Of a stretch of DNA of 58,698 nucleotides, positions 1 through 58,698 are shown piece after piece. Numbering within the stretch: position 1 is the first letter of the stretch; every line of letters starts with the position of its first letter. This DNA is from Patescibacteria group bacterium. GTDB lineage: Bacteria; Patescibacteriota; Doudnabacteria; UBA920. Under the pieces are notes generated by a model, which did not search any database, was not told the DNA's origin, and was given only the letters and a program-made list of their open reading frames with translations. The stretch is taken from assembly GCA_023484515.1 (NCBI GenBank), contig JAMDAY010000004.1, positions 1 through 58,698 on the forward strand, read 5' to 3'. Both the position numbers and the translations under genes were made by a program.

Positions 1-89
1 CACCGTAGAATCCATACCAAATTAAAAATGCCGCCAGCGGTTTACGCCCAAGCGGCGCGACTATTAACAACTAATCAGGTATCCGTTAA

Positions 90-623
90 ACTGTAGACAG
101 CGTTTACAAAGAATGGGATACATCCCACCATTGGCATTTTGTGGTTCGGCCCAGGCAAAACGGGGATACGGGAAAATTTTTTGGTAAATTCACTCAGAAA
201 GCCACTCAACGCTGGCATACCCAACATGGCACAGTCGGTAGCGGTCATTTGTTCCAAGGCAGGTTTAAGTCCTTTTTAGTTGAAAAAGACAATTATTTTC
301 TCCAGCTGGTCAAATATGTTGAAGGAAACGCCTTAAGGACAAAGATTGTAAAAAAAGCTGAAGATTGGCCGTGGTCTAGCCTGCATCTTAGGCTTAACGA
401 TCCGGTATTGACTGAACAGATACTCGCACCTTGGCCGATTGATAGACCCAAGGATTATCTAAAATTGGTTAATACCCCTTTGCCTAAAGTCCAATTAGAC
501 AATATTCATACTTCGGTTATTAAAAGCCGGCCATTAGGAAGTGAGATTTGGGTTAACCGGCAAATTGGAGAATATGATTTAGGTTATACCTTAAGAGAGC
601 GTGGCCGACCTAAACAAAAATAA
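90..623 (+). mobile_element. 5'-truncated REP-associated tyrosine transposase (RAYT / IS200-like Y1 HUH family), probable pseudogene
   Basis: Frame open from 90 reads ...HHWHFVV (HUH motif)...GHLFQGRFKS...KYVEGN...EDWPWSS. In-frame stops at 72 and 87 and no start codon upstream of the HUH motif, so the N-terminal part is missing. Confidence 0.8.
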
Positions 624-650
624 TGGGTCATGTCCCCATTGTCCCCATTT
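623..650. repeat. REP-like hairpin at the transposase 3' end
   Basis: aatggg-tcatgtc-cccatt followed by a second tgtccccatt. A similar aatgggatacatccc lies at 112-126. Confidence 0.5.
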
Positions 651-783
651 ATATGCTGGTAAGCCATGTAATTGTGGGTTTAATGGTAAAGTTTGTTGCT
701 TTAACCATCTTACCTTAATTACTGGCCCTTTTTAATGCCTGCGGAGGCGGTTGCACTTCAGATTAGAATTCGAGGACTGAAAC

Positions 784-812
784 TTGACAATATATTAAGG
801 GTGTGCTATAAT
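784..812 (+). promoter_or_regulatory. sigma70 promoter of the helicase gene
   Basis: TTGACA-N17-TATAAT perfect consensus with TGn extended -10. Confidence 0.85.
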
Positions 813-896
813 TATAGATATTAATCTTCAATAAACTCATTTTCTTAAGCGTATCCTTGGACCTTGAGATTCTCGGGTCAAAGGATTTTTAATTTT

Positions 897-2183
897 ATGC
901 AATCGCGGACATTTGACAATTTGGGGCTTGCGCCGAAAATCTTGGAAATATTAGACCGGTTAAATTTTAAAACGCCTACCCCCATTCAACACCAATCAAT
1001 CCCCCCGGCTCTGGCCGGCAAAGACATAATGGGAATTGCCCAAACCGGAACAGGCAAAACCCTGGCTTTTGGCATTCCGCTAATTCAAAGACTGGCCCAG
1101 TACAAGGGACAGGGCCTAATAATTTTGCCCACGCGCGAACTGGCCGTGCAAGTCAACGATTCCCTTTTGCAGGTTGGCCGATCTTTAGGCCTTAAGACCG
1201 CGGTGTTGATAGGCGGGGAAAATATGAATAAGCAAATCGGGCAGATTAAAAAAAGGCCGCATATAATAATTGCGACCCCGGGCCGGATGAACGACCATTT
1301 GGAACAAGGAACCGTCAGCCTGCACGAAGTAACGGCTGTAATTTTAGACGAGGCTGACCGCATGCTGGATATGGGCTTTGCCCCGCAAATTAGCCAAATC
1401 ATAAAAAAAGCCCCGGCCAAAAGGCAGACCATGCTGTTTTCCGCCACCATGCCGCAGGAAATAATGCATCTTGCCAATTCTTATATGCAATTGCCGGTAC
1501 GGGTGGAGGTGGCCCCTCCGGGCACGGCCGCAAGGACCGTAACCCAGGAACTGTTTTTCGTGCGCAAAGAAAACAAGCCTGCGCTTTTGGAAAATATTTT
1601 AAACGAATACAAAGGCAGCGTGCTGGTTTTTTCCCGCACTAAATTCGGCGCAAAAAGGATAGCCGCCAATATTAGGCGCCTGGGCTACGCCGCTGCGGAA
1701 ATCCATTCCAATCGTTCTTTAAACCAAAGGCTGGAAGCCTTGCGAGGATTTAAGCTGGGCAAATACCGCATATTGGTCGCTACGGATATTGCCGCGCGAG
1801 GCATTGACGTGGTGGGTATAGAATTGGTAATTAATTACGATTTGCCCCAGCACCCCGCCGATTACGTGCACCGCATCGGCAGAACCGGCCGGGCCGAACA
1901 TAACGGCCACGCCATTTCTTTTGCCACACCCGACCAAAACTTTGATGTACGGGCCATTGAGAGGCTCATTAAAAAGCAGTTGTCGGTATCCCAATTGCCG
2001 GTTTTGCCCGGGCAAAAAAACCAGCCCGAACCCGCCGCTAATTTTAAAAACTTTCACGCGCCCAGGCGGCAAGCGCCGACAAGCTACGACCGTAGCGGCA
2101 AAACCCGGTCAGCGCTGGGACCCGGACGGCATAAATCCAAAAATTACCACAGACCGGGTTTTGCCCACAGGCGTTTCCGGTAA
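897..2183 (+). CDS. DEAD-box RNA helicase (RhlE-like)
   Basis: Q motif (PTPIQ), GTGKT, PTRELA, DEAD, SAT, YVHRIGRTGRA. ATG at 897 preferred over the track start. Confidence 0.95.
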   Translation: MQSRTFDNLGLAPKILEILDRLNFKTPTPIQHQSIPPALAGKDIMGIAQTGTGKTLAFGIPLIQRLAQYKGQGLIILPTRELAVQVNDSLLQVGRSLGLKTAVLIGGENMNKQIGQIKKRPHIIIATPGRMNDHLEQGTVSLHEVTAVILDEADRMLDMGFAPQISQIIKKAPAKRQTMLFSATMPQEIMHLANSYMQLPVRVEVAPPGTAARTVTQELFFVRKENKPALLENILNEYKGSVLVFSRTKFGAKRIAANIRRLGYAAAEIHSNRSLNQRLEALRGFKLGKYRILVATDIAARGIDVVGIELVINYDLPQHPADYVHRIGRTGRAEHNGHAISFATPDQNFDVRAIERLIKKQLSVSQLPVLPGQKNQPEPAANFKNFHAPRRQAPTSYDRSGKTRSALGPGRHKSKNYHRPGFAHRRFR

Positions 2184-2264
2184 AATTGCATGGTAAATTT
2201 TTAGGTTAACCGGTTTCGTCCGTCAGTCAGGAAGATTTCCAAGGGCAGGCCATGTTCTAACCAA

Positions 2265-2295
2265 AGAACATCAGTTAAAACTGGTGTTTTTTGTT
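2265..2295 (+). terminator. Intrinsic terminator
   Basis: aacatcagtt-aa-aactggtgtt stem followed by a T-run. Confidence 0.7.
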
Positions 2296-2392
2296 TTGCA
2301 GCAAAACGGGGTTTGCCCGGCTTTGCTGGGCTTACGGCATGAATGCCTGACAATTATTTCCGCAATATCCGTCTTAATCTACAAAGGCGACC

Positions 2393-3181
2393 TTGAAAAT
2401 GTTTAACCAACCGGTCAGCAAAACAAAATATATTCTCGGGCTTGCCATTACCTTGGGAGCAATATATTCCCAATACTTGCTGGGAATTTTCGGCAAGCCT
2501 TGGCGCCTGTTTTACGTTTACGGCATCCCTATTTTGGGTATAACGCTGTTAATGAAATCGGCCATTTTTAAAAAAGCCCTAACCAACAACAAGACTGCCT
2601 TAAAATTCGGCCTGGCGTATTACGGCTTATTCACTCTGCTTGGCTTTGGGGCGGCAAGCCTGGTGTTTTATTTAATCGGCCGGCTGGACCCTTCAGCAAT
2701 AGATCTTCTCAATAAGCCAAACCCTGTTTTGCATGTCAGCCTCCAATATGCCAAGATAATGGTTTTTTTGTCTTTCGTGGTCATCGGGCCGGCCGAAGAA
2801 TTTATTTTCCGCGGGTTCGTGTTCGGCGGTTTGCTTAATATGTCCAAAGGCCGCCGCTGGCTAACTTTGGCGTTGCTCTCTTCCCTCATTTTTGCCGGAG
2901 CGCATTTATACTATATTTTGGTTTATGGCGTTAACTCCATCGGCTTTTTAATAGATATTACGGCATTTGCCTTGGCCATGTGTTTTACTTATTATTTGTC
3001 CGGCGGCAATTTGCTGGTTCCGGCCATGCTGCACGGTTTTTACGACGCCACCGGATTTTTGTCCATAGCGGCTCCGTCTTTCCCGGCCATGTGGCTAAGA
3101 TACGGCGCGGCCGGTTTGGGATTTTTAATTTTTTTAAAAATATTCATCCAAAAATTTCGGCAGCGGCGCCAGGCAGCCTGA
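2393..3181 (+). CDS. CPBP (CAAX/Abi) intramembrane glutamic endopeptidase
   Basis: Multi-TM protein with EExxxR (AEEFIFRG), FAGAH and HGFYD motifs. Confidence 0.9.
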   Translation: MKMFNQPVSKTKYILGLAITLGAIYSQYLLGIFGKPWRLFYVYGIPILGITLLMKSAIFKKALTNNKTALKFGLAYYGLFTLLGFGAASLVFYLIGRLDPSAIDLLNKPNPVLHVSLQYAKIMVFLSFVVIGPAEEFIFRGFVFGGLLNMSKGRRWLTLALLSSLIFAGAHLYYILVYGVNSIGFLIDITAFALAMCFTYYLSGGNLLVPAMLHGFYDATGFLSIAAPSFPAMWLRYGAAGLGFLIFLKIFIQKFRQRRQAA

Positions 3182-3293
3182 TTAAGCTTAAATAAATATC
3201 AATTCATATAGGTATATTTTTATCCCTATTTAAAGCCTAATAAATTCCCAAATAACATGCTATAATGCTGTTGTAACAATTAAAACAAAAACC

Positions 3294-3482
3294 ATGAAAA
3301 TTTTTAAAACCTGGGTTTTTCCCTGGTGGGAAGTGGGCTTGATAAAAATCTGCCTGCTTTCGCTGGGCATTATTCTTGCCGTGTATTTCCAAGAATTTTT
3401 TTCCGGCCTTCTGTGGCTGTGGTGGGCTTTATTCGCCGCAACCGGAGTTTATTTTATTGCCCGGATAATCAAGGAAAAGTAA
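3294..3482 (+). CDS. Small two-TM membrane protein
   Basis: 62 aa hydrophobic ORF, preceded by TGCTATAAT. Confidence 0.7.
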   Translation: MKIFKTWVFPWWEVGLIKICLLSLGIILAVYFQEFFSGLLWLWWALFAATGVYFIARIIKEK

Positions 3483-3492
3483 TTTTTACAAT

Positions 3493-3654
3493 ATGGAAAA
3501 AATTAAAATTGAAAACCATAGCTTTACCGCCTTTTCCTGGTTTGCCGCCTGGGTCTTTACCATCGGATTTTTACATCTCTCATTCTGGCAAGGCGTACTG
3601 GCCATTGTAATTTGGCCATACTACATTGGCAGGTTCGTTAGCACTTTGCTGTAA
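3493..3654 (+). CDS. Small membrane protein, 53 aa (not in the ORF track)
   Basis: My translation: MEKIKIENHSFTAFSWFAAWVFTIGFLHLSFWQGVLAIVIWPYYIGRFVSTLL*. Starts 10 nt after the previous stop. Confidence 0.7.
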   Translation: MEKIKIENHSFTAFSWFAAWVFTIGFLHLSFWQGVLAIVIWPYYIGRFVSTLL

Positions 3655-3710
3655 CCTATATATTAATCCAAAAACCGTAAATTATTTTTTGGAAGTTTTA
3701 TTAATGGCAA

Positions 3711-3738
3711 TGTTACCTTTTGTATACTTGATCGTAAT
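3711..3738 (+). promoter_or_regulatory. Putative ECF-sigma promoter, copy 1
   Basis: TGTTAC-N16-CGTAAT. Same motif and spacing at 9513-9540 (-) and 11290-11317 (+). Confidence 0.65.
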
Positions 3739-3766
3739 ATTAGATGTGATTAATTAACGTGCTAAT

Positions 3767-4174
3767 ATGAAAAAAATATTATTGTTTGCGGCGGCCGTAA
3801 TTGTCTTAGCCGGGCTGGCGGTTATTGTTCTTAATTACGCCGGCAAAATAAGCAAAGACAGCGCGGCCCAGGCCGAAAAAACCACGGCAGGACAGGTGGC
3901 CGAAGCTTTTGCCAAAAAATACAACCGCCCCGCCAGTTCGGTAAATCTGGAGGTCAAGGCCGACACCGGAACCTTTGCCAAAGGCCTGGTCAGCTTTGCG
4001 GGCGAAATGGGCGGCGGAGTCTGGTTTGCCGCCAAAACTTCCAGCGGCTGGGAACTGGTCTTTGACGGCAACGGCATTATTCCCTGCGATGCGGCAAATA
4101 AGTACAACCTGCCTATAGATATGGCGCCGCAGTGCATTGACACCGGCAATAACAACAATCTTGTCCAAAGGTAA
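3767..4174 (+). CDS. Membrane-anchored/secreted hypothetical protein
   Basis: N-terminal hydrophobic anchor and a two-Cys C-terminal domain. Confidence 0.8.
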   Translation: MKKILLFAAAVIVLAGLAVIVLNYAGKISKDSAAQAEKTTAGQVAEAFAKKYNRPASSVNLEVKADTGTFAKGLVSFAGEMGGGVWFAAKTSSGWELVFDGNGIIPCDAANKYNLPIDMAPQCIDTGNNNNLVQR

Positions 4175-4401
4175 GCCCTTGCCAAAAGCGCCGCGTTAGC
4201 GGCGCTTTAATTTCGCCCAGGCATCTATATGGGGTCTGCATGTTAAGTTGGACGATTTTTCTCACCAGAAAGGCAAAATGAGTTCTGCTTATCTTACAGG
4301 GCTCAATAGCAGCCTCAAACTTTGTCCTTGCCTTAGTTGCGGCAAGCGGTATAAAGCTGTAAAATGTTCATAGTTACAATTAACTGCTAAGAAACAAAAA
4401 C

Positions 4402-6768
4402 ATGGACAACAATGCAAGCCAGCAAGACCCGCAGGCGGCGCAGCCGGCGGCCTCGCTGCCGATAAAATGGTATAAGCGCAAAACCGTCGCGGCTGCCGCA
4501 ATTTTGGCCCTTTTGGCCGGAGCCGCGGTTTTAGCCTGGCAAAAAGGATGGCTGCCGCCAGGCCAAAACCAAAATGCCAAAATAGTTTCCAATTTTACGG
4601 AACAAACCGCGGACTTAAATGAAATTGCCAATTACGGCGACATCTTAAAAAAATACAACCTGCAGCTAAGCCCGGGACAGGAAAAATATTTAAACCAAAA
4701 TAAATTCCTGTTGATAGATGCCGGCAGCACCAATTTGGCCGCTAGCGGCAACGGTTACGACGAAATGCTGGCTTACTTTGACCGCTTGGGCGGCAACCCC
4801 AACATGTATTACCGCACGCAGGCTGACACCGTGCTGGTTACGCCGGACATAGTTTTACACGCCTATCACAAATTTTTTGACCTTGCGTTGAAAGACTTGG
4901 AAGAACATCAGCTAGGAGGCCAGCTCGCGCAATTCGTTAAAGGCATGTATGACAACGCTGACGCGCAAGTAAAACAACAAACGGGAAGCGCCCGCGACCA
5001 TTATCAAAAAATTTTGGCGCAAATTACCGTAGCCAGAGTATTGCTGGAAAACCAGGCGCCGGCCAAGCCCGATTTTTTTGCCACTCCCCAAGAGGAAGCC
5101 GACTACCAAAAACTGGACAGCCGGGACAACTTTGCCAACGCCAAAATTATTTTAGCCAAGTATTCCGGGGAATTGCCTCCTGTTTTGGCAGAGGCGGCCA
5201 GCCAGGAGCTGCAATACATTTACGAAGCCAAAAGCGTAGCCAATTCCCCGCTGTTTAACGGCTATAACCCGGACATTAAGGCCGATTACACGCAATACAC
5301 GCCGCGCAGCCATTACACCGAAACTTCTTCCTTGCGCGCTTATTTCCGGACCATGATGTATTTTGGCCGCAATGCCTATTATTTTAAAAGCGATGACGGC
5401 ATAATTGACGCGGCCCTGGCCAACTCGCTGTTTGCCATGCCGGAGCAGGACGGAACAAGGCCAATAGATTTCTGGAATAAGATTATGGCCGTAACCGGAT
5501 TTTTTGCCGGCCAGAGCGACGACTTAACATATCCCGAAGTTTTGGAATGGATAAACAAAATCCTGCCGTCCGGGCAAGCAGACATTGGCAGCGGCGACAA
5601 CTCCGCAACCGGCCGTTTGGCGGCAAACGTTTGGCAACTGCGGCTGCCCAAAGTGCTTTCCGACGCCATTGTCAGCCCCCAAGTCTTTACCATGGACAAA
5701 AACGACTTGCTGCGCAGCACGTTAGGTTTTAGAATTTTCGGGCAAAGGTTTACCTTTGACGCCTGGCTCTTTACCCAGCTTACGGCCGGCCAGGAAAAGA
5801 CCGAAGTCAAACTGCCGTCCACGCCTTCGGCCTTGTTTGTACCCGCCGCATTTGGAAGCGCCGAAGCTATAAATTACGCCAAACAATTCTTAAAAAATGA
5901 TGCGGGATTCAGCGACCAGGAAGCCGAAGCGTTTATTGGCAAGCTGGATCAGCAGGCCGCATCGCTTGCGGCCGTCCCCCAGGAACAATGGCAAAGCTCG
6001 CTGGGTACGTCGTGGCTGAATTTGCTTTCCACGCTTACCAAAACTTACGGGCAGGACTATCCTTTATACATGCAATCGCAATATTTTTCTGACAAGCAGA
6101 TCCAAACTTTTCTGGGATCTTACACCGAAATGAAACACGACACCTTGCTTTACGCCAAACAAAGTTACGCGGAATTGGGCGGAGGCGCCGGGGACGACTT
6201 GGAATTGCCGCCCACGGTAAAAGGTTTTGTGGAACCGAACCTGCAATTCTGGGATAACCTGAAAAACCTGGTGTCCCTAAACCAAAAAATGTTCAATGAC
6301 AACGGCTTAAGCCAAAGTCCGGCAATGGCGCGCTTAAACAACTTCCAGCAGCAGGTGGAATTCTTATCCGGCATAGCGCAAAAAGAAATGCAGGGACAAG
6401 CAATTAGCGACGACGACTACGAACAGTTAAGGCGCACCAGCTTTTCTTATTTGGCCGTCCCTTTTGAAGGCAGGGCCGTAGACGACCCTGACTTGGCCCG
6501 CAGCGCGCTTATTGCGGACGTGCATACCGACACGGTCAAAGGCCAAGTGCTGTACGAAGCCACGAGCAAGCCTTACCTGATGCTGGCCATTGTCGGCGAC
6601 GCCAATAGCCCGCGCCTGGCCGCAAGCATTGCCTTTAACCATTACGAATTTACCGGACCCTGGGGAGGAAACCGGCTCACGGACGAAGACTGGAAAAAAA
6701 CAGTTTACGAAAACCCCGACCAACTGCCTGCCAAAAATTTCTGGTACCAAAACTTGTCGGTTAAGTAG
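4402..6768 (+). CDS. DUF3160-family secreted protein
   Basis: 788 aa with N-terminal anchor; PRSHYT and KHDTLLYAKQSYAE motifs typical of DUF3160. Confidence 0.85.
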   Translation: MDNNASQQDPQAAQPAASLPIKWYKRKTVAAAAILALLAGAAVLAWQKGWLPPGQNQNAKIVSNFTEQTADLNEIANYGDILKKYNLQLSPGQEKYLNQNKFLLIDAGSTNLAASGNGYDEMLAYFDRLGGNPNMYYRTQADTVLVTPDIVLHAYHKFFDLALKDLEEHQLGGQLAQFVKGMYDNADAQVKQQTGSARDHYQKILAQITVARVLLENQAPAKPDFFATPQEEADYQKLDSRDNFANAKIILAKYSGELPPVLAEAASQELQYIYEAKSVANSPLFNGYNPDIKADYTQYTPRSHYTETSSLRAYFRTMMYFGRNAYYFKSDDGIIDAALANSLFAMPEQDGTRPIDFWNKIMAVTGFFAGQSDDLTYPEVLEWINKILPSGQADIGSGDNSATGRLAANVWQLRLPKVLSDAIVSPQVFTMDKNDLLRSTLGFRIFGQRFTFDAWLFTQLTAGQEKTEVKLPSTPSALFVPAAFGSAEAINYAKQFLKNDAGFSDQEAEAFIGKLDQQAASLAAVPQEQWQSSLGTSWLNLLSTLTKTYGQDYPLYMQSQYFSDKQIQTFLGSYTEMKHDTLLYAKQSYAELGGGAGDDLELPPTVKGFVEPNLQFWDNLKNLVSLNQKMFNDNGLSQSPAMARLNNFQQQVEFLSGIAQKEMQGQAISDDDYEQLRRTSFSYLAVPFEGRAVDDPDLARSALIADVHTDTVKGQVLYEATSKPYLMLAIVGDANSPRLAASIAFNHYEFTGPWGGNRLTDEDWKKTVYENPDQLPAKNFWYQNLSVK

Positions 6769-6929
6769 AGGTGGTCTAAAAACTCGCTTTGTAGGCGAAA
6801 TTGCAAAATTTCGAGGCAGTTGGGACAAATAAATTTTGATGTTTAGCCGTAGGCTAAGCGGAGAAATTTTTTGGCCCAAATGGCCGAAATTTTGCAATTG
6901 CAGCCCAAATGGAGTTTTTAGACAGCCTC
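6768..6929. repeat. 162-bp imperfect palindrome (MITE-like)
   Basis: Ends gaggtggtctaaaaactc / gagtttttagacagcctc; inner perfect arms aattgcaaaatttcg / cgaaattttgcaatt. Confidence 0.8.
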
Positions 6930-6942
6930 ATAAGATATTTAA

Positions 6943-7869
6943 ATGAAATTCCCGGCAAAAAAATTAAAAATTATCTTGCTTTTGGCAATTGCGTTGCTGG
7001 CAACGCTGCCTGCCTGCCAATTCCTTAAGGAAAAAACTTTGACAAAAGGCTCTCCTGCTTCGCAGGAGAGCCTTTTTCCCGAAACCGGCCCCATACCGGC
7101 CCAGTTTAACGACAAAAATTTCTTTCTTACCGCCATTAAACAGTCCAAAGCCCGGCCTTTAACCCAGCGGATAACCGGGATAGTTGTGCCTCACCATTTG
7201 CTGGCGCGTAACATAATTGCCGACGCGTTTGCCCTTGCTTCCCAAAGCCAGTATGACCGCGTAATTATTCTAAGCCCGGACCATTATTTTTTGGGCAAGA
7301 CCGAAATTTCCTATGCCGCACAAGATTTTAATACGGTGTTCGGCGTGCTGCAAACCGATCAAAATTTTATAAAAAAATTGTCCATGGTCTCCGCAACCGG
7401 CAGCGCCGGCTTTTTTTACCGCGAACACGGCATTGGCGCGGAGCTTCCGTTTATAAAATACTTTTTTCCCAACGCGAAAATTATTGCCATAACGTTAAAT
7501 ATAAACGCCCGGCCGCGTGACTTGCGGGGACTGGTTGATTTTTTAAAAGTCAACATTAACAACAGGACCTTGCTGATCCAAAGCACGGACTTTTCCCATT
7601 ATTTGCCTGCGGAAAATGCCGGACAAAAGGACGAACAAACCGTTAACTTGCTGCGGGAAATAAACGAAGGCGCAGACCCGCAAATTTTATATCAATTAAG
7701 CCAGCCGGACAATATAGATTGCATTGCCTGCCAATATGTGCAAAGCGCTGTCCAGCAGCAATTGTTCAAAACGCAGGCGCACATTATTGCCCACCAAAAT
7801 TCCCAAGATTATTCCGCAGAGCCGCTAATAAAAGAAACCACCAGCTATATTTCCCAGGTTTACTATTGA
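6943..7869 (+). CDS. Memo-like protein (AmmeMemoRadiSam protein B family), membrane-anchored
   Basis: IVVPHH, SPDH, EHGIGAELPFIKY, QSTDFSHY motifs; N-terminal signal. Confidence 0.85.
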   Translation: MKFPAKKLKIILLLAIALLATLPACQFLKEKTLTKGSPASQESLFPETGPIPAQFNDKNFFLTAIKQSKARPLTQRITGIVVPHHLLARNIIADAFALASQSQYDRVIILSPDHYFLGKTEISYAAQDFNTVFGVLQTDQNFIKKLSMVSATGSAGFFYREHGIGAELPFIKYFFPNAKIIAITLNINARPRDLRGLVDFLKVNINNRTLLIQSTDFSHYLPAENAGQKDEQTVNLLREINEGADPQILYQLSQPDNIDCIACQYVQSAVQQQLFKTQAHIIAHQNSQDYSAEPLIKETTSYISQVYY

Positions 7870-7976
7870 GAGGCAGGGCTTTAACAATGTAGCGTGCCGA
7901 TTTATCGGCAGATGATCAATTGATTGTATCCAATTTATCGGCTGTTGATTAACCAGATGCCCATTGTAAAAGGAGG

Positions 7977-8195
7977 GTGAAGGCAGCCTTCCGGGATTTG
8001 CCTTCTAAAGTCAGATTGATGATGATCAATGTCCAATAATCTAAAGTCTGTTTGTCCCGGAAGGCTGCCTTCACTGCCATGGACCAATAAAATCAAAAAT
8101 AAAAATAACTGTCTCCTGAACACCACAACACGTGTTGTGGTGTTCCCCAATAGGCAGGCTTAAGGCTTATTGGAGGTTTTTTAAGGTTTTTTTCC
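7977..8195 (+). repeat. Structured dispersed element, copy A
   Basis: 20-bp perfect stem 7977-7996/8055-8074 around a 58-nt loop; perfect 28-bp palindrome 8118-8145; tail shared with copies C and D. Confidence 0.85.
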
Positions 8196-8197
8196 TA

Positions 8198-8445
8198 TGT
8201 CATTGCAAGTCCCGTGTCATTGCGTCCCCTTGGTGTCGTTGCGAGGCAAGGGCTTTGTCTTGCCGAAGCAATCTTTTCCTTGGGATAGATTGCTTCGCTC
8301 GGATGCACTCGCTCGCAATGACACCGCGCTTTATGTGCCATTGCGAGGCACGTCGCTCGCGAGCGACGTGCCTAAGAGTCAGGGCTTTATTTTTACCGAC
8401 GACTTGTCCCACGTAGCTTTAGCGAAGTCGGGAGCAGCCCAATGA
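8198..8445. repeat. Cluster of GTC-type REP-like palindromes
   Basis: Repeated gtcattgcgag...gaagcaatc...gattgcttc...ctcgcaatgac units. About 46 nt are near-identical, reverse-complemented, to 40558-40603. Confidence 0.85.
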
Positions 8446-8523
8446 ATGGGGCAACTACATCTTAAGACAAGCCTTCGCAATGAGCACAAAGGCTATCATA
8501 TGCATCCAGGTGAAGTAATATGG

Positions 8524-9363
8524 CTACTGTTTCCAGCCAAGAGCTTCCAGGGCGGCGGCGTCTGACGCCGGCACAGTAGCAGTAAAAGAATAGCTTTTCG
8601 GGCAGGCGTAGCAGGCATTGCAGGTCGCGTTGCCAGAGTCTGCGCGGCTGGCGGAATTTATTTGCAGGGAATGCGCCTGGCCGTAATAAGCCATTATTAG
8701 TTCTTCGTCCGTGGGTTCCTTAATAAACTTTATACCGCCTTCGCTGTACCATTTCTGCCAGGGTTCGTCCTCGCACTGCATAGGCTGGAAGGTTAGCTGC
8801 ACCGTCCCCTGCTGTGCCGGAGAGGTGGTCGCTGCCGGCGCCGGATTGGAAACGGCGGGGGGCGTGTCTGTTATTAAATTAAAGTTCGTAATTTTAACCT
8901 TGCCGTCCTGCAAACTGTAGTTAAACTGCGCGCGAAACTGGTTATGGCCGTCTTCGTAAGTTACTTCCGCCTTGGTGGAGGAAATAACTTTCAAATCCGC
9001 CACGTAAAACTTGCCGCCCAAAACTTCCTTTTCCGGAGACAACGCGGATAAATTGTCGCGCAGATAATTCTTTAAAGCGTCGTCTGTGGTGCAGGCTTCT
9101 TCCCAGGTCCGCAAGCATTTTTGCTTGGCTTCGCACCAGCTGTATCCGGCCGCTATTAAACACCCGCGCTCGTCCTTTTGGCCCCCAATTACTTGCTCAT
9201 CCGAATTTTGGTTGGCCTGATTATCCGGACTTTGGCCGGATTGATCGTCCACCAGTTTGTTTTGGTCAACTGCCTTGTGTGTAAAGAGATACGGCCTGGC
9301 AGCCACCATCCCTCCGGCCGCCACGGCTCCGGCCAAAATAATATAAAAATAAATTTTTTTCAT
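8524..9363 (-). CDS. Secreted Cys-containing surface protein
   Basis: N-terminal anchor, GGQKDERGCLIAAGYSWCEAKQKCLRTWEEAC module, C-terminal CxxC domain. Confidence 0.85.
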   Translation of the reverse strand: MKKIYFYIILAGAVAAGGMVAARPYLFTHKAVDQNKLVDDQSGQSPDNQANQNSDEQVIGGQKDERGCLIAAGYSWCEAKQKCLRTWEEACTTDDALKNYLRDNLSALSPEKEVLGGKFYVADLKVISSTKAEVTYEDGHNQFRAQFNYSLQDGKVKITNFNLITDTPPAVSNPAPAATTSPAQQGTVQLTFQPMQCEDEPWQKWYSEGGIKFIKEPTDEELIMAYYGQAHSLQINSASRADSGNATCNACYACPKSYSFTATVPASDAAALEALGWKQ

Positions 9364-9390
9364 AGGTTTTGTTTAATGTTTAATGTTCAA

Positions 9391-9488
9391 TTGAAGGGTC
9401 TCTTCTGGGATAAGCCTTCCTAAATAGCCTGATAATAATCACTGTATTAATAATCTAAAGCCTGTTAGTCCCAGAAGAGACCCTTCAA
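9391..9488 (+). repeat. Structured dispersed element, copy B (first stem-loop only)
   Basis: 20-bp perfect stem ttgaagggtctcttctggga / tcccagaagagacccttcaa; 58-nt loop alignable to copy A. Confidence 0.85.
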
Positions 9489-9512
9489 GGAAGCAAATAC
9501 CCCTTATATTAT

Positions 9513-9540
9513 ACTACGAAACTCCGGCTTAATAGTAACA
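9513..9540 (-). promoter_or_regulatory. Putative ECF-sigma promoter, copy 2
   Basis: Minus strand TGTTAC-N16-CGTAGT, upstream of the 9363 start. Confidence 0.6.
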
Positions 9541-9623
9541 AATAAAAAAACCTTCCAAATCCACAATAAGCTTGCGGGCTTAGAAGGAGGCGGGATGCAA
9601 ATAGGGCTGTCCCGCCAAAGGGG

Positions 9624-10271
9624 TTAAGGTTCCGGTTTTCCGGTTTTAAAAAGCAAAACGGAATAACGGACCTGAAGCTGGGCGTGATTCCCGGGCAGGC
9701 GCTGCAGCCAGAATTCCACGCTGCCAAATTTTCCTGCTTTGACCGTAGTCGTCAACAGCGGCTTGTTCTGCCAGTCTTTGCCGATGGATTGCGAGCCCGC
9801 ATAGCCCGCGCCGAGCTTAAAGTGCTTGAAGTCGTACTCCAGCTTGGCTCGCTCAATAGACTGGTGAAAACCGGCCGAGCTATTAAGCGGAATGTAGAAA
9901 AAATACACGGCATTGCCGCTAATGCGGGAGTTGACTTTATAGTCAACTTTGGTCCAGGGCAAAATGTAGCTGGCACCCTTGGCTGCCGGACCGCTGGCTT
10001 GGCCGAAATAGTCCTCGTGCGTCAGGCTGAATCTGTTTGCCTTGTACAGGACTCCGCCGCCGCCAATAAATGTCTCGCGGTAATTGTTTTTGCCAAAGTC
10101 AACGTATATCACGTCGGGGCCAATCAACCTGCCGCGCTGCTGGTAAAACTGGCTGTAGTGTTGGGTCGCGGCGTTTCGCATTGCCAGCCTGGCAACCAGC
10201 CAATTTTCTACCTCTTCAGCAGAAGCAACAGGCACTAATGCCATACAAAAGATAGCTATTCTTAACCACAT
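9624..10271 (-). CDS. Signal-peptide protein with a beta-barrel-like sequence pattern
   Basis: Signal peptide ending ASA|EE, then about 12 amphipathic aromatic-rich strand-like segments. Confidence 0.7.
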   Translation of the reverse strand: MWLRIAIFCMALVPVASAEEVENWLVARLAMRNAATQHYSQFYQQRGRLIGPDVIYVDFGKNNYRETFIGGGGVLYKANRFSLTHEDYFGQASGPAAKGASYILPWTKVDYKVNSRISGNAVYFFYIPLNSSAGFHQSIERAKLEYDFKHFKLGAGYAGSQSIGKDWQNKPLLTTTVKAGKFGSVEFWLQRLPGNHAQLQVRYSVLLFKTGKPEP

Positions 10272-10392
10272 AATTCCTCCAGAAAATTACCCCCAATTTT
10301 ATCACTTTTTGGCTTATTTGTCAAGAGTATCGTATTTACAATAATTATTTTATGGTAAAATACATGTATCTTTATTAGTTAACCTAACAAAA

Positions 10393-10896
10393 ATGAAACC
10401 AAAAGATATCGTAGCCTTGGTTATTGCCATAATAATCGCCGAGCTGGCAGGAGCGATTGGCGCGGTTTTTACCACTGCAGCCATTCCTTCGTGGTATGCC
10501 GGCCTGACCAAACCGGCCTTAACTCCCCCTTCATGGGTCTTTGCCCCGGTTTGGACCCTGCTCTACGCGCTAATGGGAGTGGCCTTATTTTTGGTCTGGA
10601 AAAAACATTCTTATAACCTTGGAATTATAGGAATGAAAAACGCGTGGGCATGGGCCCTGGCAGCATTCTTTTTCCAACTGGCCTTAAACGTGCTTTGGTC
10701 TTATCTTTTCTTTGGCCTGCACAGCCCGGGCGCGGCATTCGTGGAAATTGTAATTTTATGGCTGGCTATTATTGCCAACATTGTCGCGTTTGCCAAAATT
10801 TCCGTGCCCGCAGCCTGGCTTTTAATACCCTACGTGTTATGGGTAAGCTTTGCCGCGTACTTGAATTTTGCCATTTGGCGGCTGACAAGCGTTTAA
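10393..10896 (+). CDS. tspO: TspO/MBR tryptophan-rich sensory protein
   Basis: WYAGLTKPALTPPSWVFAPVWTLLY; LNVLWSYLFFG; LLIPYVLWVSFA. Confidence 0.95.
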   Translation: MKPKDIVALVIAIIIAELAGAIGAVFTTAAIPSWYAGLTKPALTPPSWVFAPVWTLLYALMGVALFLVWKKHSYNLGIIGMKNAWAWALAAFFFQLALNVLWSYLFFGLHSPGAAFVEIVILWLAIIANIVAFAKISVPAAWLLIPYVLWVSFAAYLNFAIWRLTSV

Positions 10897-10917
10897 AAAT
10901 GTAAAAATAAGGGAGCT

Positions 10918-11090
10918 GAAGGCAGCCTTCCGGGATAGGTCTTTTATAGCCAGATTGATGATAACCAACATCTGTTTGTCCCTTAAAGGCTGCCTTCCCT
11001 GCCATGGACCAGTAAAATAGGGAGTAAAAACAGATGCCTCCTGAACGCCACAACACGTGTTGTGGCGTTCCCGCCATATAGGCCAGGCGG
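10918..11090 (+). repeat. Structured dispersed element, copy C
   Basis: gaaggcagccttccggga...tccc..aaggctgccttc; perfect 28-bp palindrome 11043-11070. Confidence 0.85.
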
Positions 11091-11092
11091 AT

Positions 11093-11249
11093 CTGTAGTT
11101 GCCTGATTCATCAGGCCCCTTTGCAAAGCTGAGTGAACTAAGCGACTACAGCTTAAGGGGCAAGGCTTAAGGTTTAATTACAAATTATCCTTTGTAGGGG
11201 CTGCCCTTTGGGCGCCCGAACTGCGGGCAAGCTTTAGCTTGCCCCTACA
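11093..11249. repeat. Two GTAG...CTAC REP doublets (11093-11151 and 11193-11249)
   Basis: Each has tgtag/ctaca outer arms and two inner hairpins. 11193-11249 is near-identical to the reverse complement of 40344-40399. Confidence 0.8.
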
Positions 11250-11289
11250 TCTATTTAACCCATCACAATTGGAACAAGGATTTTCCCCT

Positions 11290-11317
11290 TGTTACCTTTC
11301 TTTTTATATTTCGTAAT
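11290..11317 (+). promoter_or_regulatory. Putative ECF-sigma promoter, copy 3 (autoregulatory)
   Basis: TGTTAC-N16-CGTAAT about 90 nt upstream of the ECF sigma gene. Confidence 0.65.
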
Positions 11318-11404
11318 ATTTAAGGAAAGGCAAAACAATTTTGGCCAAAATAACGCGGTATGTTATGCTATTAACAACAAAATTGATTAAAGTTAAACAA
11401 TAAA

Positions 11405-11968
11405 ATGAACATTTCGGAAACCGAGGCCATAAGCCTCTGCCAGCAGGGCCAATTGGAATATTTCGGCGCACTTTACGATTTATATATCCGCAAAATTTAC
11501 GATTTCACCTATTTTCGGACGCATCATAAAGAGACCGCCGAGGACCTGACCGCAACCATTTTTTCCAAAGCCCTGGAAAATTTTTCCCAATACCAGCCGC
11601 AAAAAGGGTCTTTCTCCTCCTGGCTTTACCGCATTGCCAAAAACGCCATTATAGACCACTACCGCACCAGCAAACCCAACGCTTCGCTGGAAGACGCCTG
11701 GGACGTCCCTGCAGCAGCCAACGTGGAAAGGGACGCGGACACGGCCATTAAGCTGGAAAAAGCCAGGCAACTTTTGTCCAAGCTGGCGCCGCAACAGCGG
11801 GACATTGTTACCATGCGGGTCTGGGACGGCTTGTCCTACCGCGAAATTTCGGAAATTTTAGGCTTAAGCGAAGCCAATGCCAAAATGATTTTTTCCCGGA
11901 CCCTGGCCAAACTAAACAAAGAGACGGCTTTTGCGGCCGTATCGCTGTTGTTGGCTTGGATCTCTTAA
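11405..11968 (+). CDS. ECF RNA polymerase sigma factor
   Basis: Region 2 (AEDLTATIF, FSSWLYRIAKN) and region 4 (GLSYREISEILG). Confidence 0.93.
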   Translation: MNISETEAISLCQQGQLEYFGALYDLYIRKIYDFTYFRTHHKETAEDLTATIFSKALENFSQYQPQKGSFSSWLYRIAKNAIIDHYRTSKPNASLEDAWDVPAAANVERDADTAIKLEKARQLLSKLAPQQRDIVTMRVWDGLSYREISEILGLSEANAKMIFSRTLAKLNKETAFAAVSLLLAWIS

Positions 11969-11996
11969 CGCAAACTTCATTTTTAAACTTACCAAT

Positions 11997-13484
11997 ATGG
12001 ACAACTTAGAAAAAAAAATCCAGCAGATCTTGCTTGATCTTTACAAAATTGATCCCAACTTTAAGCAGCACGAGGCAAAAATTGCCATAATTATCAAAGA
12101 AGTGCTGCTGGCCAAGCCTGATACCAAATTTGACGAAAAATTTGCCGAAGATTTAAGGCGCAGGCTTATGGCCAAGGCGGATTTGCTAAAGGAAAAGCAA
12201 AACAAAACTTTATTCGGCAGCCTTAAGTTTGCCAAACGCTTGAACTACGCATTGGGCGCAGTGGCAGTTCTTACTCTCATAATAGCCGGCGGCCTGCTTT
12301 CCCAAGACCGTAAAAACAAGCAAGCCATTTCCAACAAAACTTTGGAAATTTTTTCCGGGAAAACTTCCGTCACCAAGGCGCCAAGCCATGCCTTTGGCGA
12401 CCTGGCGCTGTCCTCCCCCCAAGGCAGCCAGCCAACTGGCATGGGCGGCGCAGGGGCCGGAATCGGGGCTGCGGATGCCAATTCCGCGCCAAAAACCGCT
12501 TTGGGACTGGGCGGTGGCGGCATGCCTATGCTGATTAACTACCAATACGTATATAAAGGCGGTGAATTTTCCCTGGACCAGCCGGAAATGGACGTTTACC
12601 GCCGCGTCAGGACCGCTGTCTCCGGCACAGGCGCCGCTTCCCTGCTAAAGCAAATGGATTTTGGAATAATTGACATGAACACTTTCAGCAACCTGTCACT
12701 GCAGAACCTGAATTTTGCGGAAGACAAAGACTACGGCTACATGTTTTATGTCAGCCTGGAAGAAGGGACCATTTCCATTAGCGAAAACTGGAAAAAATGG
12801 CCGTCCCCGGAAAATACCTGCAAAGATTCCGCCTGCTTTGAGCAAAACCGCGTAAAATTTTCCGACGTGCCGGAAGACGCCGCGCTCATTGCCATGGCTA
12901 ACCAGTTTTTAAAAGACCACAACATCTCCACGGCAAGCTACGGAGAGCCATTGGTAGAAAATTCGTGGAAGGAAGAATATTTAAAAGCAACGGACAAAAC
13001 GAATTCGTATATTCCAAATTTCCTTACGGTTATTTACCCGCAAATTATAAATGGGAATGAGGTTTACGACGAAGGAGGCAACCCGGCTGGCCTAACGGTA
13101 TCTGTAGACCTTTACGCCAAGAAAGCTTCGGGCGTAAGCGAACTCTACGCGCAAAATTACGAAAGCTCGGCTTACGAAGTGGAAACCGACGCAGGACAAT
13201 TGACCAAGTTGGCCGAACAAGGCGGCAGGAACGGGAATTTTTCCAACCCCGGCGCCGGACGCACCGTGCAGGTGGAACTGGGCACGCCGCACCTGGGATA
13301 CGTCAAGTCTTACCAGCCCCAGGAACAAGGCGGGCCGGCCGGCCAAATGCTAATCCCCGCCCTAATTTTCCCCATAACCAAGGTTTCCCAAGACACTCCT
13401 TTTTACCAAAAAAATGTCGTAGTCTTCCTGCCTAAAGATTTTCAGCAAACGGAAAACCCTGTCAGGATTATGCCGATGCAGTAA
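11997..13484 (+). CDS. Single-TM protein with large extracellular domain; anti-sigma candidate
   Basis: Directly after the ECF gene; cytoplasmic N-terminus, one TM, about 390 aa ectodomain. ATG at 11997. Confidence 0.75.
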   Translation: MDNLEKKIQQILLDLYKIDPNFKQHEAKIAIIIKEVLLAKPDTKFDEKFAEDLRRRLMAKADLLKEKQNKTLFGSLKFAKRLNYALGAVAVLTLIIAGGLLSQDRKNKQAISNKTLEIFSGKTSVTKAPSHAFGDLALSSPQGSQPTGMGGAGAGIGAADANSAPKTALGLGGGGMPMLINYQYVYKGGEFSLDQPEMDVYRRVRTAVSGTGAASLLKQMDFGIIDMNTFSNLSLQNLNFAEDKDYGYMFYVSLEEGTISISENWKKWPSPENTCKDSACFEQNRVKFSDVPEDAALIAMANQFLKDHNISTASYGEPLVENSWKEEYLKATDKTNSYIPNFLTVIYPQIINGNEVYDEGGNPAGLTVSVDLYAKKASGVSELYAQNYESSAYEVETDAGQLTKLAEQGGRNGNFSNPGAGRTVQVELGTPHLGYVKSYQPQEQGGPAGQMLIPALIFPITKVSQDTPFYQKNVVVFLPKDFQQTENPVRIMPMQ

Positions 13485-13510
13485 GTAACGAGAATTGAAT
13501 ATGCATAAAC

Positions 13511-13540
13511 AGCCGCGATTCTAGGGCCGCGGCTTTTATG
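13511..13540 (+). terminator. Intrinsic terminator
   Basis: agccgcg...cgcggct followed by a T-run. Confidence 0.6.
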
Positions 13541-13625
13541 ATGCCAAAAAAAAGACTTCTTTCACGCCGGGATTTTAAGCTAACTTAAAGTGCTTGCTCT
13601 AGCGCAAAGAGCAAGCACTTTTTCT

Positions 13626-13991
13626 TTAGTACCACGTATTCCAGCCATAGTAGGGATGGTAATTCCCATAGCCGAACATATTGCCGTAATACGGGTAGTA
13701 GCTTCCTAACCCGTAGCCGCCATAGCCGCCGTAATAATTTCCATAGCCGCCGTAGTAGGGATAATAGCCGCCGTACCCATACATATTGCCGTAATACGGG
13801 TAGTAGCCTCCTAAACCGTAGCCGCCATAGCCGCCGTAATAATTTCCATAGCCGCCGTTGTAGCCTTCGTTATAATTTACAGTCCGGTCATGGTTCCTGC
13901 CAGCCAAGGCGGGCTGGACCGCAAGAGCGCCTGCTGCCAAAACCAGCACGATTGCAGCGAGGCCAATGGCAAATTTCTTAATTCTTGTCAT
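13626..13991 (-). CDS. Secreted Gly/Tyr-rich protein with a 35-aa tandem duplication
   Basis: Signal peptide; 105-nt internal repeat; GGGGG-type RBS upstream. Confidence 0.8.
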   Translation of the reverse strand: MTRIKKFAIGLAAIVLVLAAGALAVQPALAGRNHDRTVNYNEGYNGGYGNYYGGYGGYGLGGYYPYYGNMYGYGGYYPYYGGYGNYYGGYGGYGLGSYYPYYGNMFGYGNYHPYYGWNTWY

Positions 13992-14085
13992 ACCCAAACA
14001 CCCCCTTTCAAAAATTTGAAACTATTATTTTACCCAATCTTGGCAAGATTAAAAGCCCCAACAAAGAGGCTTTTAAATTTACCGC

Positions 14086-14364
14086 CTAGTAGCCGCCGTA
14101 ACCGTAATAGGGATTGAACAATCCGGAAAGCACAATCCACTGGCTTACGGGATTGTAACCTCCTACGCCATAGCCATAGCCATATCCTCTCCCATAAAGG
14201 TAAGGATTAAAGAGCCCGTTTAAAACAATCCAACTGGAGATGGGGTTATAAGCCCCGTATCCGTAATACTGGGCCTTAGCTTGCTGCTTCGGCACCGCCA
14301 AAGAGGCAAGCCCTACCGCAGCGGCAATTGCCACAACCGCAATAATTTTGCTAGCCTTGGACAT
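14086..14364 (-). CDS. Secreted Gly/Tyr-rich protein with a duplicated YNPxSxWIVLxGLFNPY motif
   Basis: Signal peptide from MSKASK; internal repeat. Confidence 0.8.
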   Translation of the reverse strand: MSKASKIIAVVAIAAAVGLASLAVPKQQAKAQYYGYGAYNPISSWIVLNGLFNPYLYGRGYGYGYGVGGYNPVSQWIVLSGLFNPYYGYGGY

Positions 14365-14630
14365 AAAAATTACCCCCTTTCTTCGCTGAGCAAATTTTAT
14401 AACTCTCTCCAAAATTTTATAAATCTTTCCAAATAAGACGACGGATGTGCGCTTAGCTGCAACTAATTATATCGGGCGCGGTTAAAAGGTTAAACAAAAC
14501 TTTACAAAAATTTAGTTTGGCAATTATTTCAGCTTAAAAAAACAGTTTTCAAAACTTTTTCTGTTAAACACGAGAGGGTCTGTCTTTATAAGCATGTTAT
14601 ATTACAAAATATTAATTTCCTGTTTTCAAC

Positions 14631-14659
14631 TTGCATTACTTTTGTCAAAACGTTAAAAT
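14631..14659 (+). promoter_or_regulatory. sigma70-type promoter of the second ECF operon
   Basis: TTGCAT-N17-TAAAAT. Confidence 0.6.
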
Positions 14660-14688
14660 TGAAATAATTTCACTATTTTAAGGTATTA

Positions 14689-15288
14689 TTGTATATGGAG
14701 AGTTTAAACAAAAACCCAACCGACGAGGCGTTGGCCAAATTGGTCCAAAATGGCGAAATTGAAAAATTTGGCGAATTAGTGGAACGCTACGGTAAAAAAC
14801 TGGAACGCTACGGGCGAAAATTTCTCCAAAACAGCAACAGCCTGGAAGACCTCGTCCAGGACGTATTTTTAAAGGCATACAAAAATATCCAAAACTTTAA
14901 TCCTGACCGGAAGTTCTCCTCTTGGATTTACCGCATTGCCCACAATGAATTCATTAACGAGCTGAAAAAGAACAGCCGGCATCCTTTTGCTTTCATAGAA
15001 CCGGATTTATTGGCTCTGCACCCTGCCGTAGAAAACACTGTTTCGGATTTGGAAAAACAAGAAATGCGCCAACTGTTGGAATCTTCGCTGGAATCTTTGG
15101 ACCAAAAATACCGCGAAGTGTTAATTTTATATTATGAAGAAGAATTTTCCTATAAGGAAATTTCCGATATTTTAACCATTCCGGTTGCCACGGTAGGTAT
15201 CCGGCTGCAGCGCGGCAAATTGCGCCTGCAGGAAGCTTATAAGAGGATAGAAACATATGGATCAAACGGATCAAAAAAACGGCAATAA
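14689..15288 (+). CDS. ECF sigma factor (SigW-like)
   Basis: EDLVQDVFLKAY, FSSWIYRIAHN, FSYKEISDIL. Confidence 0.93.
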   Translation: MYMESLNKNPTDEALAKLVQNGEIEKFGELVERYGKKLERYGRKFLQNSNSLEDLVQDVFLKAYKNIQNFNPDRKFSSWIYRIAHNEFINELKKNSRHPFAFIEPDLLALHPAVENTVSDLEKQEMRQLLESSLESLDQKYREVLILYYEEEFSYKEISDILTIPVATVGIRLQRGKLRLQEAYKRIETYGSNGSKKRQ

Positions 15289-16009
15289 CAATACCTTGGG
15301 GCTCCGCCGGGAAATTATGGAAAAAATCAAGCACGGGGAAGTTAGAATGCGCTCCAAGGCTTATTTCATCTGGCAAGCCCTGGCAGTTGCTGCTGCGGTG
15401 GTTTTATTGTTGCTATTGGCCGTTGCCATTGCCAGCTTTTTAATTTTTGTACTTCACGCCAGCGGCAGGATATTCTTGCCTTCCTTTGGCTGGCAAGGCT
15501 GGCGATTGTTTTTGCTCCGGTTCCCCTGGCTGATTTTATTGCTTATAGCCGCACTGGTGGTCATTTTGGAAATTTTAGTTAAACGTTTTGCTTACCGCCG
15601 GCCATTTATATATTCCCTGGGAAGCATTCTGGCGGTGATTTTGGTTGCGGGAATTTTTGTCGGGCAGTCCTCGCTTCATCCTGTCTTATTTAACCAGGCT
15701 TCGGAAAACCAACTTCCCCTGGCAGGAGGGCTATACCGTTACTTTGAACAGGAAAACCTGGAAGAGATCCATCACGGAATAATTTCCAACATCAATCAGG
15801 GCGGTTTCACGCTCAATACCAAGGAGGAACCTTACAGCGTAATTCCTAACGACCAGGTAATGCTGGATAACTTATACAACGGCGACCGGGTATTTGTATT
15901 GGGAGAAGAATCAAACGGACAAATTCATGCTTTTGGCATAAAAAAAGTCGGCAAGGATGAGCTTTTCAGAAAAATTTGGATCCCTGGCCAGGGCCCAAAC
16001 ATGAAATAA
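15257..16009 (+). CDS. Multi-TM membrane protein; anti-sigma candidate
   Basis: Overlaps the ECF stop; 3-4 TM helices plus a C-terminal soluble domain. Confidence 0.75.
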   Translation: MDQTDQKNGNNNTLGLRREIMEKIKHGEVRMRSKAYFIWQALAVAAAVVLLLLLAVAIASFLIFVLHASGRIFLPSFGWQGWRLFLLRFPWLILLLIAALVVILEILVKRFAYRRPFIYSLGSILAVILVAGIFVGQSSLHPVLFNQASENQLPLAGGLYRYFEQENLEEIHHGIISNINQGGFTLNTKEEPYSVIPNDQVMLDNLYNGDRVFVLGEESNGQIHAFGIKKVGKDELFRKIWIPGQGPNMK

Positions 16010-16034
16010 AACAATTTTCTGTCTGTAATAATCT

Positions 16035-16490
16035 ATGAAAAAATTTTTTCTTTCTTCAGTCACAATAGTTTTGTTCGTTTTTTATATAGTGTTCCAGCAC
16101 CGGCAAACTCCTCCTGCGCTGCGCAACCAGCCGTCATTTAGCGGTTCAACCGCTCCGTGGGCAGGCAACCCGTTCGCCGGAGGAACGCTTCCGGCGGCGA
16201 GTAACATAAAATATAAAGATGGAGAATATGTGGGAAACAGCGCAGATGCTTATTATGGCAGCGTGCAAGTCAAGACTACAATTTCCGGAGGAAAAATTAC
16301 CAACATCCAATTTTTGGATTACCCCCAGGACCGGGATACCTCCCGCATGATTAATTCGCAGGCCACGCCCGCCCTGGCTACGGAAGCCATCCAAGCCCAA
16401 AGCACCCAAGTGAACGTTGTATCGGGCGCGACCGACACGAGCCAAGCCTTTATCCAATCCCTTTCTTCCGCCTTGGCGCAAGCAAGCTAA
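16035..16490 (+). CDS. Membrane-anchored FMN-binding (flavinylation substrate) protein
   Basis: YKDGEYVG...GKIT domain with VVSGAT ([ST]GA[ST]) flavinylation motif. Confidence 0.9.
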   Translation: MKKFFLSSVTIVLFVFYIVFQHRQTPPALRNQPSFSGSTAPWAGNPFAGGTLPAASNIKYKDGEYVGNSADAYYGSVQVKTTISGGKITNIQFLDYPQDRDTSRMINSQATPALATEAIQAQSTQVNVVSGATDTSQAFIQSLSSALAQAS

Positions 16491-16501
16491 AGGCCACGCT
16501 T

Positions 16502-17251
16502 ATGAAGCAGATAAAATTTATTATGGGCATGCCTGTAAGCCTTGAAATATCAAACGGGGAAAACGTCGGATCAGGAACGTTTGAAAAAATTTTTTCATAT
16601 TTTGCAGATGTAGACGCGCAATTCAGCACCTACAAGCCGCAAAGCGAGGTAAGCAAAATTAACCGCGGGGAAATTTTACCCAAGGATACCAGCCGGAAAA
16701 TGCAAAATATATTTCTCCTGGCGGAACAAACCAGGCGGCAGACTTATGGATACTTTAATATTGCCACGCCCCAGGGAAATATTGACCCTTCCGGCATAGT
16801 CAAAGGATGGGCCATTTACCAGGCATCTTTGATTTTACGGCAGGAGGGAATTGTAAATTTTTGCCTGGAGGCGGGCGGCGACATACAGACCGGTAAACCT
16901 AGCGAAAAGAAAAGAGGATTTTGGAAAGTGGGGATCCGCAACCCCTTTAACCGCAGGGAAATAATCAAGGTATTACACCTGTACAATCAAGGCATTGCCA
17001 CATCCGGCACTTATATCCGCGGCCAGCATATTTATAATCCCCACGACCCGCAAAAAGAAATTAAAGAAGCGGTAAGCCTGACCGTAATTGGGCCAAACGT
17101 CTACGAGGCCGACCGCTTTGCCACTGCCGCGTTTGCCATGGGCCGGCAAGGGATTAACTTTATAGAACAGACGCCCGGCCTGGAAGGTTATATGGTAGGC
17201 CAAAGCGGAATAGCGACTATGACCAGCGGGTTCGGAAAATTTGTGATATAG
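16502..17251 (+). CDS. apbE: FAD:protein FMN transferase
   Basis: IMGM, DPSGIVKGWA, EAGGDI, IATSG, HIYNPH, ADRFATA. Confidence 0.92.
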   Translation: MKQIKFIMGMPVSLEISNGENVGSGTFEKIFSYFADVDAQFSTYKPQSEVSKINRGEILPKDTSRKMQNIFLLAEQTRRQTYGYFNIATPQGNIDPSGIVKGWAIYQASLILRQEGIVNFCLEAGGDIQTGKPSEKKRGFWKVGIRNPFNRREIIKVLHLYNQGIATSGTYIRGQHIYNPHDPQKEIKEAVSLTVIGPNVYEADRFATAAFAMGRQGINFIEQTPGLEGYMVGQSGIATMTSGFGKFVI

Positions 17252-17392
17252 TTTGCCGTGTCTATATATTGATAATTTCCGTCTGACAAGGCGGCTTGGG
17301 GTTATAACCGGGTCTTGCGGACAAATAAACTTATACTTCAAACGCGGGAACAATCTTAAGACTTAAATTCTCAAATACCAGAATCTGTAATA

Positions 17393-18919
17393 ATGTTTTC
17401 ATTCGTCAACAATTTTTTGAACCGCACCACCATGTACCGCCTGGTTTTGTACTACCTGGAATTCTTGCTGGCCGCTGCTTTCACACTAAGCATTTTCGGG
17501 GTTTTACCTTTCCGCCCTTTGGCCTTGGCCTTTTCCTTATTTGTACTGCTGGCTGTTTCTTGGGCAGTTAATAAAATTTTTGCCGGGATACTGAAAGTGC
17601 CCGCCAACTCGGAATCGGTTTATATTACCGCTTTAATTTTAGCGCTAATAATTACTCCGCCCGCCGTTAACAAACTTGTGTCTTCCCTGTCGTTCCTTAT
17701 ATGGGCGGGGGTTTGGGCTCAGACCGGAAAGTATATTTTTAACCTAAACCGCAAGCATATTTTTAACCCGGCCGCGTTCGCCGTTGCCCTGACGGCTTTA
17801 ACTATTAACCAGTCCGCAAGCTGGTGGGTGGGCACCGCGCCAATGCTGGCCTTTGTCCTGCTGGGCGGCTTGCTGGTGATAAAAAAAGTTCAGCGTTGGG
17901 ATATGGCAATTGCTTTCGTTGCGACAGTCCTGGCTGCCATGCTGACGCTTTCGCCAAGCGCATCCATCCCCGCTTCTATTTTGTATCGGGCGTTAACCGC
18001 CTCTCCTTTGGTGTTTTTTGCGGCCGTAATGCTCACCGAACCGTTGACCCAGCCCCACACCCGCGACGGACGCCTCGCTTTCGGCATTTTGGTCGGCTGG
18101 TTGTTTGCCCCGCAAGTCCACTTCGGTTCCTTGTATTTCACCCCAGAACTGGCTTTGCTTGCGGGAAATGTTTTCGCTTACCTTATTAGCCCCAAAGGCA
18201 GATATCTCTTAAAACTCAAGGAGAAAAAAATGGCCGCAACCGGAGTGTACGACTTTATTTTTCAAAAAGAAAAACCGTTCAGCTTCCGCCCCGGACAATA
18301 TATGGAATGGACTTTGGCGAACAATCGGCCGGACAGCCGCGGCAACCGGCGCTACCTTACCCTGGCTTCCTCTCCCACGGAAACGGACGCCCTGTTAGGC
18401 GTAAAATTTTACCCCAATCCCAGCGGCTTCAAGCAAGAGCTGGTAAAGTTAAAAACCGGTAACGGAATAATAGCGGCGCAGTTGGCTGGAGATTTTGTCT
18501 TGCCGGACAATCCCGGCCAAAAATTGGTTTTTGTAGCCGGCGGCATTGGCATTACCCCTTTCCGGAGCATGCTGAAGTATTTGATAGACCGGCAAGAGCA
18601 TCGTCCCATAATAGTCTTGTATTCCAACCGTTTGGCAGGAGAAATTTCCTATCAGAACGTATTAGAAGAAGCGCGTCAACGGTTAAACATAAAAACCGTA
18701 TACGCTCTGACCGACGAAAAAAATGTCCCCAAAGACTGGCAGGGAGTGCGGGGTCATTTTAACCGGGATGTTGTGTCCAAGGAAATCCCGGACTTCAAAG
18801 AACGCACTTTCTTAATTTCCGGTTCGCATAATATGGTGGAAGGATTTAAAAAATTATTGCTGAACATGGGGGTAAAAAGAAGGAAAATTAAAACTGACTT
18901 TTTCCCCGGTTTGGCATAA
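17393..18919 (+). CDS. RnfD/NqrB-like membrane domain fused to an FNR-type FAD/NAD-binding domain
   Basis: KHIFNPAAF, MLTEPLT; C-terminal FRPGQY, RRYLTLASSP, AGGIGITPF. Confidence 0.88.
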   Translation: MFSFVNNFLNRTTMYRLVLYYLEFLLAAAFTLSIFGVLPFRPLALAFSLFVLLAVSWAVNKIFAGILKVPANSESVYITALILALIITPPAVNKLVSSLSFLIWAGVWAQTGKYIFNLNRKHIFNPAAFAVALTALTINQSASWWVGTAPMLAFVLLGGLLVIKKVQRWDMAIAFVATVLAAMLTLSPSASIPASILYRALTASPLVFFAAVMLTEPLTQPHTRDGRLAFGILVGWLFAPQVHFGSLYFTPELALLAGNVFAYLISPKGRYLLKLKEKKMAATGVYDFIFQKEKPFSFRPGQYMEWTLANNRPDSRGNRRYLTLASSPTETDALLGVKFYPNPSGFKQELVKLKTGNGIIAAQLAGDFVLPDNPGQKLVFVAGGIGITPFRSMLKYLIDRQEHRPIIVLYSNRLAGEISYQNVLEEARQRLNIKTVYALTDEKNVPKDWQGVRGHFNRDVVSKEIPDFKERTFLISGSHNMVEGFKKLLLNMGVKRRKIKTDFFPGLA

Positions 18920-18999
18920 GTGCGGTTATTTATGCAGGCTAGGCGCTATTAATCGCACCCGGCCTGCTATTATACAATCTTACAATTAACCTAAACGTT

Positions 19000-19242
19000 A
19001 TGCATTATTATTTTTACCATCCATATGGTTTTGGAGGCGCAGGCATGTTCATACTTTGGATTATTTTAGCCGCGCTGGCGGTATGGCTCATAGTGGAAGC
19101 CGGCCGCCGCAGCCGCGGCTACCGGGACAATTTGTCACAGCAACAAAAAAATACGGCGCTGGACCTGCTTAACCAGCGCTATGCAAAAGGAGAAATTTCC
19201 AAAGAGGAATACCAGCAAAAAAAGAAGGACATTTTAAGTTAA
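19000..19242 (+). CDS. SHOCT-domain membrane protein
   Basis: TM helix plus ALDLLNQRYAKGEISKEEYQQKK. Confidence 0.85.
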   Translation: MHYYFYHPYGFGGAGMFILWIILAALAVWLIVEAGRRSRGYRDNLSQQQKNTALDLLNQRYAKGEISKEEYQQKKKDILS

Positions 19243-19832
19243 AGGCGCGGCTTGTAAACCGCCCCTTCTTTTTTCCTCACGGTTAAGATGGCATAAGCGG
19301 CTTCCAGAAGGTTGCTGACCATAAAATCCGGCCTCCTGGAAAGCCGGTGCCATTTCCATTCCGTTTCCCCGCCGTTGTTGACCAGCACCGTATTGCAGCC
19401 GGCCCGGTTGCCGGTTTCCACGTCAGGCAAAATTCCCCCTACCATCCAGGATCCGGACAAATCCAAGTCTAAATTTTTTGCCGCGCTAAACAGCATTCCA
19501 GGCCGGGGCTTGCGGCAAGTGCGGCCAGGATTATATTCTACGGCCGCTTCTTCTGGAAAACAAGGATAATAGTAAAACCCGTCCAGCGATACATTGAACC
19601 GTTGGAGCAATTTTTGTATCTTACTAAAAATGGATTTTAAATCTTTTTGCAAATAGCTTCCCGCTGCCGCTTCCGGCTGGTCCATAACCATTATTAATTT
19701 AAATCCTGCCTGCTTAAGCAGCCTTAGCCCTTCCCCGGCAAATTCCCTCAACTTAATAAGCTTAGAACCAGCGTTATAAGGAACTTTTTTTATTATAACG
19801 TTATCTTTGTCAAAAAAAATTGCTTTGTGCAT
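19239..19832 (-). CDS. HAD-IIIA (GmhB-like) phosphatase with degenerate active site
   Basis: FFDKDNV, CRKPRPGM, MVGG instead of MxGD. Confidence 0.8.
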   Translation of the reverse strand: MHKAIFFDKDNVIIKKVPYNAGSKLIKLREFAGEGLRLLKQAGFKLIMVMDQPEAAAGSYLQKDLKSIFSKIQKLLQRFNVSLDGFYYYPCFPEEAAVEYNPGRTCRKPRPGMLFSAAKNLDLDLSGSWMVGGILPDVETGNRAGCNTVLVNNGGETEWKWHRLSRRPDFMVSNLLEAAYAILTVRKKEGAVYKPRL

Positions 19833-20046
19833 AGCGACGGTTTTAATGACATCAAATTTAATAGCAGGGCAAAAAAACGCTCCAGGGTAAATTGATTAAC
19901 GTCGGACACTGATCTTTAAACGATCATTGTTATACAACCGGCCACTGGCTTAGCCTTACGTCTATATATGGTTTTTCGGGCATAAGGAAGATTGGACGAT
20001 AATTGCTGCCAACCTTAGCTTAGTAGACTGCCGCTTTGGCGCGGCC

Positions 20047-20712
20047 TTACGGGCCAACGGAGATGCCGCGATGCGCCGTCTGCAGCAAATTTAAAACGTC
20101 ACGGTCCGACAGTTGGGGGAAGCGGCCATACCACAGCCCTACGGCCAAAAAATCTTCTATCTCATGCAGGCATACTAATTCGTTTGCGCCGGAACGAAAT
20201 TTTGCCGCCGTGTCTGCAGCGCATACGGGGACTGCCAAAATTAATTTTTTAGGTTTTCCCAATTTTAAGGATTCCAGGGCCGCTTGGGCCGTGACCCCGG
20301 TAGCTAACCCGTCATCCACTAAAATTACCGTCTTGTTCCTGACCTGGGGGTTGTGCCGGTTGCCGCGGAACAAGGCAATGCGCCGTTCCATTTCGGCGGT
20401 TTCATTATCAATCAAGCCTTGCAGCTGGGCCTTACTTACCTTTAAATCGCTTATGGCCGACTGGTTTAAAACTATTATGCCGCCTTCGGCAATGGCGCCG
20501 ATGCCATATTCCGGATTACCGGGATAACCAAGCTTGAGCGCTACAAATACGTCCAATGAAGCGCTTAGCCCTCTGGCCACTTCCAAACCTACTGCCACGC
20601 CGCCGCGAGGCAAAGCTAAAACCAGCGGGCTTTGGCTTTTATACTGCTCCAGCCTGGCGGCCAATTGCCTGCCTGCGTCGTAACGGTCCGAAAAATAGGG
20701 TTGGGGAATCAT
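20047..20712 (-). CDS. Phosphoribosyltransferase-family protein
   Basis: FSDRYDAG, LALPRGGV, VILVDDGLATG. True start near 20712; the longer track ORF overlaps the opposite gene. Confidence 0.9.
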   Translation of the reverse strand: MIPQPYFSDRYDAGRQLAARLEQYKSQSPLVLALPRGGVAVGLEVARGLSASLDVFVALKLGYPGNPEYGIGAIAEGGIIVLNQSAISDLKVSKAQLQGLIDNETAEMERRIALFRGNRHNPQVRNKTVILVDDGLATGVTAQAALESLKLGKPKKLILAVPVCAADTAAKFRSGANELVCLHEIEDFLAVGLWYGRFPQLSDRDVLNLLQTAHRGISVGP

Positions 20713-20827
20713 ACCTATTATAGGTGACGTAAAGCGAATAATTTCCTTGATAATTATCAACGCCAAATTGCGGAAAATAATACACCCGTTTGTATTAAGT
20801 CTAATATTATAGCCTAAAGGAGGGCAA

Positions 20828-21547
20828 ATGAAGAAAAAGGTTTTCCTATGTTTGGCAGCCTTGGCGTTTTTTCTTGCCGGATGCTCTTCCGGAAGAAGCA
20901 AGTCAGAGGTAAAAAAAGACCTGTCCGCCAAGCTGGATCGCCTCCGCAGCGAATCGGACGGATACAAGGCGACGGCGATCAGGGAAGAAATTACCGCCGG
21001 AGCGTCAAAAAACAATTTGACCTTGCAGGATATTGGGACCAGCTCCGTCGTTCTGGATAAAATGGTGCAGGAAGCGTTTGCCAGAAACGCCAAACGGCTG
21101 ATCGCCGAACTGCGCGAAGTCCGCAACGACCCGCAAAAAGCGGAAAAGTTAGCCGGAGAATTCTACCAGGTGCAGCAGCGTTCGGGACTGAACATTGAAC
21201 AATACGGAATACCCCCCAACTGGCCGACCCATGCGGTCTTCCAGAATTATTTTGAAAGGGTCGTGGAGCTGGCGGCCAGCCGAAATATCACCCCCAGTTT
21301 GGAAGACTATAAAACTGCGGGGCTTACCCCTCCGGCAACGGCTGTCATAAGCGAGGAGCGAATAACCATTAAGCCGGCGAAGCCGCAGGCGAAAAAAAGG
21401 ACCGTTCCCGTTCCGTCTCCAGCCATCCCGGAGAGGAAGGCGGTTAGCCCATGCTGCAACTGCGGACCGGCCGTAAAATGCATACCTGGGGTATACTATC
21501 CCGACTCCAACTCACCTTGCTACTCCGGAAACCCGCCCAGGAATTGA
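20828..21547 (+). CDS. Hypothetical lipoprotein
   Basis: Lipobox FLAGC; Cys-rich C-terminus. Confidence 0.75.
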   Translation: MKKKVFLCLAALAFFLAGCSSGRSKSEVKKDLSAKLDRLRSESDGYKATAIREEITAGASKNNLTLQDIGTSSVVLDKMVQEAFARNAKRLIAELREVRNDPQKAEKLAGEFYQVQQRSGLNIEQYGIPPNWPTHAVFQNYFERVVELAASRNITPSLEDYKTAGLTPPATAVISEERITIKPAKPQAKKRTVPVPSPAIPERKAVSPCCNCGPAVKCIPGVYYPDSNSPCYSGNPPRN

Positions 21548-21630
21548 AAGCCGCAACAAGCAAGCCTTTTTACGGCGGCATAACAAAATCCCTGTAAAGG
21601 ATTGTGTTTTGCCGCTTTATTTATTGCCTT

Positions 21631-21718
21631 AACAGGGTCATCTTTTCGGGATAAACGGACTTAAATTATTAGTCCATAAAATTTTTAGATAAGCAGTCCC
21701 AAAAGGATGACCCTTGTT
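21631..21718 (+). repeat. Structured dispersed element, divergent copy E (stem-loop only)
   Basis: gggtcatcttttcggga / tcccaaaaggatgaccc pair at 16 of 17 positions including G-U; same GGGAT...GTCCC inner closure as copies A-C. Confidence 0.65.
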
Positions 21719-21786
21719 GCAATATTCCCTTCTTGCTACATATCTATAAAACCTGTAAAATTAACTTGAATTTATCATTTCATTTT

Positions 21787-22725
21787 ATGCCTAAAAAAAT
21801 TACCATCGGTTTAATCCAAACCAAAACTTCGGACAGCCTTTCCGCCAATTTTGCCAAGACCGCAACTATGGTGGAAAAGGTCGCGGCAAAAGGCGCGCAA
21901 ATTATCTGTTTGCAGGAACTTTATAATACCCCTTACTTCCCCCAGCGGCAGCACGAAGACAAGGATAAATACGCGGAATATATTCCCGGCGCTTCCACTT
22001 CCATGTTTGAGGAAATTGCCAAGGATTATGGCATAGTAATAATTGTACCTGTATACGAAAAGGCAAAAAACAAGCATGGCAAATGGGAATATTACAATTC
22101 TGCGGCCGTGATAAATGAGAAAGGTATGTTAATGAAAGAAGTCTACCGCAAAGTCCACATCCCCCAAGATCCCGGTTTTTACGAAAAAGATTATTTTGAA
22201 AGCGGCAAATCCGGTTATAAAATTTACAAAACCAAATTCGCCTCGTTTGCGGTGCTAATATGCTACGACCAGTGGTTTCCGGAGGCGGCGCGCGCCGCCA
22301 GGCTGCAAGGCGCGGAAATTATTTTTTACCCAACCGCGTTGGGCAATATTGTCGGTTACAAGCCCGAAGGCGACTGGCATGGCGCCTGGGAAACGGCCAT
22401 GAGAGGGCATGCCATTGCCAACAGCGTGCACGTGGCGGCCGTAAACCGCGTGGGGCGCGAAGGCAATATGAAATTTTTCGGCCAGACATTTGTTTGCGAC
22501 CCGTTCGGCAAAGTTTTAAAGCGCGCCTCGGCCGGCAAGGAAGAAGCGTTAATTGCGAAAATTGACCTGTCCCGCAACAAATTTTTTGCCGACGGCTGGG
22601 GCTTTCTGCGCAACCGCCGTCCGGACACCTACGGCATTTTAACTTCCGACAAGCTCGTGGAAAAATCCCGCAAACTTAAAGACGTGGCGCATTACAAGGA
22701 CGAAATAAAGGCGTTGGAAAAGTAA
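21787..22725 (+). CDS. aguB: N-carbamoylputrescine amidase (carbon-nitrogen hydrolase)
   Basis: Catalytic E (LQEL), K (YRKVHIP), C (ICYDQWFPE); adjacent to agmatine deiminase. Confidence 0.88.
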   Translation: MPKKITIGLIQTKTSDSLSANFAKTATMVEKVAAKGAQIICLQELYNTPYFPQRQHEDKDKYAEYIPGASTSMFEEIAKDYGIVIIVPVYEKAKNKHGKWEYYNSAAVINEKGMLMKEVYRKVHIPQDPGFYEKDYFESGKSGYKIYKTKFASFAVLICYDQWFPEAARAARLQGAEIIFYPTALGNIVGYKPEGDWHGAWETAMRGHAIANSVHVAAVNRVGREGNMKFFGQTFVCDPFGKVLKRASAGKEEALIAKIDLSRNKFFADGWGFLRNRRPDTYGILTSDKLVEKSRKLKDVAHYKDEIKALEK

Positions 22726-22877
22726 TTTAAACGTTCCGATACGCAGATTAACTGATTTCACTAATGCCTACAGATGTGGCCCGAATGAAATCTATTTGAT
22801 CATTACCAGATATCTCCCGAGCAATATCTGCAGGTATCTGAAAAATCTGCCCATCCGCAGATCGGAATATAAATATT

Positions 22878-23933
22878 ATGTCCATATTTCCACAACAAAA
22901 ATTCCGCATGCCCGCCGAATGGGAACCGCATTCGGCTGTGTGGCTGGCGTGGCCGCATGACGAAATTTCCTTTCCCGGCCGCGTGGAAAAAGTGGAAAAT
23001 GACGTAGCTAAAATTATTGCCGCCATTAGTCCGAGCGAACAGGCGGAGCTTTTAGTATTGGATGAAGAGATGAAAATTAAAGCGGAAGATAAGTTGCATA
23101 AAGCAGGAGCCGACCTGGCCAAAATCACTTTTCGATCCGTAAATTACATGGACGGCTGGATGCGCGACTGCGGGCCAATTTTTGTAAAAGACCAATCTGA
23201 CAATCTTTCTTTGGTCAAATGGATTTTTAACATGTGGGGCAATAAATTTCCCGATCTTTTGCCTGACGACAAGCTGCCTTACCGCATAAAAGACTGGCTG
23301 GGCCTGGCAATGAGCGAACCGCAGTTGGTGCTGGAGGGAGGCGCGATTGACATTAACGGCCAGGGAATGTGCCTGACCACGGAACAATGCGTACTGAACG
23401 AAAACCGCAACCTCGGCAAAACCAAAAACGATGTTGAGCAATTTTTAGCTGATTATTTGGGAATAAAAAAGACAATCTGGCTGTATGAAGGCCTGGTTAA
23501 CGACCATACTGACGGGCATATAGACGAATTGGCCCGTTTTGTCGCGCCAAACAAGATAGTTTGCGCGTACGAAGACGACCCTAAAGACGAAAATTACGCC
23601 ATTTTAAAAAACAATTACGAAACCCTGCAGGCTGCCGTAAACTTGGAAGGCAAACCGTTTGAGATTGTTAAATTGCCCATGCCGCATGTCAACTTCCGGG
23701 GCGCGGCCGCCGGAATTAACGGCGAAGACGCCAAGGCCCCGGTTTCTTACACCAATTTTTATATTGGCAACACAGTAGTGCTGGCGTCGGTATTCAACGA
23801 CCCCAACGACGCCAAGGCCGTGGAAATTCTGCAGTCCTGCTTCCCAGGCCGCAAAGTCGTGCCCATAGACTGCTCCGACATCATCTACGGCGGCGGCGCC
23901 ATCCACTGCATGACCCAGCAGCAGCCGATATAA
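22878..23933 (+). CDS. aguA: Agmatine deiminase
   Basis: MPAEWEPH, WMRDCGP, LEGGAID, DHTDGHID, GGGAIHCMTQQQP. Confidence 0.95.
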   Translation: MSIFPQQKFRMPAEWEPHSAVWLAWPHDEISFPGRVEKVENDVAKIIAAISPSEQAELLVLDEEMKIKAEDKLHKAGADLAKITFRSVNYMDGWMRDCGPIFVKDQSDNLSLVKWIFNMWGNKFPDLLPDDKLPYRIKDWLGLAMSEPQLVLEGGAIDINGQGMCLTTEQCVLNENRNLGKTKNDVEQFLADYLGIKKTIWLYEGLVNDHTDGHIDELARFVAPNKIVCAYEDDPKDENYAILKNNYETLQAAVNLEGKPFEIVKLPMPHVNFRGAAAGINGEDAKAPVSYTNFYIGNTVVLASVFNDPNDAKAVEILQSCFPGRKVVPIDCSDIIYGGGAIHCMTQQQPI

Positions 23934-24095
23934 TTTTGACATATCCGACGTATCTGTTAAAATATTTTCGTAACCGCTTGAACTCGAAACAAAGTCCCCC
24001 GTCATTCGACAGGGTCAGAAGGTGGTGAGGAATTCGCGGATAACAATTATCTGATGCGATTCCAGTTATGGAACGCATCCAATGAGGAATTCCTT

Positions 24096-25196
24096 ATGGA
24101 CAGGAAAAAATTTACCAGGCTGTCGCCTGGACTGAAAAAGCTGATTGTGCCGGATACCAAAAAGGCAGTTGGAGAATTAAGCAAAAATATAAGCAAATCA
24201 AAAACGCCAATTTCCGCTTACGCTGAAACGGTGTTAAACCATTGCAACGGCGGCAGCACCATGCAGGCTGCAATGTGGCTGAAAAACCACTTGGATAACG
24301 GGGGCAAGCTGGTGGTAACCCTGGCCGGGGCCTTAAGCTCGTTCCAAATTGGCGTAATGCTGGCGGAATTAATCCGCAAAAACAAAGTCCACCTTATTTC
24401 CGCGACCGGCGCCAACCACGAAGAATCCTATTACCGTTACGTGGCGCATTCGCACTACGCTTACATCCCGCGCTATACCGAACTGACGCCGCAGCAGGAA
24501 GCGGAATTGCGCGACTCGGGCCTGCGCCGCATTACCGACACTTTCCTGCCGGAAGACGAAAGCGTGCGCATAATGGAACCGCACCTGTTAAAAATGTGGC
24601 AAAAAGCGGAAAAAAACGGGGAAAGATATTTTCCTCACGAATACTTCCGCAGGCTGTTCGCGGAAAAATTGATCAAACCAGATCCGCAGGCCAATCCGGC
24701 GGACTGCTGGACTTATGCCGCTTATGAAAAAAATATTCCTATTGTCATTCCGGGTTTTGAAGATTCCACCATGGGCAACATTTTTTCCAGCTATACCTAC
24801 AGCGGCCCGCATAAAAAGAAAGGCGACATCACTTTTAACCAGAGCATAATGAAAACCGGGCTGGAATATTTCCATTTCCTGTATGACTGGTATATGAAAG
24901 AGTCCAAAAACGCTCCCATTGCCTTTTTACAGCTTGGCGGCGGCATTTCGGCCGATTTCCCCATTTGCGTGGTGCCTTCTTTAAAACACGATTTAAGGCT
25001 GCATGGCAAAGTCCGGGACTGGGCCGGGTTTATTGAGATTGGCAGTTCCCCAATGTCTTACGGCTCTTATTCCGGCGCCGGCGGCAAGGAAAAAATTACC
25101 TGGGACAAACTTTCCACCAAGAGCTACTACCAAATTATCCAAAGCGACGTTACCGTAGCCTTCCCCTGGATCGCGGCCGTGCTGCTGGAATTATAA
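24096..25196 (+). CDS. Deoxyhypusine-synthase-like protein (probable homospermidine synthase)
   Basis: LAGALSS, SATGANHEE, EDSTMGN, GGGISADFPIC, EKITWDK. Confidence 0.88.
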   Translation: MDRKKFTRLSPGLKKLIVPDTKKAVGELSKNISKSKTPISAYAETVLNHCNGGSTMQAAMWLKNHLDNGGKLVVTLAGALSSFQIGVMLAELIRKNKVHLISATGANHEESYYRYVAHSHYAYIPRYTELTPQQEAELRDSGLRRITDTFLPEDESVRIMEPHLLKMWQKAEKNGERYFPHEYFRRLFAEKLIKPDPQANPADCWTYAAYEKNIPIVIPGFEDSTMGNIFSSYTYSGPHKKKGDITFNQSIMKTGLEYFHFLYDWYMKESKNAPIAFLQLGGGISADFPICVVPSLKHDLRLHGKVRDWAGFIEIGSSPMSYGSYSGAGGKEKITWDKLSTKSYYQIIQSDVTVAFPWIAAVLLEL

Positions 25197-25253
25197 TTTC
25201 TAGAGGCAACTACAACTGCATTTGACGGGCTTTGATATTGCCTCCCACTTAAA

Positions 25254-25285
25254 AATTGCCTTGCTTACAGCAAGGCAATTATTTT
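25254..25285 (+). terminator. Intrinsic terminator
   Basis: aattgccttgc-ttaca-gcaaggcaatt followed by a T-rich tract. Confidence 0.7.
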
Positions 25286-25349
25286 ATGGGTGATTATAAG
25301 ATTCCTCCCCCATTCCTTGATGAGCATGCTTAACGAGCCTCTTTGAAAA

Positions 25350-25460
25350 TATTTTTTCGCGGTAATTTTTCAACAAACATAATCTTGTAAATTTTGCATT
25401 ATGATGATTGTTTACGGTAATTTTTAAACGTCAGAATTGCAAAATTACCGCGAAAAAATA
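25350..25460. repeat. 111-bp element with 20-bp perfect terminal inverted repeats
   Basis: tattttttcgcggtaatttt / aaaattaccgcgaaaaaata, with an internal partial copy. Confidence 0.75.
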
Positions 25461-25894
25461 AAATAAACGAGCTTGCCTTAGGTTTCCCTAAGCGCAAGCC
25501 CGTCTAAGAGGGGTATGCTTTTCCCATTTGCGAACTTCCTTTATATATGTTTACTTATATAACTGGCTAAGCGCCATGTATGCTTTTCGCTGGTACCTTG
25601 GAAAAGCTACCCGGCCGCGCTTCGCGCGGCTCCCGTTACTTGTTTTTGCATCCGCAGACTTTCTCCTTTCTACCTTTATCCTAACCCCTTTGACGCTGCA
25701 GTCAAGCTGGGATTTCTTCTCCCAAATAAGCTAAATTTTTAAGCCGGTGGATAACCGTTTATATTCCCATACTTGATTACAAAATACCCAAAGCAGTTAG
25801 TCAAAATATGGGGAATTTAGGGGATTACAGGCGCCGCATTCTGTATTTTGCCAAAACGGCCAACCGTTGCCCAGGCATATTTTATTTTGGCATT

Positions 25895-25918
25895 TTAAAG
25901 CCCCCTTTTAGGGGGCTT
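25895..25918 (-). terminator. rpoD terminator
   Basis: aagcccc-ctaaaaa-ggggctt on the minus strand after the rpoD stop. Confidence 0.6.
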
Positions 25919-25923
25919 GATTG

Positions 25924-27228
25924 TTAATAATCCCTTAATTTGTTTATGTCTATGTGCTCGCGGATGCGCTCCAAGGCCTTGCTTTCAATTTGGCGGATGC
26001 GCTCGCGCGTGACGCCGAACTCCTCGCCGACTTCTTCCAAAGTATGGGTCACGCCGTCCTCCAAACCAAACCGCATCTTTAAAATTTTCTGTTCCCGGGG
26101 ATCCAGATCTTTCAAAATATTGCCGACGTATTCCTTTAAAATCTGGCGGCCGGCAACTTCGTTGGGCTTGGTGGAATCTTCGTCCACAATAAAGTCCCCC
26201 AAATTGGAATCCTCGCCCTCGTCTTCCCCTACCGGGGAATCTATGGAAACGGTTTCCTGGGAAATCTTTTTCAAATGATAAACCTTTTCCACTTCTATGC
26301 CCATCTCCGCGGCAATCTCTTCTGGCAAGGGCTCGCGGCCCAAGTCCTGCACCAATTGCCTTTCAGCCTGGGCATATTTGTTCAAGGTTTCCACCATATG
26401 CACCGGAATGCGAATGGTGCGCGACTGGTCGGCCAAAGCGCGGGTAATGGCCTGGCGGATCCACCAGGTAGCGTAAGTGGAAAACTTATAACCCTTGCGC
26501 CAGTCAAATTTCTCTACGGCGCGGAACAAGCCTAAATTCCCTTCCTGGATTAAGTCCAGCAGCCCCAAATTCCTTCCCATATACTTTTTGGCAATGGAAA
26601 CTACCAGCCTCAAGTTCGCCTCAGTCAATTTTTTACGCGCCGTCACGTCCCCTTTGGTAATACGCTTAGCCAAGTCTATTTCCTCTTCGCCCGTAAGCAG
26701 CGAGACCTTGCCGATCTCGCGCAAATACATTTGAATGGAGTCGTCATAAATGTCACCCAGGTCAAACGCGTCCACCATTTCTTCCTGCTGTTTTTTGCCC
26801 CTGCCTTTTGCCTCCGGCTTGGGCTCCTCGGGCTTGTTCTGTTCCCAAACGCTGGCCACTTCCTGATCCACCACTTCCACCCCGCGCTTTTCCAAGTCGT
26901 CCATAATTTTTTCCAACCCCGGGACATTGTCCTCAAAGAAAGGGACGGCATGGAGAATTTCCGCTTCCGTTACAAAACCCCGTTCCGAGCCTTTTTCCAG
27001 CAATTTTTGCAAAGTTCGGTTATGTTCAACGGAAACCGGCCTGGCTAAAATAGCCAATTCCTGCTGCAAGGGCTTGACTGGCGCTGTTTTTGCCGCTTTT
27101 GAGGCCTTGGGAAACTTTTTGGCAGCGGGCTTGCGTCCGGCCGCCTTTTTGCCTCCCAGCCTAAGCTTGGCTTTTACCGGCTTGGTAGGTTTCTTTTTCT
27201 GCATTTTCTTCTTCTTAATCTTGACCAT
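25924..27228 (-). CDS. rpoD: Primary sigma factor with Lys/Ala-rich N-terminal extension
   Basis: [48 protein letters not shown]. Confidence 0.97.
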
Positions 27229-27263
27229 AAAAAATATTAAATGATGATAAAATAATTAATAGC

Positions 27264-29042
27264 TTAAACTTCCCGCTCCATTTGCAGCCTCTCTTGGGAT
27301 ATTTCCATAAACTCCTGATTCAAGGATGCCAGCCTGGCTTTATCCTGCAGCCCTTCCGCCTTCTTGATTTCCCAGGCCAGTTGCTGCTGCTGCTTTTTTA
27401 GCCCGGCCATATGCAGCATGGCAAAAGATTTTTCCAATTGCTTTTTAAGCGCGTCTAAATTCCCTCCCAAATCCTCCAACATTGATTCTACCATAAAAAC
27501 ACCTTCCTTGGCTATAGTTTCCCGCTTGACAGGCTGCAGATGATCTTCCGAAGCCTTTACCTTTCCCGCCGCAAACAAAGGCCGCAATAGACGGACGATT
27601 TCCGGGGAAGAAAAATCTTCCACCTTTCCTTTTGCCAAAACTTTTTCCAAAAAATCCCCGTATACCAACATTCCTCCAAAAACTTCTTTTTCCAGATTGT
27701 CAGCGGCCAATGCCAAATAAACTGGCCTGGACGTCTCGGTTGGAATGGGAGATTTTGGCTTGACCGTTTTTTTCAATGCGTCCCTTAATACTTTTTCCGT
27801 GGTATTAAGCTTGGCTGCCATTACATTCAAATAGTGATCCTGCTCCAAAGGATCTGTTAAAAAGCCCACTAGCGGAAGCATCTCCTTGGCAATCTGTTTT
27901 TTTTGTTCTACGGATTTGCCGTCAAACCCCGTGAAAGCTTGCTCCAGGTAAAAGTCCATAAACAGCGGCGCTTCGGCTGACAGCTTTTCCCAAAGGCCTT
28001 TGTCTTTTTTTACCAGCTCGTCCGGGTCTTTAGCTCCCACTATTTTGATAATCCTAACGATAAAATCCCGGCCCAAGTATAATTCCACGGCCCGCCTGGC
28101 CGCGGCCAGGCCGGCCGCATCAGTATCAAAACAAAACTTTAAATTCTTGGTTAAGCGCGACAGGCTGTCCAACTGCTGCGCGGTCAAGGCCGTACCGCTG
28201 CTGGCCACTACGTTAGTAAACCCGGCTTGATGCAAGGAAATGCAATCCATTTGCCCTTCCACTACAATTGCTTCGTCCCTTTTTCTTATGCCGGTTTTGG
28301 CAAAGTTCAGGCCGAACAAGACTTTGCTCTTATTATATATAACGGTTTCGGGGGAATTTATATATTTGGCAGATTGGCCGTCGTCGCGCAGAATGCGCGC
28401 GGAAAAACCCACGGTTTTGCCGGCAGAATCAAAAATGGGAAAAGTGACGCGGCCGCGGAAGCGGTCATAAATTTGGCCGCGCTCGTTTTTGGCGCAAACC
28501 CCGGCCTTAACCATATCTTCCCGCCTGACCCCCTTGGCCGCCAAGGCCTGTTCCAGGTTATGGAAGCCCTCGGGCGCGTACCCGATTTGCCATTGCTTGA
28601 TTGTAGCCAAATCCAGTCCGCGGTTTTGCAGGTATTCCATTGCCTCCCTGCCTTGGCCGCCTTTGAGTAATATCTGATGGAAATAGCGGGCCGCAAAGTC
28701 GTTTATCCGGTAAAGCAGATCTTTTTCGTCTTCCGCTTTTTGGTCGCGGGGGCGGTATTCGGGCAATTTGACCCCGGCCTTGCCGGCCAAAATTTTCAAA
28801 GCGTCCTTAAAGTCCAGGTTCTCATACTGCATTACAAAACCAAACACGTCCCCGCCGGCCCCGCAGCCGAAACAGTGCCAAATTTGCTTGCCAGGGGAAA
28901 TTTGCAAAGACGGCGTTTTCTCGTTATGGAACGGGCAAAGCGCCTTAAAATTGCCGCCGGCTTTTTTTATTTTAATATAGCCGCCAATTACGTCCGCAAT
29001 ATTCAGCCTGTCCTTTATTTCCAGCAAAGTTTGGTCTGCCAT
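27264..29042 (-). CDS. dnaG: DNA primase
   Basis: CPFHNEKTPS zinc finger, KYINSPET, VEGQMD, FDTDAAG. Start at 29042. Confidence 0.97.
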   Translation of the reverse strand: MADQTLLEIKDRLNIADVIGGYIKIKKAGGNFKALCPFHNEKTPSLQISPGKQIWHCFGCGAGGDVFGFVMQYENLDFKDALKILAGKAGVKLPEYRPRDQKAEDEKDLLYRINDFAARYFHQILLKGGQGREAMEYLQNRGLDLATIKQWQIGYAPEGFHNLEQALAAKGVRREDMVKAGVCAKNERGQIYDRFRGRVTFPIFDSAGKTVGFSARILRDDGQSAKYINSPETVIYNKSKVLFGLNFAKTGIRKRDEAIVVEGQMDCISLHQAGFTNVVASSGTALTAQQLDSLSRLTKNLKFCFDTDAAGLAAARRAVELYLGRDFIVRIIKIVGAKDPDELVKKDKGLWEKLSAEAPLFMDFYLEQAFTGFDGKSVEQKKQIAKEMLPLVGFLTDPLEQDHYLNVMAAKLNTTEKVLRDALKKTVKPKSPIPTETSRPVYLALAADNLEKEVFGGMLVYGDFLEKVLAKGKVEDFSSPEIVRLLRPLFAAGKVKASEDHLQPVKRETIAKEGVFMVESMLEDLGGNLDALKKQLEKSFAMLHMAGLKKQQQQLAWEIKKAEGLQDKARLASLNQEFMEISQERLQMEREV

Positions 29043-29185
29043 AAGCGAATGACGATTTAAAGCTTGCAACGTTACTTGTCTTAACTTTACCAGAAAAACA
29101 GCCGTTTTGGCAACGTGGACAAACTTGTTTTTTCGTGGTATGATTATTTGGAATTTCCATAAAAACAGCCAAATATTTGCCGCCT

Positions 29186-29275
29186 GGAGAGATCGCATAG
29201 TGGTCTAGTGCGCTTGCTTGGAAAGCAAGTAGGTTCGAAAGGGCCTCGGGGGTTCGAATCCCCCTCTCTCCGCCA
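29186..29275 (+). tRNA. tRNA-Ser (anticodon GGA)
   Basis: GGAGAGA acceptor, cttgc-TTGGAAA-gcaag anticodon arm, long variable arm, GGTTCGAATCC, encoded CCA. Confidence 0.97.
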
Positions 29276-29333
29276 CATTTTTAATATTCAGCCTTTCTTT
29301 GCTCCAAAAATTGCTTTCTGTTTATATAAAACT

Positions 29334-30224
29334 ATGCCAATACCAGTTCAAAAGGATATACTTCTTCCATTTCTTCAAATGATTAAAGACGGCGAAGAAC
29401 ATCACATAAATGAGGTGATTGATTCATTGGCATCTAATTTCAAACTAACTGAAGAAGAAGAAAAACAGCAATACCCGAGTGGTAATGATAATATTTTTCA
29501 TAATAGGGTGCGCTTCGCGCGTGCTTATCTTTTACGTGCAAATTTATTGGAAAGCCCAAAACGAGGTTATATAAAAATATCTGAGTCAGGACTCAAAGCC
29601 CTACAATCTGGTTCGTTTAAATTTAATACCAACATTTCCAAACAATCTCGCAACCAATCATTACTCGGTCCCAACAAAAAAGGAGAAGCTAACGGAATAG
29701 ATATTCAAAATCCATTCGACTTACTGGAGGATGGCTACCAAACTATTCGCCGGAGTTTATCTCAAGAAATAATAGAATACGTCAAAAAGTGCTCACCCCG
29801 ATTCTTTGAAAAGCTTGTTGTAGAGCTTTTATTAAAAATGGGGTATGGCGGATTTTCCGCTGATGCTGGAAAAGTTATAGGCCAAAGCGGAGATGGTGGA
29901 ATAGATGGAATTATTAAAGAAGATAAGCTTGGCTTGGACGTAATCTATATCCAAGCAAAAAGATGGGAAAATCCGCTAGGAGAGCCCGTCATAAGGGATT
30001 TTGTTGGAAGCCTGGTACGAAATCATGCTAATAAAGGTGTCATTATAACCCCATCGTATTTTACTCGCGAAGCAAAAGAGTATGTCAAGAATATTCCCCA
30101 TAGAGTCATCCTGATTGACGGAGAATCATTAGCTCATTATATGATTGATAGTGATATAGGGGTGTCAAAAATTGTAAGCTATGACGTAAAAAAAATTGAC
30201 TTGGATTATTTTTTTGAAGAATAA
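29334..30224 (+). CDS. mrr: Mrr-family (type IV) restriction endonuclease
   Basis: N-terminal wHTH (NRVRFARAYL); FFEKLVVELL, GDGGIDG, IQAKRW. Confidence 0.92.
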   Translation: MPIPVQKDILLPFLQMIKDGEEHHINEVIDSLASNFKLTEEEEKQQYPSGNDNIFHNRVRFARAYLLRANLLESPKRGYIKISESGLKALQSGSFKFNTNISKQSRNQSLLGPNKKGEANGIDIQNPFDLLEDGYQTIRRSLSQEIIEYVKKCSPRFFEKLVVELLLKMGYGGFSADAGKVIGQSGDGGIDGIIKEDKLGLDVIYIQAKRWENPLGEPVIRDFVGSLVRNHANKGVIITPSYFTREAKEYVKNIPHRVILIDGESLAHYMIDSDIGVSKIVSYDVKKIDLDYFFEE

Positions 30225-30492
30225 CAGGTTCACCAACAAAAATCTTAGAATAATTTAGAAAACTTTACCAAGCGTCTGAATTTACATAACCACATCATCT
30301 CCTTAATATTCCTTAGCATTGCATATTGGATATTTTTTCAAAAAAGTTACCCACAATTGACCCATGCTCTTCCCCTGAAAATCCCTTTTGCATAACTGAG
30401 CTGTTGCAAAATATAAAACATGCTATAATAAAAGCAAATTATTATCGGCAAGAAATCACAAATTTAAAACGCAAATTCGAAAATCCGGAACA

Positions 30493-30630
30493 ATGGCCAA
30501 AATAGCCAAAATAACGCCTGGAACTCCGGATTATGCCTTTGCTTTTTGGATTTTATTCTTGCTCCATCCTGTCGCAATATCCATACTTGTTGTAGCGCGC
30601 CCGTTTATGGGCTCAAATAGCAGCCAATAG
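30493..30630 (+). CDS. Putative 45-aa upstream ORF in the glutamine synthetase leader
   Basis: My translation: MAKIAKITPGTPDYAFAFWILFLLHPVAISILVVARPFMGSNSSQ*. Downstream of TGCTATAAT at 30421-30429. Confidence 0.4.
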   Translation: MAKIAKITPGTPDYAFAFWILFLLHPVAISILVVARPFMGSNSSQ

Positions 30631-30704
30631 GCTTGTCCCGGCCGCAGAGCCGGGATCGGGGCACGCTGCACCGCGGATATGTTGATGGGTAAGGAGTTTT
30701 CTTT

Positions 30705-31796
30705 ATGGCCAACAAAATTATGGCCGAATACATTTGGATGGACGGGAAAAAACCGACCGCCAAGCTGCGCTCCAAAACCAAGATTATTAATGCAGCCGCA
30801 ATCCGCAGCGCTGACGACTTGCCCATGTGGGGCTTTGACGGCTCTTCCACGGAACAGGCCGAAGGCCACTTTAGCGACTGCCAGCTCAAACCGGTTTACT
30901 ATATCCCCGACCCCATCCGCGGCGAGCCTAATGTTTTGGTAATGTGCGAAGTGCTCAACGCGGACGGCAGCCCGCATTCCACCAACACGCGCGCCGCTTT
31001 AAGACAAGCGGCCGAAAAATACGCCAAGCACGAGCCATGGTTCGGCATAGAACAGGAATATACTTTATACCGCAAAGACTGGCCGCTTGGCTGGCCGCAG
31101 CACGGCTTTCCCCATCCGCAAGGGAGATATTATTGCGGAGTCGGATGCGACGAAGTTTACGGCCGCAAGCTGGTGGAAGCGCATTTGCGGGACTGCTTGA
31201 AAGCGGGATTAATGATAAGCGGCATTAACGCCGAAGTCATGCCCGGGCAATGGGAATTCCAGGTCGGCCCGCTGCCGCCTTTGGAGGCGGCCGACCAGTT
31301 ATGGCTGGCAAGGTGGATATTATACCGGCACGGCGAAGATTTTGAAGTTTACGCCAAACTGGACCCAAAGCCCATGGCCGGAGACTGGAACGGGGCCGGA
31401 GGACACACTAATTTTTCCACCAAAGAGATGCGGCAGGAAGGCGGCCTGGAAATTGTCAAACAAACTTGCGAAAAACTGGGCAAATTCCATATGCAGCATA
31501 TGCAAGTCTACGGCGCGGATAACGACAAAAGATTAACCGGCAAGCACGAAACTTCCACTATTTACGATTTCCGTTACGGTGTTTCCGACCGCGGCGCCTC
31601 GGTCCGCATCCCCATGGCCACGTCCCTGGCAGGCAAGGGATATTTGGAAGACCGGCGCCCGGCGGCTAACCTTGATCCCTACCAGGTATTCACCGCCTTG
31701 CTCGAAACCTCCTGCGGCCAAGGTTTTAACCCAATAGATTATGGCTGGCAGGCCGACATGTACGTAACGCCGGTTCGGGAAAAAGTTACAGCCTAG
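30705..31796 (+). CDS. glnII: Glutamine synthetase, type II (GSII-like)
   Basis: 363 aa; AEYIWMDG, LRSKTK, WGFDGSSTEQAEG, NAEVMPGQWEFQVGP, DWNGAG, YLEDRRPAAN. Confidence 0.93.
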   Translation: MANKIMAEYIWMDGKKPTAKLRSKTKIINAAAIRSADDLPMWGFDGSSTEQAEGHFSDCQLKPVYYIPDPIRGEPNVLVMCEVLNADGSPHSTNTRAALRQAAEKYAKHEPWFGIEQEYTLYRKDWPLGWPQHGFPHPQGRYYCGVGCDEVYGRKLVEAHLRDCLKAGLMISGINAEVMPGQWEFQVGPLPPLEAADQLWLARWILYRHGEDFEVYAKLDPKPMAGDWNGAGGHTNFSTKEMRQEGGLEIVKQTCEKLGKFHMQHMQVYGADNDKRLTGKHETSTIYDFRYGVSDRGASVRIPMATSLAGKGYLEDRRPAANLDPYQVFTALLETSCGQGFNPIDYGWQADMYVTPVREKVTA

Positions 31797-31839
31797 CACC
31801 CGCTGATTTGTTGCGGATTAATACGCTGATAAAACGCTG

Positions 31840-31867
31840 AAAGGGCCAACCGCCGGTTGGCCCTTTT
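31840..31867. terminator. Bidirectional terminator between glnII and ppsA
   Basis: aaagggccaacc-gcc-ggttggcccttt. Confidence 0.8.
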
Positions 31868-31926
31868 AAATTTTAGCTTTTGGGTTGTTGCAGATCCACT
31901 CTTAAATAAACTTGCTATATCGAATT

Positions 31927-34449
31927 TTACTTTCCCATCTTCTCTTCCGCTTCCTTAATCTTCAGCGTGGCCTTTAATACGGTATCGGGGTTTAAGGAAA
32001 TGGAATCTATGCCTTCGCGCACCAGGAATTCGGCAAAGTCCGGGAAGTCCGAAGGGCCTTGCCCGCAAATTCCTACTTTTAAGCCTATCTTATGCGCGCG
32101 GGAAATTAGGTCTTTTATTAATTTCTTGACCGCTTCGTTCTTTTCGTTGCCTACATGGGCTACAATTTTGCTGTCGCGGTCCAGGCCCAACGTGCACTGG
32201 GTCAAGTCGTTGGAACCGATGGAAAACCCGTCAAACAAGGCGCCGAATTCTTCCACCAACAAAATATTGGAAGGAATTTCCGCCATAACCCAGACTTCCA
32301 ACTCCGGCCGCAAATCATGACTGGCCAATTCGCGGGTCTTAATATGCTTATGCGGCAAGCCATTCTTGGCCATCACTTCCAAAACTTTCTTGCCTTCCTC
32401 CGGCGTGCGGCAGAACGGGATCATGGTCTTTAAATTCCACAAACCCATTTCTTCGCGGACTTTTTTCACCGCCTGGCACTCCAGGGCGAACGCCTGCTCA
32501 AAATTCGGGTCATAATACCTGGAAGCGCCGCGCCAGCCGAGCATGGGATTTTCCTCTTCCGGCTCATACAGTTTTCCGCCGATTAAATTGGCGTATTCAT
32601 TGGTCTTGAAATCGCTGAACCTTAAAATGACTTCGTGCGGATAATAGGCCGCAGCCAAAATGCCAATGCCATAAGCCAGCTTGTGCACGTAAAAATCCAG
32701 CTTGCTTTGGTAACCCGCTGTTAATTCGTCTATCTGCTCTTTTAATTTCGCGTCCGCCAGTTTGTCGTAATTAATAAGCGCGTTAGGATGGATTTTAATA
32801 AAATTGGAAATAATAAATTCTTCGCGCGCCAAGCCTACGCCCTTGTTGGGGATAAACGAATAACCGAATACCAATTCCGGGTCGGCCACGATCATTTTAA
32901 TTTCCGTTTGGGGCGGCTTAAACCCGGTTAGGTCGTGTTTTTGCACTTCAAATTTCAGCAAGTCTTCGTAAACCTTGCCTTGCTCCCCTTCGGCGCAGCA
33001 AACCGTAACCGGCCGGCCGGTTTGGACGGCTTCCGTGGCGTTGCCGCAGCCTACCACCGCCGGGATGCCCAGTTCGCGGCTGACTATGGCCGCGTGAGAA
33101 GTCCGCCCGCCGCTGTTCGTGACTATGGCGCTGGCCATTTTCATAATCGGCTCCCAGTCCGGGTCCGTAATTTCCGTGACCAGCACTTCGCCCGGCTTGA
33201 ATTCGCTAATCTGGCCGGCATCCTTAATAAAATGCGCCATACCCTGGCCGATTTTGGCGCCCACTGCCGCGCCGCGGCATAATACTTTGCCCTTTTCCAG
33301 CATTACATATTCTTCCAAAATTTGACCGCCTTTTCTGGCCTGCACGGTTTCCGGCCTGGCCTGCACTATGAACAGTTCCCCGGTAAAGCCGTCAAAAGCC
33401 CATTCAATGTCCATAGGCCTGCCGTAATGTTCTTCTATAATGGCTCCCCAGCGCGAAAGTTGCAAAATCTGTTCATCGCTTAAAACAAACCTGTCGCGGT
33501 CTTCTTCCGTAACCGGGACTTCCTTGGTCGGACTGACTCCTTCGCCAGCGTAAATTAGTTTTTTCTCCTTGCTGCCCAATTTCTTTTCTATGATAGATTT
33601 AAAGCCCTTGGCCAGGGTCGGCTTGAACACCATGTATTCGTCCGGCGTGACCACTCCTTTGACCACGAATTCCCCCAGCCCCCACGACGCGTTAATTAAC
33701 ACCACGTTCCGGAAACCGCTTTCAGTGTCCAGGGTAAACATTACCCCGCTGGCGCCGCGGTCGCTGCGCACCATTTTTTGCACGGCCACGGACAGGGCAA
33801 TTTTAAAGTGGTCAAAATTGCGGTCCACGCGGTAGGAAATGGCGCGGTTGGTGAACAGGGAAGAAATGCATTTTTTTATGGCCTCCAAGAGCTCATAATG
33901 GCCTTTTATGTTCAGATACGATTCCTGCTGTCCCGCAAACGACGCGTCCGGCAAATCTTCCGCAGTCGCGGAAGACCTTACTGCCACGTCCAACTGTGAC
34001 TTGTCCAGTTTTAATTTTTCCGCCAGCCGGTCGTAAGCTTCCTTAATCTCTTTTTCCAAGTCCTCGGGAAAAGCCGCAGCCAAAATTTCGTGTCGCACCT
34101 GCTGCCCTTTGGCTTCCAGTTGCGGAATGTTTCCCGTATCCAGCCCTTCCAAAATTTCCCTGATTTTCTCTTCCAAGCCGCTGGCCTGGATAAAGTGCCG
34201 GTAAGCCGCCGCAGTCACGGCAAAACCGAAAGGCACGCAAATTTTCTCTCCCGGAAAAGCCTTGCTTTCTGTCTGCGCCAAATTCTGGTACATTTCCCCC
34301 AAATTGGCGTTCTTGCCTCCCACCAAAGGGATGTCTTCCTTGCCGATTTCGTCAAACCATAAAATATGGGCGCTTGCCCTGGCCGAATCTTTTTGAGCCG
34401 CTTCCTCCCTGGCCTTGCCTTTGGCCTTGGTCTTAAATAGATTGAACAT
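31927..34449 (-). CDS. ppsA: Phosphoenolpyruvate synthase
   Basis: VGGKNANLGEM, VRSSATAED, GGRTSHAA (phospho-His), FSIGSNDLTQ. Confidence 0.97.
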   Translation of the reverse strand: MFNLFKTKAKGKAREEAAQKDSARASAHILWFDEIGKEDIPLVGGKNANLGEMYQNLAQTESKAFPGEKICVPFGFAVTAAAYRHFIQASGLEEKIREILEGLDTGNIPQLEAKGQQVRHEILAAAFPEDLEKEIKEAYDRLAEKLKLDKSQLDVAVRSSATAEDLPDASFAGQQESYLNIKGHYELLEAIKKCISSLFTNRAISYRVDRNFDHFKIALSVAVQKMVRSDRGASGVMFTLDTESGFRNVVLINASWGLGEFVVKGVVTPDEYMVFKPTLAKGFKSIIEKKLGSKEKKLIYAGEGVSPTKEVPVTEEDRDRFVLSDEQILQLSRWGAIIEEHYGRPMDIEWAFDGFTGELFIVQARPETVQARKGGQILEEYVMLEKGKVLCRGAAVGAKIGQGMAHFIKDAGQISEFKPGEVLVTEITDPDWEPIMKMASAIVTNSGGRTSHAAIVSRELGIPAVVGCGNATEAVQTGRPVTVCCAEGEQGKVYEDLLKFEVQKHDLTGFKPPQTEIKMIVADPELVFGYSFIPNKGVGLAREEFIISNFIKIHPNALINYDKLADAKLKEQIDELTAGYQSKLDFYVHKLAYGIGILAAAYYPHEVILRFSDFKTNEYANLIGGKLYEPEEENPMLGWRGASRYYDPNFEQAFALECQAVKKVREEMGLWNLKTMIPFCRTPEEGKKVLEVMAKNGLPHKHIKTRELASHDLRPELEVWVMAEIPSNILLVEEFGALFDGFSIGSNDLTQCTLGLDRDSKIVAHVGNEKNEAVKKLIKDLISRAHKIGLKVGICGQGPSDFPDFAEFLVREGIDSISLNPDTVLKATLKIKEAEEKMGK

Positions 34450-34638
34450 AAGTTTGTTTCTAAAGGTTAGTTTTCCTTAAATTTATTATAGCGAAAACCC
34501 GCAAGAAATACAAAAATTAATAATTTTTATAGCTAGTAATAAAACCATAAACAAAAGGCGGATATTATCCGCCCCTACATCCGTGTGTTCGTGATTGTTT
34601 GTATTTGCGTTCGTGTAAGTTGGCTTTTAATCAACATC

Positions 34639-36042
34639 CTATGCCGTTTTAATTTCCACCAAATTCAAATTCTCCTTCAGCCCCAGCGGTTCGCCGGTCA
34701 CAATGACCAATTTTTCGCCTTTTTTTATCATTTTGTGCGATTTGGCCGTTTCTATCATCAAAGATAAAAGTTTTTCGTAAGTCTTAACCATTGGCACCAA
34801 AAAGCTCTGTACGCCCCACAGCAAACACATTTGCCTATGGACTTTCTCGCGCGGCGTGAGCATGACAATGTGCGACATAATGGGCCGCTCATGCGCCACT
34901 TCCCTGGCCGTAAAGCCGCTGTCCGTGGCGCCAATAATCAGGCGAGCATGCGTGTTGGTCGCCAGGTCGTTAATGCTTTCCGCAATGGCCTCGGACCGGG
35001 AAACCGCTTTTTCCAGCAAATGCTTATGCCCGGGCAAAAACGCGCTTTTTTCCGTGACTTCAATAATCCGGCACATCTGTTGCACGGCTTTTACGGGATA
35101 ACGGCCGAAAGCGGTTTCGCCGGAAAGCATTACGCAGTCCGTCTGGTCAATGACCGCATTGGCCACGTCGCTGACTTCGGCGCGGGTCGGCCTGGGGTTG
35201 CGGATCATGCTGTCCAGCATCTGCGTGGCCACAATTACCGGCTTGGCGGCCTTTAAGCATTTTTGGATGATGGTTTTTTGGATAATCGGCACCTGTGCTT
35301 CCGGCATTTCCACGCCCAAATCCCCCCTGGCCACCATAATGGCGTCGGACTGCTTAAGGATTTCATCAAAGTTTTTTACGGCTTCCGGCTTTTCTATTTT
35401 GGAAATTATTTTCGGCTTTTCCATGCCCTTGGGCGTGTATTTATCTATCAATACTTTAAGATTTTTTACGTCCCTGGCCGTGCGCACGAACGACAGGGCA
35501 ATGTAATCCACGTCCTGCTTTAAGCCGAACTTTAAGTCTTTAATGTCCCTGTCGGTCAAAATGGGAATTTTCAGGCGGGTGCGCGGCAGGTTCACGCCTT
35601 TTTTGTCCTGGATCCTGCCGGGGGAAAGCACCGCGCAGTAAACTTTTTTCCCCGAAACTTTTTGCACTTCCATCTCTATCAGCCCGTCTTCTATTAAGAT
35701 GCGCTGCTTTTCCCTGATGCTGCGCACCACTTCGGCGTCCAAATTGAAGTCCTCGCCAATTATCACTGTCTGGCCGACTTTTACGTCCAAAGGTTTTTTC
35801 AAGTCTTTTACTCTTATTTTCGGCCCGTGCAGGTCCTGGATAATGGCTATGGGAACTTTCAGGCTTTCCGAAACCGCCCTGACGTTTTTAATCAGTTTTT
35901 CGTGGCTCTCATAATCCCCGTGGCTGAAATTCAAACGAGCCACGTTCATGCCGGCCTTGGCCATTTCCGTTAAAATTTTAGATGACCGCGAAGCAGGCCC
36001 CAGCGTGCAGACAATCTTGGTTTTTTTAAAGTTGTTTTTCAT
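34639..36042 (-). CDS. pyk: Pyruvate kinase
   Basis: TKIVCTLGP, RLNFSHG, MVARGDLGVE, ATQMLDSM, MLSGETA. Confidence 0.97.
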   Translation of the reverse strand: MKNNFKKTKIVCTLGPASRSSKILTEMAKAGMNVARLNFSHGDYESHEKLIKNVRAVSESLKVPIAIIQDLHGPKIRVKDLKKPLDVKVGQTVIIGEDFNLDAEVVRSIREKQRILIEDGLIEMEVQKVSGKKVYCAVLSPGRIQDKKGVNLPRTRLKIPILTDRDIKDLKFGLKQDVDYIALSFVRTARDVKNLKVLIDKYTPKGMEKPKIISKIEKPEAVKNFDEILKQSDAIMVARGDLGVEMPEAQVPIIQKTIIQKCLKAAKPVIVATQMLDSMIRNPRPTRAEVSDVANAVIDQTDCVMLSGETAFGRYPVKAVQQMCRIIEVTEKSAFLPGHKHLLEKAVSRSEAIAESINDLATNTHARLIIGATDSGFTAREVAHERPIMSHIVMLTPREKVHRQMCLLWGVQSFLVPMVKTYEKLLSLMIETAKSHKMIKKGEKLVIVTGEPLGLKENLNLVEIKTA

Positions 36043-36046
36043 AAAG

Positions 36047-36325
36047 CTAATTCTTACTGACATACACGAACCCCTCGTTCCAGGCATGCTGCAATACCAC
36101 CCCCAAACCAAAGCCGCTAAGCAAAAAATTGGCTTCCATATTGTAAAATCGCAAACATGCCAGCCAGGCTGCGGGCCCGAACAAGCTGTGGTGAAAATGA
36201 TAGCGCCTAATTTTGGAAAATCTTTTCAAAGAAAACCAACGGCAGGTTATTAGTTCCCACAGCGCCGCGAATGTAAACCCTCCTGCAGTTCCTGGTAAAA
36301 ATCTCGCCAGTAAAGCATGACCCAT
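36047..36325 (-). CDS. Small membrane protein
   Basis: Three hydrophobic segments and an HFHH motif; co-oriented and adjacent to pyk. Confidence 0.6.
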   Translation of the reverse strand: MGHALLARFLPGTAGGFTFAALWELITCRWFSLKRFSKIRRYHFHHSLFGPAAWLACLRFYNMEANFLLSGFGLGVVLQHAWNEGFVYVSKN

Positions 36326-36465
36326 ATTGCTTGTATCTTAGCAAATTTTACCGGCAAGGACAACTCCGTTCTTAATTTTCTATTTTTCCGCCTCTTGATT
36401 ATTACATAAAAGCCGATCCATGCCTGTCCGGCAGACAGGCTCTTCTGGCGGAAAATCCTTAAATT

Positions 36466-37779
36466 TTAGTTGGATACCACAAACACCCTTTTGTCCTTCC
36501 TGGCCATTAAGGGCAGGGACAGCCACCCCGCTTTAATGAGCGCGATGTCGGTAGAGTTGGCGCTTTCCAATTGTTCCTTTTTTCCGCCATTGGATAAAAA
36601 AATGGGCCAGGTAGAAACGGGGATAAAACCTTTGGCGTCCGTAAAATACACGGTCTTGCCGTAAAGAATCCAGCTTCCGGCCTGGTGGGGCATGGCCAGC
36701 GAAGACAAGCCGGCCGGCAGTTTGTCCCCTAAGGAAACGTTTATGCTTAAGGATTGCGGCGTTTGGCTGGCCACCGCAATCACGTCGCCGGTCAGAGGGT
36801 CGGTAAAGCCGCTTCCGACAGGCACGACGGGATTTACTTTGTCCCCCGATGCCAAGGGATTAACCAAGTAAGATTTAAAAGACTTGTCAGGAGCCAAATG
36901 CACCAAAGCTCCTTGGAAAAGGTTATTGCTGACGCTTGCAAGGTTCCTGTCAAAACCCAACGGCTGGCGGTATTCCAAATAATAATACTGGTTGTAAGCC
37001 CGCCTGATTTTTAAAACCTTGGGGCCGCTGCCGGGAACTTCCAAGGGCTCAAGATTATAAACCCCGCTTTGCGTTACAGTCGCAATATTTGACGTGTCCA
37101 GCCAGCCCATGGCTTCCATTTGGACGCCGTTAAAATAAACCATATTTGCGTTTGCATTGCCCATTACGCCGTAACCGTCTCCGTATTCCTCCACTGTGCA
37201 GCTATTTTCTATGTCCAAGCTGTTTTGGCAATTATAAAAACTGGCATGCAATAAACCCAAAAGATGCCCTATTTCGTGGGCCAGAGTCACCAAATAATTG
37301 GAGTTTAAGGAATCTATGCCAATAAGATCATTGCCCAGCAAGGCATAGCCGATCCAGCCGCAACGGGCGGAATTGAACGGAGCGATGACTATGGTTTTTA
37401 TTTCGCTGTTTTCCGAGTAGGAATAATCCGAGGAAGCGGCTTTTTTGGCCGCCGCAGCTACTGTGGGCAGATCGCAAGTTTGGCTAAGCGGCAGCGTGAA
37501 CGGCCCGAAGACCTTGCCGGATAAATTTACGTTATTAAACGAAGTTTCCTGGTAAAAGGTATTTACGGAATTCGGGCTTGCAAACAACTGGTTATAAATT
37601 GTTTCCTTAGTCCAAGGCAAATATCTGGCGCCGGAAAAATTCGCCATAATTACGTTTATATACAACGTCTTCGGTGAATCCGCACTGACCGAAGCCGGCG
37701 GAAAAATAAAATAAAAAAACAGTCCCCAAACCACCATGGCCGCCGCGAGAACTGTGAGCACTTTTTTTAAAACTCTCAT
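36466..37779 (-). CDS. Secreted metzincin metallopeptidase (M11/M6-like)
   Basis: HEIGHLLGLLH zinc motif, EYGD..VMG Met-turn, YYYLEYRQ; C-terminal surface module. Confidence 0.88.
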   Translation of the reverse strand: MRVLKKVLTVLAAAMVVWGLFFYFIFPPASVSADSPKTLYINVIMANFSGARYLPWTKETIYNQLFASPNSVNTFYQETSFNNVNLSGKVFGPFTLPLSQTCDLPTVAAAAKKAASSDYSYSENSEIKTIVIAPFNSARCGWIGYALLGNDLIGIDSLNSNYLVTLAHEIGHLLGLLHASFYNCQNSLDIENSCTVEEYGDGYGVMGNANANMVYFNGVQMEAMGWLDTSNIATVTQSGVYNLEPLEVPGSGPKVLKIRRAYNQYYYLEYRQPLGFDRNLASVSNNLFQGALVHLAPDKSFKSYLVNPLASGDKVNPVVPVGSGFTDPLTGDVIAVASQTPQSLSINVSLGDKLPAGLSSLAMPHQAGSWILYGKTVYFTDAKGFIPVSTWPIFLSNGGKKEQLESANSTDIALIKAGWLSLPLMARKDKRVFVVSN

Positions 37780-37879
37780 AGGGAAGTTGCCTTCCCCCAA
37801 TTTTCCCCCGCTTAATCCTTAGTGAGCTATTAACCTGACGCAAGGATGTTTTTTTCCTTAGGATCCATGCCGGAAAAAA

Positions 37880-39235
37880 TTAAAACAATCCCATCTGTTT
37901 CGGTTTTTTAAAAATCCGGCTTTGTTCCTCTTGGTTGTAAATATGGATTTTCCCGAACACCCCGTCGTAACCGCCTTCCGCGCGGACCAACCCCTGCCGC
38001 ACGCGGATTACGGCTTGGGCAATCTCCGGCGTGGAGATTCGGGTAATTTGATCTTCATTGAAATCCAGCAGTATTACGAATTCATTGGGAATTGGAAATT
38101 GGGAATTGGGAATTTTTGACGACACCATCTCCTCATACATTTTTACCACCTTCTTGCTTGCCGGGCCGACGCCTAAAGTTTCGGCAATAATTTCTTCCAG
38201 AGGGATTATGCTCTTAAACGGCACGGATCGCGGCGGCACAAACCCATATTCGCGGTCTGCCAGCTGGTCCACGCGGTTTAGCACGCCAACCAGCAATTTT
38301 TTTCCGCACACCGGACATATTCCCCCCAATTTCGCGGTTTGCGCAGGCAGGCAGGAAAATTTGCAGTCGCGGTGCCCGTCCAAATGATACTTGCCTTCTT
38401 CCGGATAAAATTCAATGGTATACAAAAACTCTTTGGGGTCCTTATTCTTTATAATGCGGATTATTTCCTGGTAAGACAACTTGCCGGGATCAATTTCAAA
38501 CGCGTTGGCTTCGCGCCCCAGCTTCCTTAACGAATGGGCGTCGGAATTGGAAATGAGTGAATATTTGTCCAGGCCGGAAACCTGCCAGTTCATTTTTGGG
38601 TCGCTGGACAAGCCGGTTTCCAAGGCAAAGATATATTTTGCTTGCCCGCCAAACGCTTCTTCCACGGAATCAAATCCGGATAACGACCCGAACACCCCAA
38701 AATGCGGCGTCCAGGCATGGGCGGGAATGACCGCAATACTCGGATCAGCCTCCAGCGCGATTTTTACTATTTCATCGCAATGGATGCCGGTAATGGGCCG
38801 GCCGTCGGCTTTTAAGTTCGCGCCGCGTTTTTCCAAGCCCGCATTGAACCGGTCAACTGCTTCAAAGTTCGGAGCAAGGACCAGCAAATGAATGCGCCTG
38901 ACTTTGTCGCCTTGCTTGTATATGGAGGAAACTTCCACGGTAAGCATAAACAAGGCCTGCGGCTTACCTGTAGAGGAGGGTTTCACTCCTCCTTTCCCGC
39001 CGGACGGGTCTAGGCCCGTCCCGACGCCGGCCGATCGTAACTGATATAATCCCGGTCTTACTTCTTCCAGCGTTGATTTTAATTCCGCAAGCCACTTGGG
39101 ATGGGTAAAATCCCCGGTGCCGATTATATTTATCCCTTTCTTGTCCGCCCAAACCCCGATATTTTGCGGGTTTAAGTCTTGGGAGCAAGCCCTGCTGTAT
39201 TTGGAATGGATGTGCAAATCTGCAATAATGCGCAT
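37880..39235 (-). CDS. PHP-domain protein (endonuclease Q / UvrD-associated family) with two repeat-derived insertions
   Basis: ADLHIHSKYSRA, GTGDFTHP, PAHAWTP, ETGLSSDP, SNSDAHS, CPVCG. Confidence 0.9.
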   Translation of the reverse strand: MRIIADLHIHSKYSRACSQDLNPQNIGVWADKKGINIIGTGDFTHPKWLAELKSTLEEVRPGLYQLRSAGVGTGLDPSGGKGGVKPSSTGKPQALFMLTVEVSSIYKQGDKVRRIHLLVLAPNFEAVDRFNAGLEKRGANLKADGRPITGIHCDEIVKIALEADPSIAVIPAHAWTPHFGVFGSLSGFDSVEEAFGGQAKYIFALETGLSSDPKMNWQVSGLDKYSLISNSDAHSLRKLGREANAFEIDPGKLSYQEIIRIIKNKDPKEFLYTIEFYPEEGKYHLDGHRDCKFSCLPAQTAKLGGICPVCGKKLLVGVLNRVDQLADREYGFVPPRSVPFKSIIPLEEIIAETLGVGPASKKVVKMYEEMVSSKIPNSQFPIPNEFVILLDFNEDQITRISTPEIAQAVIRVRQGLVRAEGGYDGVFGKIHIYNQEEQSRIFKKPKQMGLF

Positions 39236-39361
39236 AAATAAAATTGAAAGATTGAAAATTAAATAATTGAAAATTTCAAGGAATCCTTAATCTTTCAACA
39301 ATTCAATTTTCAATTTTTAATTATTAAATTACTACTATTATACCATCTTTTGCTGTATAAT

Positions 39362-40150
39362 ATGAATATGAATACCAATGACCAATATTTAAAAACTGCT
39401 TTGCAGGCGGCTAAACAGGCAGGCGAAATATTTAAAGCCAGTTTCGGCAGGCCGCGGCAGGTAAAAAACAAAAACAACAATCCGCGGGACCTGGTTACGG
39501 AAGCGGACTTGAAAATAGAAAAACTTATCCGAAGCATTGTTGGCAGGCGTTTTCCCGCCCATAAAATTATCGGCGAAGAATTTGGCGCGGCTGAAATTAA
39601 CAAAAGCGACCTGGTGTGGATTGTGGATCCCATAGACGGCACGACTAACTTTATCCAAGGCATCCCTTTTTGCTGCATCTCCATAGCCCTGTGGGACAGC
39701 AAGGGACCTTTGGCGGGAGTAGTTTACAACCCGATCACTAATACTTTATACCACGCAGCCAAAGGCAAGGGCGCTTATTGCAACAACAAACTAATCCATG
39801 TTTCAAAAACCAATTCCGTAAAAGACAGTTATAGCGCTGTCAGTTGGGGCCGAACCTGGCAGATGGGAAGAAAAATTATGCCGTTTTTTATCAGGAACAT
39901 GAGAAAAGTGAGAACTTTCGGCAGCGTCGCTTTGGAAACCTGCTATGTCGCCCAGGGAAGTTTTGACAGTTTTATTCAGGGCAGGCTGTCTATTTGGGAT
40001 GTTGCGGCAGCGGCTTTAATACTGGCCGAAGCCGGCGGCCGGGCAACGGACTGGCAAGGCAAGGCCGTGTCCCGGCAGGTGAAAAATTTGGTAGCCAGCA
40101 ACGGCAGGCTGCATAAAGAATTGCTAAAGCTGGTGAACAATCTCTATTGA
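39362..40150 (+). CDS. suhB: Inositol monophosphatase family protein
   Basis: DLVTEAD, GEE, VDPIDGTTNF, WDVAAA. Confidence 0.93.
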   Translation: MNMNTNDQYLKTALQAAKQAGEIFKASFGRPRQVKNKNNNPRDLVTEADLKIEKLIRSIVGRRFPAHKIIGEEFGAAEINKSDLVWIVDPIDGTTNFIQGIPFCCISIALWDSKGPLAGVVYNPITNTLYHAAKGKGAYCNNKLIHVSKTNSVKDSYSAVSWGRTWQMGRKIMPFFIRNMRKVRTFGSVALETCYVAQGSFDSFIQGRLSIWDVAAAALILAEAGGRATDWQGKAVSRQVKNLVASNGRLHKELLKLVNNLY

Positions 40151-40227
40151 AGCCCGTATATTATCTTGAATAATTTTTGTTATTAGTAAGCCGAAATTTG
40201 TTCAACTGATTTTGCGGAGATGGGTAA
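40144..40227 (+). mobile_element. 84-bp palindromic MITE, copy 1
   Basis: About 5 substitutions versus 45692-45775 over the first 78 nt; right end degenerate. Confidence 0.75.
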
Positions 40228-40232
40228 GGACA

Positions 40233-40601
40233 GTAGGGACAGGTCTAGACCTGTTGTCCTTGCAAGAAAAGGCGCAAAACCTCCTTAAGCTTGCAGTTGC
40301 CCAATTCATTGGGCTGCGCATTCGGCAACAGACCCATAAAGAATGTAGGGGCAAGCTTTAGCTGCCCGCAGTTCGGGCGCCCAAAGGGCAGCCCCTACAA
40401 AGGATAATTTATCTTGCCACAGTGCCGCCTGGTACCTGGCTTGCAATGGGCATGCAAAATGCGGTGTCATTGCGAGCGAGTGCATCCGAGGCTGACGAAG
40501 CAAACTATCCCGCGTGTCATCGCGAGTGCATCCGAAGCGATCTGTTCCAGGCAAAGGAAAAGATTGCTTCGGCAAGACAAAGCCCTTGCCTCGCAATGAC
40601 A
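40233..40601. repeat. Island of GTAG- and GTC-type REP-like palindromes
   Basis: gtagggacaggtctagacctgt (40233-40254); doublet 40344-40399; gtcattgcgag-type units 40465-40601. Confidence 0.85.
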
Positions 40602-40611
40602 CCGGGCATGG

Positions 40612-40767
40612 GAAAAAGGTTTTAGAAAACCCCTGATAAACCTTATACCTGCCCCTATGGGAACGCCTCAACCGCGGTTGAGGCGTTCAGGAGGCAGATG
40701 TTTTTACTCCCTATTTTACTTGTCAATGGCAAGGAAGGCACCTTTTAGGGGATAAACAGGCTTTAGA
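40612..40767 (-). repeat. Structured dispersed element, copy D (5'-truncated)
   Basis: Reverse complement aligns to copies A and C; perfect 28-bp palindrome 40661-40688. Confidence 0.8.
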
Positions 40768-41020
40768 GGTAGAGACGACACAGAGAAGCGCCGTGCCATC
40801 CTGAACTTTTGCTGATATCAAAAAATATAGGATCTTTTCTATGAGTGAAAAAATTGTACAATTGTACAATTTTTTCACCGGTTACAAACCCGCTGTATAT
40901 TCTAAATATTCTAAATTTATTTTTCACGACTTTAAAAAATGAATTGTCGGTACGTATTAAAATACATATTTATCAAGGCCAAAAAAAGTTGAAGCGGGCA
41001 TCAGGAACCTGACGCCCGCT

Positions 41021-41725
41021 TTATGCGTGGTCTGCCGATTCTCCTTCTCCGGGAAGGCCGGCCTGGCGGCGCCGTTCAATTTCGCCGGCCAGGCAGTCTT
41101 CCACTTCCACGCGCTTTTTCGCGTGGAAAGGATAGGGAAATTTGGTAAGAGCGGCAACGGTGTGGTCAAAAGCCCCCCACCAGCCTTCTTCCAGGACCAG
41201 GTGCGGAAACCTGTTGTTTGCCGCGCCGGCGCGGAAATGGGATTTGACCCGAATTGCCTTTTGCTCACCGTTGACGAGGATTGTGATGGTGGTTCCGCTG
41301 GAAGCTGACCGGACGTCTTGCCCCGGCGGAACCTCAACAAGAAAAATGCCATCAAACATAGGTCACGCCGCGACAGAACCGGCCGCGCAAACAACCAACT
41401 CCCGCTCCATCTCCAGATGAAGCTCGGAGCTGAAATTGACGCAACACTGTACCGTCACTACCGCTCGGCGCGAGAGCCAGTCCACCGGGCCCCATGCGCG
41501 ATCACCTTCCGCGTCTTCCAGAACGTATACCGGATGAAGATCGGCCCCGTTTTTACGCCTTGACTGCGTAATCTCCCCTACAATTGTGAAACCGAAGTTT
41601 TCTCCCCCGTTTCGAGCCAAGCCCTGGTCCCCAACATGGGGGATACTGCCTGATTGAAACAACATCACTACATCTTGAAGATCGCCCATCGGCTTATTCT
41701 CCAGGATTTTCTTCAGCATTATCAT
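41021..41725 (-). pseudogene. Hypothetical gene split by one in-frame TGA, or two small co-frame genes
   Basis: The ORF ending 41363 (TGA) is followed by CCT ATG in the same frame; AGGAGG RBS upstream of 41725. Confidence 0.45.
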
Positions 41726-41920
41726 TCTCCCTCCTACCACTTTTGAAAAACAATCAGCGGCAAGGCGCGGCGTTGGACCTTGAGTGGTGCCAGCGCCATG
41801 CCTTGCCGCTGAATTCATACTTCGTAATTTTTATTTCGGTCTCGCTGCAAGTGGCGGGGCTTAAGGACCGGACAAGCCGGGCTTAAGCTCCCATCATTTG
41901 CCGCGAGGCCGCGGTTATTA

Positions 41921-42763
41921 TTATCTGCTTTTCCAGTCTTGGACCGCATTTTCATAAATTTGGGGAGTGGAAACGTCATACCATAAACCGTCAAAAGTAT
42001 AGCCGCCCAGTTTGTTCTCCTCGGCCAGGCGCGGGAGCACCTCGCTCTCCAGCTTGGTCATATCGGAAGAAATATATTTAAAAAGGGACGGTTCGGCCAC
42101 GTAAATACCCGCATTGACCAGATGGGAGTGGGTCCTGGGGTTCTTAGGCTTTTCCTCAAACTCCACAATCTTGCTGCCCACTAGCCTGGCCACGCCCCAC
42201 ATGCTTACCCTTTCCACGGAAGTCAGGGCCATGGTACAGACCAAATTCTGCTGGGAGCGGTGGAATTCCAGCAAGTCGGAAAAATCTATGTCCGCCAGCA
42301 CGTCGCCGTAAATAAGCAAAAAAGTGCCGTTTGAAAATTCCCCCTGCGCCTGGCGCACGGTCTGGGCCGTGCCGCGCCTTACCCCCGACTGGTCAAGGTA
42401 GGAAATTTTCAGCCCCCAGCGGGATCCGTTACGGAAGTAATCCCTTACTTTTTGCCCGCCCGCGCCCACCGAAATGACTACGTCCACAATGCCGTATGTT
42501 TTCAGCTTTTCCAGCGTATGCTCCAAGAGCGGTTTGGCATTTATAGTTAAAAGGCCTTTGGGCATTTCCGTGGGCGTGTAGGAAAAATTAACGCCTTTGC
42601 CGCCGGCTAAAACCAGGGCCTTTACCGGTTTTTGCGCCAAGGCCTGGGACAAAATGTTTTCCACGGCATGGGAACGGTTGCGTATGGTATGACCGTCAAT
42701 AGCTTGGTCCAGTTGCTTCAGCAGCTCGCTTTTTAAAGTGATGGTGATTCTTTGTCTCGTCAT
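41921..42763 (-). CDS. Ribbon-helix-helix domain fused to a nucleotidyltransferase-fold domain
   Basis: N-terminal RQRITITLKSELLKQLD...NRSHAVE; LVLAGG, YGDVLAD, VNAGIY. Confidence 0.85.
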   Translation of the reverse strand: MTRQRITITLKSELLKQLDQAIDGHTIRNRSHAVENILSQALAQKPVKALVLAGGKGVNFSYTPTEMPKGLLTINAKPLLEHTLEKLKTYGIVDVVISVGAGGQKVRDYFRNGSRWGLKISYLDQSGVRRGTAQTVRQAQGEFSNGTFLLIYGDVLADIDFSDLLEFHRSQQNLVCTMALTSVERVSMWGVARLVGSKIVEFEEKPKNPRTHSHLVNAGIYVAEPSLFKYISSDMTKLESEVLPRLAEENKLGGYTFDGLWYDVSTPQIYENAVQDWKSR

Positions 42764-42877
42764 AGTTTTTATCCTAATTTAATGTTATAAAGTAATAGAC
42801 GTTCAGTCATATTATATCATACAATATCATACATTTAATTATTATCTCCTGCCAACCAAAACCGGATTTCTCACCTT

Positions 42878-42961
42878 CTATTGATCTCCGCAAAATCAGT
42901 TGAACAAATTTGGTCTTACTGATAACAAAAATTATTCAAGATAATATGCGGGCCTTAATAA
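42878..42961 (-). mobile_element. 84-bp palindromic MITE, copy 2
   Basis: Reverse complement differs from 45692-45775 at about 4 positions. Confidence 0.75.
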
Positions 42962-43016
42962 GACCAACCCGCAAGCCGAACCCTCTATGGGCGCGCGGCT
43001 TGCGGGTTAATTGCTG

Positions 43017-43325
43017 TCATGCCGCAAGGGAAAGAAGAAGCGGGGCTTCGGCGGCTACCTGCTGGAAAGGCCGCCGGAAGTTTTCCACGAAGATTTGGAT
43101 TTTCTCTTCGCTTATTCCCCCTTCCCACAGGAAGATGGGCCAAGATCCGTCTATATCTTCCAGGCTGGCGCCGTGGCACATGAGCAGGAGCTCAAGGGCG
43201 TGGTCAAAGTGCGTGTGGCACAAACCGTTAAACAGCTTCCGCCCGAAGTTCTGGAGAGATTCCCCCGGTTCCTTGAAAAAGCCGAATTCCGCGGCGCGAG
43301 AACAAATGTGTTCGCCTGCCTTCAT
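43017..43325 (-). CDS. Hypothetical protein
   Basis: GGAGGG RBS 6 nt upstream of ATG; preferred over the overlapping plus-strand ORF. Confidence 0.55.
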   Translation of the reverse strand: MKAGEHICSRAAEFGFFKEPGESLQNFGRKLFNGLCHTHFDHALELLLMCHGASLEDIDGSWPIFLWEGGISEEKIQIFVENFRRPFQQVAAEAPLLLSLAA

Positions 43326-43535
43326 TGCAACCCTCCGTTTACTAACTCATTAGACGTTTTCGCGGGAATGATACAGTAAAAAGGTATGATACGGTAATAT
43401 CTTTGCTGCGGCGGCGACTTTTCAGTATAAATGGGAATCTTTAAGCCCGCCGGAACACGACCTCTTACAAAAAATAAGTTTTTCCGTTCGGTTCCCGTCA
43501 AGGCTAACAGCTTATAAAACGCGAGGAGGAATACG

Positions 43536-44339
43536 ATGCGGAAAAAAGTGTCGGCCGTGGTTTTGGCCGGCGGATACGGCTACTTCGGAGTTGGCAAAAT
43601 TCGGATGAGCAAAGTGGTCGCTAAAATTGGCGGCAAGCCTATGGTGCGCCACGTCATGGAGACCCTCCGCTCCACGGAAATTTTTGCCAGGTACCATGTT
43701 GTTGCGAACAAGAATTACGCCAGGCAAATAGAAAACGCCCTGCAAGGACTGCCCGATACGTCCTACCAAATCCAGGAGTGCAGGATAGGCAGCGCCGGGG
43801 CGGTTGAACTGGCCCTTAAAGCGGCAAGGCCGGAAGAAGAAAACGTCCTGATAACTTATGCCGATATGCCCCTGTGGGAGCCGGCAACTTACGCCGCCGT
43901 GGCCGAACGCCACCTTCGGGAAAACCCCGACCTGACGCTGGTATCAATACCCCTTAAGCCGGGAACCAGGCCGGAACGCTACGGCCGGTTCCTTTACGGG
44001 CCGGATGGGGAACTGCTGGGAACGATTGACGACCCCGCCTGCGTGCCGGAAGGAAAATACACGCTGGCCAACGAAGTCAACCCTTCCCTTTACGCGGGGA
44101 AAACGGAATGGCTCAAGCGGGCCATCTCCGAAATCCCCCTTTACGACAAAAAGGACGGTTTCCCGCCTGAAAGGCTAATGCAGAGCGTAATCTACCTGGC
44201 TTACCGCGACAAGCGCAAAGTCGTAAAAATCCGGGTAGAAGACTGCGAACAGGCCTACGGCGTCAATACCAAGGAAGAGTTGCGCGAGGTAAAAAAAATT
44301 TTCGCCCTGCGGCGTTCTCCGGCGGTTTTGGCGGCTTAA
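43536..44339 (+). CDS. Divergent GlmU N-domain-like nucleotidyltransferase
   Basis: VLAGG, KPMVRHV, YADMPL, YGR, EVNPSLY, GVNTKEEL; AGGAGG RBS. Confidence 0.8.
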   Translation: MRKKVSAVVLAGGYGYFGVGKIRMSKVVAKIGGKPMVRHVMETLRSTEIFARYHVVANKNYARQIENALQGLPDTSYQIQECRIGSAGAVELALKAARPEEENVLITYADMPLWEPATYAAVAERHLRENPDLTLVSIPLKPGTRPERYGRFLYGPDGELLGTIDDPACVPEGKYTLANEVNPSLYAGKTEWLKRAISEIPLYDKKDGFPPERLMQSVIYLAYRDKRKVVKIRVEDCEQAYGVNTKEELREVKKIFALRRSPAVLAA

Positions 44340-44471
44340 CCGGCATTTTGCAAAAACAGGCAGCCGGACATACTTCCCCGAAGGAAGCGTCCGGCAGCCT
44401 GTCATTTTGTATACCGGTCGGCATAATAATTTCCGATCGCAATTGGCAGTATAATTGCTGCCTAAAGCTTA

Positions 44472-45218
44472 TTAAGCTTTTGCGATTGCTTGTTCAGCCT
44501 GCAGCAGTTCTTCCCGGGTGTTTATTCCAAGCACTTCGCAAGGGCCTATAGGCAAGGAATAAATTTTTTCGCCCTGCCCAATGGCAATTTCCACCGCATC
44601 TGTCAGGTAATACTCCCCTTGGGCATTGCGGCTTTTTATCTTATTGATATTATTCCAAAGCCATTCCGAATTAAACATATAAATACCGGGATTGACTTCT
44701 TTAATCTGTTTTTCTTCTTCCGCGGCGTCTTTATATTCGGTAATTTTTAATATTTGGCTTTGCGGCCCGCGCAAGATCCGGCCAAAATGATTTAACGAAG
44801 AAAAGTTCCCGGTAAAATTTGGGACCGTGGCCGTAAACAAGGAAAGTTTGGATTTTTTTTCATGATGCAAGCGCATCAATTTTTTCAGGCTTTCCGCCTT
44901 TATGAACGGCATATCGCCGTAAAGCACCAAGATATCCTTTCCCGTAACTTTGCTTTTGGCGCATTTGACCGCGTGGGCCGTGCCCAACTGTTCCTTTTGC
45001 GTGGCATACAGGTATCCGTCGCCCAGCACGGCCTTGACCTGGTCTGCCATGAACCCCACCACGATGACCGGTTTGGCCAATTGGTGGATTTTGTCTACCT
45101 CTTCCAACAAATGCAGAATTAACGGCTTATTGTTCAGCATTACCAAAACCTTGGGCACGCTGCCGCTGCCCATCCTTTTCCCTTTTCCTCCGGCTAAAAT
45201 GACAATTTGATTGCGCAT
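44472..45218 (-). CDS. glmU: GlmU uridyltransferase domain only (no acetyltransferase domain)
   Basis: LAGGKGKRM..PKVL, EQLGTAHAV, LYGDMP, EVNPGIY, GEYYLTD, GINTREEL; ends after about 248 aa. Confidence 0.85.
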   Translation of the reverse strand: MRNQIVILAGGKGKRMGSGSVPKVLVMLNNKPLILHLLEEVDKIHQLAKPVIVVGFMADQVKAVLGDGYLYATQKEQLGTAHAVKCAKSKVTGKDILVLYGDMPFIKAESLKKLMRLHHEKKSKLSLFTATVPNFTGNFSSLNHFGRILRGPQSQILKITEYKDAAEEEKQIKEVNPGIYMFNSEWLWNNINKIKSRNAQGEYYLTDAVEIAIGQGEKIYSLPIGPCEVLGINTREELLQAEQAIAKA

Positions 45219-45285
45219 AAGTAGTAATCGCAAATATACAAATCTAAACAAATGCTTGCTATTATAAAAATTTATTTACTTGCAA

Positions 45286-45651
45286 TTACTGCTTTAAACT
45301 GCATTTTCGTGCGGGTAATTTGACATAGTTTATTCTAAATTCCACCCCATGCTTTTTAAAGCCTAATTTTTGATACCATTTGTGCAAGCCGGAATTTCCC
45401 GTGCGGCTGGTTGCGATAAGTTTGTAGCATTTTTTCTTTTTGGCCAGTTTAATGGCCTCTTTGACCAGCCTGGTGCCCAAGCCTTGGCTGCGGTATTCTT
45501 TTTCCACGAACAAGTCCTCCACCAGGCCGTAAGGTTTTTTATGGAGGTCGTTTTTTATCAAGTATAAAAATACCCTGCCAATCTCCTTTCCCTCCCCGTA
45601 TAAGCCTATCTTAACAAATTCAGACCTTCCCGCTTTTTCCTTAAATTTCAT
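45286..45651 (-). CDS. GNAT acetyltransferase (GNA1-like features)
   Basis: VEDLFVEKEYRSQGLG, KKCYKL, WYQKLGF. Confidence 0.88.
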   Translation of the reverse strand: MKFKEKAGRSEFVKIGLYGEGKEIGRVFLYLIKNDLHKKPYGLVEDLFVEKEYRSQGLGTRLVKEAIKLAKKKKCYKLIATSRTGNSGLHKWYQKLGFKKHGVEFRINYVKLPARKCSLKQ

Positions 45652-45691
45652 AAATTGATAAATGGATTAATTTTTCTTGCCGCCAAAAACG

Positions 45692-45775
45692 CTATTGAGG
45701 CCCGCATATTATCTTGAATAATTTTTGTTATCAGTAAGCCCAAATTTATTCAACTGATTTTGCGGAGATCAATAG
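45692..45775 (+). mobile_element. 84-bp palindromic MITE, copy 3 (intact ends)
   Basis: CTATTGA...TCAATAG termini; inner arms ccgca/tgcgg and ttgaataa/ttattcaa. Confidence 0.8.
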
Positions 45776-46764
45776 TTTACCATCTGCCAGATTAATTTTG
45801 CGGTTTTTTCCGGATTGTGCCGCAAGAAGCTTCTTTTAAGTTTGTCCCCGGGCAGCCGGGAAAAGGCGCAGTCTGCCAAAAGGTCGCCGGCCGCCACTTT
45901 TATTTTCTGCTCTGTAATTTCCGAAATATCTGGCCAGACGAACTCCGCCTGCTCGCGCTGGTAGCGACGCAACCATTCCTGGGAAGGCTTGCGGTCGTTT
46001 ATAACTACCGCATCCAGGCGGGACTTGCCCAAATACTTGGACAGCTCCCTGACGAAATCCGAAGCCTTAAAGCCGTCGGTCTGGCCGTATTTAGTCATTA
46101 AATTGATTATTAAAATCTTTTTTGCGGAAGACTTTTCCACGGCTTGACGCATGCCGCCTGCCAGCAAATTGGGAAGGATGCTGGTGTATAGGTCTCCCGG
46201 GCCGAATAAAATTACATCCGCTTCCTTAATGGCCGAAATGGCCTTGGGATTGGCTCGGGACGGCGACAATTCCAATTTTTCAATCGTCTTGGGTTTGGCG
46301 TTGGCTCTCTTGAGGGAAACCGGTTCGTCTATAAGGTGCTCGCCTACTATTTTTTTCCCGTTTTTTAAGATTGCCGTCAGAATGGTAGGCTTAAGGGTTA
46401 CCGGCAGCACTTGGCCGCGCACGTTTAAAATTTTTGAGGCAATTTCCACGGCCCGCTCGGCATTGCCGGTAATCTTTTCCAAAGCCGCCAGCAAAATATT
46501 GCCGGCCGTATGCCCGGCCAAAAATCCTTCATTGAACCGGAAGTTAAAAAGGTTTTTCAGTTCAGGCCGGGTGTAGGACAATCCTACCAGGCACTGGCGG
46601 ATGTCGCCAGGCGGAAACACGCCTAACTCTTTGCGCAATACGCCGGTGCTGCCCCCGTCGTCGGCGCTGGAAATAATTACGGTGTTGTTTGCCGGATACT
46701 GCCGCAAGCCGCTTAACAGGGTAAATGTGCCCGTGCCCCCGCCTATTATCACGATATTTTTCAT
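45769..46764 (-). CDS. yvcK: YvcK/GlmR (CofD-like) protein
   Basis: IGGGTG, ADDGGSTG, PPGDIR, GHTAGN, GPGDLYTSILPNL. Confidence 0.92.
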   Translation of the reverse strand: MKNIVIIGGGTGTFTLLSGLRQYPANNTVIISSADDGGSTGVLRKELGVFPPGDIRQCLVGLSYTRPELKNLFNFRFNEGFLAGHTAGNILLAALEKITGNAERAVEIASKILNVRGQVLPVTLKPTILTAILKNGKKIVGEHLIDEPVSLKRANAKPKTIEKLELSPSRANPKAISAIKEADVILFGPGDLYTSILPNLLAGGMRQAVEKSSAKKILIINLMTKYGQTDGFKASDFVRELSKYLGKSRLDAVVINDRKPSQEWLRRYQREQAEFVWPDISEITEQKIKVAAGDLLADCAFSRLPGDKLKRSFLRHNPEKTAKLIWQMVNY

Positions 46765-46842
46765 AATAGTTAGCGATTAGTGTTTAGGAAAAAGAAAAAA
46801 ATTGCCAAACAATTAATTCTTTGTAAATTTTATTATTTTTCC

Positions 46843-48144
46843 CTATTCTCTTTTCTCTGTAATACCCATTTCTTTTCCGACTTTTCCAAACGCCTCCGCA
46901 GCCTTGTCCATCTGTTCCTTTGTGTGAGCGGCGCTAATCTGCACGCGGATGCGGGCTTTGCCTTTGGGCACTACCGGATAGGTAAAGCCGCGCACGTATA
47001 TGCCGTGTGTAAATAATTTTGCTGCCATTTCCGTGGCCAATTTTTCCTCGCCCAGCATTACCGGCGTAATGGGATGCCTGCCGTCGCCGCCCAAAGCAAA
47101 TCCCAGTTTTTCCATTGCCGAACGGAAGTAGGAGGTATTTTCCGCCAACTGTTTCCGCAGGCTGATGAATTTTGAGTCAAAATTTTGCAAGACATGCAAA
47201 GCGGCGGAAGCTATCATGGGCGGCAGGGAGTTGGAAAACAGCGTAGTGCGGCTGCGCTGGTGCAGGACCTGGATTATCTCCTTGCGCCCGGCGGTAAATC
47301 CGCCGCCGGCCCCGCCCAGGGCTTTGCCGAAAGTTGACGTAAGAATATCCACACGGTCCATAAGCCCTTCCACCGCTCCCCGTCCATGCTCGCCTAACAC
47401 GCCTGACCCGTGGCTGTCGTCCACCATGACCATTGCCCCGTATTTTTCCGCCAGATCGCAAATTTGGGAAATTTTGGCCGTAATGCCGTCCATGCTAAAC
47501 ACGCCGTCCGTGGCGATTAAAAGACGAGATTCCCTTGTAGGGGAGGGTTTAGACCCTCTCTCGTTTACGGACGGGTCCAGACCCGTCCCTACGCGGTCAC
47601 GAAATTCCTTCAACTTCGCTTCCAAGTCCGCCATATCCGAGTTCTTATATCTGAACCGTTCCGCTTTGCACAACCTTACCCCATCTATGATAGATGCGTG
47701 ATTTAATTCATCACTGAAAATCGCGTCGCCTTCCTTCAATATCGTCTCAAACAATCCGGTATTGGCATCAAAGCAGGAAGTATATGTAATGGCATCTTCG
47801 GTGCCGAAAAATCTGCTAATTTCTTTCTCCAGGTCCTTATGTATCATAGACGTGCCAACAATAAACCGGACGGACGCTTCACCAAACCCATATTTTTTTA
47901 CGCCTTCAATCGCGGCTTGCGCCAGCTCATCCGACGATGCCAGTCCCAGGTAATTATTTGCGCAAAAATTCAGGAGCTTGGTTCCCTTATTTTTGTCACT
48001 TTTGTCATTTTCGTCGTTTTTGTCATTCTTGATCAATATCTCTGCTCCCTGCTTCCCCTCCAGCACCCCCACCTCTTTCCACATGCCGCTTTCGCGGATT
48101 TCCTTTAACTCGTCTTCAAATTGGCGTTTGTAAGCCTGGTACAT
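46843..48144 (-). CDS. kbl: Glycine C-acetyltransferase (2-amino-3-ketobutyrate CoA ligase) with repeat-derived insertions
   Basis: NFCANNYLGL, ASVRFIVG, DELNHASIIDG, DDSHG, STFGKALGG, ARIRVQISA. Confidence 0.93.
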   Translation of the reverse strand: MYQAYKRQFEDELKEIRESGMWKEVGVLEGKQGAEILIKNDKNDENDKSDKNKGTKLLNFCANNYLGLASSDELAQAAIEGVKKYGFGEASVRFIVGTSMIHKDLEKEISRFFGTEDAITYTSCFDANTGLFETILKEGDAIFSDELNHASIIDGVRLCKAERFRYKNSDMADLEAKLKEFRDRVGTGLDPSVNERGSKPSPTRESRLLIATDGVFSMDGITAKISQICDLAEKYGAMVMVDDSHGSGVLGEHGRGAVEGLMDRVDILTSTFGKALGGAGGGFTAGRKEIIQVLHQRSRTTLFSNSLPPMIASAALHVLQNFDSKFISLRKQLAENTSYFRSAMEKLGFALGGDGRHPITPVMLGEEKLATEMAAKLFTHGIYVRGFTYPVVPKGKARIRVQISAAHTKEQMDKAAEAFGKVGKEMGITEKRE

Positions 48145-48161
48145 AGGCAATAAATTTAATG

Positions 48162-49547
48162 TTAAAATTGGATTAAAAATTTCGGATGCGCGGACATCAT
48201 TTCCTCAAACCCCTCTTTGGTATATTTTGCAATCGGCAAAATGGCGCCTTGGCCGCGGTCTAAGATTATGTCAAATAATTTTTCCTGCACGCCATTGGGC
48301 AGGTCTTCCATCAGTTTTTTGGTAATTTCCCAGGTTTCCCAAATCTGGCGGCCGGCTACGCAATGCATGGTGACGCCTTTCATCACCAGGCGATTGTAAT
48401 CTTCAAAAACAAAATCACCGTTCTTTAGTCCAAACAAAATTACGTCCCCGCCGCGGCGGACAGAGGCAATGGCATTGTTGACCGAATCGTTAAATCCCGC
48501 CATTTCAAACGCCACGTCCGCGCCCAGGCCGTTGGTGATTTTTAGAATTTCGTCTACGACTGCCTGGTTGTGGGCGTAGGGTTTCTGCGTCATCGCGAGT
48601 GCATCCGAAGCGATCTTCTTGTCGGGTAAGATTGCTTCGTCCTCCTTCGCTGAAGCTTCGGAGGATCTTTGATCGGATGCGCTCCTCGCAATGACACCGG
48701 AAGATTGCTTTAGTGTGATCACGTAATCTATCCCCAGCTTCTTTGCCATATCAATCGCCACCGGGTTCGGTTCTATGCCAATTATGGTTGAAGCGCCCAA
48801 GCCCTTGGCAATTAAAGTTAAAAACATGCCAATCGGCCCCAGGCCAAAAATCGCCACGGTTTTGCCCTTTAAATCTACTTTGCTTGCCGCGTGCACGGCA
48901 TTGCCGAACGGCTCCTGCATAGCCGCCACTTCGGGGCGGATTCTGCCTGTGTCAGTCTTCCAAGCCACCTGTGCCGGCACCTTGGCAAACTCCGCAAACC
49001 CGCCGTCTACGCTAATGCCTAAAATCTTTTCGTTGGTGCAAACGTTTTTTTGCCCATACAGGCATTGATAACATTTATTGCAAACTACGTGCGACTCGCA
49101 GGCTACAAAGTCACCGGGCTTTAAATTTTTTACGTTTGACCCCACTTTCACTATCTCGCCAAAAAACTCGTGGCCAATGATGCGATATGTCTTCTTGCTG
49201 TCATTGCGAGGAGCCAGGGCTTTATCTGGCAACGACCTGTCCGACGTAGCTTTAGCGTAGTCGGAAGCAGTCTTTTCTTGGGTTAAGATTGCTTCGCCCT
49301 CGGATGCACTCGGGCTCGCAATGACACCATTTTTTGATTCCGCATCAATGCTATTCAAAATCGCATCCTTAAAAGCCTGCCGATGCCAAATTCCCTTGTC
49401 CGTGCCGCACACGCCGGCATAGGCTACCTTGATAATAATTTTATCTTCATCGCCCTCTTCCAAAACCGGCTCGGGGACGTCTGCCAACTCAAACCCGCGC
49501 GAGGTTTCCCAGCCATATTTGCTTTTGTCAAAAATAAGCGCTTTCAT
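48162..49547 (-). CDS. tdh: L-threonine 3-dehydrogenase (Zn-ADH family) with two palindrome-derived insertions
   Basis: GVCGTD, GHEFFG, ESHVVCNKCYQC, EPFGNAVH, GLGPIG; adjacent to kbl. Confidence 0.88.
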   Translation of the reverse strand: MKALIFDKSKYGWETSRGFELADVPEPVLEEGDEDKIIIKVAYAGVCGTDKGIWHRQAFKDAILNSIDAESKNGVIASPSASEGEAILTQEKTASDYAKATSDRSLPDKALAPRNDSKKTYRIIGHEFFGEIVKVGSNVKNLKPGDFVACESHVVCNKCYQCLYGQKNVCTNEKILGISVDGGFAEFAKVPAQVAWKTDTGRIRPEVAAMQEPFGNAVHAASKVDLKGKTVAIFGLGPIGMFLTLIAKGLGASTIIGIEPNPVAIDMAKKLGIDYVITLKQSSGVIARSASDQRSSEASAKEDEAILPDKKIASDALAMTQKPYAHNQAVVDEILKITNGLGADVAFEMAGFNDSVNNAIASVRRGGDVILFGLKNGDFVFEDYNRLVMKGVTMHCVAGRQIWETWEITKKLMEDLPNGVQEKLFDIILDRGQGAILPIAKYTKEGFEEMMSAHPKFLIQF

Positions 49548-49559
49548 ATTTTAAGATGG

Positions 49560-51416
49560 TTATTTGTCAAGCACCGTTAAATCGCCCACCGGCTGCCCCA
49601 GTTCCTGCGCCTTGAGCACGCGCCGCATAATTTTGCCGCTGCGGGTTTTGGGCAGGGAAGGGACAAATTCAATTTCGTCCGGCACGGCAATGGCCGCAAT
49701 TTCATGGCGCATGTGGAATTTGATTTTTTTGATTAAATCTTCAGAAGCCAACGCCGTGTCTTTCAACACTAAAAACGCTTTCATGCGTTCGCCTTTTATT
49801 TCGTCGGGCTTCGGGATAACCGCAGCTTCGGAAACCGCCGGATGCGCCACCAAAGCGTTCTCCACTTCCGCCGTGCCTATCCTGTGCCCGGAAATGTTTA
49901 TCACATCGTCCGATCTCCCTAAAATTTGGATATAGCCGTCCGCGTCTTTAATGGCAAAATCCCCGGTAAAATACACGCCTTTAATTTCATTCCAGTATTG
50001 GTTAAACCTTCCCTGGTTGTTCAGGCAGGTGCGCAAGGCCGAAGGCCAGGGTTTTTTTATTACTAAGAATCCTTTTTCGCCCGCAGGAACATTTTGACCC
50101 TCCTGATTGACCACATCGGCCTCAATGCCGAAGAATGGCAATCCGGCAATGCCCGGTTTTTGCGGCAATCCCGGCAAAGTCACTATCATATGCCCGCCGG
50201 TTTCCGTCTGCCACCAGGTATCAACAATAGCGCATTGGCCGTTCCCGATATATTTGTTATACCATTGCCAGACTTCCGGATTAATAGGTTCGCCGACCGT
50301 GCCTAAGACTTTAAGCGATGAAAGATTGTGCTTTTGGCAGTATTCTTCCCCATGCTTGCGCAGCATGCGGATAGCCGTGGGCGAAGTGTAAAAAACATTT
50401 ACCTTTTCTTCTTCTATAATTTTATACCAATGGTCGGGCGCGGGATAATCCGGCACGCCTTCCACGATAACAGATGTTATTCCATTGGACAGTGGCCCGT
50501 AAACTATATAGCTATGGCCGGTTATCCAGCCCGGGTCAGCCGTGCACCAAAAAATACTGTCTTGATGCAAGTTAAAAACTTTTTTTGTGGTGTAGTGCGT
50601 ATAAACGCTGTAGCCGCCCACGGTATGTACAATACCTTTAGGCTTGCCGGTTGAGCCGGAAGTATAAAGCACGAATAATGGATCTTCGCTGTCCATAACT
50701 TCAGGATTACAGGTATCGGACTGGTTTTCAAGCAATCGGTTATAATCAATTCTCCTTGTAGTGGCATGCCGAGGCATACCGCCTTTGGACGGCGCGCCAT
50801 GGCGCGCCGCTACAGCGTCTCGATCCAATACAATAACCTTCTCCATGCACTCCAATTTCTTTACCGCATCTTCCACTGTTGGCAGCAATTCTTTTTTCGC
50901 GCCTCGCCGCAATGTCCAGGTTGCAGTAACAACAACCTTCGCCTGCAAATCTTCTATTCTTTCGCGCAAGGCTTTGTCGGAAAAACCGGCAAAAACCACG
51001 CTATGCACCGCGCCAATCCGCGTGCAGCCGAGCATGGCCACAATCTGCTCTATTACCAATGGCATATACAGCACCACCCTGTCGCCTTTTTTCACGCCCA
51101 AAGATTTTAAGCCATTGGCAAATTTATTCACCTGCAATAACAGTTCGGCATAAGTGATGGCAATGCGCCCGTAATTTTCGTTGGTATAAATGAACGCAAT
51201 TTTATCACCCAGTCCATTCTTTATATGCCTGTCCAAACAGTTATGCGTAATATTGAGCTTTCCTCCAACAAACCACTGGTAATTGGGAAAATTCCACTCA
51301 AACACCTTGTCCCATTTTTTTCCCCATTCTATTTCTTCTGATGCGACATCAGCCCAAAACTTCTCCGGGTCTTGGATGGATTGGTTATATATTTTTTGGA
51401 ATTCTTGCTGTTGCAT
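49560..51416 (-). CDS. acs: Acetyl-CoA synthetase (AMP-forming)
   Basis: YTSGSTGKPKG, WITGHSY, DTWWQTETGG, GRSDDV, PKTRSGKIMRR. Confidence 0.95.
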   Translation of the reverse strand: MQQQEFQKIYNQSIQDPEKFWADVASEEIEWGKKWDKVFEWNFPNYQWFVGGKLNITHNCLDRHIKNGLGDKIAFIYTNENYGRIAITYAELLLQVNKFANGLKSLGVKKGDRVVLYMPLVIEQIVAMLGCTRIGAVHSVVFAGFSDKALRERIEDLQAKVVVTATWTLRRGAKKELLPTVEDAVKKLECMEKVIVLDRDAVAARHGAPSKGGMPRHATTRRIDYNRLLENQSDTCNPEVMDSEDPLFVLYTSGSTGKPKGIVHTVGGYSVYTHYTTKKVFNLHQDSIFWCTADPGWITGHSYIVYGPLSNGITSVIVEGVPDYPAPDHWYKIIEEEKVNVFYTSPTAIRMLRKHGEEYCQKHNLSSLKVLGTVGEPINPEVWQWYNKYIGNGQCAIVDTWWQTETGGHMIVTLPGLPQKPGIAGLPFFGIEADVVNQEGQNVPAGEKGFLVIKKPWPSALRTCLNNQGRFNQYWNEIKGVYFTGDFAIKDADGYIQILGRSDDVINISGHRIGTAEVENALVAHPAVSEAAVIPKPDEIKGERMKAFLVLKDTALASEDLIKKIKFHMRHEIAAIAVPDEIEFVPSLPKTRSGKIMRRVLKAQELGQPVGDLTVLDK

Positions 51417-51693
51417 TTACTTAAAATATAATTTTAATTTATCGACAGCTTTTTTAACATCTTTCTTATTTTTTGAAGTTTTCATATTTTCCCTTGCATA
51501 TTCCATAAATATCTTTGATAGTTTCCATAAATTCAACCTCCACAGCCCATAAATGGGCTAACTACAACTTTATTTGCCCAATAAATCGGCGCACTGCATT
51601 CAGCGTAATATCAGCGTAGCGATCAGCGACCTATTAGCGGGCAGTATCCGTGATCCGTGTTTATCCGTAATCTATCCGTGTTAATCTTTTCAG

Positions 51694-53538
51694 TTATTCC
51701 ACGGTCACGCTCTTAGCCAAATTCCGCGGCTTATCCACGTCGCAGCCGCGGGCCACGGCCATGTAGTAGGCAAATAATTGCAAAGGAATAACGGACAAAA
51801 TCGGCGTGAGCATCTCCAAAGTCTTTGGAATATAAATTACGTCGTCTACCAGCTTTTTTATTTCCTCGTTGCCTTCGGTCGCCACCGCAATTACGCGCGC
51901 GCCGCGCGCCTTAATTTCTTTGATATGATTAATGTTTTTTTCGTAAACGCTGTCTGTCGGAATTATTATCACGACCGGAAAATTTTCGTCCAGCATGGCA
52001 ATGGGCCCGTGCTTTAATTCCGCGCCGTTGTAGCCTTCGGCGTGCACGTAAGCTATCTCTTTCAGCTTTAACGCACCTTCCAAGGCCACGGGAAAATTAT
52101 ATTTGCGGCCAAGAAAGAAAAAGTGTTTGGCAGATTTGTATTTTTCCGCGATTGGTTTTATTGTTTCCGCAATGTCCAAAATGCAGTCTATCTTTTCCGG
52201 CAAATCTTCCAGCTCGTTAATTATCCTTTGGCCCGTGACCAGGGACATGTCTTTCCTGCGGCCGAAATACACGGACAACAAGGACAAAATTACCACCTGC
52301 GACACAAACGCCTTGGTAGAGGCCACGGCAATTTCCGGGCCAATGTGGTTGTAAACTCCGGCATCGTTTTCGCGGGCAACGGTTGAACCCGTGACATTTA
52401 TTATCCCCAAGGTCAAAATACCTTTTCGTTTCGCTTCTTTTAATGCCATTATCGTGTCTGCGGTCTCACCGGACTGGGATATGGCTAAAACGGCTGTTGA
52501 TGCGGTCAATAGCGGCTTTCGGTAAGCGAACTCCGAGGCATATTCCACTTCCACGGGCAAGCCGGCATATTCTTCCAGCATATATTCCCCGACTAAACCG
52601 GCATTGCGCGCCGTGCCCATTCCGACAATCACCAAACGATCAAGATCGTTCAAGCGGCCGTTAGCCCGCTCCAGTCCGCCAAGCTTAACCGTTCCTTCTT
52701 TTTCAACCAGCCTTCCGCGGATACTGTTTACCACAGCCTGCGGCTGTTCCATAATCTCCTTAAGCATAAAATGCTCGTATCCGCCTTTTTCCGCCGCTTC
52801 CATTGTCCAGTCTATGTTTTGGGCTTGATGGTTCTTTTCACGGTTTTCCAGATCAGTGATAGTGTATTTTTCCCGGTTCAGCGTAACCATTTCTCCGTCA
52901 TCCAAATATACCACTTTGGATGTCAAAGGCAAAATTGCCGTAAGGTCGGATGCAATTACCAGCTCGTCCTGGCCAATACCAAGCACCAGCGGCGAACCGA
53001 ACCGCGCGGCGACTATATGGTCGGGATCGTCCGATGATACAACCGCGATGCCATACGCGCCCGTAATTTTCTTCAGTGCTTCCCTGACAGCCTGCGCCAA
53101 ACTTGTTACTTGTTCCTTGTCACTTGTCACTTGTTTCTCAATCAAATGCGCCAGCACCTCCGTGTCTGTATCCGAAGCGAACTTATGCCCTTCTTGAATA
53201 AGCTGATCTTTCAGCGCCTGGTAATTTTCTATTATCCCGTTATGCACCACGAAAATTTTGCCTTGGCAGTCGCACTGCGGATGCGCGTTTCTTTCGCTCG
53301 GCTCGCCGTGCGTGGCCCAACGGGTATGGGCTATTCCCAAGCTGCCGGATAAATCTTGGCCGGCAATTTTACCCTTTAAAGCCGCAACCCGGCCTTTTTC
53401 TTTAAAAAATTTGGCCCGATTTTTATCAATCACAACTAAACCAGCGCTATCGTACCCGCGGTACTCCATGCGTGTAAGCCCTTCCATCAAAATAGAAGCC
53501 GCCTGCCTTTTGCCAATGTAACCGATAATGCCACACAT
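51694..53538 (-). CDS. glmS: Glutamine-fructose-6-phosphate transaminase
   Basis: MCGIIG, YRGYDSAG, HTRWATHG, SQSGETADT, KPRNLAKSVTVE. Confidence 0.98.
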   Translation of the reverse strand: MCGIIGYIGKRQAASILMEGLTRMEYRGYDSAGLVVIDKNRAKFFKEKGRVAALKGKIAGQDLSGSLGIAHTRWATHGEPSERNAHPQCDCQGKIFVVHNGIIENYQALKDQLIQEGHKFASDTDTEVLAHLIEKQVTSDKEQVTSLAQAVREALKKITGAYGIAVVSSDDPDHIVAARFGSPLVLGIGQDELVIASDLTAILPLTSKVVYLDDGEMVTLNREKYTITDLENREKNHQAQNIDWTMEAAEKGGYEHFMLKEIMEQPQAVVNSIRGRLVEKEGTVKLGGLERANGRLNDLDRLVIVGMGTARNAGLVGEYMLEEYAGLPVEVEYASEFAYRKPLLTASTAVLAISQSGETADTIMALKEAKRKGILTLGIINVTGSTVARENDAGVYNHIGPEIAVASTKAFVSQVVILSLLSVYFGRRKDMSLVTGQRIINELEDLPEKIDCILDIAETIKPIAEKYKSAKHFFFLGRKYNFPVALEGALKLKEIAYVHAEGYNGAELKHGPIAMLDENFPVVIIIPTDSVYEKNINHIKEIKARGARVIAVATEGNEEIKKLVDDVIYIPKTLEMLTPILSVIPLQLFAYYMAVARGCDVDKPRNLAKSVTVE

Positions 53539-53638
53539 AAATACAATTTAAACCAAAATTGAAAAATTTAAAATTGAAAATTAAAAGATTGTGGAGGCCG
53601 AAACGAAAATATCTCGCTCCGGCCTCATTGCATGATTT

Positions 53639-53842
53639 TTATCTTCCCGCTTTATCCTCCAGCGGACTTTCGAAGTTACGGCATACCTTCTGCCCCCGGA
53701 TACCGTGAAGACCCTCTTTCACATAGAAAGGGACTTGATCATCGACTTTCTTTGTGTTGGGATGCTGCCCCAAGGTTTCACCGTCGTCCCAGTCCAGAGT
53801 GCGCTCTGTGTTCGGTGTTGGTTTTTCGTCTTTATTAAACAC
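53639..53842 (-). CDS. Small hypothetical protein
   Basis: AAGGAGG RBS before GTG. Confidence 0.5.
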   Translation of the reverse strand: MFNKDEKPTPNTERTLDWDDGETLGQHPNTKKVDDQVPFYVKEGLHGIRGQKVCRNFESPLEDKAGR

Positions 53843-53915
53843 GGAATCCTCCTTTTCAACAAGACCAACGATCTGTAAAGATAGAAAGGCCGTAAGTGCT
53901 CACGGCCTTTCTCAG

Positions 53916-54722
53916 CTAGTGGTTATCGTTCCGCCGCTGCCGCAGGATCTGTCTGAGCCGTTCCAGCTGAGCGGCGTTGTTTACTCCCCGGGCTTCGTTA
54001 TGGTCTGCCACGGGTATCTCAATAATCTTAGCCCCTTGGCCACGGGCAATCTTGAGCAGCTTGGGAAGATGCCTTTCGGCTGTCAGGCCGTCTTTGCTGA
54101 CCGGCTTAATATCCCGGAAATTGTTTTCAAACCACCGCCGGTTGAACACGTATAGCGATGGATTAACCGTCTTCACTCCCGCCAGCTCCCTGCCTTCCAT
54201 CTCGTCCGGTTCAAACACGGACAATATTCCACCTTGCCCGTCCCGCGCAATTCTTCCGTAATCGGCTATCGGGTCGCCCGGCGGAGGCGTAACAGTCACC
54301 AGGCTTATGGCCGCCTTTCCATCCCTGAGATGCGCCTCGATGAGCCGTGTCATCGTTTCTGAGGTCCAGGCGCCCATATCTCCCAACGTCACCAGGAGAT
54401 GATCCTCGCCATTCAGGCACTTCAATCCTCTGGCCACCGCGTCTGCAGCGCCAAACCGGTCCGGCTGAACCGCGAACTTTACGTCTATATGGCCTGCGGA
54501 ACGAAGGGCCTGGCGAATTTGGTCGCCAAACTGGTTCTTGCTGCGGTCACCAATCACCACCACAAGAGAACCAATTACGCCGGTCTGCTTTACCGTTCTG
54601 ACAATGCGGTTAATCATCAATTCGCCGTTGCCGACATCGGCCACCACTTTTGTAACCGACCTGTCCGGACAAAAGGAACCGAATCCTGCCGCGGGAATGA
54701 TACAACCAACGTGTTGATTCAC
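53916..54722 (-). CDS. Divergent GlmU N-domain-like nucleotidyltransferase
   Basis: IPAAG, QPDRFGAADAV, LGDM, YGRIAR, VNPSLY, GVNN. Confidence 0.8.
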   Translation of the reverse strand: MNQHVGCIIPAAGFGSFCPDRSVTKVVADVGNGELMINRIVRTVKQTGVIGSLVVVIGDRSKNQFGDQIRQALRSAGHIDVKFAVQPDRFGAADAVARGLKCLNGEDHLLVTLGDMGAWTSETMTRLIEAHLRDGKAAISLVTVTPPPGDPIADYGRIARDGQGGILSVFEPDEMEGRELAGVKTVNPSLYVFNRRWFENNFRDIKPVSKDGLTAERHLPKLLKIARGQGAKIIEIPVADHNEARGVNNAAQLERLRQILRQRRNDNH

Positions 54723-54789
54723 TCTGATACCCTCGGTTCAAATTTTCTACACAACCCCAAACAAAAGGATTGCTGAACTTGCCTGCAAC

Positions 54790-55536
54790 TTAAAGATGGT
54801 TCCAGGTAAATTCAAAAATCATTTTTTGGGTTTCGTAAATTTCGCGGTTCTGGATAACCACGCCGACCGGATTTTCGTTATTATTAATGCTAATATGCGC
54901 CACTTTGCCGTTATAAATAATTTCATAAGTGGCTTTTGCGTCCTTGTGCTCCGCGCTCATCCACTTCCTTTCATCAAGTCCCACCAAATGCCCGCCTTCG
55001 CCCAAGGCAATGGTTTTTACTTTAATGCCTTTCTTAATCCGTTTTTCGCTAAAATCCGGCATGGCCAAATAAACGTTTTGCCTTACGCTGGCCGAAGAAA
55101 ATACGCGGTAAACTTTATGCTCGCAGCCTTCCATGCTTTCCAACACGTCTTCCAAAATGCTTTTAATCCCCTTGATGCCTTCGTAAAGCTTAACCGCCGG
55201 CTTGCCTCCCTGGCGTTCAAACAGAATTTTTAGTTCCGGCAGGCTTTCCTGAATTTGCTGCCTGACTTCCTTTAATTCCTGCTGCTTGTCCTCCAAGGCC
55301 GAAATTAGTTTTTCCGGCGGCTCGGCCGCAAAGTGCTGGTGGGTTTTGGTGTCATAAAAGCTTGCCAGGCCTTGTTTCTGCAAACCCTTTAAAATGTCAT
55401 AAGTAGTGCCGCGGTTAACCTTGGCCAAACCGGCAATTGTCCTTACCGGCGAGGGGCCAAGTTCTATCAGAGCCAAATAAACCGCAATCTCCTTTTCCGA
55501 CAGCCCGAATTTTTTTAAAATGGGTTCTATCTGCAT
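54790..55536 (-). CDS. TrmB-family transcriptional regulator
   Basis: FGLSEKEIAVYLALIELG, RGTTYDIL, LYEGIKGI; typical CPR architecture. Confidence 0.9.
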   Translation of the reverse strand: MQIEPILKKFGLSEKEIAVYLALIELGPSPVRTIAGLAKVNRGTTYDILKGLQKQGLASFYDTKTHQHFAAEPPEKLISALEDKQQELKEVRQQIQESLPELKILFERQGGKPAVKLYEGIKGIKSILEDVLESMEGCEHKVYRVFSSASVRQNVYLAMPDFSEKRIKKGIKVKTIALGEGGHLVGLDERKWMSAEHKDAKATYEIIYNGKVAHISINNNENPVGVVIQNREIYETQKMIFEFTWNHL

Positions 55537-55668
55537 ATTATTGATGATACTCTTGGCTGTTATATTTGTCAATATTTTTTCTGCAATTTTATCAGATAAA
55601 TAAAAATAGCCTTATTTAAGGCTATTTATTACATTATATATGTGGAAATTTACCTGCATTTACACAGG

Positions 55669-56244
55669 TTATCCCCTTTTCCGGTAAATGTATACTTCGT
55701 GTTTTTTGGGCATGCGGCAGACTTCCGCGGGGATTAAATTGGGGAAGGGAAAGTCGCGGATAACGGCAATGCTGCCTGGCTTGCAATCCTTCAGGAACTT
55801 TTCTTCTACCCGGCCCATTAAAGGTGGATAAAGGTAGCCGTAAATAACGGTCGCTTCGGTCCAGGGATGCTTAAAGAAGTTCTGGTTTTTGAATGTTATC
55901 CCGAATTTTTTATCTGCTGTAGGGGAGGGTCTAAACCCTCCCCTACAGGCCAATTTGATTCTTGCTAATAAATGCGTCCACCAGGTCAGTTCATACCCCA
56001 CGCATGCCGCCCCTGACAGCTTATTTACCAAAAAACACACCTTGCCGTTGCCGCTGCCAAGGTCGTAAAAAATGTCCCGCGATGAAATGCCAAGCTTTTT
56101 GACTATAAATTCTATGTCGCTGGCATGCGTCGGGACAAACGGCACGCGCGTCAACAGAAAGCCCAGAAAAGCGCTGGTAATAACGAACAAAACAACCAGG
56201 GAAAATATTAAAAACAGCGACAATACGATTGTATAAATTACCAT
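55669..56244 (-). CDS. Membrane-anchored class I SAM-dependent methyltransferase
   Basis: VPFVPT, YDLGSGNG, YGYLYP. Confidence 0.88.
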   Translation of the reverse strand: MVIYTIVLSLFLIFSLVVLFVITSAFLGFLLTRVPFVPTHASDIEFIVKKLGISSRDIFYDLGSGNGKVCFLVNKLSGAACVGYELTWWTHLLARIKLACRGGFRPSPTADKKFGITFKNQNFFKHPWTEATVIYGYLYPPLMGRVEEKFLKDCKPGSIAVIRDFPFPNLIPAEVCRMPKKHEVYIYRKRG

Positions 56245-56290
56245 GATTGTATTATAGCACACAATGGCAGTAAGGCTTGTGCACCCTACA

Positions 56291-56386
56291 CCAAACAAAG
56301 GGCCTTTTTACATACTCGAGCCGTCTGGTTGCGCAAAAAGGCCCTTTGTTTGGCAATTGAAAAATCCTCCGGTTACGGAGGATTTA
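56291..56386 (-). terminator. rRNA operon terminators (two hairpins)
   Basis: aaatcctccg-taac-cggaggattt plus T-run after 5S; then a 19-bp perfect inverted repeat 56291-56309/56335-56353. Confidence 0.65.
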
Positions 56387-56394
56387 TCATAAAA

Positions 56395-56505
56395 GGGCAG
56401 CCACCTACTTTTGCACTAGCATGCGCTAGACTATCATTGGCCCGAGCGTGTTTTACTTCTGAGTTCGGGATGGGATCAGGTAGGACCACGCTGGAAATGC
56501 CACCC
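56395..56505 (-). rRNA. rrf: 5S rRNA
   Basis: Plus strand cacctact...ctatcattggc...gagttcgggatgggatcagg matches the 5S antisense pattern; 111 nt. Confidence 0.92.
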
Positions 56506-56615
56506 ATCCAGCCTCATTTTTATACAAATCACATTTGTTTTAAAGCAAGGATAGTAAATATTTACAATTCTTACTTTCTTACAAAAACAACCTGTATAAA
56601 AATGAGGCTGGATGG
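56504..56615. repeat. 112-bp element with 23-bp perfect inverted repeats at the 5S 5' end
   Basis: ccatccagcctcatttttataca / tgtataaaaatgaggctggatgg. Confidence 0.8.
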
Positions 56616-56650
56616 AGGTACTTTCGGCTCTGCTTTAATTTTTAGAGAAC

Positions 56651-56758
56651 CTAGGGTCTGAGGGCAAACACCAGATTATTGGAAAGGGCGAAGAAAAGCC
56701 CGAAAACGGCAACTATTACCAGAACGGCAAGAATGATCTTGAGGTTTTGTTTGAACAT
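56651..56758 (-). CDS. Putative 35-aa hydrophobic peptide in the 23S-5S spacer
   Basis: My translation: MFKQNLKIILAVLVIVAVFGLFFALSNNLVFALRP*. Confidence 0.45.
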   Translation of the reverse strand: MFKQNLKIILAVLVIVAVFGLFFALSNNLVFALRP

Positions 56759-56898
56759 TGTATAATACTGTTCGCGAATATACAAATTGGTATTGCGAAT
56801 CCTGTTATATATGGAAATGCTGATGTAAAAATTTGTATATTATTTATAATTCGTATATTGGCGATTACTCTTCACAAATTGCCAGTCAAAAGAAAATA

Positions 56899-57969
<1,071 letters not shown>

Positions 57970-58698
57970 CATATACGTTAACTTTATGTCTCCATAAAGA
58001 TCAGACTATATCATTCCCAACGTTTGTTGGGATTCGGCGTTTAGTCGTTGAGGGGTTTCATTTGTTGATCCTTGAAAATCAACTAAATTATATTTTCTCT
58101 TTCGCCCTTTTCCTTCATTTAAGGTTTCCCTTAATTGAATTATTTTGAGCAAACCTTCTTTCGTCAAATGTTGTTTGCTGAACATAAGTTCAGCAATTTG
58201 AACGAAAATCGAGAAATTCTTTTTTTTGTTGGAAGATAAAAAAGAAAACTTCTTAAAGAACGGGATTATCCGTTCCTGTATTGCCGACGGATTTTGAACT
58301 ATATAACAGTTCACTCCGTCTTTTCGCTTTAGAAATCTTCCGCAGCCCAAATAGCGCTTCATTTCTGCGAGCACTACGGGGTCGCGTTGTGATACGTTAA
58401 AGGTTAATATTATTTGCCATTTCATAGAATGGTCAGGCCGCTTACGCATTGAAACGTTAAAGCTTCCTTCGCCATCGGTGAAACCTGCGAAATAATAACC
58501 TTTTTCTAAAGGAATTTGTTTAAGCCAATTTTGATCCATATCTTATTCTCCTTATGGATCATGAAATGAAACTTCCCTGCGGATTGGCTGTATCTTGTAA
58601 ATTTTTACTGCCTAGATTTAGGCGAGTATTACAAGTTTTAAGCACGTCAATGTCTTTTGCGTGCACAGCTGTTCCCGCAAATAGCCAAAGATCGGAAG
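57970..58698 (-). mobile_element. Group I intron at 23S position L1917 (5' part outside the window)
   Basis: Intron ends in G (gtatatG|aactgtcc), in place of the ...AACUAU^AAC H69 context; R (ucaacgacua), S (augauauagucu) and Q-like (aauccgcaggg) elements. Confidence 0.92.
58006..58539 (-). CDS. Single-motif LAGLIDADG homing endonuclease (intron-encoded)
   Basis: YFAGFTDGEGSF; AAGGAG RBS; 177 aa. Confidence 0.95.
   Translation of the reverse strand: MDQNWLKQIPLEKGYYFAGFTDGEGSFNVSMRKRPDHSMKWQIILTFNVSQRDPVVLAEMKRYLGCGRFLKRKDGVNCYIVQNPSAIQERIIPFFKKFSFLSSNKKKNFSIFVQIAELMFSKQHLTKEGLLKIIQLRETLNEGKGRKRKYNLVDFQGSTNETPQRLNAESQQTLGMI

Follow-up and report, generated by a model that had tools for sequence, protein, structure and literature searches.

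The BIMEs of Enterobacteria and the mosaic repeats of Neisseria are intergenic blocks made of several palindromic modules. REPINs are doublets of REPs, which form hairpins and are mobilized by RAYT transposases (Bertels & Rainey 2011, PMC3116915; Di Nocera et al. 2013, PMC3733652). Stems of 5-13 bp have been reported for REP units; in REP dimers, the spacer measures 20-100 bp, and the two units may form separate hairpins or a single large stem-loop (PMC3733652).

We analyzed a 58.7-kb stretch of DNA (the window) from the genome of a Patescibacteria (CPR) bacterium. Two repeated modules are present in it: M1 is a hairpin, and M2 consists of a linker and a 28-bp palindrome. There are five copies of M1 and three copies of M2, all of them intergenic. 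M1 stands alone in B and E, and occurs together with M2 in A, C and D (D has only half of M1). An earlier reading of this DNA, made from the sequence only, had described five copies of a structured RNA. All five copies exist; however, their best likeness is to small palindromic DNA repeats. We propose, with a probability of about 0.55, that M1 and M2 form a new REPIN- or MITE-like family of non-coding, palindromic, interspersed and non-autonomous elements. The type of element is ordinary. The host is unusual: it is a CPR bacterium, and the REP and REPIN surveys consulted (PMC3116915, PMC3733652) name no CPR host.

M1 resembles a REPIN or REP dimer in that short palindromic units are inverted around a spacer within the 20-100-bp range, with a total length of ~100 nt. 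It can adopt either a single long hairpin or a pair of small ones, and the changes between its arms are compensated. Each arm is a short stem-loop, as in REPs, but the 4-5 bp of its stem are at the low end of the 5-13-bp range. Both modules are extragenic, are clustered with other repeats and have left decayed singlet remnants. Unlike REPINs, M1 and M2 possess no GTAG/CGTC tag (M2 is flanked by CTCCT and CCC, and it is other repeats of the window that carry GTAG), the spacer of M1 is conserved without being self-complementary, and no RAYT gene was found in the 58.7-kb window. M1 also resembles MITEs such as Correia/NEMIS, ERIC and RUP (PMC10969869), because it is ~100 nt long, non-coding and intergenic, has 20-bp TIRs and could form a hairpin in a transcript. 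In contrast to MITEs, there is no target-site duplication: no direct repeat is shared by the two flanks of A (aaggagg / tgccatg), of B (gttcaa / ggaagc) or of E. Furthermore, no IS is known that shares these ends and could be the parent element.

Copies of the M1 hairpin

The M1 unit is an inverted doublet of a ~20-nt sequence, (G)AAGG-N3-5-CCTT(C)-N-GGGA, with a 45-58-nt spacer. Each arm contains a mini-stem of 4-5 bp, and the arm flanks are GT/TT/CT and CGGGA/TGGGA. In M1-A (7977..8074, plus strand), the arms at 7977-7996 and 8055-8074 form a perfect 20-bp stem around a 58-nt loop. A mini-palindrome, GAAGGcagCCTTC, lies inside each arm, and the loop has two direct TCTAAAGTC motifs on either side of a small palindrome, TTGATgatgATCAA. 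M1-B is a solo hairpin (9391..9488, plus strand) with arms at 9391-9410 and 9469-9488, which again form 20 perfect bp around a 58-nt loop; its arm mini-palindrome is GAAGggtctCTTC. It is located 28 nt upstream of the ATG (9363) of a minus-strand gene for a 279-aa protein. Thus, the perfect stems that the sequence-only reading had described in A and B were confirmed, their arms being 100% complementary. The complete element is small (98 nt), with perfect 20-bp TIRs and no conserved ORF.

The remaining copies are less regular. M1-C (10918..10999, plus strand) has an intact 5′ arm, whereas in its 3′ arm (10979-10999) ~4 positions are mispaired and 1 nt is inserted; from its loop, 16 nt are missing. 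M1-E is a diverged solo hairpin (21630..21719) with arms at 21634-21651 and 21697-21714, which are 89% paired over 18 nt, and a 45-nt loop. Its arm mini-palindrome is AAGGgtcatCCTT, and it lies 14 nt upstream of the first start codon of a CN-hydrolase ORF. E had been listed with no minus label; judged from the sequence comparison, it is probably on the minus strand. The covariance-model score is 33.2 bits on this strand versus 27.5 bits on the plus strand, and its loop is identical to that of A at 36/45 nt versus 30/45 nt, respectively (the comparison of E with B is ambiguous). In D, only the 3′ half of M1 (40767-40733) is present, and the homology begins at TCTAAAG (40767). As D has neither a 5′ arm nor GGGA, the GGGA...TCCC closure is not common to every copy, contrary to what had been claimed. 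Accordingly, two copies are perfect (A and B), one is slightly imperfect (E), one is decayed with an internal deletion (C) and one is truncated (D).

The observation that ORFs do not keep frame across the copies was reproduced: all six frames have stops or frame differences. A peptide gene was considered and rejected. In C, AGGGAG-N9-ATG precedes an ORF of 15 codons, but a start codon is missing at this site from both A and D.

The M2 palindrome and the evidence from pairing

In A, the M2 module and its tail occupy 8075..8198 on the plus strand: the linker (8075-8117) is followed by the palindrome GAACACCACAACACGTGTTGTGGTGTTC (8118-8145) and by a T-rich tail, M3, which extends to an ATG at 8197. 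M2-C (11000..11090, plus strand) contains the linker and the perfect 28-bp palindrome GAACGCCACAACACGTGTTGTGGCGTTC (11043-11070). D (40606..40767, minus strand) consists of the half M1, the M2 linker, the palindrome GAACGCCTCAACCGCGGTTGAGGCGTTC (40661-40688) and the M3 tail. The linker is common to A, C and D. The tail had also been ascribed to all three but is shared only by A and D, because the homology between C and A stops ~15 nt beyond the palindrome. The tails of A and D end in T-runs after small hairpins, and the tail hairpin of A contains one G·U pair on the sense strand. Perfect 28-bp palindromes after CTCCT and before CCC occur exactly three times in the window, and ~0.06 are expected by chance. 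An unrelated second perfect 28-bp palindrome, which also has a CGCG centre, is located at 8346-8373, and a perfect 34-bp palindrome at 40845-40878.

Pairing is maintained in both modules. Between the arms of A and B, 6/20 pairs differ; all six are altered on both sides, so that 40/40 cells are Watson-Crick, and this earlier observation therefore stands. Four of the six differences are in the arm mini-loop or its innermost pair. Most of the changes are transversion pair swaps, for which no G·U intermediate is possible. The three M2 palindromes show four compensated pair changes (4/14 positions), and the two central pairs of M2, which are unpairable within a hairpin, were changed symmetrically (ACGT to CGCG). 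When M1-A, M1-B and the three M2 palindromes are taken together, 82/82 pairs are Watson-Crick and none is G·U. The description "fully compensated" applies to these five structures; it does not apply to the 3′ arm of C, which is mispaired, or to E (89%). The loops of A and B are identical at 45/58 nt and are not self-complementary. Region A folds far better than its shuffles on both strands (z = -7.3), and the minus strand is as good as the plus strand.

These data can be considered in terms of RNA. M1, perhaps together with M2 and the tail, could be a lineage-specific structured RNA (a 3′-UTR stabilizer or terminator, a cis-regulatory leader or a small RNA), whose stems are held by selection for RNA pairing. 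The compensated stems, the very stable folds and the fairly conserved M1 loop are in line with this idea, as are the positions of B and E 28 nt and 14 nt upstream of start codons, the T-runs behind small hairpins at the ends of the A and D tails and the one sense-strand G·U pair. In A, C and D, the composite comes behind the 3′ end of a gene on its own strand, a placement which fits a 3′-UTR role as well. Moreover, REPs are often transcribed and may serve as RNA elements (PMC3733652). However, no Rfam family was found even at E = 10, no terminator was found at M1 or M2 by scanning, and the elements are missing from relatives (see below). The equal folding of the minus strand, the pair swaps that exclude G·U intermediates and the symmetry of the four central M2 bases, which would be a loop in RNA, also speak against an RNA, as do the decay of C, the truncation of D and the antisense orientation of B and E relative to their neighbors, in contrast to the sense orientation of A, C and D. 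Because G·U pairs are absent (0/82), the centre of M2 has dyad symmetry, the arms contain mini-palindromes, and the copies occur in both orientations and in part as decayed forms, the pairing is better explained at the level of DNA than of RNA. The structured-RNA option is thus weakened, mainly by the missing G·U pairs, the symmetry at unpairable positions and the mixed orientation, but it is not refuted; we regard it as unlikely.

Perfect dyad symmetry through the centre is a property of duplex DNA. Therefore, the M2 palindromes, and the other perfect ones, might be protein-binding sites for a dimeric regulator or an 11-6-11 tyrosine recombinase, carried within duplicated intergenic DNA. The conserved CTCCT...CCC flanks are consistent with such sites, as are the recurrence of the 28-bp length and the CGCG centre in the unrelated palindrome at 8346-8373 and the existence of the 34-bp palindrome. 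A sequence-specific site should, however, stay constant, whereas M2 changed symmetrically at 4/14 positions among three copies; in addition, the window encodes no recombinase, and the neighboring genes are functionally unrelated. We consider binding sites improbable. There is also a small chance that M1 and/or M2 is not selfish DNA but a lineage-specific functional nucleic-acid structure (an RNA module or an orphan guide scaffold), or that the modules mark an undescribed process which keeps 28-bp palindromes symmetric through the centre.

Mosaic blocks and searches for related sequences

M1 and M2 are embedded in intergenic mosaics, together with three or more further families of palindromic repeats. 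Directly abutting A, at 8199..8460 (plus strand), are nested palindromes of the GTCATTGCGAG...GAAGCAATCT type and the palindrome at 8346-8373. This segment is homologous, with indels, to 40292-40603; thus, A and D remain homologous beyond 8195/40612, where the copies had been said to end, and through the other families as far as ~8460/40292. The continuation of the D cluster (40292..40605, minus strand) contains GTCATTGCGAG-type and GTAG-headed repeats that are common to the A and C clusters. Downstream of C, a GTAG-headed palindromic repeat, TGTAGGGGC...GCCCCTACA, is located at 11182..11250 (plus strand), and its part 11182-11229 is 100% identical to 40363-40410 beside D. A further companion in the blocks is an 83-nt palindromic family. 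These blocks resemble the BIMEs of Enterobacteria and the mosaic regions of Neisseria (PMC3733652) in that varied palindromic modules are present in variable combinations, often downstream of genes; in sequence, they are unrelated to those systems.

The GTCATTGCGAG-type repeats have 11 matches in comparison with 0.5 expected. This repeat lies twice in frame within a threonine-dehydrogenase-like gene, and GTAG-headed repeats are found inside three ORFs. In this respect, both families are similar to the RPEs (Rickettsia palindromic elements; PMC10969869, PMC3733652), which lie in frame within protein-coding genes. M1 and M2 differ from RPEs, since they are seen solely between genes and are unrelated in sequence. 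Such placement inside genes is what mobile palindromes are expected to show (PMC3733652, PMC10969869). Exact 12-mer inverted pairs within ~150 nt number 87 in the window versus 7 in ~50 kb from four relatives, in line with an expansion specific to this lineage. Independent assemblies of the strain break exactly at repeat borders (8147, 8295/8306 and 11052/11065).

The arrangement of the copies bears on two further explanations. A, B and C are grouped within 3 kb, at spacings of 1414 and 1527 nt with one or two genes in between; D and E are inverted and lie at distances of 10-30 kb. The neighboring genes are functionally unrelated, those between the copies are of mixed orientation, and the copies themselves are found in both orientations relative to their neighbors. 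The copies could be remnants of local segmental duplication and gene conversion, their palindromes having been perfected by template switching, with neither transposition nor function. The proximity of A, B and C agrees with this explanation, as does the patchy similarity (85% in M1 and M2 versus 98-100% in adjoining modules), and template-switch correction of quasi-palindromes is established (PMC7202029). Nevertheless, the intervening genes are unrelated, D and E are distant and inverted, modules that occur solo (B and E) or joined (A, C and D) behave as independent units, and related repeat families are placed at precise in-frame positions in genes. We give duplication without transposition little weight. 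The spacing of A, B and C, with one or two genes between hairpins of approximately attC size, is also reminiscent of an integron-type gene-cassette array. This reading is effectively refuted: the ends are GTGAAGG...CCTTCAC with no RYYYAAC/GTTRRRY cores, the stems are perfect with no extrahelical bases, the intervening genes are in mixed orientation, and neither IntI nor another tyrosine recombinase is encoded in the window. A TIGR array was likewise rejected, as far as the published description permits a comparison, because the copies are not tandem and no Nop-type (Tas-like) domain was matched.

We searched for related sequences in databases. At the gathering score, only the rRNA and tRNA of the window reached Rfam families; with E up to 10, all copies gave just low-scoring hairpin models of eukaryotic miRNA and snoRNA. 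This result agrees with the earlier reading, in which the element was not recognized as a known RNA family. In species-representative genomes, an exact scan for TGNCTCCTGAAC-N20-GTTCCC gave 33 matches, none of them palindromic and all attributable to chance. In JGI metagenomes, the M2 pattern had no match, and the M1 loop pattern had three GC-rich, stemless chance matches. In IMG/VR viral contigs, the M1 pattern had no match, and a 15-base M2 pattern had at least 120 chance matches, the best of which was 12/20 palindromic. Six-frame pseudo-proteins of the five copies, compared with 5.8 billion proteins to detect spurious ORFs over related repeats, had no match at E ≤ 1. A protein search with a 121-aa ORF over the D cluster, and blastn of 7960-8470 against plasmids and phages, returned nothing. 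Terminator and promoter scans around A-C gave counts at the level of shuffled sequence, with no terminator at M1 or M2. One weak promoter-like match, in the loop of B and facing the 279-aa gene, is the only element-associated one.

The nearest available relatives are four genomes with 55-61% protein identity, from which ~50 kb was sampled. A covariance model built from A and B recovered only A, B, C and E in the window, its remaining matches being generic hairpins, and found nothing in the ~50 kb. Behind the Memo gene, the spacer measures 655 nt in the window versus 26, 149 and 204 nt in three relatives; in the fourth, the contig ends 205 nt past the Memo gene, before the next gene is reached. 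At this one comparable site, the spacers of the relatives are short and repeat-free. No trace of M1 or M2 was found there or in the ~50 kb, although downstream synteny is not kept. In the comparison with relatives that the sequence-only reading had recommended, the elements were thus missing from the sampled DNA of all four, at a distance of 55-61% identity and with downstream synteny lost. Look-ups with the flanking proteins led solely to contigs of the identical strain, which match the window at 100%.

Mobile DNA as the preferred explanation

From the features described above, we infer the mobility of M1 and M2, the type of enzyme that would act on them and the cause of the compensation. The non-autonomous mobile element named among the original options fits best: the units occur in several copies between genes, partly in a decayed or truncated state, in both orientations and in mosaic clusters, and no trace of them was found in the ~50 kb sampled from the four relatives. 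Two of the specific options named there are not supported. An IS200/IS605-PATE form does not agree with inverted arms, which make one hairpin instead of same-strand subterminal hairpins, and no tnpA/tnpB, Y1_Tnp or OrfB is present in the window. For an orphan guide-RNA scaffold, there is no TnpB, IscB or Cas gene in the window and no Rfam match to omega-RNA or HEARO. The suggested check for copies flanking TnpA, TnpB, IscB or a recombinase was likewise negative within the window.

We propose the following scheme. When single-stranded, the doublet would fold into one long hairpin or two small arm hairpins. An enzyme encoded elsewhere would act in trans to excise and reinsert it; the most plausible candidates are an HUH/Y1 transposase (RAYT/IS200 type) and other transposases with recognition of the 20-bp ends. 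Only copies with intact pairing would remain mobile. Alternatively or additionally, template switching at quasi-palindromes may copy one arm onto the other; quasipalindrome mutations arise in this way (PMC7202029), which provides a neutral route to arm homogenization. Either process would yield perfectly compensated Watson-Crick changes without RNA function. In this manner, M1, M2 and at least three other palindromic families may have built up the mosaic, BIME-like intergenic blocks.

It should be mentioned that several observations count against mobility. In no ORF of the 58.7-kb window was a transposase or recombinase domain found, including a RAYT/Y1 HUH domain; A, B and E have no target-site duplication beside them; neither M1 nor M2 has a GTAG or CGTC tag; and the M1 spacer, conserved and not self-complementary, is unlike many REPIN spacers. 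Furthermore, the five known copies all come from one 58.7-kb window, and the genomes for comparison are either of the identical strain or of relatives with 55-61% protein identity.

These results include a caution for RNA discovery, since hairpin-dependent mobile DNA and template-switch repair also yield perfectly compensated paralogous stems. Three checks discriminate: whether G·U pairs are missing, whether unpairable central bases are symmetric and whether the orientation is mixed. If M1 and M2 are mobile, a streamlined CPR genome would possess several active-looking families of palindromic repeats, some of them in frame inside enzymes, and a cognate transposase would be predicted. Mobility of these elements would then bear on how reduced genomes gain spacer DNA and protein insertions.

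Modular anatomy of the copies

The five loci of the sequence-only reading are present at their noted positions: A (7977-8195), B (9391-9488), C (10918-11090), E (21631-21718) and D (40612-40767, minus strand). The copies are combined modules rather than a single element. The hairpin module M1 (inverted arms and a loop) is solo in B and E, and in A, C and D it is joined to M2, which is composed of a 43-nt linker and then a 28-bp palindrome. The arms of M1-A (7977-7996/8055-8074) and M1-B (9391-9410/9469-9488) are 20 nt long, 100% complementary and separated by 58 nt. As had been claimed, six stem pairs differ between A and B, and all are changed on both sides, none on one side alone. When the 3′ partner was slid by 1-3 columns in the A/B alignment, in which 20/20 pairs of both copies are Watson-Crick, M1 pairing fell to 42-58%.

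The claim of fully compensated stems holds for A, B and the three M2 palindromes, but not for the other M1 copies. M1-C has an intact 5′ arm, a 3′ arm with mispairs and a 1-nt insertion, and a loop short by 16 nt; the M1-E arms are 89% paired over 18 nt. In D, homology begins only at TCTAAAG within the loop; the 5′ arm and the GGGA, noted earlier for all copies, are absent. The T-rich tail, previously assigned to A, C and D, is common to A and D only, since C departs about 15 nt past the palindrome. The A-D homology, with indels, runs about 300 nt further (to 8460 and 40292), and a 48-nt stretch absent from A is 100% identical between C and D. This extra sequence beyond M2 consists of other repeat families. 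E had been taken as a plus-strand copy; however, its minus strand fits the A/B covariance model better (33.2 versus 27.5 bits) and shares more of the A loop (36/45 versus 30/45 nt), whereas comparison with the B loop gives a tie.

Each M1 arm contains a mini-palindrome (A, GAAGGcagCCTTC; B, GAAGggtctCTTC; E, AAGGgtcatCCTT), and four of the six A/B differences are located in its mini-loop or innermost pair. In the M1 loop, a small palindrome, TGAT-N4-ATCA, is flanked on both sides by TCTAAAG(Y)C in direct repeat. On the minus strand of the B loop, 9432-9459 resembles a promoter (TTTAGA-16-TATTAT, 9/12 match) directed at a 279-aa gene (ATG 9363); promoter-like counts around this region are at the shuffle level.

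The M2 motif CTCCTGAAC-N20-GTTCCC matches three times in the window (0.06 expected), and GAAC-N20-GTTC is a perfect 28-bp palindrome in all three copies. Among these, 4/14 pairs are altered on both sides and none is broken; the two innermost pairs are altered symmetrically (ACGT to CGCG). Two perfect palindromes of unrelated sequence were also observed: 8346-8373 (28 bp, AGGCACGTCGCT-CGCG-AGCGACGTGCCT), with the length and CGCG centre of the M2 copy of D, and 40845-40878 (34 bp, GTGAAAAAATTGTACAA|TTGTACAATTTTTTCAC), between a 145-aa ORF and D.

Pairing as a property of DNA or of RNA

The compensated changes are real; compensation alone, however, does not show selection on RNA. One alternative, a lineage-specific structured RNA or 3′-UTR module, is improbable in our judgement. 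Every copy of M1 and M2 lies between genes, and A, C and D come after the 3′ end of a gene on their own strand (Memo-like, TspO and the 145-aa ORF, respectively). Region A folds at -89.6 kcal/mol (-56.9 ± 4.5 in shuffles); its minus strand, at -82.4 kcal/mol, is close to this value. B lies between two minus-strand genes, with one start codon 28 nt downstream, and E precedes a CN-hydrolase ORF by 14 nt, apparently in antisense orientation to it. The Rfam search yielded no family for any copy, even at E = 10, in line with the initial reading, in which no known RNA family was recognised.

Four observations favour a property of duplex or single-stranded DNA. Structured RNAs usually contain several per cent G·U pairs; in M1-A, M1-B and the three M2 copies, 82/82 pairs are Watson-Crick and none is G·U. 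Among the six M1 changes, four are transversion swaps (C-G to G-C, A-T to T-A, G-C to T-A), for which no route via a G·U intermediate exists. In a hairpin of either RNA or DNA, the central four bases of M2 would be unpaired loop, and thus intramolecular pairing cannot explain their symmetry. Copies occur in both orientations relative to transcription, and perfect copies coexist with decayed and truncated ones. Palindromes bound by a protein as duplex would be one DNA-level explanation, but we consider it rather unlikely. Passive duplication with homogenisation by template switching seems equally unlikely. Template switching itself offers, at quasi-palindromes, a neutral route by which one arm is copied onto the other (PMC7202029).

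Companion repeats and distribution

Other palindromic families are present in the window, the first two of them in the extra sequence beyond M2. The core of nested palindromes with ends GGTGTCATTGCGAG...CTCGCAATGAC occurs 11 times at ≤1 mismatch (0.5 expected). This repeat type (GTCATTGCGAG) is found in frame twice within a threonine-dehydrogenase-like gene (48162-49547, minus strand, 461 aa), whose ORF stays open, as with Rickettsia palindromic elements (RPEs). Compared with PDB 2d8a, the protein is longer by two stretches, residues 56-118 and 279-327, whose positions match those of the repeats at ~49200-49345 and ~48589-48695. GTAG-headed REP-like palindromes (TGTAGGGG...CCCCTACA; TGTAGGGGAGGGTYTARACCCTCCCCTACA) lie at 47529-47565, 55918-55954 and 38969-38991 in ORFs for an aminotransferase, a 209-aa methyltransferase-like protein and a 451-aa hypothetical protein, and encode GSKPSPT, GGFRPSPT and GGVKPSST peptides. 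A third family, an 83-nt imperfect palindrome with 92-96% identity, is found at gene borders within a nucleotidyl-transferase gene cluster (40139-40221, plus; 42878-42960, minus; 45687-45775, plus). Insertion into genes, as in the first two families, is also how RPEs and intragenic REPs behave (PMC10969869, PMC3733652). The companions show that this genome receives insertions of small palindromic repeats, and for M1 and M2 this is indirect evidence; the GTAG tag of the second family hints at a RAYT-type (Y1 HUH) transposase somewhere in the genome.

Further repeats were observed: a 105-nt tandem duplication (13644-13853, 88% identity) within a Gly/Tyr-rich 123-aa ORF (13626-13997, minus); a terminator-like perfect 19-bp stem directly 3′ of the 5S rRNA gene (56291-56353); a 112-nt imperfect palindrome (79%) in the 23S-5S spacer (56504-56615); and several inverted repeats, including 35-nt arms (25339-25373/25437-25471), in an AT-rich region of 730 nt that has no genes and precedes rpoD-dnaG (25200-25920).

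Searches for the exact motifs in 185,579 species-representative genomes, JGI metagenomes and IMG/VR turned up nothing beyond chance matches, which lacked palindromes or stems. A six-frame pseudo-protein of all copies had no match among 5.8 billion proteins, nor did blastn against plasmids and phages. The sole further assemblies of this DNA were Logan contigs from SRR10267473 and SRR10252151, which are independently assembled from the same strain and 100% identical over 6901-8147 and 8295-11065. They end at repeat borders, inside repeats (8147, 8295/8306, 11052/11065); thus, the repeats break short-read assemblies.

This Patescibacteria (CPR) genome encodes a Memo-like protein whose named homologues all come from the same group; the top match is just 63% identical. 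The DUF3160-Memo pair is kept in four relatives (55-61% Memo identity). The post-Memo spacer is 655 nt in the window versus 26, 149 and 204 nt in three relatives; in the fourth, the contig stops 205 nt after Memo. Neither M1 (by the A/B model) nor companion motifs were found in about 50 kb of these relatives, where exact 12-mer inverted pairs number 7, versus 87 in the window.

Nature of the repeats

We propose, with a probability of a little over one half, that M1 and M2 are new non-autonomous palindromic interspersed repeat families of REPIN/MITE type that lie in BIME-like mosaic clusters. In a REPIN, two REPs flank a spacer as an inverted doublet, and the whole folds into a hairpin as single-stranded DNA or in mRNA; compensatory changes are common and singlets are remnants (PMC3116915). 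REP dimers have 20-100-bp spacers and often lie downstream of genes, in mosaic regions and sometimes within genes (PMC3733652). The published description of REPINs agrees point for point with the copies here. Membership of REPINs proper is, however, not established: M1 and M2 lack the GTAG tag, and a RAYT is assessable within the window only. Unlike classical MITEs, copies A, B and E show no target-site duplication in their flanks. Transposase, integrase, TnpB/IscB, Cas and reverse-transcriptase domains were absent from the window ORFs tested, and that the hairpins are attC sites is very improbable. The main value of these repeats is the caution that they bring to the interpretation of covariation among paralogous hairpins.

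Follow-up and report, generated by a model that had tools for sequence, protein, structure and literature searches.

A candidate cis-regulatory RNA in the leader of the glutamine synthetase gene glnII in a lineage of Patescibacteria

The mRNA of glnII, the gene for type II glutamine synthetase (GS) in a genome of the Patescibacteria (candidate phyla radiation), possibly carries an undescribed cis-regulatory RNA, through which a factor reporting nitrogen status, likely a metabolite, would set translation by way of a helix termed P0 and an anti-Shine-Dalgarno (anti-SD) strand; we put the probability of this reading at roughly 0.4. Judged by comparison with related sequences, the functional candidate is the segment 30447-30563 together with the anti-SD/SD pair, instead of the GC-rich hairpins or the upstream open reading frame (uORF) of the same leader. 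The original prediction of a novel structured glnII leader is upheld, while its uORF-based attenuator and a sensor made of the GC-rich hairpins are not. To our knowledge, gene regulation in Patescibacteria is almost entirely unexplored; these bacteria have tiny genomes and are mostly uncultured. If the sensor is real, it would offer a first handle on how they perceive nitrogen status and add a new RNA family to the databases; if it binds a metabolite, it would represent a new class of riboswitch and might provide a compact natural sensor of a nitrogen metabolite. Were the riboswitch reading true, the element would also be the first riboswitch residing on a gene for GS itself, and its class would be the first that is unique to Patescibacteria.

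In the window, by which we mean the whole analyzed stretch of 58,698 nt, glnII occupies positions 30705-31796 of the plus strand and encodes a protein of 363 aa with Gln-synt_N and Gln-synt_C domains, whose homologues at 70-89% identity carry the NCBI name GlnII. The nearest GlnII relatives are found in metagenome-assembled genomes labelled Patescibacteria, Doudnabacteria and Gribaldobacteria, and the exact sequence occurs in mine-tailings metagenome runs; the runs found with the sequence are DNA only, from mine-tailings and sediment metagenomes. Upstream of the gene lie dnaG (minus strand), tRNA-Ser(GGA) (29186-29275) and a gene for a Mrr-family restriction endonuclease (29208-30224), and downstream follows a convergent PEP synthase gene. 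In the syntenic loci L161 and L163 (collected glnII loci are designated by L numbers), the gene order is rpoD-dnaG, tRNA, glnII, ppsA, without mrr. The Mrr-family gene of the window (Mrr_N and Mrr_cat domains), located between tRNA-Ser(GGA) and the glnII promoter within 29186-30224, is probably an insertion beside the tRNA gene, since it is missing from both of these loci; because its listed GTG start at 29208 overlaps the tRNA, its true start likely lies further downstream.

An extended -10 promoter (TGCTATAAT, 30421-30429, plus strand) can be read directly at the place where the original prediction had put it, and the transcription start is predicted near 30436. Elements of the TGnTATAAT type occur 10-45 nt upstream of the conserved core described below in L161, L163, L166, L168 and L175, and variant forms of the extended -10 lie upstream of the core in L164, L165, L167, L172 and L003; in all 13 distinct copies, the core is situated between such a TG-extended -10 promoter and the start codon of glnII. 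This recurrence in relatives supports transcription of the glnII leader from a conserved extended -10 promoter, with the start itself predicted. No sigma-70-like promoter was predicted on the plus strand inside the leader. The 269-nt leader has a folding energy of -92.4 kcal/mol (z-score -3.33), which none of 200 shuffled sequences equals in stability. By segment, the fold z-score is -3.32 for the core (30457-30556) on the plus strand vs -1.34 on the minus strand, -3.59 for the GC-rich block, and -4.48 for the platform (30561-30707). No intrinsic terminator was predicted in 30000-31000, and the other 12 leaders that share the core likewise show none. An attenuator operating through transcription termination is not supported, as no intrinsic terminator is predicted between the core and the start codon.

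The core is a rod-like hairpin of about 95 nt on the plus strand (30460-30553), composed of three stacked helices (P1, P2 and P3) and defined by MAFFT alignments, an RNAalifold consensus, covariation and a covariance model. P1 is long, AU-rich and interrupted (30460-75 with 30538-53, plus 30478-79 with 30534-35); P2 comprises seven base pairs between AUCCGGA (30483-89) and UCCGGAU (30525-31); and P3 comprises four base pairs between UGGC (30494-97) and GCCU (30516-19) and is capped, in the RNAalifold consensus of the MAFFT alignment, by an A-rich terminal loop. Both internal loops are conserved, with RAA/WA between P1 and P2 and AC..A/..AAC between P2 and P3. The unpaired nucleotides A31, A33, A40 and A73 are invariant, and the AAC preceding the 3' arm of P2 is nearly so. 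Together, the conserved unpaired nucleotides of the internal loops and the A-rich loop suggest a specific binding pocket.

The core was traced through 179 loci (about 0.9 Mb) gathered in two scans of a sequence collection with the GlnII protein as query and in look-ups of the closest GlnII homologues, and it is common to 13 distinct leaders: those of the window, L003, L161, L163-L168, L172, L175, L176 and L179. The GlnII proteins of the core-bearing relatives are 78-89% identical, and each of the 13 leaders, when folded singly, reproduces P1, P2 and P3. In the 13-sequence MAFFT alignment, 91.4% of the cells are standard pairs and 14 of the 26 pairs have changed on both sides; the observed paired cells, compensatory pairs and covariation score are not reached by any of 500 shuffles, although some of these statistics are inflated by the narrowness of the single sub-clade that bears the core and by the relatedness of its 13 distinct sequences. 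Sliding the 3' partners by 1-3 columns lowers the pairing to 25-52%. Among the individual changes, the closing pair of P2 is A-U in seven sequences and G-C in six, P3 is formed by GGC/GCC vs GAU/AUC, and the pair at alignment columns 30/85 is G-U, G-C or A-U. The AUCCGG of P2 is nearly invariant in 12 of the 13 leaders; in L176 the whole helix is replaced by ACCAAAA/UUUUGGU, with pairing kept. Within-lineage variation could be read from a sediment-metagenome run (X4) with a near-identical strain: no substitution is listed inside the core at a reporting threshold of 10%, and the leader changes that are listed fall in a linker or preserve pairs within the GC-rich insertion. The core combines an aptamer-like conserved structure with covariation support, a general attribute of riboswitches. 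Segment 30460-30553, which had been read as uORF coding sequence, is in fact the sole strongly conserved structure of the leader: across the 12 relatives the core is retained, and the GC-rich hairpins are absent.

The core is also specific in strand and in gene. A covariance model (R1) built from 11 sequences recovers the two leaders outside its training set (L179, 103.6 bits; L176, 37.6 bits) and finds a single copy in the 58.7-kb window, scoring 105.8 bits on the plus strand vs 28.7 on the minus strand. This asymmetry, in R1 bits as in fold z-score, argues for an RNA acting from the sense strand rather than for a DNA palindrome. Within the 179 loci, the core occurs solely upstream of glnII, 12-151 nt before the start codon, and no copy away from glnII was found by R1 in about 0.98 Mb searched. 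A steady position in the 5' UTR, placement on the sense strand and association with one coherent gene are, again, as generally seen in riboswitches. Divergent copies were not found in sister-clade glnII leaders with R1 run with filters off, and a pattern scan of viral contigs for the core gave no match.

The P0 helix closes off the core in four of the leaders (window, L163, L161 and L165). In the window, the 5' arm of P0 (GGCAAGAA, 30447-30454, plus strand) can pair with the 3' arm (UUCUUGCU, 30556-30563), or else with the SD-AUG spacer UUUCUU (30698-703); the equivalent pairings are GGGCAAG/CUUGCUC in L163, GGGCAGGAA/UUCCUGCCC in L161 and AGGCAAGAA/UUCUUGCCU in L165, and the helix covaries through a compensatory change from A-U to G-C in L161. 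Leaders without P0 have the base of P1 lengthened by pairs of the GCCAA/UUGGC type. In L161, a hairpin of its own of about 95 nt (L161:2247-2345) is inserted between the 5' arm of P0 and P1, at a site different from that of the window's insertion, and P0 is kept; leaders tolerate insertions, with P0 and the core retained.

Directly 3' of P0, and overlapping its 3' arm by 3 nt, lies the anti-SD strand (30561-30574, plus strand), of which GCUCC pairs with GGAGU (30693-97) and CCUGUCG (30568-74) with UGAUGGG (30683-89). The SD sequence AAGGAG (30691-30696, plus strand) is located 8 nt upstream of the ATG, and UAAGGAG also occurs in L161, L163, L164, L165 and L168. The pyrimidine-rich stretch following P0 is GCUCCAUCC in the window and L163 and GCCUCCUUA in L165, CCCC-type stretches are present in L161, L166, L167 and L175, and in the folds of the leaders it pairs with the SD or adjacent to it. 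The arrangement in L163 matches that of the window (CUCC-AUCCUGU / ACGGGAU-AA-GGAG), and L165 has a perfect anti-SD, CUCCUUA. In the best fold of the window, GGC-AAGAAA (30447-55) additionally pairs with the spacer UUUCUU (30698-703) and the GCC of codon 2. At the level of modelling, the GCUCC/GGAGU and CCUGUCG/UGAUGGG pairings of this fold confirm the SD sequestration proposed in the original prediction, and the predicted anti-SD pairing recurs in several relatives.

Thermodynamic modelling indicates that the core and P0 form by default. When P0 is blocked in silico, the probability that the SD is unpaired falls in all four P0-bearing leaders, more strongly in L163 (0.50 to 0.33) and L165 (0.27 to 0.00) and weakly in the window (0.34 to 0.27) and L161 (0.53 to 0.45), which hints that the folded core with P0 may represent the ON state. 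Forcing or blocking the core has no consistent effect on SD accessibility across the leaders, and the expression platforms vary: in five leaders (L003, L168, L172, L176 and L179), the SD or AUG lies 11-18 nt past the base of P1, with no separate hairpin. As a side observation, the U-rich SD-AUG spacer can pair with AAC-AAA codons past the start, which places the AUG in a hairpin loop; this pairing is found in the window (30695-30719: AGUUUU, 30695-700, with AAAAUU, 30714-19) and in analogous form in L003, L163, L168, L172 and L175, and its sequences differ, as in L003 (UUUUUGG/CCAAAAA) and L172 (UUUUUGC/GCAAAAA).

From these elements, a mechanism can be proposed in which the glnII mRNA would start near 30436 and the P1-P2-P3 core, clamped by P0, would act as the sensor. 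The anti-SD GCUCC directly 3' of P0 would pair with the SD across the platform hairpin, and a factor reporting nitrogen status would bind the core, shifting the presumed competition between P0 and the anti-SD:SD pairing and thereby setting glnII translation. Translation initiation is the likely output, given the missing terminator, the proximity of the core to the ribosome-binding site, the recurring anti-SD strands and the predicted SD pairing. That the factor is a small metabolite, making the element a riboswitch, is conceivable at somewhat below even odds, and this type of ligand would fit the restriction of the element to a single gene and the limited set of regulators in these organisms. 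Our first guess at its identity would be glutamine, the end product, with 2-oxoglutarate and glutamate as alternatives. More tentatively still, the core (30460-30553) might be the aptamer of a new riboswitch class so far confined to Patescibacteria, with a nitrogen metabolite gating GS translation directly.

Known RNA families were searched with Rfam 15 (4227 families) in the window, in related loci and in the core by itself, with gathering thresholds and at E<=10. The core matches no family at E<=10, and the scans returned chance hits alone: eukaryotic families without any relation to the element, and the hairpin of a Caulobacter sRNA. In line with the original statement that the leader does not resemble the cyanobacterial glnA riboswitch, cmscan gave no match to the glnA RNA (RF01739) at E<=10, whether 1.2 kb was scanned or only the core under lax filters; the Glutamine-II family (Downstream-peptide, RF01704) likewise has no match over 1.2 kb or the core alone. 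Neither family matches at E<=10 over the L168 core, nor at E<=1 in L003-L008, L081 and L082, among which only L003 has the core. The T-box leader (RF00230) matches neither the window nor the core, which is only about 95 nt long. CsrA-type GGA sites and T-box-like UGGN motifs were dropped after inspection by eye: these motifs are part of helices, and the GGA of P2 is missing from L176. The literature yielded cyanobacterial glutamine riboswitches and no paper on a glnII RNA motif of Patescibacteria. With neither an Rfam nor a literature match, the element would constitute a new family among cis-regulatory leader RNAs and riboswitch candidates.

The closest functional analogue is the cyanobacterial glutamine riboswitch, which differs in architecture, target gene and phylogenetic range. 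In the case of the Synechocystis gifB leader, glutamine binding to the aptamer controls the synthesis of IF17 (PMC6212724), and the Glutamine-II riboswitch is a small translational RNA sensor of nitrogen status (PMC6698751). Like the glnII leader, the class I glutamine riboswitch is a structured 5'-UTR RNA tied to the control of GS and is translational; however, class I (RF01739; cyanobacteria and marine metagenomes) is a three-helix junction of about 60 nt with an E-loop and a pseudoknot, whereas the glnII core is an extended hairpin of about 95 nt. Class I regulates GS-inactivating factors and other small genes, while the glnII RNA lies on the GS gene itself, and the range of the glnII core, unlike that of class I, is restricted to Patescibacteria. 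The SD is enclosed by the Glutamine-II RNA, a pseudoknot of triplex character; the glnII leader yielded no sign of a pseudoknot. In overall architecture, the core appears to resemble the NMT1/xanthine and nhaA-I/Li+ classes, which have unrelated sequences and gene associations and gave no Rfam match. These classes are single-hairpin rods with stacked helices and conserved internal loops, and have translational platforms by P1.

The main rival, ranking second after the metabolite riboswitch, is that the core is a protein-binding translational operator, bound by GS itself or by another nitrogen regulator that occludes or opens the ribosome-binding site; we consider it somewhat unlikely. Protein-binding leader operators include that of thrS and the ribosomal-protein leaders, and the core resembles thrS-type operators in being a conserved hairpin that abuts the ribosome-binding site of one gene family. 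It is a single extended hairpin, with no multi-helix junction and no pseudoknot detected, and its rod-like shape with conserved internal loops is also typical of such operators; moreover, the P2 AUCCGG is near-invariant in 12 of the 13 leaders, the hairpin base in the five leaders noted above ends 11-18 nt short of the AUG, bordering directly on the ribosome site, and the core is stable by default. Unlike thrS-type operators, however, it does not evidently mimic a tRNA or rRNA site and has no known cognate protein: the genes neighbouring glnII vary, and the locus has no candidate binding protein associated with it. L176, which retains the P2 helix but loses its sequence, also speaks against an operator, as does the scarcity of regulators in the very small genomes of this group. 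The metabolite riboswitch is the reading that we prefer.

Considerably less probable is a constitutive structural role, in which the leader would stabilize the mRNA or tune basal translation without sensing. The predicted structure is indeed the default fold, and no alternative structure is consistent across the leaders, as such a role would have it; on the other hand, the unpaired nucleotides of the internal loops, which a mere stabilizer does not need, are strongly conserved, and the hairpin begins 10-45 nt from the predicted 5' end. Two further proposals are very improbable: that a transcription factor uses the palindrome as a DNA operator, or that the core is an independent small RNA gene. 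The inverted repeat ATCCGGA...TCCGGAT lies just downstream of the promoter, as a DNA operator might; yet G-U pairs underlie the strand asymmetry (105.8 vs 28.7 bits, z -3.32 vs -1.34) and compensatory changes preserve pairing while the half-site sequence is lost. The lack of a terminator between the core and glnII stands against a small RNA gene, and the constant orientation of the core close to the SD is unfavourable to both proposals.

The weakest proposal is ribosome-dependent attenuation through the 45-codon uORF (30493-30630, plus strand), which does exist at the coordinates given in the original prediction and does cross the anti-SD arm, but which we judge spurious and whose regulatory role we reject, because its ATG is present in the window alone, lies within P2/P3 and has no SD before it, and no uORF is conserved. 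The 5' arm of P3 (AAUGGCC in the window vs AAAGAUC, UAGGAC or CACGGC elsewhere) gives rise to the ATG at 30493, which none of the 12 relatives has at the equivalent position; a second ATG, at 30533, occurs in only 4 of the 13 leaders, and no ORF is common to all 13. Differences in loop length among the leaders are not multiples of three, and most of the ORF lies within a non-conserved insertion. The two substitutions of the X4 strain are compatible with coding, that at 30624 being synonymous in frame and that at 30630 turning the TAG stop into TAA.

The insertion in question is the GC-rich block (30583-30674) held by a platform hairpin on the plus strand (30577-30680) that is closed by AUAUCC/GGAUAU. 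It is 92 nt long with 62% GC, vs 35-38% in the rest of the leader, and it is absent from all 12 related leaders; P1 ends 12-70 nt ahead of the AUG in these relatives vs 151 nt ahead of it in the window. As an insertion of the window lineage missing from every relative, the hairpins of this block are not supported as the sensor. Every sequence feature that the original prediction listed is nevertheless in place, and the arms can be read as gccc/gggc (30599-602, 30609-12), agcc/ggct (30622-25, 30630-33), tcccggc/gccggga (30636-42, 30649-55), tgtagcg/cgctgca (30591-97, 30664-70) and atatcc/ggatat (30577-82, 30675-80). In the best fold, AUAUCC/GGAUAU and UGUAGCG/CGCUGCA enclose the GC-rich block; gccc/gggc and agcc/ggct do not form as proposed, the GCCC pairing instead with GGGC at 30659-62 and GUUUAU with AUAGGC. 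The near-identical strain of the X4 run has the insertion with two substitutions (30624 C>T and 30630 G>A), which keep the pairs of the best fold (G-C to G-U and U-G to U-A) and break agcc/ggct. No other copy of the insertion, as would befit a repeat or mobile element, was found in the window or the loci. A tRNA-like reading of its cloverleaf shape was discarded, as ARAGORN returned only tRNA-Ser at 29186-29275. Eye-catching GC-rich hairpins in a leader can thus be recent insertions, and the candidate functional element here is the unremarkable AU-rich part.

Several further features were observed around glnII and elsewhere in the window. Sister-clade glnII loci without the core carry a conserved hairpin of the form 'AAAGTTAAAAAAAACACCCTA ... 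AGGTGTTTTT', which consists of an A-tract, a stem and a U-tract and varies in its interior. A conserved TTGACA...TATAAT promoter precedes this hairpin by about 25 nt, and glnII follows it at a distance of 150-300 nt. It was located at L003:2757-2832, L004:2665-2745, L005:2800-2890, L006:845-945, L007:2774-2872, L008:2692-2772, L081:1593-1680 and L082:338-428, and L003 bears both this hairpin and the core. The hairpin has no Rfam entry and no covariation; a leader terminator/attenuator is one possible identity, a small RNA gene another.

Of 23 Patescibacteria loci, 9 have a DnaA-box-like 9-mer (TTATCCACA, TGTGGATAA or TGTGGAAAA) at 86-474 nt upstream of glnII (L003:2706, L004:2617, L006:760, L082:256, L084:1912, L172:2320, L005:2735, L007:2679 and L081:1508), compared with 44 matches overall in 919 kb. 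The window has a form with one mismatch (TTACCCACA, 30347-30355) about 70 nt upstream of the -10 element, and the 9-mer upstream of glnII might serve as a binding site for a transcription factor. The last part of the window (56392-58698) contains, on the minus strand, a 5S rRNA gene together with the 3' portion of a 23S rRNA gene. Several families of direct and inverted intergenic repeats, 40-105 nt long and 85-100% identical, occur at approximately 7970-8460 and at 10909-11230, 40145-40760, 42878-42960, 45687-45775 and 48604-49345 of the window. Some of these repeats have palindromic GC-rich cores, e.g. CGAAGCAATC...GATTGCTTCG and GTCATTGCGAG, and the glnII leader of L082 contains a segment, GTCATTGCGAG...AAGCAATC, that resembles them.

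Follow-up and report, generated by a model that had tools for sequence, protein, structure and literature searches.

REP-type palindromes probably inserted in frame within five genes of a Doudnabacteria-like bacterium

REP-like, hairpin-forming selfish repeats are usually located between genes. The window analysed here, a stretch of 58,698 nucleotides from a contig (JAMDAY010000004.1) of an uncultured, ultra-small Patescibacteria (CPR) bacterium, raises the question of what six palindromes represent inside five housekeeping genes, namely an endonuclease Q family gene (EndoQ), kbl, tdh (twice), acs and a methyltransferase-like gene (MTase), all of which remain intact open reading frames without stops (Table 1). 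Each in-gene copy adds 10–47 residues to the predicted protein. The answer to which a probability of about 0.8 is given is that these palindromes are REP-type repeats inserted in frame and read through as extra peptide segments in the predicted proteins; the figure covers this reading together with the status of the segments as insertions, not ancestral loops, because distant orthologs lack them, as do solved structures in the case of tdh and kbl. The phenomenon is of the intragenic REP or Rickettsia palindromic element (RPE) kind, and its CPR host is new. As an oddity it is already known, as in Rickettsia; what is unusual here is the density of the inserts and their fast turnover.

Table 1. 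Genes, in-gene repeats and intergenic repeats of the window; fold z is against dinucleotide shuffles.
Feature	Position	Strand	Fold z	Encoded peptide, content or basis
EndoQ, endonuclease Q family gene ("PHP gene"), 451 aa	37880..39235	-		intact ORF; orthologs endonuclease Q / TIGR00375, PF27218
EndoQ hot spot 2, (AATTCCC)n heptamer run, non-palindromic repeat-derived insert	38083..38114	-		IPNSQFPIPN
EndoQ hot spot 1, GTAG-type REP doublet	38970..39025	-	−1.2	VGTGLDPSGGKGGVKPSST; far end degenerate (CGAC)
kbl, 2-amino-3-ketobutyrate CoA ligase, 435 aa	46843..48150	-		Pfam; PDB 3tqx E=8e-138
kbl GTAG..CTAC REP doublet, REPIN-like, two inverted units	47537..47592	-	−3.8	VGTGLDPSVNERGSKPSPT
tdh, L-threonine 3-dehydrogenase-like zinc ADH, 461 aa	48162..49547	-		Pfam, PDB, orthologs
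tdh hot spot 2, family-B (CGTC/TGTC-tagged) modular palindrome	48589..48695	-	−5.4	VIARSASDQRSSEASAKEDEAILPDKKIASDALAMT; termini GTCATCGCGAG..CTCGCAATGAC
tdh hot spot 1, family-B palindrome with extra nested hairpin modules	49199..49326	-	−4.1	VIASPSASEGEAILTQEKTASDYAKATSDRSLPDKALAPRND; termini TGTCATTGCGAG..CTCGCAATGACA
acs, acetyl-CoA synthetase, 618 aa	49560..51416	-		Pfam, PDB, orthologs
acs GTAG..CTAC palindrome, third sequence type	50757..50814	-	−3.6	VAARHGAPSKGGMPRHAT
MTase, small membrane-anchored SAM-methyltransferase-like gene, 209 aa	55669..56298	-		weak DOT1 Pfam match; orthologs
MTase single GTAG REP unit	55918..55947	-	−5.2	CRGGFRPSPT
Intergenic cluster, family-B units and modules	8199..8484	.		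source of a spurious ORF
Intergenic GTAG doublet	11194..11248	.		approximately the reverse complement of the 40345-40398 copy (by eye)
Intergenic cluster	40233..40604	.	−4.0 and −5.7	GTAG unit 40233-40259, GTAG doublet 40345-40398, composite family-B element 40462-40604

Direct inspection of the sequence found all six palindromes where an earlier note on this DNA had placed them, with strong folding in five units (z of −3.6 to −5.4) and not in that of EndoQ, which folds as two separate hairpins. The peptides quoted there match the ORF translations exactly, and the five frames are open as claimed. The interpretation given in that note is supported by each of its proposed checks that was carried out. 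The description of GTAG...CTAC units stands for kbl, acs and MTase and needs amending for EndoQ, whose unit reads GTAG..CGAC; likewise, the "PHP gene" and its insert are real, the gene being better identified as an endonuclease Q family protein. In acs, GTAG..CTAC spans 50758-50813 with one extra paired base on each side, and the unit forms one long imperfect hairpin rather than a doublet. The 13-bp stem described for MTase was recovered; its core is a 12-bp GTAG..CTAC stem with a 4-nt loop (55919-55946), and it reaches 14 bp when the next flanking pair is counted. Over the whole window, 20 GC-rich stems pair perfectly over 11 bp or more, with loops of no more than 135 nt, against 1.16 ± 0.92 in dinucleotide shuffles. 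Bare palindrome lengths of 56, 56 and 107 nt are not multiples of 3, and the frame is preserved by the insert plus a few flanking bases, not by the palindrome alone.

Two families dominate, a GTAG-tagged REP/REPIN-like repeat encoding VG.G.KPSPT and a TGTC/CGTC-tagged modular palindrome (family B) encoding VIA[RS]...LAMT, and both are found across many bacterial phyla, chiefly between genes. In-gene copies share 23–43-nt near-identical segments with intergenic copies. The 28-nt identity previously reported between 48589-48616 and 40516-40543 is real, the modules of tdh site 1 match intergenic 8399-8437 (90%) and 8287-8325 (91%), and the cluster at 40233-40604 contains stretches identical to in-gene copies. 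Among the genes themselves, 23 identical nt are common to the kbl and MTase inserts, and the EndoQ and kbl doublets agree over 27 nt at 89%. Modular alignment revealed common termini and a common architecture in the in-gene and intergenic copies of family B, in which inverted termini of 11–15 nt pair across 70–130 nt, in elements of 70–143 nt, and enclose 1–3 internal hairpin modules. The tags are CGTCAT at 48588 and 40515 and TGTCATT at 49199, 40465 and 8214, and the central GAAGCAATC hairpin encloses about 10–13 nt of loop, after which comes TT, not CCA.

That the segments are ordinary lineage-specific variable loops, palindromic by chance, or else assembly chimeras is hardly credible. Variable loops are indeed known at these positions in wider families, as in region 200-222 of acs, but this reading is already contradicted by the intergenic identity of up to 28 nt, by the folding contrast and by three assemblies, and also by the termini and modules shared with intergenic copies and by the occurrence of the same repeat families in many phyla. 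The contrast in GC and folding with flanking coding DNA is exemplified by 27 tdh ortholog inserts, with a GC content of 0.57 (0.46 for the gene) and a median folding z of −4.6 (24/27 below −2), against −0.27 in control coding segments (1/27 below −2). Two further sequencing runs yielded contigs that show no differences in the inserts that they cover, kbl and tdh in both and acs and MTase in one (L201); an assembly artefact, which the earlier note had considered as an objection to itself, is untenable because three independent assemblies agree base for base.

The other objection, that relatives would carry the same loops, fares no better in ortholog alignments, where inserts are present or absent at the same loops in tdh, kbl, EndoQ, acs and MTase and relatives have a repeat peptide of another kind there, or no insert at all. 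Orthologs of EndoQ without the insert measure 421 aa; at hot spot 1, 57/121 orthologs have an insert, the peptides being many and unrelated, and hot spot 2 has extra residues in 73/121. The shortest tdh orthologs have about 373–380 aa, and some 50–60% of 119 orthologs have at least 8 extra residues, of many types, at each of the two sites. Against solved TDH structures (PDB) the tdh inserts fall in clean gaps, the loops being absent, as does the kbl insert against solved homologues, and among kbl orthologs the insert comes and goes at the same loop. The comparison of acs with solved structures is not clear-cut, since region 200-222 is variable even among these; orthologs without the acs insert have 606–608 aa, and inserts at this loop occur in the closest orthologs only, each different, including VIARS..LAMT and VGAGLQP..PSPT types. 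The EndoQ ortholog P0014 has a peptide similar to the acs insert at its hot spot. Of the 21 MTase orthologs, 20 lack the insert, and in the closest its place is taken by a different insert of 33 aa. The empty-site alleles compared all come from other species, the genome closest to the window having a protein identity of only about 70–80%.

The "surface loops" of the earlier note are supported by predicted structures and remain, to that extent, predictions. In the AF2 models, the tdh and EndoQ inserts appear as low-confidence coil between well-modelled core elements: residues 76-107 and 287-310 of tdh fall below 50 (pLDDT 83 overall), and insert 70-94 of EndoQ is at ~50 (89 overall). These models support a location of the inserts in surface-exposed, permissive loops.

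Counting frames at Doudnabacteria loci, as the earlier note had suggested, uncovered frame selection in in-gene copies that is absent from intergenic ones. All 13 in-gene family-B copies at these loci, along with tdh site 2 of the window, have a length of 2 mod 3 and read VIA[RS]..LAMT, the exception being tdh site 1 of the window (126 nt, VIAS..PRND); intergenic copies have lengths of 0, 1 or 2 mod 3. About half of the copies also have the alternative HCE..PRND frame open, but none uses it. These statistics represent ~7 gene sites of clear independence, 6 of them beginning with VIA, and are not fully independent because several in-gene copies lie at orthologous sites and may have a common origin.

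The frame data bear on two further interpretations. It is very improbable that the inserts are intron-like or intein-like intervening sequences removed from mRNA or protein. Insertions are known in CPR rRNA genes, the 23S gene of the window contains segments that the Rfam model lacks, and the inserts form strong RNA hairpins; however, strict frame and stop avoidance across hundreds of orthologs would be pointless if the RNA were removed, segments of 10–47 residues that lack intein motifs fall far below intein size, and the Rfam search gave no match to an intron family. It is somewhat less improbable, but still unlikely, that the inserts are useful, either as mRNA hairpins (in pausing, decay or co-translational folding) or as peptide loops (at the surface, in interactions or regulation), in which case they would amount to a loop-diversification system. 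The same loops are filled in about half of orthologs, one family-B peptide frame is strictly preferred, and REPs have been reported as RNA elements downstream of genes (PMC3733652). The frame preference, however, is explained by avoidance of the Cys/Arg-rich alternative peptide, the loops are predicted to be disordered, the same elements are found in unrelated enzymes, and conserved function is argued against because loop sequences are unrelated between close relatives and often missing altogether.

In the preferred reading of in-frame REP insertion, the repeats would be selfish, non-autonomous elements spreading in the form of DNA hairpins, most likely through a trans-acting HUH/tyrosine (RAYT/IS200-like) or other enzyme, or alternatively by template switching or gene conversion between copies. 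In a small, gene-dense genome, many insertions would land in genes, and selection would retain only those with a total length that is a multiple of 3, an open frame and a permissive loop, whose peptides would be small-residue, hydrophilic and flexible; such a filter would give rise to recurrent hot spots. The inserts would be translated and tolerated, not removed. The mobilisation step is hypothetical, since no RAYT, Y1_Tnp or other transposase was detected by Pfam scan among the 45 ORFs scanned in the 58.7 kb of the window. The insert borders, inspected by eye, also show no evident target-site duplication, which counts against the preferred reading. The earlier note called several REP families "active", which may be so to judge from near-identical copies and from a swap and a gain or loss of repeats between ~99% identical EndoQ orthologs of a related lineage.

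Insert turnover is recent, because EndoQ orthologs that are ~99% identical outside their inserts (P0061 and P0071, of a related lineage) do not hold the same REP at site 1; P0071 alone has a third site, with a 30-nt hairpin, and P0003 and P0005 (91% identical) likewise differ at the same site. Further evidence of insertion comes from L006 and L016, in each of which the two tdh sites share a variant specific to that genome. It is also probable that a hairpin already in place acts as a landing pad or a partner in recombination, which would account for nested modules and rapid replacement. Whether the hot spots arise chiefly in this manner, the resident hairpin attracting further elements that insert into it or being converted by recombination with other REP copies or with alleles of related strains, so that an opened loop is recolonised repeatedly, is a tentative proposition, possible though not the likelier course. 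Extra hairpin modules nested in the family-B element at tdh site 1, the same nesting in intergenic clusters and the two EndoQ pairs, each with different REPs at exactly the same site, speak for it. On the other hand, homologous recombination of diverged strains could swap old loop alleles without targeting, P0061 and P0071 were compared as protein and thus give no exact breakpoints, and selection for permissive loops alone also predicts recurrence at a few tolerant sites. Targeted replacement refines the main explanation and does not exclude it.

Among known systems, the closest parallel is provided by RPEs (Ogata et al. 2000, 2002), which, according to PMC10969869 and PMC3733652, are in-frame palindromic repeats of several families in unrelated housekeeping genes, with peptide segments judged fold-compatible, RPE-1 of about 150 nt, and RPE-4 and RPE-6 as members of the CGTC-tagged superfamily. 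Similarly, the six inserts of the window lie in frame in five unrelated genes of a small-genome host, several families coexist, and the positions are fold-compatible (loops absent from orthologs, predicted coil); family B resembles the CGTC-tagged superfamily of RPE-4 and RPE-6, a likeness drawn from description. In contrast to RPEs, the host belongs to CPR/Patescibacteria, the elements are shorter (28–128 nt), and one and the same loop is filled by many different families in its orthologs, with replacement seen even between genes that are ~99% identical. The inserts are therefore an RPE analogue and not a member, the host being Doudnabacteria-like by orthology. REPs embedded in coding sequence are on record outside Rickettsia as well (PMC3733652), so that the case stands out less than the earlier note implied.

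GTAG-tagged REPs (Di Nocera et al. 2013, PMC3733652; Bertels & Rainey 2011, PMC3116915) are GC-rich stem-loops with terminal GTAG..CTAC (stem 5–13 bp, loop 2–20 nt) that occur as singlets or inverted doublets and in intergenic clusters and are associated with a RAYT (IS200/IS605-like Y1 transposase) gene of the genome; occasional copies have been reported within genes, among them uvrA and further repair genes. The kbl, acs and MTase inserts with these termini, and that of EndoQ with its variant end, resemble them in their GC-rich stems of 9–13 bp and short loop, in the singlet of MTase and the inverted doublets of kbl and EndoQ, and in the multiple, clustered intergenic copies at 11194-11248, 40233-40259 and 40345-40398 of the 58.7 kb surveyed. 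No RAYT gene was found beside or near these copies in the 58.7 kb of the genome covered. A far larger share of the window's copies lies inside genes than has been described for typical REP-rich genomes. CGTC-tagged REPs have terminal CGTC (or TGTC/CCTC), a stem starting with AT, head-to-head symmetry and no dedicated transposase known (PMC3733652); the described unit has an 8–9-bp stem, a 4–5-nt loop and a CCA tail, and hosts listed include Bradyrhizobium, Sphingomonas, Micavibrio and Rickettsiales (Di Nocera et al. 2013, PMC3733652). Family B shares the terminal CGTC or TGTC followed by AT, the head-to-head symmetric organisation and the lack of a known dedicated transposase, and its scan matches include the same four hosts; it is likened to CGTC-1..4 by tag, organisation and host range. 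Its termini pair with the opposite end of the element, which departs from the described stem, loop and CCA tail. MITEs (ERIC, BOX, Nezha and others) are small, non-autonomous elements with inverted termini that form in-frame ORF fusions adding peptides (PMC10969869). The window repeats are likewise small, non-autonomous, bounded by inverted termini and located inside ORFs to which they add peptides, but they are smaller GC-rich hairpins rather than TIR-bounded IS derivatives, and by eye no target-site or other flanking direct duplication is evident at the borders of family B (tdh inserts, intergenic 40233-40604 cluster).

Two minor observations concern kbl. The gene has a second insert, polymorphic and of low complexity, NDKNDENDKSDKNK. 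Counting against the in-frame reading, one kbl ortholog (L001) has a frameshift inside its own insert, plausibly a long-read indel error, judging from the contig name.

All five insert-bearing genes are intact and lie on the minus strand. The one that the earlier note had called a PHP gene encodes an endonuclease Q (EndoQ) family protein, orthologs of which are annotated PF27218/TIGR00375, and Pfam identifies the other four as kbl, tdh, acs and the gene of a small methyltransferase-like protein (MTase). The nearest relatives of the five proteins, at ~60-80% protein identity, are found in Candidatus Doudnabacteria and other Patescibacteria MAGs. The 5S rRNA and the 3' part of the 23S rRNA also lie within the window. 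The earlier note's finding, REP-like palindromes inserted in frame in these genes, is real and its interpretation essentially right; its coordinates and sequences match a direct check of the sequence, except that the EndoQ unit ends in CGAC rather than CTAC. Against dinucleotide shuffles, the folding z of five units lies between -3.6 and -5.4, and the EndoQ unit (z -1.2) forms two separate hairpins; moreover, perfect GC-rich stems of 11 bp or longer number 20 in the window, versus 1.16 +/- 0.92 in shuffles. BLAST of the inserts against the window recovered the 28-nt identity already noticed between tdh (48589-48616) and an intergenic site (40516-40543), as well as 39-43-nt matches of ~90% between tdh site 1 and an intergenic cluster (8287-8437); the kbl and MTase inserts have 23 identical nt in common.

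The possibility, raised earlier, that these segments are artefacts of assembly is excluded: two contigs, each the product of an independent assembly of another sequencing run, one spanning MTase, acs, tdh and kbl (L201) and the other tdh and kbl (L202), are identical to the window over every insert covered, the sole mismatches being 7 at a contig end within the 23S. A 131-nt segment of the 23S, where the model has 9 nt, was considered as one of the palindromes and rejected, since it has no significant fold (z -1.6) and is unlike families A and B by eye; ~70 extra nt lie further 5'.

The palindromes belong to several families, of which two, A and B, are the main ones. Family A is a GTAG..CTAC hairpin, present as a singlet in MTase (GTAGGGGAGGGT-CTAA-ACCCTCCCCTAC), as inverted doublets in kbl and EndoQ, and in intergenic copies; the acs insert is a GTAG..CTAC palindrome of distinct sequence. 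Family B is bounded by the termini (G)GTGTCATTGCGAG ... CTCGCAATGACAC(C), which pair across 70-143 nt, and its interior comprises a central GAAGCAATC..GATTGCTTC hairpin with optional extra hairpin modules, a modular plan common to in-gene and intergenic copies. No Rfam family matched any of the repeats, and the family-B sequence, sought in the literature as a literal string, returned unrelated primers only and no named description.

Coordinates of palindromic inserts, repeats and rRNA features in the window
Feature	Position	Strand	Remarks
EndoQ insert	38970-39025	-	family A, inverted doublet
kbl insert	47537-47592	-	family A, inverted doublet
tdh site 2 insert	48589-48695	-	family B
tdh site 1 insert	49199-49326	-	family B
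acs insert	50757-50814	-	GTAG..CTAC palindrome
MTase insert	55918-55947	-	family A, singlet
Intergenic family A copies	11194-11248; 40233-40259; 40345-40398		
Intergenic hairpin family	7977-8074; 9391-9488; 10918-10997; 21634-21714		perfect stems up to 20 bp (GTGAAGGCAGCCTTCCGGGA..), loops 45-58 nt
83-nt direct repeat	40139-40221; 45687-45769		92% identical, at two gene borders
AT-rich AAAATTGAAAA-type short repeats	39239-39330; 53554-53602; 3489-3515		three intergenic sites adjoining gene boundaries
14-bp-stem hairpin (GGCAAAACCCGGTC..GACCGGGTTTTGCC)	2097-2165		within last 29 codons of DEAD-box helicase ORF 864-2183
15-bp perfect stem hairpin	7044-7076		in Memo-like gene 6943-7869, N-terminal linker of putative lipoprotein (TKGSPASQESLF)
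Heptamer tandem run, (AATTCCC)n	38083-38114		EndoQ hot spot 2, in frame, encodes IPNSQFPIPN
Low-complexity insert NDKNDENDKSDKNK	~47983-48030		N-terminal region of kbl
5S rRNA	56392-56507	-	follows 23S
23S rRNA, 3' part	56898-58698	-	1801 nt for 1590 model positions
131-nt segment in 23S	~57955-58085	-	

Alignment to orthologs, which had been proposed as a check, bears out insert presence and absence in tdh, kbl, EndoQ, acs and MTase. In tdh, ~53 and ~45 residues at the two sites are missing from solved TDH structures, as is a 19-residue segment of kbl from solved KBLs; in acs, solved structures vary in the region concerned, which makes the insert less clear-cut there. Genome loci supplied 37 orthologs of tdh and 35 of kbl. 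The more distant members of these sets have no insert; in the closer ones, inserts of differing length and sequence occupy precisely the two loops of tdh and the one loop of kbl that are filled in the window. Of 119 tdh orthologs, 69 have 8 or more additional residues at site 1, and 65 have them at site 2. EndoQ (121 sequences, base length 421 aa) has two such hot spots, filled in 57/121 and 73/121, respectively, by dozens of peptides unrelated to each other. Inserts in acs occur in the closest orthologs only, no two alike, and the MTase insert is missing in 20 of 21 orthologs; in the nearest ortholog, this spot is taken by another insert, of 33 residues. The tdh ortholog inserts are themselves palindromic DNA: the 27 of at least 10 aa have a GC content of 0.57 versus 0.46 gene-wide and a median folding z of -4.6 (24/27 below -2), compared with -0.27 (1/27 below -2) for control coding segments of the same genes.

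AlphaFold2 models fit the view that the tdh and EndoQ inserts are tolerated, probably exposed, loops. The core of the tdh model (mean pLDDT 83) is confident; residues 76-107 and 287-310 score below 50 and form no secondary structure. In the EndoQ model (mean pLDDT 89), the hot spot 1 insert (~70-94) is a coil of pLDDT ~50 joining two strands, and helices flank the coil at hot spot 2. Two further kinds of repeat were seen in these genes. The heptamer run at EndoQ hot spot 2 has related peptides in the same loop of orthologs (KFQISNE / SQITNQFPI), and slippage of a 7-nt unit within the gene could shift the frame. The low-complexity insert of kbl, AT-rich and of a different repeat type, is polymorphic for presence and absence in orthologs (IKNDKIDMN.. 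variants).

The loops also appear to change their contents quickly. In L006 and L016, two related loci, the two tdh sites of each genome bear the same family B variant, which is specific to that genome. The EndoQ orthologs P0061 and P0071 are a handful of substitutions apart, yet their REPs at hot spot 1 differ (DGAHQDSRWAPS versus NVGEGLKPSP), and a 30-nt hairpin (PSRRRLAEAG) at a third EndoQ site is present in P0071 and not in P0061; other EndoQ pairs of 90-96% identity differ in their inserts too. These comparisons of sequence are evidence for what would be recent turnover. In two Doudnabacteria MAGs (L007 717-1079, L009 6001-6204), the first 29-47 tdh codons are duplicated upstream of intact tdh, together with 120-220 nt of unrelated sequence common to both, which looks like an insertion that regenerated the tdh 5' end; apparent tdh frameshifts there were rejected as broken inserts, the genes being intact and preceded by the duplicated 5' fragment.

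The reading frames of family B bear on whether the inserts reach the protein. The GTC..GAC length is 2 mod 3 in thirteen in-gene copies from Doudnabacteria loci and in tdh site 2 of the window, all of which read VIA[RS]...LAMT, and tdh site 1 of the window, 126 nt, reads VIAS...PRND; intergenic lengths are 0, 1 or 2 mod 3, with no preference. In copies of 2 mod 3, a stop invariably terminates one of the alternative frames; the other, the Cys/Arg-rich HCE...PRND frame, is open in about half of them and used in none. A similar VIA...LAM peptide is encoded in frame 0 of the reverse strand, so family B would be tolerable in either orientation. More in-gene copies reading VIA... occur in UvrA (L125), GuaA (L119) and acs orthologs, and one in-gene case (L175) uses RHCE...LAMT. 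There is thus sequence evidence that family-B inserts are translated and selected, and this frame discipline argues against splicing out, under which there would be no reason for it. The L125 and L119 records are labelled uncultured Gammaproteobacteria, as are the Doudnabacteria-like L026, L029 and L031, so the label may be unreliable for these MAGs. GTAG..CTAC hairpins in 40 related loci gave 4 clean copies within genes, too few for frame statistics. In the closest genome, kbl (L001 7814-9036) is frameshifted within a repeat insert of TRNLTREDAERN type. The gene may be a true pseudogene, or the frameshift may be an indel error of the assembly, which, to judge by its contig name, may be of long reads.

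Both families extend well beyond this lineage. An exact-pattern scan for family-B termini, with one genome per species, found them, among the matches listed, in Bradyrhizobium, Sphingomonas, Micavibrio, Rickettsiales, Mucilaginibacter, Pedobacter, Chloroflexota, Planctomycetota, Microcoleus and Berkelbacteria, where nearly all copies listed lie between genes and are open whichever frame is read; long ORFs spanning family B in high-GC genomes were rejected as in-gene cases, being spurious wrong-strand ORFs on inspection. Family A occurs in Chloroflexota, Deltaproteobacteria, Nitrospirota, Omnitrophota, Brocadia and others, and some of these copies are genuinely in-gene, reading VGAGLKPAPT, for example in an MMPL-type transporter, a CheA-CheY linker, a histidine phosphatase and Tgt.

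The GTAG and CGTC (also TGTC) REP superfamilies were defined by Di Nocera et al., who reported intragenic REPs for several species, many in repair genes, equated RPE-6 and RPE-4 of R. conorii with CGTC-1 and CGTC-4, and pointed out the lack of a dedicated transposase for CGTC REPs (PMC3733652); for in-frame palindromes within housekeeping genes, the classic example is the Rickettsia palindromic elements (RPEs) (PMC10969869). Family A conforms to the GTAG-REP definition in those respects that could be tested. Family B is treated as CGTC-like, short of proven membership, because its CGTC/TGTC tag and host range match but it is without the unit geometry described for CGTC REPs. The phenomenon is no new kind of system, and is that of RPEs and intragenic REPs in a new host lineage; nothing relevant on intragenic REPs or MITEs in the Candidate Phyla Radiation (CPR) was found in the literature searched. 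What stands out is the presence of several families, with six to eight inserts within 17 kb, the repeated occupation of the same loops by many families in different orthologs, and the turnover of inserts between nearly identical genes.

A broader reading, to which a probability of about one in five is given, is that REP-type hairpins of CPR bacteria, shared across phyla, serve as a continuous generator of loop variation, whereby a few permissive loops of core enzymes would be colonised, nested into and swapped at the pace of strain divergence, through a hairpin-targeting mobilisation or recombination system other than a classical RAYT. No RAYT or other transposase was found among the 45 window ORFs scanned with Pfam, which says little on the whole genome. 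If this reading is true, CPR episymbionts would be a hotspot, and possibly a conduit, for pan-bacterial REP families. Two families with near-identical termini occur across phyla, and CGTC-type REPs have no known transposase; the hot spots may reflect selection for permissive loops alone, or also targeting of resident hairpins.

The known range of protein-coding palindromes, which covered Rickettsia and a few REP-rich genomes, is hereby extended to the CPR, where about half of the orthologs of several core enzymes bear junk-derived loops that inflate protein lengths. In intergenic clusters such repeats also give rise to spurious ORFs; they can lead alignments, HMMs and phylogenies astray, and are places where assemblies tend to break. 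In addition, they provide a natural experiment that maps which loops of TDH, KBL, ACS and EndoQ tolerate insertions of 10-60 residues, and shows which reading frame of a palindrome gives a tolerable peptide.

Other repeats were also seen in the window. A 70-nt MFE-window scan for further in-gene inserts was too unspecific at ~48% GC, the peaks in the first 37 kb being ordinary coding sequence. Two members of the intergenic hairpin family, which has no Rfam match, are followed by a conserved 13-bp-stem hairpin (GAACRCCACAACA..). Both independent Logan contigs stop at 45746, within the 83-nt repeat, which is thus probably a multi-copy element that breaks assemblies. The AT-rich short repeats may be promoter or UP-like elements. 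The palindrome at the end of the helicase ORF may have supplied or extended its C-terminal tail, and the hairpin in the Memo-like gene is possibly another in-gene palindrome.

Follow-up and report, generated by a model that had tools for sequence, protein, structure and literature searches.

The window, the whole 58.7-kb stretch of DNA analysed here, is contig C3 of a genome of 1.30 Mb and 46% GC, whose relatives are Patescibacteria, near Doudnabacteria. Its (-) strand encodes a protein in which an RHH DNA-binding domain is fused to a nucleotidyltransferase domain, and the following features were located in and around this gene:

41921-42763, (-) strand: gene of the RHH-nucleotidyltransferase fusion, an ORF of 280 aa.
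42554-42607, (-) strand: degenerate G-loop AGGKGVNFSYTPTEMPK with the PK Lys kept, from alignments.
42623-42763, (-) strand: RHH DNA-binding domain, residues 1-47, from alignment, an AlphaFold model and a PDB sequence match.
42807-42833, (-) strand: putative operator A, three GTATGA-type boxes with a 10-bp period, read directly.
42811-42819, (-) strand: perfect extended -10 TGATATAAT, overlapping boxes 2 and 3, read directly.
42826-42855, (-) strand: alternative promoter TTGGCA-18-TATGAT with 10/12 matches, from a promoter consensus scan.
42966-43008, (-) strand: hairpin with a perfect 13-bp stem just 3' of a small ORF, from a repeat search.
43017-43325, (-) strand: small ORF of 102 aa with a GGAGGG Shine-Dalgarno sequence and homologs in loci L001 and L099.
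43365-43397, (+) strand: putative operator B, GAATGATA and GTATGATA 18 bp apart and pointing at the (+) strand paralog, from direct reading and a repeat search.
43536-44339, (+) strand: GlmU N-domain-like paralog with the degenerate loop AGGYGYFG, from the ORF and profile matches.

Read along the (-) strand, the order is operator B, the 102-aa ORF, the 13-bp hairpin, an 84-bp palindromic element, operator A and the fusion gene. The hairpin likely acts as a terminator and so isolates the promoter of the fusion gene. The palindromic element (42878-42961) lies directly upstream of the fusion -35 region, between the presumed small-ORF terminator and operator A, and may have displaced older upstream sequence.

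Both halves of the fusion protein were assigned by computation. The Pfam domain PF00483 (NTP_transferase) spans residues 48-276 (E 2e-30), and residues 4-48 resemble the N-terminal RHH of the NCBIfam NikR model (E 4e-7). In the AlphaFold model (mean pLDDT 86), the RHH helices and the opening strand of the Rossmann-like domain are joined by only about four linker residues. The top Foldseek matches were tlr0611 (8x7s), a B. anthracis RmlA-like protein, VTC1/GMPPB, MurU and HddC, with TM values of ~0.7-0.76 for 8x7s, 3hl3, 7x8j and 4y7t. The fold search returned nucleotidyltransferases only, without the ACT-like nickel-binding tetramerisation domain of NikR, and the C-terminal part has the Rossmann-like fold of the sugar-1-phosphate nucleotidyltransferase profile (PF00483; RmlA, GMPP, MurU, GlmU-N). 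The family comprises more than 300 full-length homologs (~280 aa) in about 100 clusters at 50% identity, and its members carry database names such as 'NDP-sugar pyrophosphorylase' or 'mannose-1-phosphate guanylyltransferase'. Full-text literature searches found no description of the fusion and nothing relevant on RHH regulators of CPR.

An earlier note on this DNA had proposed an N-terminal RHH from the letters alone, and both the NCBIfam match and the PDB bear this out: when the first 47 residues were compared with all PDB sequences, NikR alone was returned, with E. coli NikR (1q5v; DNA complex 2hzv) matching at E 8e-5. The domain consists of the strand R5-I-T7-I-T9 and helices 12-21 and 30-43, with an invariant DG..RNRSHA motif, and the alignment pairs QRVTITL...NRSEAIRDIL of NikR (strand R3-V-T5-I-T7) with QRITITL...NRSHAVENIL of the fusion. 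The R-x-T-x-T strand is found in 207 of the 239 family proteins, and in NikR it is reportedly through residues of this strand, according to the 2hzv structure paper, that the half-site is read. The GTATGA half-site of E. coli NikR is contained in the repeat unit of the window, and the complete E. coli operator is GTATGA-N16-TCATAC (PMC7055735).

The repeat in question, atatcataca twice at 42814-42833 of the (+) strand, had been described in the earlier note as a perfect 10-bp tandem overlapping a TGnTATAAT promoter, and it does lie on the TGATATAAT -10 element. On the strand of the gene it reads TGTATGATAT twice, followed by a weaker third unit AATATGACTG, and the hexamers of operator A are GTATGA (42832-42827), GTATGA (42822-42817) and ATATGA (42812-42807). 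The -10 (TATGAT) of the alternative promoter sits within box 1. A beta-alpha-alpha domain, here modelled as two helices after a strand region, and repeated boxes that overlap the promoter are features of RHH repressors (CopG/MetJ/Arc superfamily), and both are present. About 0.06 perfect 10-bp tandem duplications are expected in 58.7 kb by chance, so the repeat by itself is suggestive and the comparative data carry the case. Exact matches to GTATGATAY number three in the 58.7-kb window, all within operators A and B; genome-wide (1.30 Mb), a perfect direct box pair was found at the fusion promoter alone, and the triple direct layout recurs in loci L099, L003, L006 and L007.

For the comparison, 59 fusion-encoding loci from several Patescibacteria classes and DPANN archaea were used, with proteins 33-73% identical. 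A pair was counted when two GTATGA hexamers with at most one mismatch in total stood at one of three observed spacings, no more than 250 nt upstream. Such a pair precedes the fusion gene in 44 of the 59 loci, whose proteins are no more than 37-73% identical, compared with 23 of 1709 control windows (250 nt, same loci); the Fisher test gives p ~1e-57, which overstates independence because the orthologous loci are mutually related. Most of the 23 control matches belong to a second conserved operator, that of an aminotransferase gene in Doudnabacteria. The upstream forms are either a direct pair, GTATGATA-aa-GTATGA, or a palindrome, GTATGATA-N-TATCATAC, with the box consensus GTATGATAaaGTATGA or GTATGATAnTATCATAC placed 27-227 nt before the ATG and often overlapping TTGACA, TATAAT-like elements or the intervening spacer. 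Direct pairs lie on the gene's strand only in 26 of 27 loci, the remaining locus having a pair on each strand, and under a strict 8-mer rule applied to 8.8-kb loci all pairs stood on the upstream side of the gene, the downstream side having none. Box spacing differs between the architectures (dyad distances of ~9-12 bp), and a single fixed tetramer geometry does not obviously fit every one of them. The earlier note had suggested such a scan upstream of orthologs and had claimed that the protein regulates itself through the tandem repeat; the boxes before the ortholog genes, together with the E. coli NikR-type strand, strongly support that claim. Judged from these sequences, the fusion protein probably shuts off its own promoter via the three GTATGA boxes.

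The archaeal members extend the comparison. Fusions with an R-x-S-x-T strand have no GTATGA pairs and carry GTATTAC or GTAATAC repeats instead, namely GTATTACGTT twice in L043, GTATTAC..GTATGAT in L045 and L046, and GTAATAC-AAA-GTATTAC in L051-L054. The RHH strand as the putative reader and the box as its site appear to covary across what are few independent lineages. The DPANN archaea that have the fusion are Nanoarchaeota, Parvarchaeota, Nanohalarchaeota and Aenigmarchaeota (L043, L045, L046, L051-L054, L059), with mostly canonical or Lys-type loops and GTATTAC-type boxes. That these archaea have the same fusion suggests exchange with CPR bacteria.

In the enzyme domain, the loop reads GGKGVNF where solved relatives have GKGTRV or GFGTRL. 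V58-N59 align with the Thr-Arg of 8x7s and 7x8j, and G-x-G-T-R-(L/M) is absent, which confirms that the NTP-transferase signature is altered and lacks the GxGTR Arg, as the earlier note had claimed. In VTC1, Gly9, Thr12, Arg13 and Lys23 contact the pyrophosphate, and Asp111, Glu195-Lys196 and Asp219 are catalytically critical (PMC9168903). K69, D154, E204-K205 and D263 of the fusion align with VTC1 K23, D111, E195-K196 and D219, and the PK Lys, the metal-binding Asp and the E-K-P sugar-phosphate motif are all present. Among 24 homologs, mostly with degenerate loops, K69, Q125, D154, E204-K205, N217, G219 and D263 are invariant.

The loop states were scored in 232 full-length family members. 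GxGxR was found in 15/232 and GxGxK in 36/232; a shifted R/K was present in 21/232, and N/S/Q followed by RP in 36/232. The loop is fully degenerate in 84/232, and in a further 40/232 it is degenerate with the PK motif absent as well. On a FastTree phylogeny, which is approximate and has many long branches, the basic/non-basic state of the loop requires at least 24 parsimony changes, and the window's protein falls in a clade of eight degenerate-loop proteins that is well supported in the same approximate tree. Some Doudnabacteria members (P0067, P0111, P0112) have a 34-aa insert within the G-loop. A fully canonical loop, GGKGTRLRP, is retained in other members, which makes an active enzyme the probable ancestor. 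For synthesis as such, the window's genome has canonical GalU and GlmU(N) elsewhere. Repeated loss of the loop while the RHH and the remaining pocket stayed fixed is not the behaviour expected under catalytic constraint and fits a sensor role. The suggestion that an enzyme fold has been repurposed as an effector domain fits what is seen, namely a missing Thr-Arg, an otherwise invariant pocket and a loop that decayed repeatedly in the family.

A second set of boxes lies farther upstream. The earlier note had reported related direct repeats, atgatacagtaa at 43368-43379 and atgatacggtaa at 43386-43397; both are present, the repeat search giving 15-nt copies (43365-43379 and 43383-43397) that are 87% alike, and a weak GTAA box follows each main box of operator B at +10. 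Its placing of these repeats in the divergent promoter region of the GlmU-like paralog is too simple, since the 102-aa ORF, with its own terminator hairpin, lies between operators B and A. The small ORF had no match in Pfam, NCBIfam or Atlas. Homologs with ~30% identity to it are found at the corresponding place in L001 (2335-2652) and L099 (1841-2191) and have in common GE..RLF..W..LL.VL..C..ADGTLWL.DEP. In both of these loci (fusion identity 73% in L001 and 70% in L099), the order is divergent paralog, small-ORF homolog and then fusion gene, as in the window, with an ortholog of the paralog (51% identity in L001) divergent from the fusion gene; L099 also has the three-box operator A. TCATAC-ttg-GTATGA or TCATAT-ata-GTATGA (TCATAY-N3-GTATGA) lies in the intergenic region between paralog and small ORF of L001 and L099, and the recurrence of box pairs in this same region makes a second target in the clade likely. 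No boxes were found upstream of the paralog in L003-L007, so control of the paralog would be specific to the small clade of the window. Two boxes 18 bp apart, the arrangement of operator B, were found nowhere else in the family. As to the further claim that neighbouring nucleotidyltransferases are regulated, putative control of the degenerate GlmU-like paralog as a second target is moderately supported by boxes that point at it and by the agreeing pairs of L001 and L099.

The window contains two GlmU-N-like paralogs with degenerate loops, the one at 43536-44339 and another at 53916-54722 on the (-) strand with AAGFGSF, as well as a canonical GlmU-N at 44472-45251. Of the two, the 43536-44339 paralog alone has boxes nearby. 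The degenerate paralogs may likewise serve as sensor or regulatory subunits without catalytic activity.

Elsewhere in the window and genome, two boxes were rejected as operators, one at 54695 that falls within the coding start of another paralog and one at C5:51655 that includes the def start codon. The pair scan also returned four divergent palindromes, ACTATCATAC-N6-GTATGATAGT, near rplJ, an EamA gene and mnmA and at C10:41660-41683. These four copies, of the form CTATCATAC-N6-GTATGATAG with the GTATGATA box in divergent orientation, lie at C14:5104-5127, C12:36786-36809, C34:2798-2821 and C10:41660-41683. Hairpin-like palindromes of this kind occur in 10 of 61 related genomes (L085-L094), compared with 0 for a reversed control, and adjoin unrelated genes, sometimes in five identical copies. 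They were taken as a separate hairpin or REP-like element and not as regulon members; they may be REP-like elements, RNA hairpins or extra binding sites. The presence of GTATGATA in palindromes beside unrelated genes means that the box is not exclusive to the fusion's regulon.

The gene neighbourhood suggests a link between the fusion and sugar metabolism. Conserved synteny comprises yvcK, a GNAT gene, a GlmU uridyltransferase domain, the fusion gene, suhB and a PHP-domain gene. In other clades the neighbours are a GAPDH-like gene, downstream of the fusion gene and in the same direction, PGK, phosphomannomutase (PMM), GlpX, ROK kinases, HAD phosphatases and an aminotransferase. With such varied neighbours, the family as a whole seems linked to the metabolism of sugars and cell-envelope precursors. 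In Doudnabacteria, a three-box operator of two direct boxes and one inverted box, GTATGATA-nn-GTATGATA-n-TATCATAC, is found 1.5-2.7 kb upstream of the fusion gene (L009-L028 and L057; e.g. L009:2200-2227 and L019:2059-2086). It is followed by an untranslated gap of 160-850 nt, which gave no relevant Rfam match, and by a class I/II aminotransferase gene closest to the alanine transaminase (AlaT) and LL-diaminopimelate aminotransferase (DapL) models; at single loci a PfkB kinase, a HAD-uridine-kinase-like protein or a phosphoribosyltransferase takes the place of the aminotransferase. The Doudnabacteria fusion leaders (L009, L010, L012, L020, L021) also contain 4-8 copies of the motif CTACAGAA and its complement TTCTGTAG in the 100-150 nt between operator and fusion start; these copies may be bound by another factor or form a structure in the leader.

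We consider it probable that the fusion is a one-component repressor that reads GTATGA boxes and carries a nucleotidyltransferase-derived sensor domain. In the mechanism that we infer, including DNA binding, repression, oligomeric state, ligand and the sign of the ligand's effect, two N-terminal RHH domains would pair into a NikR-type beta-ribbon whose R5, T7 and T9 read a GTATGA box from the major groove. Where boxes are spaced by one helical turn, as in the 10-bp direct repeats of the window or the GTATGATA-N-TATCATAC form of other clades, the bound dimers would cover the -10 and block RNA polymerase, and a second, weaker site 540 bp away would control the divergent GlmU-like paralog and/or the conserved small ORF. 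The nucleotidyltransferase domain is predicted to replace the metal-binding tetramerisation domain of NikR, probably joining RHH dimers, and to bind a small molecule that sets DNA affinity, most likely an NDP-sugar. Since the Thr-Arg that grips the beta,gamma-phosphates of the NTP is lost and the remaining pocket is kept, the domain is probably a product sensor and not an enzyme. In the clade of the window the predicted ligand is perhaps a UDP-hexosamine, going only by the yvcK-GNAT-glmU neighbourhood.

The same pocket could also belong to a protein that, like BirA, NadR and PutA, is bifunctional: an autorepressor whose enzyme domain continues to make an NDP-sugar, with substrate or product occupancy of the active site controlling DNA binding. 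All pocket residues other than Thr-Arg are invariant, members with GGKGTRLRP or GGxGxKMRP loops imply that at least some of the family are probably active, and a Lys at GGK56 or elsewhere might substitute; however, the pyrophosphate-contacting basic residue is gone with no conserved replacement (position 56 is K, R, E, N or Q), the 34-aa inserts and whole loop deletions tolerated in relatives are hardly compatible with catalysis, and the genome already has the two canonical enzymes GalU and GlmU(N). We therefore hold a bifunctional protein to be unlikely, while the enzyme domain of the fusion may have some residual activity. It is less likely still, and in our judgement improbable, that the enzyme-derived domain serves as an oligomerisation scaffold for the RHH of a ligand-independent repressor and senses nothing. 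RHH proteins do require a partner surface for cooperative binding, and the pocket may be non-functional in members that have neither loop nor PK motif, but K69, Q125, D154, E204-K205, N217 and D263 are invariant throughout the degenerate-loop clade, which is difficult to account for if no ligand is bound.

A different doubt concerns the boxes themselves, which might be promoter elements or the sites of another factor, the RHH acting otherwise, for example as an antitoxin-like partner. TATGAT is similar to a -10 hexamer, and palindromes beside unrelated genes contain the box as well. A role as -10 elements nevertheless does not explain the GTATGATA-N-TATCATAC palindromes, and the boxes track the fusion gene across phyla, change with the RHH strand in archaea and match the known NikR code; moreover, no second RHH of the NikR type was found in the genome, and the gene has no toxin-like neighbour. 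Taken together, this leaves very little room for such a reading, and a repressor with a sensor domain derived from a nucleotidyltransferase is the explanation that we prefer.

Several known systems resemble parts of this predicted repressor. NikR (E. coli 1q5v/2hzv, P. horikoshii 2bj1) shares with the fusion its R-x-T-x-T strand, NRS-x-A motif and GTATGA half-site, and, like the predicted mode of the fusion, it combines an RHH with a C-terminal ligand-binding oligomerising domain and represses by promoter occlusion. In NikR, however, the C-terminal domain is the ACT-like nickel-binding tetramerisation domain, whereas the fusion has a sugar-1-phosphate nucleotidyltransferase fold; the ligand is a metal, whereas that of the fusion is presumably a nucleotide-sugar; and the half-sites are inverted and 16 bp apart, whereas the boxes of the fusion are adjacent, as a 10-bp direct repeat or a 17-bp palindrome. 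With a different C-terminal domain and a different operator geometry, the fusion is not a NikR. Arc, MetJ, CopG and omega are RHH proteins whose dimers bind cooperatively to repeats, direct or inverted, that are spaced by about one helical turn and overlap the promoter, omega binding repeats in both orientations; they differ from the fusion in being small, in lacking a large sensor domain (MetJ binds SAM directly) and in their unrelated box sequences.

PutA, BirA and NadR each link, within a single chain, a metabolic active site with repression of the genes of their own pathway; the DNA-binding domain of PutA is an RHH, and the enzyme part of NadR is a nucleotidyltransferase. These are active enzymes of unrelated folds or families, whereas the enzyme part of the fusion seems to be a pure sensor in many lineages. 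The closest precedent for the sensor is GMPPA, a paralog of the GDP-mannose pyrophosphorylase GMPPB; catalytically inactive itself, it binds GDP-mannose, serves as a sensor of this NDP-sugar and regulates GMPPB (PMC11228364, PMC9168903). It has the same fold as the fusion (7d72; Foldseek E 1e-16 to 1e-19), likewise with the catalytic loop disabled and the product pocket kept, but it acts by allosteric regulation inside a hetero-oligomer and has a beta-helix domain and no DNA-binding domain. Owing to its degenerate loop, the fusion is not a regular member of the sugar-1-phosphate nucleotidyltransferase enzyme family. From its domains and sites we regard it as a predicted RHH repressor with an enzyme-derived sensor, neither a NikR nor a regular enzyme.

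To our knowledge, few regulators are recognisable in the ultra-small CPR bacteria and in DPANN archaea, and their metabolic control is almost uncharted. We lean, by a narrow preference, towards the view that a large, undescribed family of one-component regulators is common to Patescibacteria and DPANN archaea; in this family a NikR-type RHH would be joined to a sugar-nucleotidyltransferase that decayed repeatedly from an enzyme into a pure NDP-sugar sensor, and would exert feedback on envelope and sugar genes, with a code in which R-x-T-x-T specifies GTATGA and R-x-S-x-T specifies GTATTA. To this the window adds the three-box operator, a second site common to its nearest relatives, the context of a hexosamine cluster and the Doudnabacteria aminotransferase (AlaT/DapL-like) operator. 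Since members are named as plain enzymes in databases, pathway reconstructions probably count a regulator as an enzyme. With an operator that is predictable from sequence, regulons of uncultured lineages could be mapped by computation. The loops, graded from canonical to degenerate, would document in nature how an enzyme became a sensor, and the family would be a bacterial and archaeal parallel to GMPPA. If true, this would mean feedback control of envelope and sugar genes in organisms with very few transcription factors.
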